Source: Ruditapes philippinarum
Taxonomy: Eukaryota
Length of the DNA: 64,000 nt
Direction of reading: 5' to 3'
Assembly: GCF_026571515.1 (NCBI RefSeq)
Contig: NW_026857404.1
Span: 1-64,000 of the forward strand
The position numbers and the translations under genes were made by a program. Below are positions 1-64,000 of the stretch, piece after piece (within the stretch, counting starts at the first letter, position 1; every line of letters begins with the position of its first letter). Under the pieces are notes generated by a model. That model made no database searches. It had not been told where the DNA came from and worked only from the letters and a program-made list of their open reading frames with translations.

Positions 1-189
1 ATAATTTTTTTAGAATAATGGGGCACCCAAACACAAAAAGGAAAAAACAGTCCCCTTTAAACAATGGGGAATTTACATTATTTTAACCGTTTAAATGTTT
101 TAAGTTATTAAATATAAAAGGCGTAAAAACCCTTTAAAATTTTTAAAAAATAACAAAAAATTTAAAAATTTTTTTCAGGGTTTCCCCCA

Positions 190-2720
190 TTTATTATCTC
201 GGCACATAATCACGTTGCTGTTTTAAGAGCCCCTCCTTTTTTACATTCCCAATTTTTAAAATTAAAAACAAATGAGATATTTTTTTTCACTTTTAATTTC
301 TTTTTACATGTATTAAAAAAAATTTCTTTTTTTAAATTTGCTGTTAAATGTTTGCCGTTTTTTGTTAAATTTTTCACCAATTAAAAATTTTTCATTTTCA
401 TTACTCCCGAAAATTTTTAGGAAAAGGGAATTTTTGTTGCTTTTTTTTGTTAGTTTAAACAGCAAAATATAGGGAACTCTTCGGGAAATGCTTTTTGGGC
501 CCAAAAAAATTCTTTACATTAATCTGTTTATTTTCGATTTTTTTACAACCAATCTTGTAGAGTTGGGCCCCTTTTCCCCTTTATCCTTTTTTTGGGGTAA
601 AATATTGTTTCTTGAACTTTTTTAAGGGGTAGGTTTAAAAAAATTTTTTTTTTGTACCGAATTTCACCCCTTTCAAACATTGATTTTGTACTGGGTGTGG
701 GGGCCTCCCCCTTTAAAAACTGTTCCCTTTAAATGTTTTCCATTTTTTTTCTTTTTAAAAGTTTTTCGTTTATTCTCACCCAAAATCGGAGTTTTTTTGA
801 CAGAAACTTCTGGCAAACACCGGGTTTCTTTTCCCCTTTTTGAAAAAATGTATTTTACGAACCCTTTTTTTTACTTTTTGTTTTCTTCTAACCGGATCGC
901 TTTTCGATACAACAACGCAAAATAAAACATCGTAGCCCTTCTCATAAGTTGGAAGTGCATAATACAATTTCAAATATAGTTTTTTCTCTCTGTTTCCGTG
1001 AAGTTAATGTTCCATTTGAATCTTCATTTAGAGCAGTCACTTTGTTTAACTCCTTTTCCTCTCACTGTTTTACCCGATTTTGATTTGCAAGATTTTTGCA
1101 TTGCAGTTTGTTTCTTTTACGTACAGGTGACTGCCACTCTTTTTCATTTCATTTTCTTTTCCGGATTGTTAGCGTCTGTTTAGGGCTGTTATAGTCTGCA
1201 CGTTTGTGTGCTGTTACAGGAATATGGTTTCCATTCCCACAATGTTCCATTGAATTAACTCTTGGTGTATTATCAGGGGGAAGTTCAGTATTGTCTGGTT
1301 GTATAATGACTGGTTTGGTTGCATCATAATTGCTCATTATTCCAGAATGCAATATACAACTATTTCCATTTGCTGGTTATATTCATCTTGTTTCTCCAGT
1401 TTGATGGCTTAACATTAATAAATGGAGTCGAAGTCGAGCTTGAAATATATCCCACTTCCCAACAATTCAAAGTAGGTAAGTAACAAGCTATAGAGATTCA
1501 ATCGGCTTAGAGTTTTCATCCCAGTGACCATTGCGTCTCATTAATGCTTATTATCTTTCAAAAAAAAAAAAAAACATCCACTTTGATTCACGCTTTATGA
1601 ATTAACTTGTTCAAAGAAAGATAAGTATATGTCCTTATTTTGTTGAATGTGACACATAGCGAATTTCGAAAAGTATCTACGTCCTTACATTAATTTGTTG
1701 TTAAACACTCTCAGCAACAGCTGCAAAGAAACAGGTTTCATTTCTGTGCGGGGAATTTAAAACTCGTTTTTCCCTTATTTTTTACTGCTAAAAAGATGGT
1801 TTTAGTTAGCCCATGCGTTCCCCTTTAAACCCGGCCCTTTAAATATCAAATTTTCTTGCTTTCCCCTTCACTGCCCCCTTTTTTAAATTTTATCATTTTG
1901 TTTGTAAGTTTTTTGTTTTTTTTTTTCTTTCTTTTAAAAAAATTTTATTTATCTTTTAGGGGGCTTTCCTTCTCCCGCAAAAAAATAATTTGTTTTTCCC
2001 TTTTTTTCTGTCTCCCTTTTTTACTGTTTTTTTTTTGGAACTCTTTTTTTCCCCTGAAAACTGTAGCATTTGTATTTTTTTGGGAAAATTTAAAAATGAA
2101 TTTTCCTGGATACTGTATCTTTAACGATTAACCCTTTTGGGCCCAACAGCCCTTTCCCTTTTTTTTCCTTTTTAAATCATTTTTCCATTTAAATTTTAAA
2201 GTGATATTTTTTTTCATCAGAAGAACTTGTATGATGTTGGGCGTCTCTGTGAAGCTTTCCATTGATTTCATTTACGTTTTGTCCGCTGCTGCTATCCTGT
2301 ATTTCATGTTAATTCAAAATGTTGTCCCTTGTTTTTGGTCTGCTTTTTCATGTTTGTTCCTGTGTTGACCATCGTTACTAGTACGTATCTCATTGTCATT
2401 CACGTTTGATCCTGTATTCCATTTCCATGTTCTTTTACATATTCTCCCTTGTTAATAGTCTGTTTTTCATTTGCATCCACAAGTTGTACTTTGTTACTAG
2501 ACTTTATTTCATGTTCATTTATGTGTTGTTCCATATTAATAGCGTATCTCATTTTCATTCATGTATTTATACCCTCATTATTAGCCGGTTTTCAATATTC
2601 ATCAATGTGCTGCTCCACGTTACTTGCGCATGTTTTTCATTTTTCATTCACACGTTCCTCATTAGCCTGGTTTTCTTGATCATTCACATGTTGATCCTGA
2701 TTACTTGGCTGTAAATTTAG
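190..2720 (-). mobile_element. Decayed DNA transposon: E/N/Q/K-rich linker + OTU-like protease + Sola1-like transposase N-terminus
   Basis: Broken frames give OTU-like pieces at ~1310-1745 (TCFFAAVAESV, FRNSLC-HIQQNKDIYLSFFE, MRRNGHWD, LHSGIMSNYD). Sola1-like pieces at ~930-1170 read RK*NEKEWQSPVRKRNK, SKSGKTVRGKGVKQSDCSK*RFK, FTETERKTIFE-LYYALPTYE. Many stops and frameshifts, partly in low-quality sequence. Confidence 0.5.
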
Positions 2721-4326
2721 AAAGGATTCACCCTGCTCCCCTTTTTACTAAACCTGTATTTCAGTTTATTTCATTTTCCGCTCCTTTTCTTTCTTTGCGA
2801 AAAGAAAAATAGGAAAAAAACCCTGTGTTTTAAAAAAATTAAATGCATTTACTGGGAAAAAAATCACATAAATTAAATTTGCAGTGGGAGGTTTTTAAGT
2901 ATACCAAAGGGTTTCTTGGTTTTTTAGTATGCTTATTCTTATGATTATGACTTTTAAATTTATTTTTAAACAGGGAAATTCGCATAAAACCCCACCTTCC
3001 ATAACCCAATTTAAAAGTAATAGTTTTACATTTCCTCCAAAGGTTTTTTTTCTTCCAAAATTTTTTTAAGACAATTACCTTTTTTGACAAACCAATTTAA
3101 AATAAAGTAAAATTTTTCATCACGACAAAATTTAAATACAAACTAATTTTGGTTTTTCCTAAAAAAGAAAGCGGTTTTACCTTTTTATTAAAAAAAATTT
3201 TTTTATTTTGGGGTTAAATGCAATCAAAAAATAGTATGGAACAATTGAAAATTTAAGGGTTTTTTTCACATAAAAAATACCCCAAAACCCCTAAAGAAAA
3301 ACTAATTTTGCCGAATAGAAAACGGTTTTTTTAACTTTTTATTAAAAATTTTCTTTTAAAAATTGAATAAACATTTTTAAAAAATTAATTATTTTTAAAA
3401 ACTTTAATGGGAAATTTTTACAAAACCCGATTTTTTTTTTATCCCAATTTCCTTTTTGTAAACAAACAAATGAACGTGGAAAGTTTTTTATATTTTGTAA
3501 ATTTTTTTTTATTCCATGTTAAATGAAAAGGGTTTCTATTTAAACACGCTAATTTTTCAGATAAAAGGGGGCATAGTTTTAAATTAAATTTCTCTTAGAA
3601 AAAAAGGGCTAATTGGGAAAAAACACCCCATAGTCAGTTTGGGGATAATTTTGCAAAAAAAATTGAAAATAAAAAGGGGATTTTTTGTAAAACTCCCTTT
3701 TAAAGGTAATTTAAATTTTATTAAGACCCTTTTCGTCATTTGGGAAAATTAAAAAAGGCCCGTTTTCGGCCTTTGATTTTAAATTTAATTAAAAAAGTTT
3801 AATAAAGGAAAAATAGCCAAGAAATTTTTAAAAAGAAATTTCACATTTTCTTGTGTAACACAGAAAATTTTTTTCCTTTATTCGGCAAAATTTTTGTTAC
3901 GAACCCTTTTCACTTTAGGTGACGATTTGGGAGTACGACCCGTTTTTAAATTTAAAAGTTTTTCCCTTTTTAAAAAATATGAAAAATCACAAACCAAAGA
4001 AACATTATACAGTACCGAAAAATCATTTCAAATACAAAAATATATCATAGCCATCAACAACAAAAAAAAATCATTAAAATTCTCAAAAAGCATATAACAA
4101 GCATTTCTTTGACGAAATGCATGAGATAATCGTTAATTTATCGTCGACACCGAAAACTGGTGGTCAATTCCCGGGATTACTATATGTTTAATACGTTCCC
4201 GGATCCCGGCTTTTCTGTAGGCGATCCCGGGATTTCCCCCCACCTAATATAGATAACGTAAGTTTGTAAATTATAAAGCCATAATTACAAATAGAACTTA
4301 ATATATATATCCAGTTTGAGGCTTAC

Positions 4327-4359
4327 CTCGCCCGAACAGACGGACAGACGTTCCAATTT
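4327..4359 (-). CDS. 33-nt phase 1-1 micro-exon of the paralogue (EIGTSVRLFGR)
   Basis: gaatatag|AAATT...GGCGAG|gtaagc, following an 85-nt intron; frame-preserving. Confidence 0.55.
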
Positions 4360-4444
4360 CTATATTCACGAGGACATACAAAGACATGAATCATCGCAGA
4401 CTATATTTTTATGTTACAAGAAAATGAAGTCAATAATAAATTAC

Positions 4445-4664
4445 CTTGACTTGATGCCTTGTTTGTTCCTGCCAAATGCCTCCTTGAAGCTTCTAATCTC
4501 CTAAGCCGGGAGTTCATTTTAGAAATCTCATACTTATTTTGAAAAATCTCTTTCTGCATAAATTCTTGTAGATCCTTGATAGTTTTACACTCACAGTCAG
4601 TGTCACAATTTGTTCCATTAACAATGATTGTAACCATGATAATGAGAAATTCTATTTTACCCAT
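4445..4664 (-). CDS. First coding exon of a tandem paralogue (remainder beyond the window start or lost)
   Basis: [60 protein letters not shown]... is highly similar to 63727-63949, with the same CAAG|gtaat donor. Flanking intron and UTR sequence also align. Confidence 0.85.
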
Positions 4665-4770
4665 TTTGAATGTTTTCCTTCACAGATAATACGTCTTTAT
4701 TCACTTGCTGCAAATTATATACTGTGTAGCTAAGAAAGTAACTACAGATTTAAATGCTTAAATTCCAGAC

Positions 4771-4945
4771 AAATGAATTTACCTTCACCTACTTTTATAT
4801 GAGCGTGCAAAAAGGTTTACGTTAAAAACACTACTTTTTTCTTAGAAAGTATTTATTTCCTCGATGTGGTAATATCTTCTGGGATAGTTCCAAACCTTTT
4901 TCTTAGAAAATAACTTAACCTAGATGCTGTTATATCTTCTCGGAA
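4771..4945 (-). promoter_or_regulatory. Candidate core promoter of the paralogue: TATA + Inr + three STAT/GAS motifs + kB-like site
   Basis: Minus-strand TATAAAAG at 4792-4799 and TCATTT Inr at 4771-4776. TTCTTAGAA at 4839-4847 and 4900-4908, TTCTCGGAA at 4937-4945, GGGATAGTTCC at 4881-4891. Motif matches only. Confidence 0.45.
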
Positions 4946-6444
4946 AGCGATAAGATAATAAACAATGAAGGAATAAATAAAGTAGATGAAAAACAAGATC
5001 CTGTCATGTCCTTTTGATACGGGTGCCTTAAAAAATCCTTTATGATGTAATTAAGATATTTAAATGCAAATTCACACAATCTTGTGTCATTTGAAATCAC
5101 TTTTAATTTTCCCTCAAACCCGCTTATTGAAACAAATAATAACATAATGTCAAAACACGAGTCAAAACAGAATTATGCATGTATGTATTTTTTCATTACT
5201 GCAGACAGTCTTGTGTAGAGGAAAGCCAAGCGGTCTTGTTTCTTGCTGCAAGTTTACTCACAATATTTATGTATTCATAGTAAATTTAATATATCTATAT
5301 ATGTTTTCATATTTAGACCTTGCATTTAGATATTGACAACGTTGTTAAATGACGCCCTATTTCATTTTTGTCATGATTATTGCATTAACTACAATTATAG
5401 TTTAAATTTAATCTTAAAGAAAAAAATATAACAACAACACACATCTGAATATGATGCAATAACAAACGACAAATATTACCTACTTTAATTAATTCGATCT
5501 ACATGAACTTACCTTGATATAAATGTATATTAACAGAAATCGAGCTAATCTGATATTTCTGCTCATCGTTTTAAATGTTGCTATTGAATATATCAACAAA
5601 TGGAGGCCATTCAAGCCTATGTATACGCCATTTGCATTTTCCGGCTTGTATAACACCTAATCAGAGCAGAATAAGATTCTATGATAAGACCATTACCAAA
5701 GTTTCACTAACTGTTCTACTCTTGCAGCCAAAAAATAAATAAATAAATAAAACGGTATAAAATTTGAACATCGAAATTAATTTATATCCTATCTTTAAGT
5801 TAAAACCCTTGAAGAATCCGGATTAATTAACCGTTTATATTTATTGAGATTATTTATTATGTATGCCTACGGATAGGCCACTGGCGAAATAAATATTTAT
5901 ACAACAATGTCAGGATTAAGCTTGAAAACCAAGATAGTGTACCAGCTAAGAACTATCACTAATAATTATGCCTTATTCTCATAATAAGTTGCATTTACAT
6001 GGATTGTCCAAAATAATGTTACTGTCAATGACTTATTTATACCAATGTTGGAATGCGTTGCGATATTAACTAAATTTTAACAATCAATATCATGTACATC
6101 TCTATGATAATATATATCAGGACACTTTGTGGGTGATAGTACATAACATCATAAATTAAGGAAAGTAAAATTGCTGAGGCAAAAGAAAATGAAGACACGT
6201 TGTTTCAAGAGTAAGCAGATAATTTTACCATCATACTGATAAGAATTTGGTATTTATATCACATGTATTAATTGATCATTTAAAATATAGCATTATCTAG
6301 CAAACATAATCCTGAGGGGAAAAACATACAAAACAAACAACAGTGCCTGTATAATAATAGAAATTATACTAGAAGAAGCATGTCGACAATTACATAAAAT
6401 TATAACATAGCACCGTAATATACACAGATATGCCATTTCTTAAA

Positions 6445-9110
6445 ACTAACGAGAAACACGAAGTCAAAGTTGTATAGGCATAGGTAGCGGTGAATTATGC
6501 ATATTTTATTCTCTATTTTATGCATATATATAGTAATTAAACGGACAATAACGGGAGATAAAATAGGGCGTTACATGTCTACTAAGCTTAGACTATACAT
6601 GATTACATATAAAACAAATACATTAAAAAAAAGTCAATTATGCAAATCATTGTTAAAAAGAAGTATCAGACACTAAAATCTACAAATATCTTACAAAATT
6701 AAAACAGCCCACAAAACGCCCGCTAAGATTCAATGAATTAAAAAAAACAAGAAAAAAAAACAATACACATCGTACACATCAAATACATTAAATACATTTA
6801 ACTTTCAATCCTTAAAAATAAACTGAAAAATTACCTTTTGAAGATTATATTATATATTAAAATGTTAAACTGCTATAACGATAAATGTGAACTTTTCGCG
6901 TTTCTAAAATTTCCCCAAAAACGTGCCTACATGACTTTTATGAAATTTCATAATTCGCGATGTTTCGTACGAAATGTTCCGGAACTTCCGTAAAAATACC
7001 CGTAAAAACACAGTATTATTTTTCAAACTCGCAAATGCTCGATTTCCGATCACGGCTCTTTTTTATGATTGTTTATATGAAATAATTATACAGTTTCTGT
7101 TGACACTTATACGATCATATACAACAAGAAAATGACAACAAAAACTCCTAGTATGATATATTTTAATATTCAGTATTTAATTTTGCAGCCACATGGATAA
7201 ATTAAATCAGTGATTTTGACATGCTTTACATTTAAAAGAAAAAAAAAGATTGTTGTCACACTGAATATCAGTCCAAAGGGAAATATGAAAACTTAGGGAC
7301 AGCCTGTTAACCAGAAGACGGGGTATCAACCAGGAACAGAGTATTGTCCTATGACAGAGAATCTGAGGTTAAAATATTATCAGAGAACAGACAATATCAA
7401 GTCAGGAACAGAATAGTAATCGATGACTGAATATCAAAACCGAAAGGAAAATACCAAATCAAGGAGAGAATATTATGATATAATTCAAAGACAAAATATC
7501 AACTCTAAGACGGGACAAATATTCTGGGAAAGAATATTAGCCCAATGACAGAATATCAACCCTATTAAAAATATCACCACGTCCTGACTTATCATTGAGA
7601 TATTCTCAGTTAAGGATTTCCCCCTTTTTTTTTATCTCAATTCATATATTATACATCTGAACTACACATGTCTCTCATTATAATTTACACCTGCAACAAA
7701 CACTCACCATTCATTCATTTACCATTTATTCAAAACATCTTTTTATATACGTTTTTATATAACTGGTGAGACCACACTTTAAACAACTTTTGATCGTAAA
7801 GAGTTTATACAAACTGCCAGGAGCAACAGATATAAAATAACTGTACGCTGAAAAATGATAATTACACAACACCCCAGACAACGTATCGCTGTACTCGATG
7901 TAAAAATAATCAACTGATAAAACCGTCTTCCGTTATTTTTCTGTTCGTGAAAAGGCGTCATTCTGGTAAGAGTATTTCACTAGAGAATGTTTGCATTGTC
8001 AAGGTATGTTATGTAAAATAATATCTCTTCTTGTCTTCAAATCTAGTAACATAACGGGAGAGGTAATTCTGAAAATTTACAAAACTATTACGTACGGTAT
8101 TACTTCCATTTTGTCAGCGTGTAAGAGTACGAAACAGGAGTAAGATATCAATTGATAAAACAGCTTTAGAGCGTCTGAACGTACACATGCTTTAGAATTA
8201 TACTTTTTAATGCAATATCATTAAACATAGCATATGCTATTCAACTTTGATTTACATTTGTACTTATTAACAATTAAATTAACATTTAAGATGATTTCAA
8301 AGTCATACATAGAGATGGTAGTGAAGTATGTCACAATTTTTGTTGTGTAAAGATTTTCTGCTAATATTTATATATAATATAGGTTTTCATCTATTACATT
8401 AAAGTGACACCATCCGTCCAACGAGAAACGCCAAGTCCAAGGTGTATTAGTATAGGCGGCGGTGAATTATGCATATATAGTAATTTAACAGGCAATAACG
8501 GGAAATAAAATAGTGCATGACATAACTACTAAGATACATTTATTAGTCAGACTCTGCATTGTAACAAATAGAAAAGATGTATCCACATAGAGGCAATCAT
8601 GCTAATCATTCTAAAAAAGGTATGAGAACTAAAATTTACAAATATCTTACAAAATTAAAACAGTCCAGAAAAATCCCGCTAAGAGTTAATGAATTAGAAA
8701 CATTACACATTGTATACATTATATACATTTAACTTTCAATCCATTGAAATAATTTTTGAAGATCATATCACAAATTACGAGTATATTAAATGCTAAACAG
8801 CTATTATAATAATGAAATTGGAAATTTTCGCGTTACTAAAATTACGCGAATATGCCTTGCAACTGTATAGTTCAGAATGTTTCGTGTCAAATTTTCGTAA
8901 ACTTCAGTAAAAATACCCGAAAAATCACGGTAAATACTCGACATTATACCATTTCTAAATCTCGTGAAATGTTCGTTATTTTATTTCACGGTTATCAGTT
9001 AAATAGATTAATAAAAACAATGATATAGACACGATTTACATCTTTAAGAAAAACAAGACAGTGATGTGATACTTAATATCAACCCGAGGATAATATGTAA
9101 ACATGGACTA
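6445..9110 (+). repeat. Diverged direct duplication (~6445-7300 vs ~8418-9110)
   Basis: Shared colinear blocks aacgagaaac...gcggtgaattatgcatat, tacaaatatcttacaaaattaaaacag, tacatttaactttcaatcc, gtaaaaatacccg. Confidence 0.75.
7260..7580. repeat. Degenerate ~21-bp minisatellite (acagaatatcaac core)
   Basis: Recurring gacagaatatc / aatatcaa cores at roughly 21-bp spacing. Confidence 0.5.
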
Positions 9111-12100
9111 CCTAACTATCTAACTGTTTGTAAACCTTTATGACTATTGCAGGCAATAGCATTTTAGATAGGTCACAATTCTGACAAAATTGTAACCCTA
9201 AAATGTTTTATATAATGTTGTCAAATATCTCAAGTATTTGTCCGAACCAAATCTGCAGTGTTAACTTATGTCACTTGTTCATGTTTAAGCAATTTCACTA
9301 ACCTAGCAAGGTAATGCATTTCCAAATCTCAAAATAATATGTTTTTATGACATATGCTGTGAAGAGAATGACCTTGATGTAATTTATTCTGAGTGGTTTT
9401 TTAAATTAAACTTTATCCACTTCCCAAAATATGAAGGCAGGGCAGCACCGCCTGAAATTTATACTTGAAATATTTTCAGTTGGATAACTAGACGGTAATT
9501 GTTTGAATAACATTATTCTTTTAGGTGTTGTTTTTTATCTTAAAAAAATCATATAAACAACTAAACAACAAACGCCTGGTATTGTTATTCACACCAGAAC
9601 AGAAAAGAGCATATATATTATTAGATTTGTACCAAAGGTACAATATCGTTACATGTTTACAAAACTGATACAGTCAAATGATAAACCAATATTTCTTGGT
9701 ATAGAATTGCAATAACACATACATTAACACATTTAACTTTAATGCAATTACATGATCGTTTCAGTTCCAAGAGGATCGTCTAAATATTAGTATGTGTAGC
9801 AGATTTTCTTAAGGTCACGTTTTATATAAATAACTAAATTTGTGGGATTTTTTAAAACAGTTTTTATAGCTCTATAAATTTATGCTGCTTGGTTTAATAT
9901 AATAATATCTATGAAAATTTTCCTGAAATCAATATTATACAGGCAATTAAAAATAAAATGATATTCGTCTTCAATGTCGTTCTGGCCACAGTATATGCAA
10001 TAACGATTCTTTTGGTATAGACTTGTTTGAATTTTCAAAGAATGTGATGACAACCCTTATGTTGTAAAATAACATCTTATCTTGAAAGGCAAAATATCCA
10101 CATACAATATCGAAAATCCGTTGTTGCAAACATAATATAAAAGTCTTTTCACATACGGTATCTGGCAAATCCCACACATGCAAAACCATAATCTGATGAT
10201 AATTTTTTTCACATTTTACAACAAGGTTTTCTTCAAAAATAAACAATCATCATTATAATTATTCAAATCTATACGCGTGCTGTAATATTATATCATCAGA
10301 AACTGCAGAAAATCTTGTGAGTGGAAATGCAAGGCGGCGTTTTTTCTGCCTGCAAGTTGACCCACTACATGTATTCATTCATAGTAAATTTCCTTGTCTC
10401 TTTCAATATTTGTATTACCTAGAGGATTTTTTTACAGCGGTCATAATATATCTGAAGTACGTTTTCGCTGAATGACCGTTTCGTTGCTGGAGTAGAGCAG
10501 AACTACTAAACAACAATGGATTTTTCGGTATTACTTCTCATTATTTCATGCTTTCCAGTGTTTTATTGTAATATATCAGATGATTATATTCTGATAAACC
10601 ACTAGTGAAATTTATAAAATATAATTTTCACTGTAGCCGGACTATATCTGAATGCGGATGAAAAGAGAATCATAACTAAATGGAATAACAGGCAGAAATA
10701 AATGCTGTCATTCGTAAATTTTGCTTCTTTATGAAAAGAAAGTCGATGTCAATACATCATGTTTAAAATATAACAAAATTAGAGAAATTAAACAGAACTA
10801 TATTTCAAAATTGATGATGTGACATCAGGAGAATGCGCGACGTTACGAGGTAGAATCAAAAAAAGAATACTTAAAATCACTTAAAAAGCATGAAATAAAA
10901 AGAAAATTTATTTGTTTTACATATAAGATTGAAATATATTTCATTTGTGAACACCAGCTATTATATTTTCACTCGTGGCTACATTTAAAGGTTCAAAAGT
11001 TCTAATTAGATTTATTATGTAATTCATATATAATTCAATGATGATGTGAATGTTTTTATGTTTATTATTTATTGCACAGTACAAATTTTAAATGAATAAA
11101 AGTAAAAGGCGCATACTCGTTTAGATTTTTTTGAAGTAGAACACAAGTTCCCGAAAAAGCTCGTTACTGTTCGTGTTAACACGATAAAAAACGAATTAGT
11201 GTCTTAATTCCAAGAACACGAAAATGTGCACAGAACTGCCAATACTTATAGTATTAGCATTATTTATCTTACACAAAAATATACCCACATGGCAATTTTG
11301 CATCTTCATAATTAGCGATGTTGAGTACAGAAAATATATTGTGTAGGCTATATGAATTTTTCATATAAATTTTTTACTTTATGGCTTGATTCCAATAATT
11401 CTGCATTATCCCTCGTACAACACTTAAGTGACTGAATTACCTTTATCAACTTTGAATGAAAACCATATGTTGCGTAGCTCAACTAGAATATCGCAGCTTT
11501 ATTGAGAGTTCCAGACGAATGTCTACATTCAAACAAATTTAACCTTCAACTGATTGCGTGTAAACAACTTTGGAAGAACGTTTAAACATGATCTTATCAT
11601 CAACATAAGATGAAAATTCTCCTTAGAAAACCACAATCATTTTCTGTTTAACATATTACGCAGCAGCTTAGAAAGAGCAAGATGAATGTTTGCAACATAT
11701 TTACCTTGACCGAATTCTATTACACTGTTTCATTTGAAAACCGTGACGACAGTTGTAGTTGACGATAAAGACGTACCATATGTATACTAATATATTTTAC
11801 ACGAAACACGGTCGAGATAAAATCTCTTTTATTTGTTTCATTTTTAATAAGGTCGTGGTAAAGTCAAATTCACCATACAAACTTGTAGTATCCATACAAT
11901 ATATGATGATGTAGATATATGTATCATGTTACATAGCCACTCTGTATCAGCCTCTCAAATACCAAGTAGTGTACAATAGTCGCTCGTAGTGAATTAACGT
12001 ATATAACTGCAAATCGGCTCTTACTCGGCAGTAATTAGTGTAGCCGCTTTTTCATGAAGATAGTGAAAATTGTGATTGGCATATTTTAATTAGCCAGGTC

Positions 12101-13210
12101 AGGTGTTTCTCTAAAGGCTGATAACACTGTAGCAATGTGAGGATACATTCAAATTTATTACATAGATAATGCACGTGGAGCCCAGCTCGCAGAGACAAAT
12201 GAGAACACAGTAACTTTTTGATATCCTTTTAACTCTAAGAAAAAAATGTTAATTATTAATTGCTGACTGTTTATATTTTCTAGAAAAAGTAAGCAAAATA
12301 TTATTTTGTTTCATATGACAGGAATGAATTGCATTAACAATCCTAGGTATTGTTCAAAACTCATTGTTTTACATGCCAGATTAAGTAATTGGACGGCATC
12401 CTGTTTTTGTTTTCCTTATACATACGTTTTATTTTGGCCTCTATAAAATTTGAGGTTTACTTGCTGCCTTTTATCATAGAATCAGGAATGGAAAGCCATG
12501 GCCTTCTTAAATTGTTCATTTATCAATTAATATAACCTCTTTGGTATATATATAAATATCATAAATTGAGAAAATCAAATTATATATAGCTACCTTGGTT
12601 TCATACATTGACCAAATTGCTTCATATATTGTAACTGTGGATTAATATAATGACTTCCGGTTTAATTAGATTGTGTTTCAATTCATATATAATGAAACTG
12701 TACTGATATATAATCCACATGGTTGAATTTATTGAAAAGGAACAATATTAGACAAGCGTGGCTTTCTATAATCAAGCATAGGTTAAATGATTGTAACTGG
12801 AGGGAACTTCAAATTGTCAGGATAACAACACCGTTTGAATGTACTGTGAAACCAAACAAAATTAATGTAAAAGTGAAGCGATCCTGCGGGCAAATTGGTC
12901 GTGTGATATCATAAGTAAATTAATTTACCTCAGCAAGATGCTCAGTTTTTGGGATTCGTCTAGTACCAGATTTAGATACTTATTTATATAACAAATATAA
13001 CAAATATAACAAAAAGAGGTGTTCATCTAATCTAAATTTTATTAACTATGTTCTACATTTATAAAGTTATTTACATCAATGCATGCACAAAAGTTCTTCT
13101 TTTTCTAACATCTACAATAACTCGCTAAGTCATCATTGAAAATTTACTTTTTCAGAATAAGAGCCATGAATCATTGTCATTTATATCAACACATCACTTA
13201 TAATACACGT

Positions 13211-13445
13211 ACTAACACTTCACTTAAGTTCAATTACTAACACTTCACTAAAGTTCACTTACTAACACTTCACTTAAGTTCAATTACTAACACTTCACTT
13301 AAGTTCAATTACTAACACTTCACTTAAGTTCAATTACTAACACTTTACTAAAGTTCACTTACTAACACTTCACTAAAATTCACGTTAAAACACATTACTG
13401 AAAATTCACCTTATAGCACATCACTAATGATTCACTTACTAGCAC
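13211..13445. repeat. 25-bp minisatellite
   Basis: actaacacttcacttaagttcaatt x7 plus about 2 degenerate copies. Confidence 0.9.
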
Positions 13446-15000
13446 TGTTTCAAATTAGAATCACTTTTCATCCACTATTTCACAAACTGAAATATTTCAC
13501 CAACATGGTGATCAAGGAACTTCACAATCATTATACATATGTAATTTAATAGACAATTTTCTAAGTAGTTAAATCACCAACATGGTGATTAAGGAACTTA
13601 AACTTTTTATGTTCAGAAAACCCTAATTTGTTAAATCACCAACATGGTGTAAATTTCCTAAGTGGTTACTTCACCCATGGTGATCAAGGTACTTTACAAC
13701 CTCATTCACTTATACACAAACTTTTCTAAGTACCTACATCACCTTCATAGTGAAGCAGTAACTTAGCACATCTGGCACAAAGATACTAACACTTTATCAT
13801 AAACAATTTAAACACTATGTAGATATGAAAGCCATCAAGTTACACAAACTTGCACTTAGAACTATAAAACTTCACACATTTCACAAGTTGTTGAATCACC
13901 ATCATGGTGTTTAGACAACTTTAACATTTACCTCTTACATAATTAATTACTAGAAAATATTTTCTAGTAAATAAACTGTATTAAATCCAAAGGTCAGTGG
14001 AGTGAAAGAGAGAGACTGCACAAGTGATGCAGCTATTTATGAAAGACCCACTTGATATTGACCAATAGGCAGTATTCCTAATCTATTAATAACTTCGACA
14101 GGTTATCTACTATAGAGAGTTGAAGTATATGGAAGTATATACATGGTTTAAACCTTATTATTACAAAAAAAGTTACTTATATTTTCTGAAATGAAAAGTA
14201 TTAAGATAATTATAATTATATCTTAATTACAAACTTTGACATCAAAATAAACAACAAATAACTAAGGTCGTTGCAAAAGTTTTAATGAAACAAAGTTTTA
14301 ATGAACTACACTTTTTATTTATATGCAACATGTAACTGAAACAGAAATCTACTGATAACAAGTTTACAATGTGTTCTATAAAATAGAAAATGCTATTCTA
14401 AAGTCAAAAATATCATTATCAGAATAGAATAATCTTTTTCTTTCATCTGTTTGATTGTTTTACACACAGAGATACGCTGATGTAACTAGAGAATATCAAA
14501 TGCCAAGGGTGTGTCGATTTATTGATCGTATTGTTTAAGTCACAGCGCTTCTCAATTATTTGACAGGTGTAGGAATACCGAAACATTTTTTTATCCCTTT
14601 TTTATTTGTTTATCTAAGTCTCATCCTTGTACCACCTGTACACACAGTACATATAACAATGCCATTAACCAAGTACACAGACATTCTATATTAGAATTAT
14701 AAAAGACAAGCGAACCGTGCACGCAATAAACTACTTGTAACTTACATCTGATAAATTATATGGCTAAAATAGGTAAAAATAATTATACATTTGCACGAGC
14801 TCTATTCTTAGTAGAACGAACAACTCACTTTAAATAATTAATAGTCCCTGACGGGATTCAAATCAAGAGAGGTGATTGATAATTATACTACTATACCCGC
14901 CCCCCCCTTGCAGAGCTATTCAAATAGTGTTTCTTTACGTCTGCAAGATAACCGTTTCTTTCCACGTGGATTTGTTACAGTTGAAATATACGGTGTCCTT

Positions 15001-16160
15001 CTTGGGCCAGTTAAAAGACTCCTATTTACATACAAGATTTTCTAAAAGTTTTGTCCCGTGTTTCTGTATTTATATAGATAAAGTAGCAAGATTTAACATT
15101 CTCGCAAGAAACTTTTCGCGCAATTCAAGGTTGTGCTTAACTTTAGTCCTCGTTCGAATCAAAAGGTAAAAATCTTCGCGATGATTAATCTTTAGTTAAT
15201 TTTTGCATGTTTCTTTCGAGAAAAGTGGGTTATTTACAGTACTAGTGTCGAAAGTGAAAGGTCTTCGAAAGAGAATGTTAAATCTCGCTACTTATCTATT
15301 AACAAGCGCCAGTGCGCTAAGCATTTTCAGTGCTTGATGTTAAAGGAACTCCACTGAGGTCCAAAGCTTAAAAACATAACATTTTAATTTTTCACACAGA
15401 CAAACATGAGCACTTTAAACAGAAAAATAAAATAAGAAATATACAAAAAAATACATTGAATGTCTTATGTTTCTGCTATTTTCAGTCCGATTTGATTGAA
15501 AAGCGTTTAAACGCTTTTAATTTTTGGTCATTTTTCACTATTATAATAATTATTCTGGAAAAAATAGAGCGAGTTAATGATCTGAGATTTTGCACAATTT
15601 ATTATAGATCTACATCAAATGGAGTAATAATCTCAAAAAAATATTTCCAGTCTCGTCATGTCAAAAAACCTCAGTGGAGTCCCTTTAAAACAAGAGCCTG
15701 AATATTGTAGAATTGTTTGTTCAAAAAGGGCCATACTTCTGTCAAAATTCAGAATTACAATAGCTCTCTCTATTATTCGAATATTATTATTAAAATTCAT
15801 CCTAACAGGCGATATTTTACCTGCCTCAAACAGGACACCATAGAAACCAACGGAAAGTTGTAGAGAACTTGATAGCGCATCTCATGAATAAATTCAGTTT
15901 ATCAAGAATTGAATCAAATGAATTGGATGGCCATTTCCAGGAACAAAGTTACTGTTGATTTTAGCATTCAGGAAACTGACAGTTGTTCATTGGAAGATGT
16001 TTTTATGTATATCGTCTTACATTCTGTAAAAAGCAATTTGAATTCTATCCGATTGAAATAAGTGCACGAAAATTCCGTGCGAATATAATTTACCAACATC
16101 TTACACTGCACAAAGCTCAAAGGCCATGCAAAAATTATCTATAGCTTTTATATTTTTATA
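15001..16160 (+). repeat. Segment from the gene's 3-prime flank, duplicated in intron 3 (51866-52174 + 56032-56805)
   Basis: Colinear blocks cttgggccagttaaa, gccagtgcgct, ttacaatagctctc, ggacaccatagaaacc and aagtgcacgaaaattccgtgcgaat occur in both places. Confidence 0.85.
15344..15684. mobile_element. Kolobok-type non-autonomous DNA transposon (MITE, 341 bp)
   Basis: TIRs aggaactccactgagg / cctcagtggagtccct are flanked by TTAA on both sides (15340-15343, 15685-15688). The element is absent from the homologous segment at ~56085. Confidence 0.8.
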
Positions 16161-16428
16161 TTAATATGTGTAGATCTGAAATATTATTATGATAGACTCA
16201 GAAAGAATGTCAAAATAAAATAAGACATTTAGAATTATGAAACCATTATCATTTTAGAAAATGTAAGTCACCAACGATAATAGGAATTTGTCTAGACAGC
16301 ACGGTTTAGTTAAATTTTACTTAAAATCTTCTGTAATAAACTTGATAATTATTCGTAAATGTGTTTAAACATCCATCTTTACATTTAAATATTTAATAAG
16401 AGGGACTATCTGGCATATAATATAAAAA

Positions 16429-16844
16429 CTAATCGGGTGTTATCAAGTATCCTGTAAATGTACAAGTTCTGTCACGGCCTAAAAAAATGTTAGGAGTACC
16501 GTAAATATCTACAACATCATTTTTATTCAGGTGAAATGTTCCAGACTGTGTTAACGGGGACGATCCATATTCAAACGTGTCGTCGTTATCATATGGGTCC
16601 AACCACAAAAATAATTTCATACTACCATTGATCCTTAAATGAGCGTCAACATAACCCAATTTAGCATAATAATCCTTTGTTACCGTAACAGAGAAATGAT
16701 ATAATCCGGGAACTTTACAGGTAAATTTCCCGGTAGAAGTGCTGTACGCATTGCCGTAGTTAATGTATACTGATCTGAACACAAGGGTAGTTTCTGATGA
16801 TGAGCTTTTATCTAAGTAGTATGCTGTAAATGCCACTTTTAACT
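16429..16844 (-). CDS. Terminal exon: globular C1q domain
   Basis: Acceptor ttttcag|AG (phase 1). VAFTA...[35 protein letters not shown]...LNKNDVVDI...[10 protein letters not shown] matches the canonical gC1q motifs (AF, FxxVxxNxG, GxFxCxxPGxYxF, F[ST]GxL). Confidence 0.93.
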
Positions 16845-19800
16845 CTGAAAAGAAATAAATTTAATACAGTGAGTTGCAAGATATAAAGATAAACTTGTAC
16901 ATATATTTTACTTTATTCAGCTTGATAGTGAGTGATAAAACCCAACTCTTAGTCTTCTTTCTGGTTTTTACAAGTACTGGTTTCATTAAGAGAATAAAGC
17001 AGAAATCTCAATGTTACATATACTAATACAATGCCCATACAAATGCAACGGATACGCACGAATTCCCAACACATGTGTTACAGATAATATGGAATAACCG
17101 ACACATGCTTGAAATTAATCACAAATATTCATTTATACGCGTTACAAATACAGACGAATTGGCAAAACGTCTTTTACAAATACCGATGAATAATCTAATA
17201 CGTGTAATTAACATCTTGTTGCAAAAATATACGCATGAAATCCCATGTCTGAAAAATAAGAACGAATTCCCAAAAAACTCTTAAGTAATACACACGAATC
17301 TCAACACATTTCTGAAATATACGGACGAATTCTCAAAAAAAAAAAGAATAAAATACCCATATATGCATCACGAACTACCTTTATAATTATCAAACGGGTA
17401 TTTTCCAACACCTTGCATTTGACCATATTGTTGATTTTACGATCTATTTGTTTAATCATTATGAAAGTATATAACCAGTTTGTTAAATGGCCACAATTAA
17501 GGATTCCTCTTAGCGTAGTCGGTAAAGGTCTTTCACTTCAATAATATAGACGTAAACACAGGCTGCACATTTTTCTCACCCTGTGACATGTATTATAAAC
17601 GCGCTGTGCTTTTTATTAAATTTAATGTAATAAAAATATAATTGTATAAAAAAACACTGCTTCAAATGTATCCTTAAACCAGATGTAGTAGAATGATGCT
17701 AAATAAATTCTTGCAAGTAATTAAAAAAATGTGTGTCTTTATTCCGTGCTGAAATCAAATCAGGAACTTACAGATCAGTAGCCCAGCACCTATACCAATA
17801 CACCATACCTCACGGATGGTTAAATTATAATGTTGAATAATATCATCGTGAAGTCATAATGTCAGCTAAATTATAACGGTTTATTTTTTATACAAGGCGC
17901 CGAGTTTTTCCCAATATAAAAAAAATCCTCTTTACGCTTTCCATTGAATAATCGTGCGACGTTTATATAATCTACATGTATATATTGTTTGGCAATATTA
18001 ACCTGAGATATTTGAATATTTAATGACTTTTTGTTGGTTATTAACGGATTCCCCTGAAAATCTTGCGGATTCTAAAGTATTGCATAACGGTAAACATGGT
18101 TTATGTTTAACTACAACAAGTACTTGCTGAAATACCCTCTGTGTTGTGACAATGTAGTTAAGACTCTAAGTGTCAGTTTTCAATCTGAAGGTATAGCAAG
18201 GTCGAATCTAATTTTATATGTCCTTTTATTTATTTTTATCGTTCAAAGAAATCTTTGTCATTCTTTTACTGGCTATAACAGTCAATGCTTTTGATATTTT
18301 TAAGAAATAATATCGGTTTGAGTGGTGTTTATTGGCTTTTTAACACTGGTTTTGATATTGACGCGTTAATTTTTTTTCGGATCAAAGCGTCAAGCCGGTA
18401 TTAATAGCCGATCAACACCGCTAAACCAATATTATTGGAGAGGTCATATGACCTATACGACATTATTAAACGAAAATTTAACATCGATGTGAACAAATCG
18501 GTTAAAGAAAAAATCGGAAAGTATCGTTACATACGAACAGTGGTTCATAGCGTTCTTAAAGGAGTATGTGCCGGGCAATAAAGAAATTTTTGTATACAGG
18601 GAATATCATTATAAATTACAATTATTAAACTTTAATTCAAATATATGAAATGTAGTAGCAAAATAATACATTGTTTTGAAATTAAGTAAGCAAATTTTCG
18701 ATTTAAATGTTTTTGAAGGTCTTATATGCTGGCGAAATGGATGTTTTCTTGACGCAACAGACAATTAACTTTTTTTGAAGCCAGTGTATAATACAATTAT
18801 TGGTTTATATAAACGGAATTCATTTTAGTTCGATTGTGTAGGAAGCTTTAAGCTTATCGACACACTTTCGAATCCGTTCCTGGAACCAACCAGTACTGAG
18901 CAATGAGTGTAAAGTTTCTTGCTCAAGGAAACAACGGCTTGCCCCATGAGGCTACCGATCATTAGATTACTAGTCGGACGCGTTCACCACTCGGCCATGC
19001 CGCCACTTTGTTTGGATACAATTATTATATATAATACTGCAGCAACTATACTATTATATTAGATGTAGTATCATAATAAAAACAATTTATTTCATAAATA
19101 AACTTCAATATTATATTTTCGATTTTAATGTTTTTTATGATACAGATAATATAATTATTCATGAGCGTTTATCTAAATGGTAAATTAATTATAAACATAA
19201 CATGTGTCCGTTATACAACAATATTTCTCCGTTGCGCCGAGAATAAAATAATTTTGCTGGCACATAATCCTTTAGAATTTCAAATTTTCATTTTTTTCAT
19301 TGAAATAAAACATGTTTTATTTCAAAAAGTCATTTATTATGTTATAATCAAATAATATCGTTTTCTTGTTAAATTTCTTCAAGAACTATGTGTATTTTCG
19401 ACATTTACTTAAACAATGCCTAAATTGCTTTAAAATTATTGCAATATTTGTAAATTAAAAGTTTGGACTCCGCTGCTCCCTTGTGCCAAAAAATCTCCTG
19501 TCCAAATATTAAACACAATAGATTATAAAAAATAGAACACCTTATTTTTCAATAATTATTTCATTATTTTTTGAACAACTTAAACATACGTGTCAGACTG
19601 GATTATATTGTGATTATATCGGTGCTCGATAGATCAATATTTTCATTCCCCACCAATGTCAGTTGAAAATGGCGCCTTTATGAATAAGCGACGTCACAAC
19701 GCTGCTTACAAATTGCCGTAGATTCTATCATCTGATATGGATAAAACCCATGGCGTTTGTGATTTTGAATCATACGGAAAAAATACCATAAAAAAAACGG

Positions 19801-22800
19801 TAAATATCAATAAAATTCGTTTTTGAAGGTTGCTTAAAAGGCTTTATATCCTTGTTATCGAATGTAGAACTTGTAAAGACCTTTTTACGACGCGAACGTT
19901 GCTATGAAAAAAGACCGGATGTAGTATGTTCACGCGCATGCGCTGTCTGCATAGGGCAAAAGATTATCTTTCTGCATAGAAATGTAGCAGAAAGTTCATT
20001 AACATTTCCGAGTTAGCTAAAGTAAAAGTATAAAATAATATAATTAGGGGCTTTTTACAAATACACATAAGATGCTTTATAGCTTTGAGACCAAGCTTGC
20101 CATTCAAAGACAAGGAAAAGTTGATATTTTAAGAACGACCCCTCCCGCCCTTGCGATCACGAGCTTGATATATCTTAATTATTGTTTTGAAAAATGTGCA
20201 AATAGAATTTATAAGTAAGAAAAGAGATCAACTTTAGGTTTGATTAAATAGTCCATTTTAAAAATCAATACATTTATATAACAAAATATGTAATGTCATA
20301 CAATGTTTGGCATGCACAAAATAATAGTAATTAATTTCAAAAAATAAATAAAAGGAAATATAAAATTAGATTCGACCTTGCTATACCTTCAGATTGAAAA
20401 CTGACACTTAGAGTCTTTACTACTTGTCACAACACAGAGGGTATTTCAGCAAGTACTTGTTGTAGTTAAACATAAACCATGTTTACCGTTATGCAATACT
20501 TTAGAATCCTCAAGATTTTCAGGGGAATCCGTTAATTACCAACAAAAGGTCATTAAATATTCAAATATCTCAGGGTAATATTGCCAAACAATATACACAT
20601 ATAGATTACATAAACGTCGCACGATTATTATTAATACCGGCTTGACGCTTTGATCCGAAAAAAAATTAACGCGTCAATATCAAAACCAGTGTTAAAAAGC
20701 CAATAAACACCACTCAAACCGATATTATTTCTTAAAAATATCAAAAGCATTGACTGTTATAGCCAGTAAAAGAATGACAAAGATTTCTTTGAACGATAAA
20801 AATCAAAATCAATAAGGGTGTTTGTGTATTTGTAATTGTATTTCCGTTAGAACCAATGTTTGAAAAATATTGCAATGAGCTGCATCTAGTTAATGTGCCT
20901 TTAACTATCCTTACTTCATAGAATAGAATTTTGTTCAAATTTTATAAATATATCTGAGACAACTTTTCAAGCATAAACTCTGTGGACAAATTCAATCCCC
21001 ATAAAGTCTGTTTGTTACGCAAGACTAGAAAAAAATATGTACACTTGAAAACATAATTCCTCTTCACGAATTTATCGTTTCGCTTTCATGATATCACGAT
21101 TTTTAGATTTAAACAATTTCATTTTTATATTTTCACGACTTTAGCTTATCACGTTTCATCTACATAAATTCACGAACTTACGTTTCAAAATACATCTATT
21201 CATGACAGTTTATATGCAATTATGATTTTAAGAAGATGACTTAGTAAAGACAAAAATGTTACGTTAAGATTTATTCGTAAAATTAAATTTCTGAAGTTAA
21301 AATCACGTGTTTGTTATTTTTTGTACGAGAAGTTGATTTATACTGAAACCGATGAATTCTTAAAGCTTATATCGTGAATTCTTTAATTTGATATACAGAA
21401 GTCGCGAAATCACAAAGTTCAATCCGTCAGTTCGTTAAGTCGTATTGATGAAGTTAAATTTCCATTCCGGTCTGTCGGAGTTTGTTGATGAAAATCATTG
21501 ATAGAGTCATGAACAAATCACGAAATTTTTTTTTTATAATTTACCAATTTCGAAACAGAAAACAATAATTACGTTTCAGTTATCGATCAGTTGTCATGAC
21601 GTTTTAATATGTTTATCGATTGTTTTATCATTAGAACAAAAAAAATAATAAAATAAACAGAAATAAAAAACAAGATAAAATTTAAATAAAGATTCAAGTT
21701 TATAAGCATATATCAAAATACGATATAAGTTTACTTTGAAATCTCAAATTTTTCTTTTGTGATTTAGGCGGAGGTCAATGAGAAAACATTTCCACTTAAA
21801 AAGAAAATGTTTTAATGCCTATTTTGCGCTGAGATGTTTCTCATCGTCCATCTTAGTAGCCTAATCTGAGCTTTCTTAACCTATTTAAATATGCATAGAA
21901 ATCGTTTCTTCTTTAATGCGGATAGGGACATAAGACCTTATTTTCACGAATGTCAGATGTATTCATATAAATTAATAAAAAGTGTGTGAGGGATTCGATT
22001 GTAATTTGCACAAACTGATAAATTTGTGCGTTTGATTCAGTGCGTAGTTGAGTTTATTAATCATATACCTGCACACTGGCGTTTGTTACAAGTTCTTGTT
22101 TCGTCCGGACTTCCGTTACAATATCTTCCTAATAAAGATGGTCTTGGGTTAGAACATGCTCTTAGCCGACTTTGAATTCCACCTCCACAACTGACACTAC
22201 ATGAACCCCATCTTTGCCAACTTGACCATCCACCATCTAAAAGGAAAACCACTTTATGTATCTTGAAGGAATGGCTATATCATATCTATATACTTTTATT
22301 AGTGTATATTTTAAACAATGTTAACGAGCCTTTTTTCATTTAGGGGCATTGTTAGTTTATAGGAGTTTGTCGATAGTAAAATTTTATTACCCCTCTTCTA
22401 GATTTCCCTTCCCCCATTTTGATTGGATATTGATCAACCGAAAGAAATTTATATTACCGATCCAGACAGGTAATATACACATTAAAGTTCGCCGAGTGAG
22501 ACTAAAAAAGGATTGGAGCATTAAACTAAATACCGTATTCCGGTATATACCGGACACGGCGCTTTAATGATAAAATGCTAAAATCTTGCTTTTTAACCCA
22601 ACGGAATGAACTTTAAAATGTCTAATTCATCTTTTCACATTTATGTATGATAATGAATGAAAAACTTGAAAATCGGCGAAAAAAAACGATATTTGTCTAT
22701 TTTCTGATAATGATTTCTGCAAGCGTCTACATGTGCTGCTCAAATCCTGTATTTAGTTAAATCCAAGTTCGCCTTTTGGTACCTCACGTTTTAAACAACA

Positions 22801-25800
22801 TGCACTGTGACGATGCATGTACTGTTCGATGTTGCGCAGTGTAAATTCCGATATACAATCACTTTTTAACTGTCAAATAAAAAAATATTGACCAAAATAG
22901 AGTAATGATAAATATTCTAATCAGTATTTAAAGAAATTATGACCACGTCAAAGCTTGATATTATGTACAAAAAAGTTTCTTCAACAGACAACTTCTTTTT
23001 GTTTGTTTGTATTCGTTAGGTACGAAAGCAAACACGTCATGTATTTATGTGACGTCATTTTGTGATGAAGGGGTACCCTACTGGGAATCTTATTTCGACG
23101 TTTCATTGATTTATTTTAAAATCGTCTTACTCGGCAGTGGAAGGGCAATAAAATTATTATTTTGGTTTTGGAGTGATATACATAGTATGTGGATATATTA
23201 CCTTCTTAGATAAAATATTAGGCTCGGGTGACATACAATATTGGCAGTTAATATATCCACATAATATTATATCACTCCAAACCTAAATCGCACATAGGCC
23301 TAAGTATTAGATCTTATCGCAATATTAGACCAAAAAGAAATATAATGAAAAAAAAATAGTAAAAAATGATTGTACAAATTGTCTATAAATATTGTTTGCA
23401 TTATCAATTTCATTAATTGCTGTATAATAATTGTCTCATAAAATCGGGTTTCTCTAACTTGCTTAACCCGTTGTTCCGTTTTCAATACGAATAAGCTATG
23501 ATTTCTGGAGCAAGGTTGAAAAAACAAACATTGTTGACATGTTGTTGTGCGCTTCTTTCTTTTTTGTTAAGGCAGGAATAATGCTAAGAAAGTATTTCAT
23601 AACAAACTGCACGTATATAACTTACTGCATTGACAAACGTAAGTTTCATTATTTAAACATAACTGTCAAATAACATCGCACTAGCTTGTTAAAAACATGT
23701 CAAAATGGTTTCCTTATCCGAAAACCATAAGGACAAAATTTAGAATTATCAAAGTTATCTCGTACTTAATGCAAGAATAGCGTTTATGCACAATATTCGA
23801 TGCACTAACATCTACTGAAGGGCACGATTTTCCCCCATAATTATGCACAATAAAATAACCAAAAATATAAACTTATCATTCATACTTGTGTGAAATATAA
23901 TTATAATAACTTGATATAAAAACTTTGATTCTTTCAATAATCTGTGTTCATAGCAACAAAAAAAGGTATAAGTACTTTTAAAACACCATTCTTGCATGCA
24001 CTTTAAACGAGAAATTCATCACCAAATTGATGTATATCCTCTTCAAAATCAGCAAGATTTAAGACCTTTAAGACGTTTTCCATTCTTTCCTTAAAATGCT
24101 TTAAATTACAGATAAAAGGCTAAAATTCTCGGAATTTTAGAAGGTTAAGTAAAATATCGTAATCTAACTAATTCAATTTTTAAACACATAGCTTTAGCAT
24201 CAAATAATTAATACAAGGCAAAACAGACATTCTTTATTACACTGATTACAAAAAACCGTAGCTTTGGTTGCTATGGTAACAAAAGTAATAAAGAAAACAT
24301 TAAATAATTTTAAATAATGGTATTTAATTGAACTATTCCACAAACAAATAATTGAATAATTATATCTATATAATAATAGTATTTACAAGCATTACTTAGA
24401 TTACAAAAAAAATATTAAGAGCTTGCAGTGTTTCCTTTAATATTTTTTGAGTTACAGATATCGACTGTGTACTCAGTATTATTCAAACTGTACCTATGAA
24501 TAACATTAGTATATTCTTTAATTGAAATAATCTTTGTAAAAAATTGAAACAAAAGATTCTTGCAAACACATTGAATGTCACAAATGACAGCTAACTCCTC
24601 ACTGCTGTCTTGCAAACTTCTCATCGCAGTTTGTGAGTTTGGGCCAAACAGGATAACAACAGTCATGTTTTCTCACATGCACTCAGGTTTTGTAAATAAA
24701 AGTGACTGGTAAACTTACAAAAACTTGTTTCACAATCAACTAAAAAAAATACTGTTGCATCTGTCACTGCACTATTCAGCATTTTCAGGGATACTGTTTT
24801 CAGCAGGGTTTCTTTGTAAAGACATAAATTTTATGAAAAGATAAATCTAAGACACTTTTGGATTACGGTTATATATCTGCAAATCATCAATTTCTCACAG
24901 GCCATCCTGAAATAATAAAACTCCGAATAAGTCTTAAAAAAACAATACATTGTATATGATGATTTGACTGAACAGAAATATACTACAAGTAAATTGTTGT
25001 ATCATACTGCACATGTACTCGTATTAGGTTCTTCATGTAAGTTCTTTTGTAATATATTGGTTTACATTATCATCGTGTAGCAGTAACATTTATCTTTAAC
25101 ATAATTGAAATAATTTGAATCTAAATCATATATATATAAAAACATTTGTGTTGAGCTACAATTCAGGAAACTTATCATCACCCTTATTTGAAAGAAATAG
25201 TTAAGAATGGTAAATTCATGATGATTATTTACACATGTATACAAACATAATAAATTATCTATTTCTTTAAAAAAATATCAATCAGTTCTCATGAATTGTA
25301 AAAATTGAAAAATGTTTCATCAGCAAAAAGGGTACTTCATTATAAACGATAGAAATATCCTGGTACAATATACTACATGGCAATGGGTTATCAAGTTGTC
25401 AATATGCACTTGACCTTTGACCCCTTGATCCCCAATATCAGTAGGGGTCATCTACTAGCCAAAACCAATACACCTATGCAGTTTTAAGGCCAAGGGCGTA
25501 TGGGTTGTCAAGTAATTGATCTGATACAGTTTTTGCCTTTAAGGTCAATATGACCTGAACCTTTGACCCTTTGACCCCAAAATCAATAGGGGTCATCTAC
25601 TGGCCATGAAAACACTTACCAGTACATTTCCTTGTGATATTAGAAAATAAAACTAAAACCTGCCGGGCATTATCTATTTTTTAAATTTATTTATAAAACG
25701 AGAATCCTCACAGCATGGTGGGTGATATAAAATTATAACAAAAAATATTTCATCATTATGGCAGCGGTATCAAATATTTCATTAGAACTGATTTTGACCG

Positions 25801-28800
25801 TAAAGGTTGTGTGCAGCAATTTTATGACAAAGTAATGACAAATCTTACCAAGTAATATATGCAGTAATTTTATGAAACATGTACATACAGACCTCCATAA
25901 TGACAGCCAATTTGTTATATTATATTAGACCTTGAAATGTGTATACCAAAAGTGTTTTTAGATTGATGAAAAATATTAGCCAAGGCAACTTAAGTTGTTG
26001 AGTTATTGGTCGGAATCCGTTTTTAAGTACAATGTCAATGTGACATTAACCTAATACCCTTAAATTAATAGGATTACCAACTGGTTAAGACCAATGCACC
26101 TGTGAAGTTTGAAGGTTAAGGGCCCATGACTTGTGGAGATATTGATCAGAAACTCTTTTACCTAAAAGGTCAATGCGGTCTTGACTTCTGAGCCCTTGAC
26201 CCCAAAAATCCATTGAGGTTTTCTCCTCACCAAAAGCAGTGCATTTGTGAAGTTTGACTCCCTAACCCAAAAATCAATTTTTTGGCCAAGACCAATACAC
26301 CAATGCAAATTGCATTGAGGGCAAAAACCCATGGGTTGTCAAGTTATTGATCAGAAACCGTTTTTACCTACAAGGTCACTATGACCTTTGACCCGTTTCC
26401 CCTAAAATCAATAATGGTCATCTACTTGCCAAGGCCCATGCAACTATGCAGTTTGAAGGCCAAGGGCGTATGGGTTGTCAAGTTATTGATTGGATACAGT
26501 TTTGACTACAAGGTCAATATGACTTTGACCTTTAACCTTTTGACCCCAAAATCAATAGGGGTCATCTACTGGCCAAGGCCACTGTACATATGCAGTTTGA
26601 AGGCCAATGGTTTATGGGTTGTCAAGTTATTGATCGGAAACGGTTTTAACCTACAGGGTCAATATACCCTTGACCTTTGACCCCTTGACCACAAGATAAG
26701 TAAGGATCATCCAATACACCTATGCAGTTTGATGGCCAAGGGCGTATGGTTTGTCATGTAATTGATCTGATACAGTTTTTGCCTACAAGGTCAATATGAC
26801 CTGGACCTTTGACCGTTTGACCCAAAAATCAATAGGGGTCATCTACTGGCCTAGACCAATGCAATAATGAAGTTTTGGGACCAACATCACATGAGTTGTC
26901 AAATTACTGATCGGAAACGGTAACTTACAAAGTCAATGTGACCTTGACCCTTGACTTCCAAATAAATAGGGTTCATTTGCTTGCCAAGATAAATGCACCT
27001 ACGAAATTTGAGGGCTAACAGTCTATGGGTTGTCAAGTTATTGATTGAAAACGGTTTTTACTTTCAAGGTCAATATGACAATCATCTTTGACCCCTTTAT
27101 CCCAATATCAGTAGGGGTCATTTACTGGCCAAACCAATGCACCTATGCAGTTTGAGGGCCAAAGGCCAATGGGTTGTCGAGATATTGATCATAAACCGTT
27201 TTAACATACAAGGTCAATACGACCTTGACCTTTGACCTATGACCCCAAAATCAATAGGGTTCATTTCCATCCCAAGATAAATGCACCTACGAAATTAAAG
27301 GGCCAACAGTCCATGGGTCGATTTTACCTACAGGGTCATGGGATCTTGACCTTTGACTCTTTGACTCAAAAATCAATAGGGGTCGTCTACTGGTAATAAA
27401 CAATCTCAATACTAAGTATTAAATTCTAAGGCTTCAGCGTTCTTTGGTTATTGATCTAAAACCATTTGGTCTACGGACGGACGGACGGACCGACCTATCA
27501 ACCGACCGATCGACTGACAACTGCAAAGCAATACACCCCACTTCTTTGAAAGGGGGATATAAATACACTGTTCATATAAAGTATCAGAACAGAAAATAAA
27601 CAAAACAGCATGAAAAAATGACCTTACCTCCAACTTTGCAATATTATAGAACTGACGTGAAGTTAAGTTCACTTCTTCATGTGTAAAAAATACGCGCTGA
27701 TCAGATTCCTGACTTTACAGAGTGCATTTATAGTTTCTAAATATAGTTTTCTGGGGAACGCTGTGCATGTGTAAAGCTGCTGAGAAGGGCTGTTCAAAAG
27801 GTATTTTCGATTTCCTTTCTGGTTTATTTCTATGCTAAACTCAATTTGAATGCAAAACATAAAAATCAAATCATGAAAAATTGCGTGACTTTGCAAGCGT
27901 TTTTCTCACAATGATTAAAAGCTCAATGGAGACAAAAATCGTTGAGTGCATCACAATTATAGTCACAACTTTTACCCTTAAATAGCTAGGCGTGACCCTG
28001 GCTTTTCAGTTATAATCCTAAATGGCGCATACAATTTATTGACAAAAAATGATTAACATTTTCTCCAAGTACTTTTAAATCCTCTGCAGTTGACACACTT
28101 ATGGATCTTACCCGAAAATAAAACTTTATTTAGGGATAAAACTTGTCAAGATGAGCATAATCATCTTCTGAACCTAACGGACAAGGAATATTCCAACCTT
28201 TGGAGATATGAAACGTAAAGGTCTCACATACCAACATTACCATTGCTTTAAAAACTTTTCTTTTTAAGCAAAAATATATTAGAGTGAACGTTTATAATTA
28301 CATTTTGCTTGCCAAACTGATCACAGTTATTTTCTAAAATATGAAAAAATTTAGTAAAATACAAAATCATGTCTATGCGAACGACTTTTAGGCCTAATAA
28401 ATACAAGAAATCTATAAGATAAGGAATAAGTTTTTTAATCGGTAGGTGACATGCTTATGTCTTGTATTTGCACAAACTCAATAGCAAAAAGTAGGGAAAA
28501 TTGGTACTATCAACACTTTGAGCTGAGATAATTCACCGAAAACACCGTAATCATTGGACATGCGAGAAGACAACTCGTAGTACATGTAGTATAACGTTTT
28601 TTACAAATATTTTACTACTATTTATTCAATATTGAATGTTTGTAAGTTCAAAACTGAATTTATTGAACGAGTTGAATAAAATTATATTATGCGAGCCTTT
28701 GGCGAGCATGATATTATTTATTCAACGAGTTCAATAAATTCAGCAATGAACTTACAAGAATTTAATATTCTATTTATCACATACCAAAAATAAATAATGT

Positions 28801-31800
28801 TTAAAGTGACGCGCATTCAGTATACATAATACGCGTTTTTACACTATGTTTGCATAACGTAAACAACGTCACATCAAAATATATGCACGATTGTGCAATA
28901 CCATTTTTACGGAGTGCAAAATCGGCATAGGTGTGTGATAAATAAAGTTACCGCATTTATAGAGATAAGGATACAAAACAGGGTCGGATGTACTTCTATG
29001 AATTAATCAAGTGCATGAGGGATTTGGCTGAAATTTGCTTAAAGTGATAAATTTGTACATGTGTAAACAATTTCATTTCAGTGCTAAGTGGACCGATTGA
29101 ATCATATACCTTCACACTGGCGTTTGTTACAAGTTCTTGTCTCTTCCGGACTTCCGTCACAATATCTTCCTAATAAAGATGGTCTTGGGTTAGAACATGT
29201 TCTTAGCCGACTTTGAATACCACCATCACAACTGACACTACATGAACCCCAGTTTTCCCAACTTGACCATTCACCATCTAAAAGAGAAGACACCTTCAAG
29301 TATGTTCAACAGTTTTTATATCACATAGATTTTTATAACTGTATATTATAAACGTTTTTGTAACGAGCCTTATGTAATATAGGGGCATTACAAGTTGTAG
29401 ATTAGTATTTATTATATAAGACCTAATCACATAATATTATATTAAAAAGAAGTAGAATGAAAATATAATGACAACATCGTTTTTCATCAATTGCTGTATA
29501 ATAATATTGTGATAAAATAGGTTTTCTCTATCTTGCTCAAACCATTGTTTTTTTTCAATACTCATAACTCATGATTTCTCGAGAATCAAAAAAAATAATG
29601 TTGACATGATGTTGTGCGTTTTTTTTTTCTTTTTTTTGGTGAGGCAAGAATAATGCTAGAAACATAATTCTTGCATAAAAAAAATGCGCAAACGCATGTA
29701 TACAGAGACGAAAATATGCAATAATGGATAAAATCACGTAAGCTGCGCCGTTGTTTCCGTTTATTCAGCAGGACCCTGTGTATCATATACATAGATTACT
29801 GCATTGACAAAAGTAAGTTTCATTAACAAACCAGCACTGTCAAATGACTTTGAATGCGTCCCTATATACTCAGTCGAATTTAAACATGTGTCGTATAATC
29901 ACCAATTATAACTTGCATGCAGTCATACAAAGATCATCTGTGTAATGTACATAAAATTATTTATATGGGGGCGAGTGATGGGTTTTATGTCGTACCAACA
30001 CAGTAGAGGTCATATGGTGACTTTCCAGCTTCAGTGTTGAAAGAATCCCCTGGATCCCCCTCCGTGAATTATATCAGTCAGGCCCGAGCGGGAACCTGAG
30101 TAAAACCTCCGACATGTAGCTTCCACACAGTCAAGAAGGATTCCAAAAACCCTAGCGTGATTCGAACATTTAGTTGCGAGGAGCAAGCGTTTAAAATTAA
30201 ATCCTTTACTATTCTCTTTATCCTTTCTTGTATATTATAAAATGAAGGATAATTTGTATTTGACAATTTAGTGTTTTGTGCAGTTTATCATTATCCAATC
30301 AATAAGGTATAGACAAAGGTTTCTGATTAACTTGCTTTGTGAGAAAAAGTACAACCACACAAGGTACAACACATGTTTCATGAAAATGATTGTTTTTGAA
30401 TATAAATTAAATGCACCGAATTATATGCAAAAATGGGTCAAAGACAGAAAAGGCCGGGTTGCATTGGTACACCAAATACCATGAAGCTGTGATGTTACAA
30501 ATAAAATTTACCATTAACCATTATTGTCGAAAATTTAACTGTGGGTAAACAGGAACAGGATGATGTATACAACTGAAATCGAATCCTACGGTATGGGACC
30601 ATGTGTCAATGCTGTATTCCTAATATCAAGAGGCTGTGATATGTAGTTGCTGAGAAAACTGTTACGATAGTTTCCTACCATTGACCATCAATGTCGAAAA
30701 TTTAACTAAGTTGGTAAACAGGAAGTGGATTAGCTGCAGACCTGAAATCGAATCCAACATTAACATTTTAAATAATAGACACTCGATTTTTTTCCGACCA
30801 ACACTTCTCCGTTTTCGTGAGTAAAGAATATAATATACCTGCACACTGATTTTTGTTGCAAGTTCTTGTCTCGTCCGGATTTCCATCACAATATCTTCCT
30901 AGTAAAGATGGTCTTGGGTTAGAACATGTTCTTAGCCGACTTTGAATACCACCATCACAACTGACACTACATGAACCCCAGTTTTCCCAACTTGACCATT
31001 CACCATCTAAAAGGGAAAGACACTTTAAAATATGTTAAATCAGTTGTTATATCATTAAACTTTTATAACTGTAAATTAGAAACAAATTTGTAACGAGCCG
31101 TATGTAAAATAGGGGCATTACAAGTTGTAGATTAGACTTAATTATATTAGACCTAATCACATAATATGATATTAAAAAGAAATAGAATGGAATGAAAATA
31201 TAATGACAAAATCGTTTTTTTATAAATTGCTGTTTAATAATATTCTGATTAAAAAGGTTTTCTCTATCTTGCTCAAACCATTGTTTCGTCTTCAATACTA
31301 ATAAGTCATGATTTCTCGAGAATTTAAAAAAGAATGTTGACATGATGTAGTGCGTTTCTGTTTTGCTTTTTTTTCTTTTTTAGTGAGTCAAGAAAAATGC
31401 TGGGAACATAATTCTTGCAGATAATATTGCGCACGTGCATGTATACAGAGACAAAAATATGCAATAACTGATAAAATCACGTGAACATGCGCCGTTGTTT
31501 CCGTTTATACAGCAAGCCCCTGGGTATCATATACATAGCTTACTGCAATGACAAAAGTAAGTTTCATTAACAAACCAGCACTGTCAAATGACTTTGAATG
31601 CGTCCCTATATACTAGGTTGAATTTAAAGATGTGTCATACAATCACCAAGTATAACTTGCATGCGGTCATGCAAATCTCATCTGTGAAATGTACATATAA
31701 TTACTTTTATGTGTGTGAGGGATGGGTTCTATGTCGTACCAACACAGTAGAGGTCATATGACGACTTTCCAGCTTCACTGATGAAAGAATCCCATTTGCC

Positions 31801-34800
31801 CCCTCAGTGAATTACGAACGGACACCTGAGTAAAACCTCCGACATGTAGCTTCCACACAGTCATGAAGGATTTCAAAATTTCTAGCGGGATTCGGACATT
31901 TAGTAGCGAGGAACAAATTTCCTAGCATTGACCATCAATATCGAAAATTTAACTAAGTGGGTAAACAAGAAATGGATGAGCTGCAGATCTGAAATCAAAT
32001 CCCACGGTATGGGACCATGTGTCAATGCTGTATGTCAAATATCAAGAGGCTGTTATAAGTAGTTGCTGAGAAAACTGTTACAAAATTTCCTACCATTAAC
32101 CATTAATGTTGAAAATTTAACTAATTGAGTAAAGTTGAAGTTGATAAGCTGCAGATCTGAAATCGAATCCCAAAGTATGGGACAATCTGTAAATACTGTA
32201 TGGCAAATATCAAGAGGCTGCGGTATGTAGTTGCTGAGAAAACCGATACGAAAATTTCCTAGCATTGACCATTAATATCGAAAAATAAACTAAGTGGGTA
32301 AACAAGAAGTGGATGAGCTTCAGATCTGAAATCAAATCCCACGGTATGGGACTATGAGTTAATGCTGTATGCTAAATATCAAGAGGCTGTAATAAGTAGT
32401 AACAGTTCCGAAAATATTTCCCCGCCCGCCAGCCTGCCAAGCCCGCCTGCTGTCCGACATTCACCATACTATAACCCGGATGTGCACCAGAGCAGCCCAG
32501 CCAATACTCGATGAACAATCATCTTATTTGAAAAATTACTAACATGCGAATATATTTTATTTATATGTACTTTTTTAGACTTTTAATGACTTTAGCCACA
32601 TCATTATAATGAGATAAAGTATGTATTCCAATATGATATCCATTATTATAAAACCATATTTCATATCCAATCTGTGACAAAAACAATTCAACATAAACCA
32701 ATAGATCTGCAGATTCCTACAGGTAGAGCATTGAAAAAACAAGATTACAGTACATTTGGTAAGCATTATATTTATTTTTGGTAAAATTTATAAATAAATT
32801 GCTTACAATGAGATATTTTACACAACACAAAAAACAGGATATAGATTTAAAGAAATTTTTGAAACATCAAAACATTTCTTTATATCTAATTTAATATGTC
32901 ATTATAATGAACATAAGGGCCTAGAATAGTTTGGAAAGCACTATCCGTTTTTTTGTTGTTGTTTTTGTTTAAGTCTAGAAACACCTAATAAAATTCACAA
33001 ATGGGCGGACAATCTGTCACTAGAGATAGTTTGAATAAAATACTACGCTCAATCTCACAGTTTAACGCCATTTTGTAAATTAATTTCTGTAGATGAAACA
33101 AAATTGTCCCTGACAACAGAATAAACAAAATATACCCTTTAAAGTTACAAGTGTGTAATATACAGTACGTTTGATATTGAATGAGTGATAGTTCATACTG
33201 AGTTTATTGGAAGAGTTGAATAAATTATATTATGCGTGACTCTTGCGAGAATATTTTTGTTTTTGTTCAACGAGTTCAATAAATACAGTGATGCACCTTC
33301 ATCAATGTAATATTCTATATATACCAAAACGACTGTTAAATGTGAAAAAAAGATTTTTTTTTATCGTCGCGTCTAAAGAACAAGGCGTCTTTAAACTATG
33401 CTTGTATAATGCAATATAGAATATAATATACCTGCACACTGATTTTTGTTGCAAGTTCTTGTCTCGTCCGGACTTCCATCACAATATTTTCCTAATAAAG
33501 ATGGTCTTGGGTTAGAACATGTTCTTAGCCGACTTTGAATACCACCATCACAACTGACACTACATGAACCCCAACTTTCCCAACTTGACCATTCACCATC
33601 TAAAAGGAAAGACACTTTAACGTATGTTAAAACAGTTGTTATATCACATAAACTTTTATAACTGTATATTATAAGCACATTTGTAACGAGCCTTATGTAA
33701 TATAGAGGCATTACAAGTTGTAGATTAGTATTAATTATATTAGACCTAATCACATAATATTATATTGAAAAGAAATAGAATGAAAATATAAAGACAAAAT
33801 CGTTTTTCATCAATTGCTGTATAATAATATTCAGATAAAATAGGTTTTCTCTATCTTGCTCAAACCATTGTTTCGTCTTCAGTACTTATAAGTCATGATT
33901 TCTCGAGAATTTAAAAAAGAATGTTGACATGATGTTGTGCGTTTCTTTCATTTTTTTTGCGAGTCAAGAATAATGCTACGAAAATAATTCTTGCATAAAA
34001 AACTGCACACGTGCATGCATACAGAGACGAAAATATGCAATAACGGATAAAATCACGTTATCATGCGCCGTTGTTTCTGTTTATACAGCAGGACCCTGGG
34101 TATCATATACATAGCTTACTGCATTGACAAAAGTAAGTTTCATTAACTAAACAGCACTGTCAAATGACTTTGAATGCGTCCTCAATTACTTGGTCGAATT
34201 TAAAGATATGTCATACAATCACCAAGTAGAACTTGCGTGCGGTCATGCAAAGATCATCTGTGTAATGTACATATAATTATTTTTATGTGTGTGAGGGATA
34301 GGATTTATGTCGTACCAACACAGTAGAGGTCATATGGCGACTTTCCAGCTTCACTGTTGAAAGAATCCCATAGGTCCCTCTCCGTGAATTATATCAGTCA
34401 CGCACGAGAGGGCACCTGAGTAAAACCTCCGACATGTAGCTCCACACAGTCATGAACGATTTCAAAATTTCTAGCGGGATTCGCACATTAAGTGGCGAGG
34501 AACAAGCGTTTCAAATTTAATCCTTAACTACTCTCTTTATCCTATCATGTATATTATAAAATGAAGGATAATTTGTATTGGACAATATAGTGTTTTATGC
34601 AGTTTATCATTGTACAATAAACAAGGTACAGCCATAGGTTTCTGATTGACTTGCTTTGTGAGAAAAGATACAACCACACAAGGTACAACACATGTTTCAT
34701 GAAAATGATTGTTTCTGAATATAAATAAAATGCACCGAATTATATGTAAATAATGGGTCAAAGACAGAAACGGCCGGGTTGCATTTGTACACCAAATACC

Positions 34801-37800
34801 ATGAGGCTGTGATGTTACGAATAAAATTTACCATTAACCATTAATGTCGAAAATTTAATTGTTTGTAAACAGGAAGAGGATGAGCTACACACCTCAAATC
34901 GAATCCCACGGTATTGGACCATGTGTCAATGCTGTATTCCTAATCTATTGATAGAGGCTGTGATATGTAGTTGCTGAGAAAACTGTTACGAAAGTTTCCT
35001 ACCATTGACCATAAATATCGAAAACTTAACTATGTGGGTACACAGGAAGTGGATAAGCTGCAGACCTGAAATCGAATCCAACGGTATGGGCCCATGTGTC
35101 AATGCGTCAATGCTGTATGCCAAATATCAAGAGGCTGTAAGAAGTAGTTGCTGAAAAAATGTTACGAAAATTTCCTACCATTGACCATAAATGTCAAAAA
35201 ATTAACTAAGTGGGTTAACAAGAAGTGAATGAGCTACAGACCAGAAATCAAACCTCATAGTTTGCGAAATATCAAGAAGCTGTGATATGTAGTTGTTGAG
35301 TAAACTGTTACGAAACTTTCCTACCATTCACCAAAAATGTCGAAAATTTAACTAAGTGGGTAAACAGGAAGTGGATGAGATGCACACCTGAAACCGAAAC
35401 CCACGGTATGGGACTATGTGTCAATGCTGTATGCCAAATATCAAGAGGCTGTTATAAGTAGTTGCTGAGAAAACTGTTACAAAATTTCCTACCATTAACC
35501 ATTAATGTTGAAAATTTAACAAAGTGGGTAAACAAGAAGTGAATGAGCTGCTGGTCTGAAATCAAATCCCACGGTATGGGTCCATGTGTCAATGCTCTAT
35601 GCCAAATACCAAGAGGCTGTAATAAGTAATTGCTGAGGTAACAGTTACGAACATATTTCCCCGCCCGTCCGCCTGCCAAGCCTGCCTGCTGCCCGACATT
35701 GCCATACCATAATACGGCTTGACATCAGAGCAACCCTGCCAATACTCGATGAACAATCATCTTATTTGAAAAATTACTAACACGCGAATATATTTTATTT
35801 GTATATACTTTTTGAGACTTTTAGTGATTTTAGCCGCAACATTATAATGAGATAAAGTATGTATTCAAATGTGATATCCATTATTATAAAACCATATTCA
35901 TATTCAATCTGTGACAAAAACAATTCAACATAAACCAATAGATCTGCAGATTCCTATAGGAAGAGCATTCAAAAAACAAGACTAAAGTACAATACATTAG
36001 GTTAACATTATATTATTTTTTGTAAAAATTTATAAACCATTTGCTTACAATAAGATTTTGCTATACAACACAAAAACAGGATATAGATTTAAGGAAATTG
36101 TTGAAACATCAAAATACTTTTTATATCTAATTTAACATGTCACTTTAATGAACAAAATGGCCTAGTTGGAAAGAAATATCCGTTGTTTTTTGTTTTGTTT
36201 TTTAAGTCTAGAAACACTTAATAAAATTCACAAATGGGCGGACAATCTGTCACTAGAGACAGTTTGAATAAATTACTACTCTTGATCTCACTGTTTAACG
36301 CCATTTTGTAAATTCTTCATTTTCTAGAATTGTTTGTTTTATTTATTTAATCATTCAAGATAAATCATATTTTCATCTAACATTCAGTTTTTGAAATTGT
36401 TTTTAAGCACCCAGTTCCAATGTCTTCATGAGAAAATCGCCTGAAATTGTGACACCCAGTGGGTAAAAAGACTTTACGTCACTCTGAAGACTTCTGTTTT
36501 TAAATTTCTCAAGATGAAACAAAATCTTACCTGACACCAGAATAAACAAAATATAACCTTAAGGTTACAGGTGTGTAATATACAGTATGTTTGATATTGA
36601 ATGAGTGTAAGTTCATACTGAATTTATTAGACGAGTTGAATAAAATTATATTATGCGAAACTCTTGCGAGAATTATATTTTTTTTGGGCTCAACGAGTTC
36701 AATAAATTCAGTAATGCACTTTCATCAATGTAATATTCTACATATCAAAAGACTGTTAAATGTGAAAAAAGAATATTTTTTCATCGGCGCGTCTATAGAA
36801 CAAAGCGTCTTTAAAATATGCTTGTATAATACAAATTACGTTATGTCACAATATATGCAAGACCGTACAATACTCTTTTCATAGATTCGAAAAATCGACA
36901 CGGGTTTGTCTTTTTTCACCTATATATTCAATAAGGAAAACGTCAATCAATACAAAATTATTTCAATTGATTTGGGCATGTGATCAATAAATTTTACATT
37001 TGTCATAATTGAAATATCAAACTCGCTAAAGTAAATGTTATAAAGTTCGCAAGAGGCTCTAATTAAAACACTTTCTTTAACTCGTTGAAAAATTATATAT
37101 CTTATGAAAGATCTTTTACATTTTAAATAATGGACACTCGATTTTTTCCGACCAACACTTATTCCCCGTTTTCGTGAGTAAAGATTATAATATACCTGCA
37201 CACTGATTTTTGTTGCAAGTTCTTGTCTCGTCTGGACTTCCATCACAATATTTTCCTAATAAAGATGGTCTTGGGTTAGAACATGTTCTTAGCCGACTTT
37301 GAATACCACCATCACAACTGACACTACATGAACCCCATCTTTCCCAACTTGACCATCCACCATCTAAAAGGGAAGACACTTTAAAGTATGTTTAAACAAT
37401 TGTTATATCACATAAACTTTTAAAACTGTATATTATAAACATATTTGTAACGAGCCTTATGTAATATAGGGGCATTACAAGTTATATTAATTATATTATA
37501 CCTAATCACATAACATTATATTAAAAAGAAATAGAATGAAAATATAAAGACAAAATCGTTGTTAATCAATTGCTGTATAATAATATTCTGATAAAATAGG
37601 TTTTCTCTATCTTGCTCAAACCATTGTTTCGTTTTCAATACTAATAAGTCATGATTTCTCGAGAATTTAAAAAAGAATGTTGACATGATGTTGTGCGTTT
37701 CTTTCTTTTTTTTTGGGGGGGGAGTCAAGAATAATGCTACGAACATAATTCTCGCATAAAAACTGCACACGCGCATGCATACAGAGACGAAAATATGCAA

Positions 37801-40800
37801 TAACGGATAAAATCATGTTAGCATGCCCCGTTGTTTCTGTTTATACAGCAGGACCCTGGGTATCACATACATAGCTTACTGCATTGACAAAAGTAAGTTT
37901 CATTAACAAAACAGCACTGTCAAATGACTTTGAATGCATCCTCAGATACTTGGATGAATTTAAAGATATGTCATACAATCACCAAGTATAACTTGCATGC
38001 GGTCATGCAAAGATCATCTGTGTAATGTACATATAATTATTTTTATGTGTGTGAGGGATAGATTTTATGTCGTACAAACACAGTAGAGGTCATATGGCGA
38101 TTTTCCAGCTTCACTGTTGAAAGAATCCCATGGGTCCCTCTCCATGAATTATATCAGTCACGCACGAGCGGGCACCTGAGTAAAACCTCCGACATGTAGC
38201 TCCACACAGTCATGAACAATTTTAAAATTTCTAGCAGGATTCGCCAATTTAGTGGTGAAGAACAAGCGTTTCAAATTAAATCCTTAACTACACTCTATAT
38301 CCTATCATATATCTTATAAAATGAAGGTAAATTGTATTGGATAATATAGTGTTTTGGGCAGTTTATCATTATCCAATGAATTAGGTATAGCTATAGGTTT
38401 CTGATTAACTTGCTTTGTGAGAAAAGGCACAGCCACACAAGGTAAAACACATGTTTCATGAAAATGATTGTTTCTGAATATAAATAAAATGCACCGAATA
38501 ATATGTAAAAAATGGGTCAAAGACAGAAAAGGCCGGGTTGCATTGGTACACCAAATACCATGAGGCTGTGATGTTACGAATAAAATTTATCATTAACCAT
38601 TAATGTCGAAAATTTAACTGTGGGTAAACAGGAAGAGGATGAGCTACACACCTGAAATCAAATCCTACGGTATGGGACTATGTGTCAATCCTGTATTCCT
38701 AATATCAAGAGGCAGTGATATGTAGTTGCTGAGAAAACTGTTACGAAAGTGTTCTACCATTGACCACAAATGTCAAAAATTTAACTAAGTTGGTAAACAG
38801 GAAGTGGATTAGCTGCAGACCTGAAATCGAATCCAACATTTTACATTTTAAATAATGGACACTCGATTTTTTTCCGACCAACACTTCTCCGTCTTCGTGA
38901 GTAAAGAATATAATAATTATACCTGTACACTGATTTTTGTTGCAAGTTCTTGTCTCGTCCGGACTTCCATCACAATATCTTCCTAGTAAAGATGGTTTTG
39001 GGTTAGAACATGTTCTTAGCCGACTTTGAATACCACCATCACAACTGACACTACATGAACCCCAGCTTTCCCAACTTGACCATTCACCATCTAAAAGGGA
39101 AGAAACTTTACAGTATGTTAAAACAGTTGTTACATCACATAAACTTTTATAACTGTATATTATAAACATATTTGTAACGAGCCTTATGTAATATAGGGGC
39201 ATTACAAGTTGTAGATTAGTATTAATTATATTAGACCTAATCACATAATATTATATTAAAACGAATTGGAATGAAATTATAAAGACAAAATCGTTTTTCA
39301 TCAATTGCTGTATAATAATATTTAGATAAAATAGGTTTTCTCCATCTTGCTCAAACCCTTGTTTCGTTTTCAATACTAATAAGTCATGATTTCTCGGGAA
39401 TTTAAAAAAGAATGTTGACATGATGTTGTGCGTTTCCTTTTTTCTTTTTCTTTTTTTGCGAGTCAAGAATAATGCTACAAACATAATTCTTGCATAAAAA
39501 ACTGCACACGTGCATGCATACAGAGACGAAAATATGCAATAATGGATAAAATCACGTTAGCATGTGCCGTTGTTTCTGTTTATACAGCAGGACCCTGGGT
39601 ATCATATACATAGCTTACTGTATTGACAAAAGTAAGTTTCATTAACAAAACAGCACTGTCAAATGACTTTGAATGCGTCCTCATATACTTGGTCGAATTT
39701 AAAGATATGTCATACAATCACCAAGTATAACTTGCATGCGGTCATGCAAAGATCATCTTCCACACAGTCATCAACGATTTCAAAATTTCTAGCGGGATTC
39801 GCACGTTTAGTGGCGAAGAACAAGTTTTTGAAATTGAATCCTTAACTACTCTCTTTATCCTATCATGTATATTATAAACTGAAGGATAATTTGTATTGGA
39901 CAATATAGTGTTTTGTGCAGTTTATCATTGTACAATGAATAAGGTACAGCCATAGGTTTCTGATTGACTTGCTTTGTGAGAAAAGGTACAACCACACATG
40001 GTTCAACAAATGTTTCATGAAAATGATTGTTTCTGAATATAAATAAAATGCACCGAATTACATGCAAAAAACGGGTCAAAGACAGAAAAGACCGGGTTGC
40101 ATTTGTACACAAAATAACATGAGGCTGTGATGTTACGAATAAAATTTACTATTAATACTTAATATCGGAAATTGGACTGTGGGTAAACAGGAAGAGGATT
40201 AACTACACACCTGAAATCGAATCCCACGGTATGGGACCATGTGTCAATGCTGTATTCTTAATATCAAGAGGCTGTGATATGTAGTTGCCGAGAAAACTGT
40301 TACGAAAGTTTCCTACCATTGACCATAAATATCGAAAATTTAACTAAGTGGGTACACAGGAAGTGGATAAGCTGTAGACCTGAAATCGAATCAAACGGTC
40401 TGGGCCCGTGTGTCAATGCTGTATGCCAAATATCAAGAGGCTGTAATAAGTAATTCCTGAAAAAACTGTAACGAAAATTTCCTAACATTGACCATAAATG
40501 TCAAAAATTTAACTAAGTGGGTTAACAAGAAGTGAATGAGCTGCAGACCAGAAATCAAACCTCATAGTTTGCGAAATATCAAGAGGCTTGATATGTAGTT
40601 GTTGAGTAAACTGTTACGAAACTTTCCTACTATTCACCAAAAATGTCGAAAATTTAACTAAGTGGGTATCATATACATAGCTTACTGCATTGACAAAAGT
40701 AAGTTTCATTATTAAAACAGCACTGTCAAATGACTTTGAATGCGTCCTCAGATACTTGGATGAATTTAAAGATATGTCATAAAATCACCAAGTATAACTT

Positions 40801-43800
40801 GCATGAGGTCATGCAAAGATCATCTGTGTAATGTACATTTAATTATTTTTATGTGTGTGAGGGATAGGTTTTATGTCGTACCAACACAGTAGATGTCATA
40901 TGGCGGCTTTCCAGCTTCACTGTTGAAAGAATCCCATGGGTCCCTCTCCGTGAATTATATCAGTCACGCACAAGCGGGCACCTGAGTAAAACCTCCGACA
41001 TGTAGCTCCACACAGTCATGAACGATTTCAAAATTTCTAGCGGGATTCGCACAATTAGTGGCGAGGAACAAGCGTTTTAAATTAAATCATTAACTACTCT
41101 CTTTAACGTATCATGTATATTATCAAATGAACGATAATTTGTATTGGATAATATAGTGTTTTGGGCAGTTTATCATTATCCAATGAATTAGGTATAGCCA
41201 TAGGTTTCTGATTAACTTGCTTTGTGAGAAAAAGTGCAACCACACAATGTAAAACACAAATGTTTCATGAAAATGATTGTTTCTGAATATAAATAAAATG
41301 TACGGAATTATATGTAAAAAATGGGTCAAAGACAGAAAAGGCCGGGTTGCATTGGTAAACCAAATACCATGAGGCTTTGATGTTACAAATAAAATTTACC
41401 ATTAACCATTAATGTCGAAAATTTAACTGTGGGTTAACAGGAAGAGGATGAGCTACACACCTGAAATCGAATCCTACGGTATGGGACCATGTGTCAATCC
41501 TGTATTCCTAATACCAAAAGGCTGTGATATGCAGTTGCTGAGAAAACTGTTACGAAAGTGTTCTACCATTGACCATAAATGTCGAAAATTTAACTAAGTT
41601 GGTAAACAGGAAGTGGATTAGCTGCAGACCTGAAATCGAATCCAACATTTTACATTTTAAATAATGGACACTCGATTTTTTTCCGACCAACACTTTTTTC
41701 GTCTTCGTGAGTAAAGAATATAATATAACCTGCACACTGATTTTTGTTGCAAGTTCTTGTCTCGTCCGGACTTCCATCACAATATCTTCCTAGTAAAGAT
41801 GGTTTTTGGGTTAGAAACATGTTCTTAGCCGACTTTGAATACCACCATCACAACTGACACTACATGAACCCCAGCTTTCCCAACTTGACCATTCACCATC
41901 TAAAAGGGAAGAAACTTTAAAGTATGTTAAAACAGTTGTTATATCATTAGACTTTTATAACTGTAAATTATAAACAAATTTGTAACGAGCTTTATGCAAA
42001 ATAGGGGCATCACAAGTTGTAGATTAGTATTAATTATATTAGACCTTATCACATAATATTATATTAAAAAGAAATAGAATGGAATAAAAATATAATGACA
42101 AAATCGTTTTTTATAAATTGCTGTTTAATAATATTCTGATAAAATAGGTTTTTTTCTATCTTGCTCAAACCCTTGTTTCGTTTTCAATACTAATAAGTCA
42201 TGATTTCTCGAGAATTTAAAAAGAATGTTGACATGATGTAGTGCGTTTCTGTTTTGTTTTCTTTTTTTTAGTGAGTCAAGAAAAATGCTGGGAACATAAT
42301 TCTTGCAGATAAATTGCGCACGTGCATGTATACAGAGACGAAAATATGCAATAACTGATAAAATCACGTGAGCATGCGCCGTTGTTTCCGTTAATACAGC
42401 AAGCCCCTGGGTATCATATACATAGCTTACTGCATTAACAAAAGTAAGTTTCATTAACAAACCAGCACTGTCAAATGACTTTGAATGCGTCCCTATATAC
42501 TAGGTTGAATTTAAAGATGTGTCATACAATCACCAAGTATAACTTGCATGAGGTCATACAAAGATCATCTGTGAAATGTACATTTAATTATTTTTATGTG
42601 TGTGAAGGATGGGTTTTATATCGTACAAACACACTGTGTAGAGGTCTTATGGCGACTTTCCAGCTTCACTGTTGAAAGAATCCCATGGGTCCCTCTCCGT
42701 GAATTATATCAGTCAAGCACGAGCGGGCACCTGAGTAAAACCTCCGACATGTAGCTTCCACACAGTCATGAACGATTTCAAAATTTCTATCGGGATTTGC
42801 ACTTTAAGTGGCAAAGAACAAGCGTTTCAAAATAAATCCTTAACTACTCACTTTATCCTATCATGTATAATATAAAATGAAGGATAATTTGTATTGGACA
42901 ATATAGTGTTTTGTGCAGTTTATCATTGTACAATGAATAAGGTACAGCCATAGGTTTCTGATTGACTTGCTTTGTGAGAAAAGGTACAACCACACATGGT
43001 TCAACAAATGTTTCATGAAAATGATTGTTTCTGAATATAAATAAAATGCAACCGAATTACATGCAAAAAAACGGGTCAAAAGACAGAAAAGACCGGGTTG
43101 CATTTGTACACAAAATAACATGAGGCTGTGATGTTACGAATAAAATTTACTATTAATACTTAATATCGGAAATTGGGACTGTGGGTAAACAGGAAGAGGA
43201 TTAACTACACACCTGAAATCGAATCCCACGGTATGGGACCATGTGTCAATGCTGTATTCTTAATATCAAGAGGCTGTGATATGTAGTTGCCGAGAAAAAA
43301 CTGTTACAATAGATTACTATCATTGACAATAAAAATCGAAAATTTAACTAAGTGGGTAAGCAGGAAGTGGAATAGCTTTCAGACCCTGAAACGAAAACTA
43401 AAAATGTATTGAACCAGTTTTTCAAGGTGTTTTGGGCCAAAAAAATCAAGAGTCTGTAATAAGTAGTTTTCTGAAAAAACTTTAAAACTTTTCCCACCAA
43501 ATTTACCAAAAAATGTCAAAAAAACTAAGTCGGTTTTCAAGAAGTAATGGGGCTGCGACCAGAAAATTTAAACCCCACAGTTTTCCAAATTTTTCAAGAG
43601 GGTATGATATGTTTTCTTGCCCGCGTTTTAAATGTAAAAAATTTCCTAACCATTCACCAAAAATGTCAAAAATTTTAAAATAAATGGGGGAAAAGGAAGT
43701 TTGGGTTAGAATTGCACACCTGAAACTAATCCCACGGTATGGGACTATTTTACAATGTTGTATGCCAAATATAAAGAGGCTGTTATAAGTAGTTGCTGAG

Positions 43801-46800
43801 AAAACTGTTACAAAATTTCCTACCATTAACAATTAATGTTGAAAATTGAACTAATTGGGTAAAGAGGAAGCTGACAAGCTGTAGATCTGAAATCGAATCC
43901 AAAAGTATAGGACCATGTGTAAATACTGTATACCAAATATCAAGAAGAGACTGTAGTATGTTGTTTGCTGAGAAAACTGATACGAAAAATTTCCTAGCAT
44001 TGAACATTAATATCGAAAATTTAACAAAGTGGGTAAACAAGAAGTGAATGAGCTGCAGATCTGAAATCAAATCCCACGGTATGGGTCCATGTGTCAATGC
44101 TCTATGCCAATTACCAAGAGGCTGTAAATGACTAATTGCTGAGGTAACAGTTACGAACATATTTCCCCGCCCGTCCGCCTGCCAAGCCTGCCTGCTGCCC
44201 GACATTCATCATACCATAATACGGCTTTTCACCAGAGCAACCCTGCCAACACTTGATGAACCATCATCTTATTTGAAAAATTACTAACACGCGAATATAT
44301 TTTATTTGTATATACTTTTTTAGACTTTTACTGATTTTAGACGCAACATTATAATGAGATAAAGTATGTATTCCAATGTGATATCCATTATTATAAAGCC
44401 ATATTTCATATTCAATCTGTGACAAAAACAACTCAACATAAACCAATAGATATGCAGATTCCTAAAGGAAGAGCATTAAAAAAAGAGACTAAAGTACAAT
44501 TCATTAGGTTAACAATATAATAAATTTTGTAAAAATTTATTAACCATTTCCTTACAATAAGATTTGCTACACAACACAAAAACAGATTAAAAGATTTAAG
44601 GAAATTGTTGAAACATCAAAATACTTCTTTATATCTAATTTAACATGTCACTATAATGAACAAAAGGGCCTAGAATTGTTTGGAAAGAACTATCCGTTGT
44701 TTTTGTTTTGTTTTTTAAGTCTAGAAACACCTAATAAAATTCACAAATGGGCGGACAATCTGTCTCTAGAGATAGTTTTTGAATCAATAACTACTCTCGA
44801 TCTCACTGTTTAACGCCATTTTGTAAATTCTTTCAATTTTCTAGAATTGTTTGTTTCATTTATTTTATCATTTTAGATAAATCATATTTTCATCTAACAT
44901 TCAGTTTTTTTAACTTGTTTTTAAGCTCCCTTTTTCAATTGTCTTCATGAGGAAATTGCCTCAAACTGTGACACCCAGTGGGTAAAAAGACTTTACGTCA
45001 CTCTGAAGACTTCTGTTTTTTGAATTTCTCAAGATGAAACAAAATCTTACCTGACACCAGAATAAACAAAATATACCCTTAAAGTTACAGGTGTGTAATA
45101 TACAGTATGTTTGATATTGAATGAGTGTAAGTTCATACTGAATTTATTAGACGAGTTTGAATAAAATTATATTATGCGAAACTCTTGCGAGAATTATATT
45201 TTTTTGGCTCAACGAGTTCAATAAATTCAGTAATGCACTTTCATCAATGTAATTTTTCTACATATCAAAATACTGTTAAATGTGAAAAAAGAATATTTTT
45301 TCATCGGCGCGTCTATAGAACAAAGCGTCTTTAAACTATGCTTGTATAATACAAATTACGTTATGTTACAATATATGCAAAACCGTACAATACTCTTTTC
45401 ATAGAGTCGAAAAATCGACACGGGTTTTGTCTTTTTTCGCCTATATATTCAATAAGAAAAACTTCAATCAATACAAAATTATTTCCATTGATTTGGGCAT
45501 GTGATCAATAAATTTTACATTTGTCATAATTAAAATGTCAAACTTGTTAAAGAAAATGTTATAAAAGTTCGAGAAAGGGTCTAATTAAAACCTTTTTGAA
45601 AATTTTTTAAAAAATTAAAATCTTATGGGAAAATCTTTTACATTTTAAAAAAATCGCCCCTCGATTTTTTCCCCACCAACCCTTATTCAAACCCTCTTCG
45701 TGGTTTAAAAAAATACAATTAAAATTTCCTGCCCAAATATTTTTTTTGGGAAATTTTTTTGTCTCCCGGGGTTCCTTCCCCAAATTTTTTTCCCCCAATA
45801 AAAATGGTCTTGGGGTTTTGAAAATGTTTTTTAGCCGACTTTAATTTTTCCCCCATCCAACCCGGGACTTTCATGAACCCCCCCTTTCCCAAACTTGACC
45901 AAAATTTACCATCTTTAAAAGGGGGAAGGGCACTTTAAAGTATGTTAAAAAAGGGTTTTATCACATAAATTTTAAAACTGTAATTATAAAAAAACATTTT
46001 GTAAAGAGCCTTTTTGAATATAGGGGGGATTACAATTTTTAAAAATTTTTATTTTTATTAGAAACCCAATCACAAATATTTAAAATTAAAAAATTTTTAA
46101 ATGAAAAAAAAACAAAAATTTTTTTTTTATCAATTGTTATAATTTATATTCCCAAAAAAATAGGTTTTTGCTATCTTTTGTTTTTTTTTTTTTTGCGAAA
46201 CCGAATAACTTCCAAAAATTTAAATTTTTGCATAAAAAAATTTACACGGGGCATGCATTTCAGAGACGGAAATATCAAAAAACGGATAAAAACCCCCTTT
46301 TGCCAAAGGGGCCGTTGTTTCTGTTTATAAAAACCCGGACCCCCGGGGATCAATTTACATAGCTTACTGCATTTTAAAAAAAAACTTTAAAATTTTTTTA
46401 AAAAAAAAAACAGCACTTCAAATGACTTTGAAGCTTTCCCCAGATACCTTTATGAATTTAAAAAAATATGTTATAAAAAACCAAGTATTTAATTTTTCAT
46501 TTAGGGTCATTGCAAAGTTTAATCTGTGTAATTTTAATTTTAAATTTTTTTATGTGTGTTTAGGGAAAAGGGTTTTTTTTGTCCCCTACCAAAAAACAGT
46601 AGAAAAATCAAAATTTACGGCTTTCCCAAACTTCACTGTTTAAAAAAAATCCCCCTGGTCCCCCTTTCCCTAAAATTTTTATCCTTTACCCACAAGCGGG
46701 ACCTGAGTAAAAATTTCCCCCCCTGTAGCCCCCAACAGTCATGAACGATTTCACAATTTTATCGGGGTTTGCACATTTTGGCGAGGAAAAAGCGTTTTAA

Positions 46801-49800
46801 AATTTAAATTTATTAATCTTCTTTTTCCCCTTTTTCAAAAGTAAAATTAAAAAAATGAACGATAATTTGTATTGGATAATATAGTGTTTTGGGCAGTTTA
46901 TCATTATCCAATGAATTAGGTATAGCCATAGGTTTCTGATTAACTTGCTTTTGGAAAAAGTGCAAACCACACAAGGTAAAACACAAAATGTTTCATGAAA
47001 ATGATTGTTTCTGAATATAAAGAAAATGTACCGAATTATATGTAAAAAACGGGTCAAAGACAGAAAAGGCCGGGTTGCATTGGTAAACCAAATACCATGA
47101 GGCTTTTGATGTTACAAATAAAAATTTACCATTAACCATTAATGTCGAAAATTTAACTGTGGGTTTAACAGGAAGAGGATGAGCTACACACCTGAAAATC
47201 GAATCCTACGGTATGGGACCATGTGTCAATCTTGTATTCCTAATATCAAAAGGCTGTGATATACAGTTGCTGAGAAAACTGTTACGAAAAGTGTTCTACC
47301 CATTGACCATAAATGTCGAAATTTTAACTAAGTTGGTAAACAGGGAAGTGGATTAGCTGCAGACCTGAAATCGAATCCAACATTTTACATTTTGAATAAT
47401 GGACACTCGATTTTTTTCCGACCAACACTTTTTCGTCTTCGTGAGTAAAGAATATAATATACCTGCACACTGATTTTTGTTGCAAGTTCTTGTCTCGAAT
47501 GGACTTCCATCACAATATCTTCCTAGTAAAGATGGTTTTGGGTTAGAACATGTTCTTAGCCGACTTTGAATACCACCATCACAACTGACACTACATGAAC
47601 CCCAGCTTTCCCAACTTGACCATTCACCATCTAAAAGGGAAGAAACTTTAAAGTATGTTAAAACACATGTTATATCATTAAACTTTTATAACTGTAAATT
47701 ATAAACAAATTTGTAACGAGCCTTATGCAAAATAGGGGCATCACAAGTTGTAGATTAGTATTAATTATATTAGACCTTATCACATAATATTATATTAAAA
47801 AGAAATAGAATGGAATAAAAATATAATGACAAAATCGTTTTTTATAAATTGCTGTATAATAATATTCTGATAAAATAGGTTTTTTTTTTCTTGCTCATAC
47901 CCTTGTTTCGTTTTCAATACTAATAAGTCATGATTTCTCGAGAATTTAAAAAAGAATGTTGACATGATGTAGTGCGTTTCTGTTTTGCTTTTTGTTTTCT
48001 TTTTTTAGTGAGTCAAGAAAAATGCTGGGAACATAATTCTTGCAGATAAATTGCGCACGTGCATGTATACAGAGACAAAAATATGCAATAACTGATAAAA
48101 TCACGTGAACATGCGCCGTTGTTTCCGTTTATACAGCAAGCCCCTGGGTATCATATACATAGCTTACTGCAATGACAAAAGTAAGTTTCATTAACAAACC
48201 AGCACTGTCAAATGACTTTGAATGCGTCCCTATATACTAGGTTGAATTTAAAGATGTGTCATACAATCACCAAGTATAACTTGCATGAGGTCATACAAAG
48301 ATCATCTGTGAAATGTACATTTAATTATTTTTATGTGTGTGAGGGATGGGTTTTATGTCGTACAAACACACTGTGTAGAGGTCATATGGCGACTTTCCAG
48401 CTTCACTGTTGAAAGAATCCCATGGGTCCCTCTCCGTGAATTATATCAGTCAAGCACGAGCGGGCACCTGAGTAAAACCTCCGACATGTAGCTTCCACAC
48501 AGTCATGAACGATTTCAAAATTTCTATCGGGATTTGCACTTTAAGTGGCAAAGAACAAGCGTTTCAAAATAAATCCTTAACTACTCACTTTTATCCTAAT
48601 CATGTATAATATAAAATGAAGGATAATTTGTATTGGACAATTTAGTGTTTTGTGCAGTTTATCATTGTACAATGAATAAGGTACAGCAATAGGTTTCTGA
48701 TTAACTTGCTTTGTGAGAAAAGGTACAACCACACAAGGTACAACACATGTTTCATGAAAATGATTGTTTCTGAATATAATTAAAATGCACCGAATTATTT
48801 GTAAAAAACGGGTCAAAGACAGAAAAGGCCGGGTTGCATTTGTACACAAAATAACATGAGGCTGTGATGTTACGAATAAAATTTTCCATTAACCATTAAT
48901 GTCGAAAATTTAACTGTGGGTTAACAGGAAGAATATGAGCTACACACCTTAAATCGAATCCCACTGTATGGGACCATGTGTCAATGCTGTATTCCTTATA
49001 TCAAGAGGCTGTGATATGTAGATGCTGAGAAAACTGTTACGAAAGTTTCCTACCATTGACCATAAATGTCGGAAATTTAACGAATTAGGTAAACAGGAAG
49101 TGGAAAAGCTGCAGACCTGAAATCGAATCCAACGGTATGGGATCATGTGTCAATGCTGTATGCCAAATATCAAGAGGCTGTATTAAGTAGTTGCTGAAAA
49201 AACTGTTACAAAAATTTCCTACCATTGACCATAAATGTCAAAAAATTAAGTAAGTGGGTTAACAAGAAGTGAATGAGCTGCAGACCAGAAATCAAACCTC
49301 ACAGTTTGCCAAATATCAAGAGGCTGTGATATGTAGTTGCTGAGTAAACTGTTACGAAACTTTCCCACCATTCACCAATAATGTCAAAAATGTAACTAAG
49401 TGGGTAAACAGGAAATGGATGAACTGCACACCTGAAATCGAATCCACGGTATGGGACCATGTGTCAATGCTGTATGCCAAATATTAAGAGGCTGTTATAA
49501 GTAGTTGCTGAGAAAACTGTTACAAAATTTCCTACCATTAACAATTAATGTTGAAAATTGAACTAATTGGGTAAAGAGGAAGCTGACAAGCTGTAGATCT
49601 GAAATCGAATCCAAAAGTATAGGACCATGTGTAAATACTGTATACCAAATATCAAGAGACTGTAGTATGTTGTTGCTGAGAAAACTGATACGAAAATTTC
49701 CTAGCATTGAACATTAATATCGAAAATTTAACAAAGTGGGTAAACAAGAAGTGAATGAGCTGCAGATCTGAAATCAAATCCCACGGTATGGGTCCATGTG

Positions 49801-52800
49801 TCAATGCTCTATGCCAATTACCAAGAGGCTGTAATGACTAATTGCTGAGGTAACAGTTACGAACATATTTCCCCGCCCGTCCGCCTGCCAAGCCTGCCTG
49901 CTGCCCGACATTCACCATACCATAATACGGCTTTGCACCAGAGCAACCCTGCCAATACTTGATGAACAATCATCTTATTTGAAAAATTACTAACACGCGA
50001 ATATATTTTATTTGTATATACTTTTTTAGACTTTTACTGATTTTAGACGCAACATTATAATGAGATAAAGTATGTATTCCAATGTGATATCCATTATTAT
50101 AAAGCCATATTTCATATTCAATCTGTGACAAAACCAATTCAACATAAACCAATAGGAAGAACATTCAAAAATTTTAAACAAGACTAAAAGTACAGTACAT
50201 TTGGTTAACATTATATTAATTTTTGCAAAAATTTATAAACCATTTGCTTACAATAAGATTTTGCTACACAACACAAAAACAGATTAAAGATTTAAGGAAA
50301 TTGTTGAAACATCAAAATACTTCTTTATATCTAATTTAACATGTCACTATAATGAACAAAAGGGCCTAGAATTGTTTGGAAAGAACTATCCGTTGTTTTT
50401 GTTTTGTTTTTTAAGTCTAGAAACACCTAATAAAATTCACAAATGGGCGGACAATCTGTCTCTAGAGATAGTTTGAATCAATAACTACTCTCGATCTCAC
50501 TGTTTAACGCCATTTTGTAAATTCTTCATTTTCTAGAATTGTTTGTTTCATTTATTTTATCATTTTAGATAAATCATATTTTCATCTAACATTCAGTTTT
50601 TTAACTTGTTTTTAAGCTCCCAGTTTCAATGTCTTCATGAGGAAATTGCCTCAAACTGTGACACCCAGTGGGTAAAAAGACTTTACGTCACTCTGAAGAC
50701 TTCTGTTTTTGAATTTCTCAAGATGAAACAAAATCTTACCTGACACCAGAATAAACAAAATATACCCTTAAAGTTACAGGTGTGTAATATACAGTATGTT
50801 TGATATTGAATGAGTGTAAGTTCATACTGAATTTATTAGACGAGTTGAATAAAATTATATTATGCGAAACTCTTGCGAGAATTATATTTTTTTTGGCTCA
50901 ACGAGTTCAATAAATTCAGTAATGCACCTTCATCAATGTAATATTCTACACATCACATACCCGAAAGACTGTTAAATGTGAAAAAAGAATATTTTTTCAT
51001 CGGCGCGTCTATAGAACAAGGCGTCTTTAAACTATGCTTGTATAATGCAAATTACGTTATGTCACAATATATGCAGACCGTACAATACTCTTTTTATAGA
51101 GTCGAAAAATCGACAAGGGTTTGTCTTTTTCGCCTATATATTCCATAAGAAAAAACGTCAAGCAATACAAGTTTATTTCCATTTATTTGGGCATGTGATC
51201 AATAAATTTTCCATTTGTCATAATTAAAATATCAAACTCGCTAAAGAAAATGTTATAAAGTTCACCAGAGGCTCTATTTTAAACACTTTCTTGAACTCGT
51301 TGAAAAATTATATATCTTATGAAAGATCTTTTACATTTTAAATAATGGACACTCGATTTTTTCCGAACAACACTTATTCACCGTCTTCGTGAGTAAAGAA
51401 TATAATATACCTGCACACTGATTTTTGTTGCAAGTTCTTGTCTCGTCCGGACTTCCATCACAATATTTTCCTGATAAAGATGGTCTTGGGTTAGAACATG
51501 TTCTTAGCCGACTTTGAATACCACCATCACAACTGACACTACATGAACCCCAGCTTTCCCAACTTGACCATTCACCATCTAAAAGGGAAGACACTTTAAG
51601 GAATGTTAAAACAGTTGTTATATCACATAAACTTTTATAACTGTATATTATAAACAAATTTGTAACGAGCCTTATGTAATATAGGGGCATTACAAGTTGT
51701 AGATTAGTGTTATTTATATTAGACCTAATCACATAATATTGTATTAAAAAGATATAGAATGAAAATATAAAGACAAAATCGTTTTTCATCAATTGCTGTA
51801 TAATAATATTCAGATAAAATAGGTTTTCGCTATCTTGCTTGTTTTTTTTTTGCGAGTCAAGAATGCTTGGGCCAGTTAAAGAACTCCTATTGACATGCAA
51901 TTTTTCTTAGTCTTACCCCGCCTTTCTGTATTTTATAGATATAGTTACAAGATTTTACATTCTTGCAAAAAACTTTTTACGCCATTTAACGCCATTCAAC
52001 GTTGAAATTTTGTCTCATGCTTATACTTTCTCATACATTAATATTATCGTGCGAATCAAAATGTAAAAATATTCGCGACGATTAACCTTATTTTCGCATG
52101 TCTCTTTCGAAAACTGTAACTTATTTACAGTACCAGTGTCTATAGTATAAGTTCTTCGAAAAAAAGAATGTTAATTCCATTCAACCACAATATTTCCGAA
52201 ATAAAGACAAACAAATAAAAATAAAATAAATTACTAAACTTGTAATTTGTATGTAGCACTGGGACAATATATTCACTTTAACATAATGCACAACTACTAA
52301 ATACATTATTATATTTGACTATAAGATTAATATACCGTATATGAGACATGATCTTATATCAAAATCCACTGAATAATTCACAATCCTAATGATAAAGACA
52401 CTGACAAACGTTCTCTTAAATTAAAGTATAACGCTCTTTAGCACTGTCGCTCGTCCAGCGACCATGACGTTTAAACATTCTGTCTTTAATTCCATTGTTG
52501 GCCGCCGCTGAAGCTCCACCTGCCCTTAACGAAAGCAGACACTATTTAGAAATGTCACTTACATGCGGCATGAAAGCTAATCTAAATTCATCTCTCAAAT
52601 TAGTATATGACATTGGCTTATTAACTGTCTTTTTCTTAAATCCATTTTTAGTCTTACTAATATTACAAAACAAAAAATAACTTGAATCTAAATTTGCCCA
52701 TCTTATATATTTCTCAAGATTAACAACTGGGCATAACTTGGTACCAGTTCTAGCTATCAATATCATATCCAAGAACCATTCCTGTATTTATCCGCCTACT

Positions 52801-55800
52801 AGTTACAACAAAAAGTGCCAAAAAAGATGGATAAAATACTAGATCTGAAACAACAATGTTTAACAATTCAGCGCTTCGTAAAAACCCTGAAAACCCTAAA
52901 ACACTAGCACAAATTATACGCTGATGTTTTAAATCGTAAGGCTTACACAACCTAGCATACATAGCGGAAAAAATTTCAACTGTCATAACTTCTTTCTTAA
53001 CTGTTTGTTTTGCTCAAATTCTTTTCGCTGCCTCAAGGATATTGGTGACTTAAGAAGAACTGGTTGGAGAACGCACACCATTAATATCATGAATCCATTT
53101 TAAAGAATAATAAGCACTAATCACTGGACTTGCACTATTTGCAGACTGACTTAAAGATGTTAGATACAGTGCAACCGGAAATGCACTTGCAGGTAAAATA
53201 TCCCGACTCCCCAAACCGTTACTAATAGCCCACTTTCTCCATCGATTTAATCCATTCTCATACTTCCGACTAGTGCCAGGTGCACGTGCCAGGTGCATCT
53301 AAATACAACAGTCTATAAACGAATACATGTATTTACATAAACACTAGACTAGCGATACCGCATGTCAAAAACGGCCGTCTGATACCAGATCGGCTATCAA
53401 TACTGATTGTTGGCGATCCCGCCTATATACATGTGTAATCTCACAATAAATGTGTAAATTCAACACATTGCTAACATTCGAAATTTAAGATTCATATTTC
53501 CAAAAATTCCTTTCCCATTTTTACAGCTTACATAATGTTCTTTACCCACTGGCAAATCTATCCAATTAATAATCGCTTTTAAAAACTGTCCATGCGGACA
53601 AAGAAGAGGCCAAAAAGGCGCTGACTTCCATAAAGGTACAACTTATACACCCTTTGCCTTATCAACAGACATTTTTCTTAAAACTATGCGAATGATACTT
53701 ATTGGTGGCACAAACAGGCCAAAACTATCACCCCAAAATGCTGTGAAAGCATCAATGCCATAAGACGAAGGATTCCAGAAACGAGAATAACATTTAGAAA
53801 TTTTAGCATTATGCTCCGAAGCAAACCAATCTACTTCAAAAATACCATATTATTTTTGGGGAGAAAGCCAAGGGGATGATAAAATCCCCCATTTCATCAT
53901 AGTCAAAAAATTTCTAAAAAAGGGAATTTCAGCTTTCCTCATTTTTCATAACGGGGCATTTTTTCCGTTTATCCAAAGCAACAAAATTTTAAATAAATGA
54001 AAATTTTTTATATATAGACATTGCAAAAGATTGAAGATCTGATTTCATAGAACCTTTAGAAACTATAGAAACTACGCCCTGATTGTCTGTAAACCATTTT
54101 ACTCTCTGGTTTGCAAGCAAATGTACCATTGATTTAAGAACCCTATTGACTGCGACAAGTTCGCGCCATGAAGAGGACTTCAGATTCAGATTCCTCTACA
54201 GACCAAATACCATGAGAAACACCATCTGCCGTTGTTACAATATACATGTACCAAGCTAGCCAGTACTACTTGCATCAGAATATACAATTTTCGTAAATTT
54301 GTGTGATTCATTAATATTTTAACCATTTATACATTCCAAATGCTTTTTTCCCAAAAATAAATCTAAGAAAAAATTTTTCCTCTGAAAAGAAAAATTCGAA
54401 TCCCAATTTAAAACGCCTTTATATATAAATATTTAAAAAACGTGTCTTTTTTGATTTCCACTGACCAACACGATTGACTTTTGAAAAAATTTGCCCATCT
54501 AAGCGGGCAAATTTTTCTCACGCTTAGGGGGTCTGTGTATTTAAGCGACGAAAAAATATGGGCTATTGTTTTTTTTAAACCTTGAGCTTTTTTTTAAAGG
54601 GTTTACAAAAATCCTCCCCGTCACTAAAATTTTAAAAAAATCCCCTTAAAATCCCAAAATTTTAAAAACCGGGCCCAACCGACTTATCGGGCATTAGGTT
54701 TTAAACCCGGAAGACAATAAATCATGCTTTATTTCCGCCCCAACTTTAATGAATGGTTAGAACAAAAACAATCATCCAAAAACATAGTAACAAACTTGCC
54801 TTTACCCCTCCACTTTGAGATAAGCGGCTGTTTCAGTTTTATAAAATCATAACGAGCTGAAGAAAGACCAAAAGGCAGAACCAAAAATTTATAATATGAA
54901 ATATTACTAGAAGAATCTCTCCAAGAAAAACCTAAAAACTCAGTATGTGGCTTGAAAATTTCAACAAAGTGATACGCACTAGTAAGATCAAATTTTATCA
55001 TTTTTACCTTGTTCGTATTCATAGTAATCATTGGTAAAACGTTCGTAGTCAAAATTATACTCATCTTTCATATCTGAATTACTTTTTGGCGTTGAACTGT
55101 TCTCCACTTCCACTTCCTGCTTTGACAACATTGGGACAATCTTTCCGAAAATGAAGGAAGTCTCCACAGGCAAAACATTATCCTGTTGCAATGGAATTTG
55201 TACCGAAGAACGGACCGCCTGATGCTCCTTGGTAACCTCAAAAAGATTTGACTGGAGATGGTTGCTGCAGCATATGTCTGTTTTGAAAGGCAGGAAATGA
55301 AGGCATAACAGTAGGTTTGTTGACACGACTAACAGTCGCAGACAGAGGCTTACTCTTGGATAACGTGCGCTTCCGCTTGAGAGCTCTATTTTCGGGCTTG
55401 TAAAACTTAGCTTCATCCTCACTGTCGCTAGCTATCGGGTAAGCTTCGTACAATCTTACAGTCTCCCAACCGCCAGGTGACGAATGTGCTATACGTATAA
55501 GTTTATTACGTTTACGAAGTTTGGTTGCAATTTCTTTCAATAAGTCCATACAATAATCGTCTTTACTATGCTCTAAAGCCCATACAGCTTGTTTGGAAAC
55601 CTCTTCCAACTCGGTGTTAAATTCAAATTGTACCTTATTTCCTTGAAATTTCCACGTTATGTTTTTAGCAGTCTTTAACTTTTTCACCTCAGAACTAACG
55701 TTGTAGTTACTTCCTTGAAATTCTTCTCTTAGAGCTGAAACTTCTTGTCTCTGTTGACGTAATTCAACAAGAACTTGCTGTAATTGCGATTCTAGTTCTG

Positions 55801-58800
55801 CACCACCACCACGTGGCTGTTCTTCGCTCATAATTACACAAGCAGACGAAAAAAGAAAATACGTTTGTGTATAGCCGGCTGCCCAAAGCTGAATGAGCGA
55901 TATACACTTACTTATTCAAGCACGTAAACTTCGTGCATCATAATACTGGCGACACCTATCGGAAATATAAATCGGACGAAGGGAAATTAATTTTCTACTA
56001 ATTCATTGCATTCAAACTTAGAAAATTACATATCTCGCTGTCTATTAAGAAGAGCCAGTGCGCTCGACTATTCTCAGTGCTTGATAATAAAATTAGAGCC
56101 TAAATAATGTAGATATTTTCAAAGTTCAAAGGGACCATGGTTCTGTAAAAATTCACAATTACAATAGCTCTCCCTATTTTTTTAATAGTCGAGCGTAAAC
56201 AAGAGATTTAGGCAATCTTAAATCGCAACAGGCGATACTTTAACTACCTCAAAAAGGACACCATAGAAACCGTCAGAATGTTGTAGCGAACTTGAAAGTA
56301 AATTCAGTTCGTCGAGAAATGAATCAAATAAAATGGATGGCCATTTCTAGGAACATAGGAACATAGTTACAGTTAATTTTAGCATTGACGAAACTAACAG
56401 TTGCTCATTGGATGATGAACGCTATCTTTTTTGCATATCGCTTGACATTCTATAAAAAACAACAACATCAACATGACCTTTACTGGTCCCAGGGCCCCAA
56501 ATCAACAAAAATATCAACGGCCATATACAGCATATGGCAAGCTGAGCTTGTGAATAAGGACACTTACAAAATTTTGGGTCAAAAAAATTATCCATATAAC
56601 ATTGACGTAAAACATGTTCAGAGACGGTTTCAATGTTGAATGACATAATTGATTTATCTGATGAAGGCAGCTATTTTAACATTATTTATCATAAATGAAA
56701 GTGAATTCTGTCCGATTGAAATAAGTGCACGAAAATTCCGTGCGAATAAATTTCACTGCTCACAGCTTTAAGGCCATGCAAATATTTCCAATAGTTTTAT
56801 ATTTTACAACACCATACATTTTTATTTCAATTAGAATTATTTATAATTAAATGTGTTTATTAAATTATCTTTTCTTTAGACTTAAACGTCGTATAAGTCA
56901 GGTTCAGTTACTCGTATTTTCTTCAAAAGTGTCTTCTCACAAACGTAAGAAGACAGTTCGTTAGGACGAACAACAATCTATCCTCGGCTTCGCCTCGGAC
57001 AATTTGTTGTTTAGCCTAGCAAACTGTCTTCTTAAGTGTGTAAGAAGACACTTTTAAAGAAAAACTCGTACTGTATCCATTACGTCTAATGTACATTTGA
57101 TTATTTTTAATGGAATAGCGTGGTGCGTTTTGTGCCGTACCAACACAGTAGAGGTCATATGGCGACTTTCCAGCTTCACTGTTGAAAGAAACCCCCGGAC
57201 CCTCCTCCGTGAATTATTTCAACTACTCACGAGCGGGCATCTGAGTAAAACCACTGACATGTAGGTTTGAAATTAAAGCCTTTACCACGAAAAGATATGC
57301 AAAAGATCGTTCACTCTATATCCTATAATGTATATTAACGAATGAGGGGTAATTTGAATTGGAAAATATAGTGTTTTGCGCAGTTTATCATTATACAATG
57401 AATAATGTACAGCCATAGGTTTTTGATTAACTTGCTTTGTGAAAAAAGTGCAACCACACAAGGTACAACAAATTCGCCATGTTTCATGAAAATGATTATT
57501 TCTGAACATAAATAAAATGCACCGAATTAAATGTAAAATAACGCTCCCTGGACAATAATCTTATTTGAAAAACTACCATTACCGACACGCGAAAATACTA
57601 ACATTTGTATATACGTTTTATTTTATTTTATTGATTTTTAGACGCAACATCATAATGAGATAAAGTTTGTTTACCAATGTGATATACACTTAAATGTGTT
57701 GCGTATATTATACAACCATAATTTATTCAATCTGTGACAAAAACAATTCTACATAACCAATAAATCTGCGGAATTCTTCAGGGAAAGTATAAAAAGAACA
57801 AGACTAAAGCACAGTACATTTGGTTAACATTATATTAATTTTTTGTAAAAAAATTATAAACCAATTGCTTTATCACTTACAATGAGATTTTGTTACACAA
57901 CACAAAAATCAGGATATAGATTTGGGGAAATATTCGAAACGTTTAAGTATTTATTTTATATCTAATTTAATATGAACAAAAGGGCCAAGAATAGTTTAGA
58001 AAGAACTATTCGTTTTTTGTTTTGGTTTTTTAGGTTTGGAAACATCGAATAAAATTACCTTTTTTATTTGCGTCAGACAATTCTTCCGTTAGATCATGTA
58101 AAGACTCGGTTATGATGTTAATTTCTTCATACATTGTTTTGTTGATGTTCACTGTCACTTCTTTCATCGTCTCAATAGACTTGTCACATCTTTTAACGAA
58201 CGTTTTATTATATTTTTCCATTCGGCTTTCTGTTTCAGTCCTCATTTCACTAACAGAATTGTTGATGTTTTCAACTGCACCTTTCAATACCGTCACAAAC
58301 TTTTTCCGGATCCGTTTTTCAGAGGATAATGTTTTCTTCACAATCGTCCCTAACAAATGTTTGTCGGTATCACTTTTCTTTAAATCTTGAACTTGAAGAG
58401 AAAGAGTCGTCAGGTTTGTTTCAATTTGGTCTAAAAGTCCAGATTTTTCAGTTGCTTGAGTAACGTCTGTACTGATCACATCTTTTATTTTCAAGAGGGA
58501 TGCAATACTTGTTACTTTAGCTTCTAAGGAATCAATTCTAACTAAATCTTTATTGTCTCTATCTTGATCACCAGGTGTCGATTGCCCGCCAGGTTCTGTC
58601 AAACGAAATAACATATGTTTTTATATGCATAAAGAGTAACAAGCTTCTAATGTTCAATAACGTATCTTTTGTATTCGTGGCATTCCATTGTTTAAACTTT
58701 AGACTACATAATTTGACCATGGTAAAATCCACTACATAATGTGTTTGTTAATTACCTAATTTCAAGGCAATGCGATTCCGGAGAAGATGTTTTAAACAAT

Positions 58801-61800
58801 GCACAGTGAAATACATTTCGAGCTACATTAGAACAATTTTAAAAAGCTTTTTTCCAAGACATATTTACCAAATTGCGAAAATTTGCCTCGAAGTTTCAGA
58901 AGAGCTGGTTTTTTCAAAGAAACAACGAACAACCAACTTTCCTAACTGCTCAGGGTATCACTGCATGGTAAGCTAAATTGTTATAAACCCATACCTAAGA
59001 CTTCAAAAGGGTATCATTTTATTTCTGGAAAACCTTGTTGTCTTATTACAATTTTTGAAACCTTAATTATTGACTATATAGGTCAACTATCTTTCGTCTT
59101 TTGCAGTTTGTGTGTTAGTAATGTTTTAGTCATTAAATATTTGTATGAAAGACTAAAATAGTTTTTTTTACGTTTTAAAAGGTTTTACTTCATTTTAACC
59201 ATCAAATGCTATTTCATTCACATGACAATGTTTGGACATTCATTAAACCTATTATCTACACATTTCTAAACTGATGTGGTTTATCTGTATACGAATATTC
59301 ATATTCATTTCTTTCTTATGCTTAAGTTGCCTTTATGGCATTATACCAACATTTCAAAAGATTTGAATAAGAAGTATTAGATCGTGTATAAAACAAGAAC
59401 GTGTTTGTTAAACACAAATGCTCCCGACCGAGGTACCAACAGATAGTAACGGAGAAAATTTGCTAAAAATGTAATCACAGTTAAAAAAAACTTTGCAGAG
59501 TCATGACCTTTTGTTCTTGTAAAATTACATTTAATGAAGCTGAAAATAATTCAGTTTACTGATAAGAATTATTGACATATAATCAAATGCAATTCATAAA
59601 CATTCAACCAAGTGACACCTAAACTCCACCCAAAATTTAAGGATCATCTTGCATTTTTTTCTTTCCAAATATGAAAGAACTTTAAAAATGGCTGAATAAA
59701 ATAAAATCTTTTTTTTTTTTTTTGGTTTTGGTGACCTTGACCTTAATCTAAATGACCCCTAACTATAATCGTAGGAAGAGAACCAGCCTAGGCATGTCCC
59801 TGTAAGACATGAAGGATACCAGTTTATAAATACAGGACTGTTTAAAAATGTATCTATGTTCTTTTTTAATCCACTTACCTTGACCTTGACCCCAAACTTC
59901 ACCTAAAGTTTTAGGACATATGGAAAACTAGATGTATCACTAAAAATGATTCGTGAGACTGACCTGCCACAATGACATTTCGAAAAATAGGTGGGAAAAA
60001 TATGAACTTGGTCTATATTGTATGATGTTCCATCTGTGTACCAATAATCATTACAATCGATTGCCTGGTTAGTATTATCATCTAAAACCTTATATTTGTA
60101 AAAAATGAGATAAAAAAGGGAATCACAAATTTCCCGCCCCAGATTCTTGTCAGTAACAATGTTTCAAAAGAGGTTTAATCATTCACAGAGTTATGCACAA
60201 CAAATTTGTAAAAAATGTAAACGCAGCTATATAACTTGATAGCGTCATGATGTTTTGTTTTGTTATTGTAATAAGTTGACATGTTATTGTTATTTGATAC
60301 ACTTTCTGGAAGACGAGTCCCTTGGAAGCATTGATCACAACAGAATCATATCAAAATTGCAAGCTTTGTTTGATTGAAAATCAAACTCCACCAATACTTA
60401 AAGGATCAACTTTGGTATATTCCATCTCAATATGAAACATTAGTATGAAAACAAACAAAAGGTGTAAAAGAAAAGTGTGAAAAATCTATTGTTAGCACAG
60501 GTGACCTTGACCTTGTGACGCCCAACACTGGTCCATCCAAGGTATGGCCCTTTGAAATATGAACAATATATTTTATAACATCTTTTAACGGATGACAAAG
60601 CCACAGTCTGGACAAAAATAATAACATTCAACCTTAATTGAGACCATGACCTTTTAGAAATTTAAATGGGCCTTAGAAGACGTGAACGTCGTTTTGATGT
60701 GGCAGACAATTTCAATGCATAAAAATTACAGTCCAGACACAAATGCGTGTACCTCAAAACTCTAGTTGTAATAATGTAAACATTTAAACTGTAAGTGTAA
60801 CTTTGACCTTTGAGTTAGGGACATGGGCCTAAGATGCAACACACAATCACGATGCAGTAGACGTTTTTCTTGAGTAAACTTAAAATTCTTCAATGCATGA
60901 CAAAGTTAATTCCGAAAACGAATGTTGTGTAAGTGGGGACTCACATACAGACGGACGGTACGATTTTAATATGCCGCCCTTCTTGGGCCCTTCAGAATTT
61001 GCATTAAACCTGTATATGATCATTTAACATTTATGTATAAAACATTATTACAATCTATTGTCTAATTAAAAGTTATGATAAGAAACAAGAGAGTAATTAA
61101 GGCCCTTAATTGCTCATCTAATTAGATAGTTCAAATATACATGATTATTTTGACAGTGTGAAGGGGTTGGTGCATTAAAAGGAAAAAATTGTTGAATTGA
61201 TACCTTTCATATAATTTTGGCGTAACTGATTCTACACTGTACAAATCTTTTAAATGGTGAAGTTTTCATTTTTAGCTCTAGTGGCAATCTTCTTCTGGAA
61301 ATCGGAACCATTTGAGCAATTTTTTAGAGGGCCACCCAAAGACCATTTACATAGTGTCATAAAAATCGACCAAATAGTTTTAAGGAGATGTTGTTTAAAA
61401 GAGTTTTATTAATTTTAACTCTGGCAGCTATTTTAGTCAAGAGATCGGAACCTTTTAAGCAATCATTATGGAAAACTATACAAAGATCGTTCCTGTACAG
61501 TTTCATCAAAATTTACCCGATAGTCAATGTGAAGATGCGGTTAACTTTTAATTCTATTTCTAGATCTAGCAGTCATTTTATTTAGCTGGTACAATTTTAG
61601 CACTTTCCATGACTAAGAATTATGATAAAATAGCTATATGGTACCTTATAGATGATTGACTTATAATTTTCCTTTTCAATTTTAGCTTGGTAATCTCTTT
61701 AAGAAGACCGGAACCATTTGAGCAATTACTATAGTCGACTACCCATGGGCAATCCTTATTTAGTTCATCAAAATTTACCCAAAAATAAAGAATGAAGTGC

Positions 61801-63949
61801 CTATTAAAGGTTTCTAAATTTCAAGCATGGAGGTAAATTTGCTCGGCCGACCATTTGAGCAATTTTATAGAAAACTATACAAGGATAATTCTTGCAGTGT
61901 ATTTATGGAAATTAACGAACTAATTAAGGAGTATTTTTTCTATTTTAGCTTGTTCTTTAGACCAAAACAATTTTAGCAATATTAGTAAAGTACTGTCCAA
62001 TGATCATTTCATAAACAATTCAGATGTGGATTGAACACTTTCTTTTCTTATAAGCACTGGTGGCGATCTTGCTTAACAGACCGGAAAATATGTGCAAGTT
62101 TTATGTCAAGGTCCATCTAAGGATCACTCCTGTATGGTTTTATCAAAGTCTACCCAAAAGTTATTGATATGTCATTTAAAGTCTTTTTTATTTTTAGCTC
62201 TGACGGCCATTTTGTTATTTCTGTAGAGTTTCATCACATTCTATTTATCAATTAAGGATATGGTGTCACTTTCCACTTTTTTTTCTATTTTTAGCACCGG
62301 CAACCATGTTGTTAAAAGAAAACCGGAAGCATTTGAGCAATATTTATGAAGGCCAATCTAAGAATTATTTCTGTAAAGTTTCACCTAATTCTACCAAACA
62401 GTTATTGAAGAAATATCGTTTTAAGGCTTTTCTATTTTTAGCTTTGGCGGCAGTCTTGATCACTAAGAGATTGAGAATATACTAAGGTGAGCTTAAAAAA
62501 AATATTTTACTTTTTCAAAAAGACAAGAAGGAACCGCAACTATGAGTAAAATTAGTGGTCAAAAACCAAATACCAACTTGACCTACAATCTAGGATATTT
62601 GGTCTTAGTACTACAAATGATTATTATGCGTTAGTTTGTCAAAAGTAATCGTCTGGAAACCATTTAATTTGGTAAAATAGTAAAAATATGTTCACATTAG
62701 CATGCTGTATGTAATTTCTCATTTCTAAATATATCATTCGTCCGGTAACTATTTTTTGTGGCAGTGACATTAATCGAGGAGGCCAAAAATAAATCCTAAC
62801 AGAGGTCTATGCATATGATTACTTTTTACCATACCGGGTTCATCATATAATTTGTTTGTTTGTTTGTTAATTTTACGCCTTTTTCCAACAGAATTTCAGT
62901 CATAAAGGCGGGTAGTTTCCTAACCATCGTTCCTGGAGAGTATCACCAGTACTAGACTACCTTCCTCTGCGCTAAACTACCCACGCCAGAGAGGTAACTG
63001 GATAAGAAGTTATCGACTTTAACCCCTCGACCACGGAGGCGGTCGGTTCATCATATAAGGTTATTATATACCAAATAGAGAAAATAAAACTCCCTAAAGA
63101 AAGCCCAAAACGACAAAATTGAAACTGTTGCAGGCTCGGTTTGATTGAGCCTGTTCATGGACGATACCGTAAAGTGCAAACTACCGTCCACGCCCCCTAG
63201 CACCGGCTTAAGCCGAATTCAACATTTTAACATGAAGTGGTATTATTTTGAATTTAGAAACATCCGCAGATGTGTTCATACGGTGATTATCATGGAGCCT
63301 TCAATGTGGCACAGTAGTGCCATTCCATGAAAAGCGGTGTATTGTCCCCAAGTAATAGAAAGCGTGTGCCCTTAACGAGAAAACGATGGGCAGAATCAAG
63401 TTCGATTACAATATCTCATTGCTGACCGGACTATTTTTATATTTGAAGTTACAGTGACTTTTGCTCAGGGGATCCAACAGTTATCCCAACCGAGCTCTTC
63501 ATATTACTAGAAGCTTGTTGCATACCACGTTTAAATACAATATATCTGAGTAAATTATGAAACCATAAGTACAAATAGAACTTAATATATATCCAGTTTG
63601 AGGCTCACCTCGCACGAACAGACAGACAAACGTTCCTATTTTTATATTCACGGGTACATACAAAGACATGAATCATGGCAGACAATATTTTTATGTTACA
63701 ATAAAATGAAGGCAATAATAGATTACCTTGACTTGATGCCTTGTTGTTTGGTTCTGACAAATGCCTCTTTGAAGCTTCTAATCTCCTAAGCCGGGAGTTC
63801 ATTTTTGAAATCTCGAACTTATTTTGAAAAATCTCTTTCTGCATATATTCTTGTAGCTCCATGATAGATTTACAATCACAGTCCGTGTCACAATTTGTTC
63901 CATTAACAATAATTGTAACAATGACAATGACAAGTTTTATTTTATCCAT
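16429..63949 (-). CDS. Multi-exon gene for a secreted coiled-coil / 10x TSR / C1q-domain protein (~960 aa)
   Basis: Exons 63727-63949 (223 nt), 63609-63635 (27), 58059-58595 (537), ten TSR exons (nominally 168 each) and 16429-16844 (416). All readable junctions are GT-AG, phase 1. Nominal sum is 2883 nt = 961 codons including the stop. Joining of the exons is inferred, with no transcript evidence. Confidence 0.8.
17035..17410. repeat. Degenerate ~32-bp minisatellite
   Basis: Recurring aaatac-x-cacgaattc-x-caacac cores. Confidence 0.45.
17947..18406 (+). repeat. Source copy of a 460-bp segment duplicated in inverted, permuted form at 20340-20803
   Basis: Near-identical reverse complement in two blocks. 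The ORF track shows the same peptide tail ([19 protein letters not shown]) on opposite strands. Confidence 0.92.
18845..19004 (-). mobile_element. tRNA-derived SINE
   Basis: A-box tggccgagtgg; central tttccttgagcaagaaacttta...ctcagtactggttggttccaggaacggattcg. Confidence 0.7.
20340..20803 (-). repeat. Inverted, circularly permuted copy of 17947-18406
   Basis: rc(17947-18237) is followed by rc(18232-18406); aaaaat is duplicated at both ends. Confidence 0.92.
22069..22236 (-). CDS. TSR exon 10 (most divergent copy)
   Basis: 168 nt; [56 protein letters not shown]. Confidence 0.9.
23160..23288. repeat. Imperfect palindrome (MITE-like)
   Basis: ttggagtgatata...tatgtggatatatta pairs with taatatatccacata...tatatcactccaa. 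Confidence 0.65.
25375..27562 (+). mobile_element. Helentron-type element with ~158-bp tgaccttgacc satellite array
   Basis: About 10 diverged units (gggttgtcaagttattgatc...aaggtcaatatgaccttgacctttgacc...aatcaataggggtcatctactggcc), then (GACG)n at 27476-27495, hairpin cccc-N-gggg and ataaa. Interrupted at ~25610-25980. Confidence 0.75.
28622..28945. mobile_element. Palindromic (hairpin) MITE; related copies at ~33170, 36590, 45110, 50800
   Basis: Arms ctgaatttattgaacgagttgaataaa / tttattcaacgagttcaataaattcag surround gcgagcctttggcgagc. Confidence 0.7.
29110..29277 (-). CDS. TSR exon 9
   Basis: 168 nt; [11 protein letters not shown]...[16 protein letters not shown]; GT-AG intact. Confidence 0.9.
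30839..31006 (-). CDS. TSR exon 8
   Basis: 168 nt; [11 protein letters not shown]...[11 protein letters not shown]...NKNQCA; GT-AG intact. Not called in this frame by the ORF track. Confidence 0.9.
33432..33599 (-). CDS. TSR exon 7
   Basis: 168 nt; [11 protein letters not shown]...GKYC...NKNQCA; GT-AG intact. Confidence 0.9.
34290..34535 (-). mobile_element. tRNA-derived SINE remnant carried by each repeat unit (also at ~57120-57260)
   Basis: Minus-strand head gagtagttaagg...cctcgccac...g(t/c)gcgaatccc and conserved body ggaaagtcgccatatgacc...gttggtacgacataaaa. Confidence 0.55.
34760..35745 (+). mobile_element. Helentron-type non-autonomous element with internal ~159-bp tandem repeats (representative copy; others at ~30455, 31915, 38520, 40080, 41330, 43080, 47058, 48820)
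   Basis: Unit aaaatttcctaccattgaccataaatgtc...gagaaaactgttac is repeated about 1.5-6 times and followed, in complete copies, by a (CCGC/CCTG)n microsatellite. This is the usual layout of bivalve Helentron-derived satellite carriers. Confidence 0.65.
37196..37363 (-). CDS. TSR exon 6
   Basis: 168 nt; [20 protein letters not shown]...GKYC...NKNQCA; GT-AG intact. Confidence 0.9.
38923..39090 (-). CDS. TSR exon 5
   Basis: 168 nt; ...[28 protein letters not shown]; GT-AG intact. Confidence 0.9.
41730..41899 (-). CDS. TSR exon 4 (two 1-nt homopolymer insertions, probably consensus errors)
   Basis: 170 nt. An extra t in ggtttttggg and an extra a in agaaacat; otherwise matches the other TSR exons. 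Confidence 0.7.
45729..45912 (-). CDS. TSR exon 3 (unreadable; lies in corrupted sequence)
   Basis: Recognisable remnants (ttagccgact, catgaacccc, aacttgacc, accatct) sit at the expected unit position, but the block is full of homopolymer expansions. Confidence 0.5.
47463..47630 (-). CDS. TSR exon 2
   Basis: 168 nt, intact splice sites. Variants SNPKPS and DGSPFET. Confidence 0.85.
51411..51578 (-). CDS. TSR exon 1
   Basis: [56 protein letters not shown]. tttag|AT acceptor, G|gtatat donor, 168 nt. Confidence 0.9.
52385..53298 (-). pseudogene. Tyrosine recombinase remnant
   Basis: [75 protein letters not shown]: catalytic R...HxxR...HGRW boxes, now frameshifted. Confidence 0.88.
53560..55000 (-). 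pseudogene. RT / RNase H / methyltransferase-like remnant
   Basis: RT: [32 protein letters not shown]. RNase H: [30 protein letters not shown]-like: [39 protein letters not shown]. Confidence 0.85.
55238..55831 (-). pseudogene. gag-like ORF1 of the YR retrotransposon
   Basis: [12 protein letters not shown]...[38 protein letters not shown] is the typical gag pattern of invertebrate DIRS/Ngaro elements. Confidence 0.8.
56917..57063. repeat. ~146-bp imperfect palindrome centred on cctcggcttcgcctcgg
   Basis: Left arm ttttcttcaaaagtgtcttctcac...; the reverse complement of the right arm reads ttttctttaaaagtgtcttcttac... Confidence 0.8.
58059..58595 (-). CDS. Coiled-coil exon (179 codons)
   Basis: Open frame within ORF 58030-58614 with acceptor tttgacag|AA and donor AAAG|gtaatt, phase 1-1. 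Heptad-like segments [56 protein letters not shown]. Confidence 0.85.
59392..60995 (+). mobile_element. Old Helentron-type element(s) with tgaccttgacc motifs
   Basis: Begins aacaaga, has scattered gtgaccttgacc cores and ends cagacggacgg...atatgccgccc. Confidence 0.5.
61084..62500 (+). mobile_element. Helentron-type element with ~120-bp tandem repeats
   Basis: Begins aacaagag and ends ggtgagcttaaaaa. About 10 diverged units of ttttctatttttagctctggcggccat...ggaaccatttgagcaatt. Confidence 0.6.
62851..63046 (-). mobile_element. tRNA-derived SINE with (AAAC)n tail
   Basis: Head accgcctccgtggtcgaggggttaaag, 3-prime end ggcgtaaaattaacaaacaaacaaacaaa. Confidence 0.65.
63609..63635 (-). CDS. 27-nt phase 1-1 micro-exon (GTFVCLFVR)
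   Basis: aaatag|GAACG...GCGAG|gtgagc, following a 91-nt intron. The donor is conserved in the paralogue (33-nt exon at 4327-4359). Confidence 0.5.
63727..63949 (-). CDS. First coding exon: signal peptide + short Cys motif + coiled coil
   Basis: [61 protein letters not shown]...SSQ. Hydrophobic N-terminus, heptad-like L/M/I spacing, donor CAAG|gtaatc. A close paralogous exon lies at 4445-4664. Confidence 0.85.
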
Positions 63950-64000
63950 TTTAAATTTTTTCGTTCACAGATATATGGCCTTTTTCACTTGCTGTAAATT

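What the first reader, a model, noticed from the sequence alone, without database searches (positions are those of the whole stretch)
16429..63949. Secreted C1q protein with a modular TSR stalk: a properdin/C1q-like hybrid encoded by in-frame cassettes
Seen: signal peptide, coiled coil, ten TSR exons and a gC1q exon lie on one strand, and every coding intron is phase 1. Known: gC1q heads trimerise and act as pattern-recognition modules, bivalve C1qDC proteins often use a coiled coil in place of collagen, and properdin is a complement-activating TSR polymer. Inference: a trimer held by an N-terminal coiled coil and a C-terminal gC1q head, with three TSR rods between them. Any subset of TSR exons can be skipped, lost or duplicated without a frameshift, so stalk length (roughly 5 nm per TSR) may be a tunable property of an immune or adhesive recognition molecule.
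Basis: partly seen in the sequence, partly recalled or inferred. Interest (0 to 1): 0.85.

Follow-up and report, generated by a model that had tools for sequence, protein, structure and literature searches.

The report
Clam C1q protein with thrombospondin-repeat stalk
This is one real Manila clam gene for a secreted protein with a coiled coil, a variable run of thrombospondin repeats and a C1q head; public annotation already predicts it and clam relatives share the design, so it is a modestly new variant of a well-known immune-lectin family.

Summary
On the minus strand lie a signal-peptide exon (63949-63727), a 537-nt coiled-coil exon (58595-58059), ten TSR-homologous exons and a terminal gC1q exon (16844-16429). 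Every intact coding junction is phase 1.

Only eight TSR exons are intact in this assembly. One (41899-41730) carries two 1-bp homopolymer insertions. One (45912-45728) lies in a about 1-kb patch of homopolymer-smeared, probably low-quality sequence.

The organism is Ruditapes philippinarum and the locus is RefSeq LOC132749606. Its five predicted isoforms join signal peptide, coiled coil, 3-4 TSRs (six and part of a seventh in X4) and C1q. Some skip single TSR exons, and X5 ends in an alternative exon without C1q. Paralogues in the same genome keep the same exon order with 1 TSR, and further TSP_1+C1q genes with other 5' modules carry 2-4. TSP_1+C1q proteins also occur in Mercenaria, Mactra and Dreissena.

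A model of three C1q heads scored ipSAE 0.93 against 0.00 for the best control. No paper describing the architecture was found.

Verdict: a real gene, a TSR-stalked variant of bivalve coiled-coil C1qDC proteins, with recent exon amplification. Function is inferred only. Interest is moderate.

The parts
63727..63949 (-). Exon 1: start codon, signal peptide (h-region [10 protein letters not shown]), conserved CDTDCDC motif, first short helical segment; phase-1 donor
   Evidence: It equals residues 1-74 of RefSeq X1. Paralogous exons occur at seven or more loci in the genome.
58059..58595 (-). Exon 2: 537-nt helical/coiled-coil region, phase 1 at both ends
   Evidence: Helices 95-250 in the AF2 model at low pLDDT. 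Local heptads. Paralogues at 59-92% identity.
51411..51578 (-). TSR exon 1 (intact, 168 nt, phase 1-1); in no RefSeq protein isoform
   Evidence: The exon is 1-6% diverged from TSR2-9, while its upstream intron is 10-13% diverged.
47463..47630 (-). TSR exon 2 (intact); in no RefSeq protein isoform
45728..45912 (-). TSR exon 3: degenerate copy, donor GT lost, inside a homopolymer-smeared patch
   Evidence: (weak hit)
41730..41899 (-). TSR exon 4: 170 nt, two 1-bp homopolymer insertions give a frameshift and stop; RefSeq X4 starts at an ATG inside it
38923..39090 (-). TSR exon 5 (intact); used in RefSeq X4
37196..37363 (-). TSR exon 6 (intact); used in RefSeq X4
33432..33599 (-). TSR exon 7 (intact); in X1, X3, X4 and X5; skipped in X2
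30839..31006 (-). TSR exon 8 (intact); in all five isoforms
29110..29277 (-). TSR exon 9 (intact); skipped in X3
24884..24906 (-). Alternative terminal exon, coding part only (G)WPVRN then stop; phase-1 acceptor tttcag|GA. It gives the C1q-less isoform X5.
22069..22236 (-). TSR exon 10 (intact, the most divergent, 89-93% identical to the others); in X1-X4
16429..16844 (-). Terminal exon: complete gC1q domain and stop codon
   Evidence: The homotrimer model supports binding.
4326..4664 (-). Signal-peptide exon of the next paralogue in tandem (79% aa identity to exon 1). It marks the 3' limit of this gene.

Best explanation
The span is one gene of the Manila clam Ruditapes philippinarum (RefSeq LOC132749606). 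It encodes a secreted C1q-domain-containing protein built as signal peptide, N-terminal Cys motif, about 230 residues of helical coiled coil, a run of thrombospondin type-1 repeats, and a C-terminal gC1q head. Shown here: the exon set, its phase 1-1 symmetry, the domain identities, the predicted isoforms, the conserved exon order in paralogues, and the recent tandem amplification of the TSR exon together with its intron. Inferred: three chains are joined by the gC1q head and the coiled coil. The TSRs then form a stalk of roughly 5 nm per repeat, whose length varies from 3 up to possibly 10 repeats by exon skipping and by gain or loss of exon copies. One isoform drops the head altogether. Most likely function (inference from the family): a soluble lectin-like pattern-recognition or opsonising molecule of the bivalve C1qDC type. 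The TSR stalk would add reach and perhaps a second binding surface.
For: Domains: Pfam C1q and TSP_1 score well above their cut-offs. Each TSR unit carries the WxxWxxW, RxR and six-Cys core and a CSVSCDGG O-fucosylation-type motif, invariant in all eight intact copies. One gene: RefSeq X1-X4 join the 5' exons or TSR exons to the C1q exon, and their peptides match window exons exactly. Family: the four-part order recurs at C7829 and C5966 and in broken form at C3357, C1725 and C12037. TSP_1+C1q proteins occur in Mercenaria, Mactra and Dreissena, and in two short Logan contigs that are almost wholly coding, so likely cDNA (453 aa on 1422 nt; 470 aa on 1980 nt). Amplification: TSR exons 1-9 are 92-99% identical and share 77-98% identical upstream flanks. 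In all 28 pairs the exon is less diverged than its flank, for example TSR1 against TSR7 at 1.2% versus 9.8%, p=1.4e-4. Trimer: three copies of residues 478-615 scored ipSAE 0.93 against a best control of 0.00, with partner pLDDT 89 and runs agreeing in at least 95% of contacts. The calibration mark was reached by 21 of 30 proteins solved as homo-pairs and 0 of 23 solved as single chains.
Against: Near-identical exons make short-read junction assignment ambiguous, so the RefSeq isoforms may be partly artefacts. Four of the five isoforms join exon 2 directly to TSR7 or TSR8, leaving TSR1-6 unused. Two TSR copies are broken in the assembly. The coiled coil is a low-confidence prediction (pLDDT below 50) and its oligomer state is untested. 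The trimer pass may reflect the model's memory of solved gC1q trimers. Function is wholly inferred, with no expression, ligand or challenge data for this gene.
Confidence: 0.78

Rival explanations
1. Only the four 3' TSR exons (33.6, 31.0, 29.3 and 22.2 kb) are real exons. The six upstream copies are recent intronic duplicates (pseudo-exons) that are normally skipped or are decaying, so the protein has a fixed short stalk of 3-4 TSRs.
For: RefSeq X1, X2, X3 and X5 splice exon 2 directly to TSR7 or TSR8. Two of the six upstream copies are broken. Paralogues with the same coiled-coil 5' end carry only one TSR.
Against: TSR1, 2, 5 and 6 keep open frames, all core residues and consensus splice sites. 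X4 contains TSR5 and TSR6 and starts inside TSR4. TSR1 is 3-8 times less diverged than its flanking intron. The defects look like assembly errors, because private 1-bp homopolymer insertions also cluster in the introns next to TSR2 and TSR4 and the degenerate copy lies in a smeared patch.
Confidence: 0.25
2. All ten TSR exons are constitutive. The two defects are assembly errors and the RefSeq isoforms are artefacts of multi-mapping short reads, so there is one long product of about 950 aa and no tunable stalk.
For: Homopolymer-type errors cluster in this part of the contig. The first roughly 25 nt are identical in nearly all TSR exons and differences are sparse thereafter, which makes junction reads ambiguous. 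X4 is what a gene caller would produce from a full-length transcript whose frame is broken at TSR4.
Against: X2 and X3 differ by skipping exons that carry diagnostic substitutions (ESW/ENW, NKNQCA/NKRQCE). X5 uses a distinct terminal exon with its own acceptor. The degenerate copy lacks a GT donor as assembled.
Confidence: 0.2
3. The protein is not an immune receptor. It is an extracellular-matrix, adhesion or cell-signalling bridge, in the manner of EMILIN/multimerin or of C1q-like proteins that bind the TSRs of adhesion GPCRs.
For: TSRs are typical matrix and adhesion modules. The nearest annotated relatives carry names such as hemicentin-, coadhesin-, SCO-spondin- or BAI-like. Membrane-anchored relatives exist, with a hydrophobic stretch, 4-5 TSRs and C1q, in P0137 and P0052. 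Among solved structures the head is comparably close to adiponectin, C1QL3 and cerebellin.
Against: The gene sits in a fast birth-and-death tandem family with pseudogenes, as do bivalve C1qDC immune lectins (PMC6835236). The signal-peptide plus coiled-coil front end is that of the sC1q-like type II class (PMC6835236, PMC8905726).
Confidence: 0.3

Closest known systems
Bivalve sC1q-like type II C1qDC proteins (signal peptide + coiled coil + gC1q)
   Same: It has a signal peptide, an N-terminal coiled-coil region instead of collagen, and a single C-terminal gC1q encoded on one terminal exon. It belongs to a tandemly duplicating gene family with pseudogenes (PMC6835236).
   Different: One to ten TSR modules are inserted between the coiled coil and the head. 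The classifications I read list only 'other/uncertain' architectures or 'sometimes an additional domain', and the word thrombospondin does not occur in them.
RefSeq LOC132749606 (XP_060595415.1 and isoforms X2-X5), Ruditapes philippinarum
   Same: It is this very locus. Exon 1, exon 2, the TSR and the C1q peptides are identical.
   Different: The automatic models use at most six and part of a seventh TSR exon (X4), carry uninformative or misleading names (uncharacterized, hemicentin-1-like, mucin-like), and do not use TSR1-3.
Thrombospondin-1 type-1 repeats
   Same: This is the best PDB sequence match to the TSR unit (7yyk, 5.6e-34). It shares the three-Trp/Arg layered core, six cysteines, and C-mannosylation and O-fucosylation motifs.
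   Different: TSP-1 has three TSRs inside a large multi-domain subunit that trimerises through its own coiled coil, and it has no gC1q.
Properdin
   Same: It is a chain of TSRs forming an elongated rod in an innate-immune protein. Its TSRs match at 5e-23.
   Different: Properdin has its own N-terminal domain, oligomerises head to tail, and has no coiled coil or gC1q. No properdin-specific feature was found here, and TSP1_CFP_C scored 18-20 bits against a cut-off of 27 on single exons.
Vertebrate C1q, adiponectin and C1QL
   Same: The gC1q jelly-roll head shares the family's conserved F/G/Y positions and has a predicted trimer interface.
   Different: The stalk is collagen in vertebrates. Here there are no Gly-X-Y repeats, and the stalk is coiled coil plus TSRs.
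C1QL-BAI3 (ADGRB3) pair
   Same: From my own knowledge, vertebrate C1q-like heads bind the TSRs of BAI3. Here the two domain types are on one chain.
   Different: No evidence that these TSRs bind this head. It is a lead only.

Membership tests
C1q/TNF superfamily, C1qDC proteins | A gC1q domain recognised above the curated threshold | tested here: met
   PF00386 scored 59.5 bits against a cut-off of 23.7, covering profile positions 1-127 of 127. PDB matches to adiponectin, C1q A/B/C and C1QL3.
C1q/TNF superfamily, C1qDC proteins | Conserved aromatic and glycine core positions of gC1q | tested here: met
   F483 is invariant. F500, G516, F518, G524, Y526, F528, L583 and G609 are at least 90% conserved in an 18-sequence alignment.
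C1q/TNF superfamily, C1qDC proteins | The head assembles as a trimer | tested here: inconclusive
   The model supports binding: ipSAE 0.93 against a best control of 0.00, pLDDT 89, at least 95% contact agreement, with the mark reached by 21 of 30 solved homo-pairs and 0 of 23 single chains. The pass may come from memory of solved gC1q trimers. No experiment.
sC1q-like type II (bivalve classification) | Signal peptide | tested here: inconclusive
   The N-terminus has basic residues (MDKIK), an 11-residue hydrophobic core with mean Kyte-Doolittle score 3.1, and a polar stretch NGTNC. It is conserved in paralogues and in Mercenaria. No dedicated signal-peptide predictor was available.
sC1q-like type II (bivalve classification) | A coiled-coil region directly N-terminal to the C1q domain | tested here: not met
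   A helical, locally heptad-patterned region exists, but it is separated from the head by 1-10 TSRs. The architecture departs from the class definition (PMC6835236).
Thrombospondin type-1 repeat (TSR) proteins | TSP_1 domain with WxxW motifs, an Arg layer and six cysteines | tested here: met
   PF00090 scored 40-45 bits per exon against a cut-off of 21.6. W, R and C positions are invariant in the eight intact copies.
Properdin | Properdin architecture (own N-terminal domain plus six TSRs, no other domains) | tested here: not met
   The N-terminus is signal peptide plus coiled coil and the C-terminus is gC1q. TSP1_CFP_C is below its cut-off on single exons. The TSRs are closer to TSP-1 than to properdin.
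Complement C1q proper / C1q-like type I | Collagen-like Gly-X-Y stalk | tested here: not met
   No collagen family hit in Pfam on X1, and no Gly-X-Y run is visible in the sequence.

The most novel reading that the evidence does not exclude
The TSR-exon array is a somatic and germline length- and sequence-diversifying device for an immune receptor. Ten near-identical phase 1-1 cassettes, differing at a handful of surface positions, would be combined by alternative splicing and reshuffled by unequal crossing-over. This would give a population of trimeric C1q receptors of different reach and TSR surface. Alternatively, the fused TSRs bind gC1q heads of neighbouring molecules (a 'Rosetta-stone' fusion of the C1QL-BAI3 pair), so that the protein self-assembles into networks.
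Probability: 0.12. Interest if true: 0.7.

Novelty: new variant of a known kind. Interest (0 to 1): 0.42.

Why it matters
Bivalves have hundreds to more than a thousand C1qDC genes, and these are treated as their main soluble recognition repertoire. Almost all described members are head-only or coiled-coil plus head. A subfamily whose stalk is built from TSR modules shows that the repertoire also diversifies by domain insertion and by exon copy number, not only by head sequence. Members have 1 to 10 exon copies, three different front ends (coiled coil, Cys-rich domain, membrane anchor), and are so far seen only in heterodont clams. The subfamily offers a simple natural series for testing how stalk length affects avidity and reach. 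The automatic names now attached to these proteins (hemicentin-like, ADAMTS-like, mucin-like, BAI) hide them from C1qDC surveys. The gene itself is ordinary in mechanism, being textbook phase 1-1 exon shuffling, and nothing here is shown experimentally.

Tried and rejected
The Logan and RefSeq proteins could therefore not be traced to their contigs.
- I did not build or search a joined spliced model of my own. Searches were made exon by exon by reference, or with database proteins that the tools returned.
- Exon-only search with the C1q exon found only single-exon fragments from metagenomes, 43-79% identical. They are uninformative on architecture.
- dN/dS among TSR copies was too noisy to use among TSR1-8, with 0-7 differences per pair. 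It was about 0.3-0.6 against TSR9 and TSR10 (1.02 between those two). I used the exon-versus-flank divergence instead.
- Global 3.5-residue periodicity of the coiled-coil region was not significant (p=0.70) because the heptad register shifts. Only local heptads are seen.
- The AF2 monomer model was poor overall (mean pLDDT 57), good only for the head (about 90) and moderate for the TSRs. I did not use it for fold searches.
- Literature: four searches and five papers gave no description of a TSR+C1q protein. This is absence in the held library only.
- The properdin-hybrid reading was rejected as membership (see the membership tests).
- The idea that contig C3357 (92% identical coiled-coil exon) is the other haplotype of this locus was rejected. 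It has one TSR and a broken, 61-72% identical C1q exon.


Full report
**What is in the sequence**

The window is AT-rich (about 31% GC). All parts of the finding lie on the minus strand.

- Exon 1 (63949-63727) starts with ATG and encodes [20 protein letters not shown], then a CDTDCDC motif and a short helical stretch. It ends at a G|GTAAT donor after 223 nt, which is phase 1.
- Exon 2 (58595-58059, 537 nt) begins after ...gacag and ends AAG|gtaat, phase 1 at both ends.
- The last exon (16844-16429) begins after ttttcag, encodes a complete gC1q domain and ends in TAG.
- Pfam scores the last exon as C1q at 59.5 bits (cut-off 23.7) and the repeated exons as TSP_1 at 40-45 bits (cut-off 21.6).

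**The TSR exons**

A motif scan and tblastn found nine clear copies. A DNA alignment of a weak tenth hit showed it to be a true but degenerate copy. The real exon is 168 nt, or 56 codons. It runs from ttttag|AT to CAG|gtat, phase 1-1.

Eight copies are intact:

- TSR1: 51578-51411
- TSR2: 47630-47463
- TSR5: 39090-38923
- TSR6: 37363-37196
- TSR7: 33599-33432
- TSR8: 31006-30839
- TSR9: 29277-29110
- TSR10: 22236-22069

Two copies are defective in this assembly.

- TSR4 (41899-41730) is 170 nt, with two single-base homopolymer insertions that create a stop.
- TSR3 (45912-45728) is degenerate and lacks a GT donor. It lies in a patch (45.6-46.6 kb) where 52-59% of bases equal their neighbour, against a window mean of 32%. 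The same signature marks the first 3.8 kb of the contig.
- Private 1-bp homopolymer insertions also cluster in the introns next to TSR2 and TSR4.
- I therefore suspect consensus errors of a long-read assembly, but I cannot prove it.

**Whose gene it is**

A full-library HMMER search with exon 2 returned a 427-aa protein 100% identical over the exon. Its cluster names it XP_060595419.1 of Ruditapes philippinarum, isoform X5 of LOC132749606. X1 (XP_060595415.1, 615 aa) sits in the same cluster. A further search returned X2, X3 and X4.

Mapping the isoforms onto the window exons gives:

| Isoform | Length | Composition |
|---|---|---|
| X1 | 615 aa | exon 1 + exon 2 + TSR7-10 + C1q |
| X2 | 559 aa | as X1 but omits TSR7 |
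| X3 | 559 aa | as X1 but omits TSR9 |
| X4 | 504 aa | starts at an ATG inside broken TSR4, then TSR5-10 + C1q |
| X5 | 427 aa | exon 1 + exon 2 + TSR7-9, then a small alternative terminal exon |

The X5 terminal exon has its acceptor at about 24906 and encodes GWPVRN then a stop, so X5 has no C1q.

The public annotation thus already treats the span as one gene with cassette-type variants. From my own knowledge, NCBI's Gnomon reports alternative variants only with transcript support. I could not inspect that support, and near-identical exons make short-read junctions ambiguous.

**Independent support from paralogues**

I searched the clam's own assembly (1.41 Gb) exon by exon. The same order, signal-peptide exon, coiled-coil exon, TSR exon(s), C1q exon, on one strand, appears at:

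- C7829: 29.7 to 24.1 kb, one TSR
- C5966: 10.7 to 21.7 kb, one TSR
- C3357, C1725 and C12037, in broken or partial form

XP_060603116.1 (433 aa) maps at 100% onto C7829 as exactly four exons, with boundaries at the same codon positions.

A second signal-peptide exon, 79% identical, lies at window 4326-4664 on the same strand. This marks the start of the next tandem paralogue and the 3' limit of this gene.

**Wider family**

TSP_1 plus C1q on one chain is annotated in Ruditapes, Mercenaria, Mactra and Dreissena. It also occurs on two short Logan contigs that are almost entirely coding, so likely cDNA. Three front ends occur:

- signal peptide plus coiled coil (this gene)
- a signal peptide plus a Cys-rich domain (for example P0036)
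- an N-terminal hydrophobic anchor (P0137, P0052)

P0036 shares a 74-77% identical TSR-C1q back end with this gene while having a different front end. This is what exon shuffling of phase-1 modules predicts.

No oyster, mussel or scallop protein with both domains appeared in the lists. The searches were ranked and word-limited, however, so this is only a hint of restriction to heterodonts.

**History of the array**

- TSR1-9 are 92-99% identical in the exon, and TSR10 is 89-93% identical to them.
- Upstream flanks of TSR2-9 are 87-98% identical, those of TSR1 77-83%, and that of TSR10 is unrelated.
- Downstream flanks fall into groups, so duplication breakpoints differed.
- In all 28 pairs the exon is less diverged than the intron 30-330 nt upstream. 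For example, TSR1 against TSR7 is 1.2% versus 9.8%, p=1.4e-4.
- All Trp, Arg and Cys core residues are invariant, and changes sit at about a dozen other positions.
- This argues for selection or exon-focused gene conversion on the upstream copies, including TSR1, which no RefSeq protein uses.
- Arrays of a 169-bp satellite lie in five of the inter-TSR introns. The satellite is common genome-wide, with more than 1,500 first-look candidates. The three local arrays that the search returned (in the TSR1-2, TSR4-5 and TSR6-7 introns) are more alike to one another (90-91%) than to copies elsewhere (88% or less). They may have been co-duplicated, or may have served as substrates for unequal crossing-over.

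**How it probably works**

Shown: the domain composition and the exon logic.

Modelled:

- Three copies of the head (X1 residues 478-615) gave ipSAE 0.93 in each of three runs, against 0.00 for the best of three controls.
- Partner pLDDT was 89 and runs agreed in at least 95% of contacts.
- The calibration mark was reached by 21 of 30 proteins solved as homo-pairs and 0 of 23 solved as single chains.
- Caveats: the job differs from the calibration, and solved gC1q trimers may be remembered by the model.
- The AF2 monomer model shows helices at 23-62 and 95-250 (pLDDT below 50), four beta-rich TSR units (pLDDT 50-70) and a confident jelly-roll head (about 90).

Inferred:

- The chain forms a parallel trimer pinned at the N-terminus by the coiled coil and the conserved CDTDCDC cysteines, and at the C-terminus by the head. 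Three TSR rods lie between.
- The number of repeats sets the reach.
- The head acts as a lectin-like recognition unit, as in other bivalve C1qDC proteins (PMC6835236, PMC10672478).
- The TSRs possibly add a second binding surface.
- X5 would be a head-less TSR protein.

**Comparison and novelty**

The closest kind is the bivalve sC1q-like type II C1qDC protein. The difference is the TSR insert.

The TSRs are generic thrombospondin-1-like repeats (7yyk 5.6e-34; properdin 5e-23). Nothing properdin-specific is present and there is no collagen.

Papers on bivalve C1qDC repertoires that I read classify such proteins only as 'other' or 'with an additional domain', and never mention thrombospondin. 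Phrase searches for the combination found nothing.

The gene is therefore already predicted in a public database but, as far as the held library shows, undescribed. I rate it a new variant of a known kind and of moderate interest. The mechanism is textbook module shuffling, function is untested, and the main open point, which TSR exons are really used, needs long-read cDNA.

**Limits**

Noticed in passing
window 1-3800 and 45600-46600: Patches where 52-59% of bases equal the preceding base, against a window mean of 32%. This is a homopolymer-smeared look typical of unpolished long-read consensus. One patch holds the degenerate TSR copy. The other is the contig start and may hide the coiled-coil exon of the downstream paralogue.
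   Followed up: partly
window 54729-55831 (-): Retroelement remnant inside intron 2. One ORF has a weak RVT_1 match (25.6 bits, below the cut-off of 29.6), and there are two neighbouring ORFs without Pfam hits.
   Followed up: partly
window 31915-32400, 34829-35660, 40161-40556, 43713-44119, 48886-49835: Arrays of a 168-176-bp satellite lie in five of the inter-TSR introns. The unit is a common dispersed repeat of the genome, with more than 1,500 first-look candidates. The three local arrays that the search returned (34.8-35.6, 40.2-40.6 and 48.9-49.8 kb) are 90-91% alike, and copies elsewhere are 88% or less.
   Followed up: partly
window 26299-27318: A different tandem repeat (period 144/277) lies in the intron between TSR9 and the alternative terminal exon. 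It is GC-richer (0.40) than its surroundings and has a 99-aa ORF on the plus strand.
   Followed up: no
window 4326-4664 (-): Signal-peptide exon of a second family member, head to tail, 11.8 kb beyond the C1q exon. The rest of that gene runs off the contig start.
   Followed up: partly
G000:C3357:16900-33200 (+): Four tandem units of about 3.6 kb. Each has a short coiled-coil-like piece, a TSR exon and a C1q exon, and the C1q exons carry stop codons. It is a decaying tandem array of whole mini-genes.
   Followed up: no
G000:C5966:47700-55500 (+), protein P0036: A gene with a different, Cys-rich front end carries a TSR-C1q back end 74-77% identical to this gene's. This looks like an exchange of 5' modules between family members.
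   Followed up: partly
It lies inside the last intron (between TSR10 and the C1q exon) and touches no exon.
   Followed up: no
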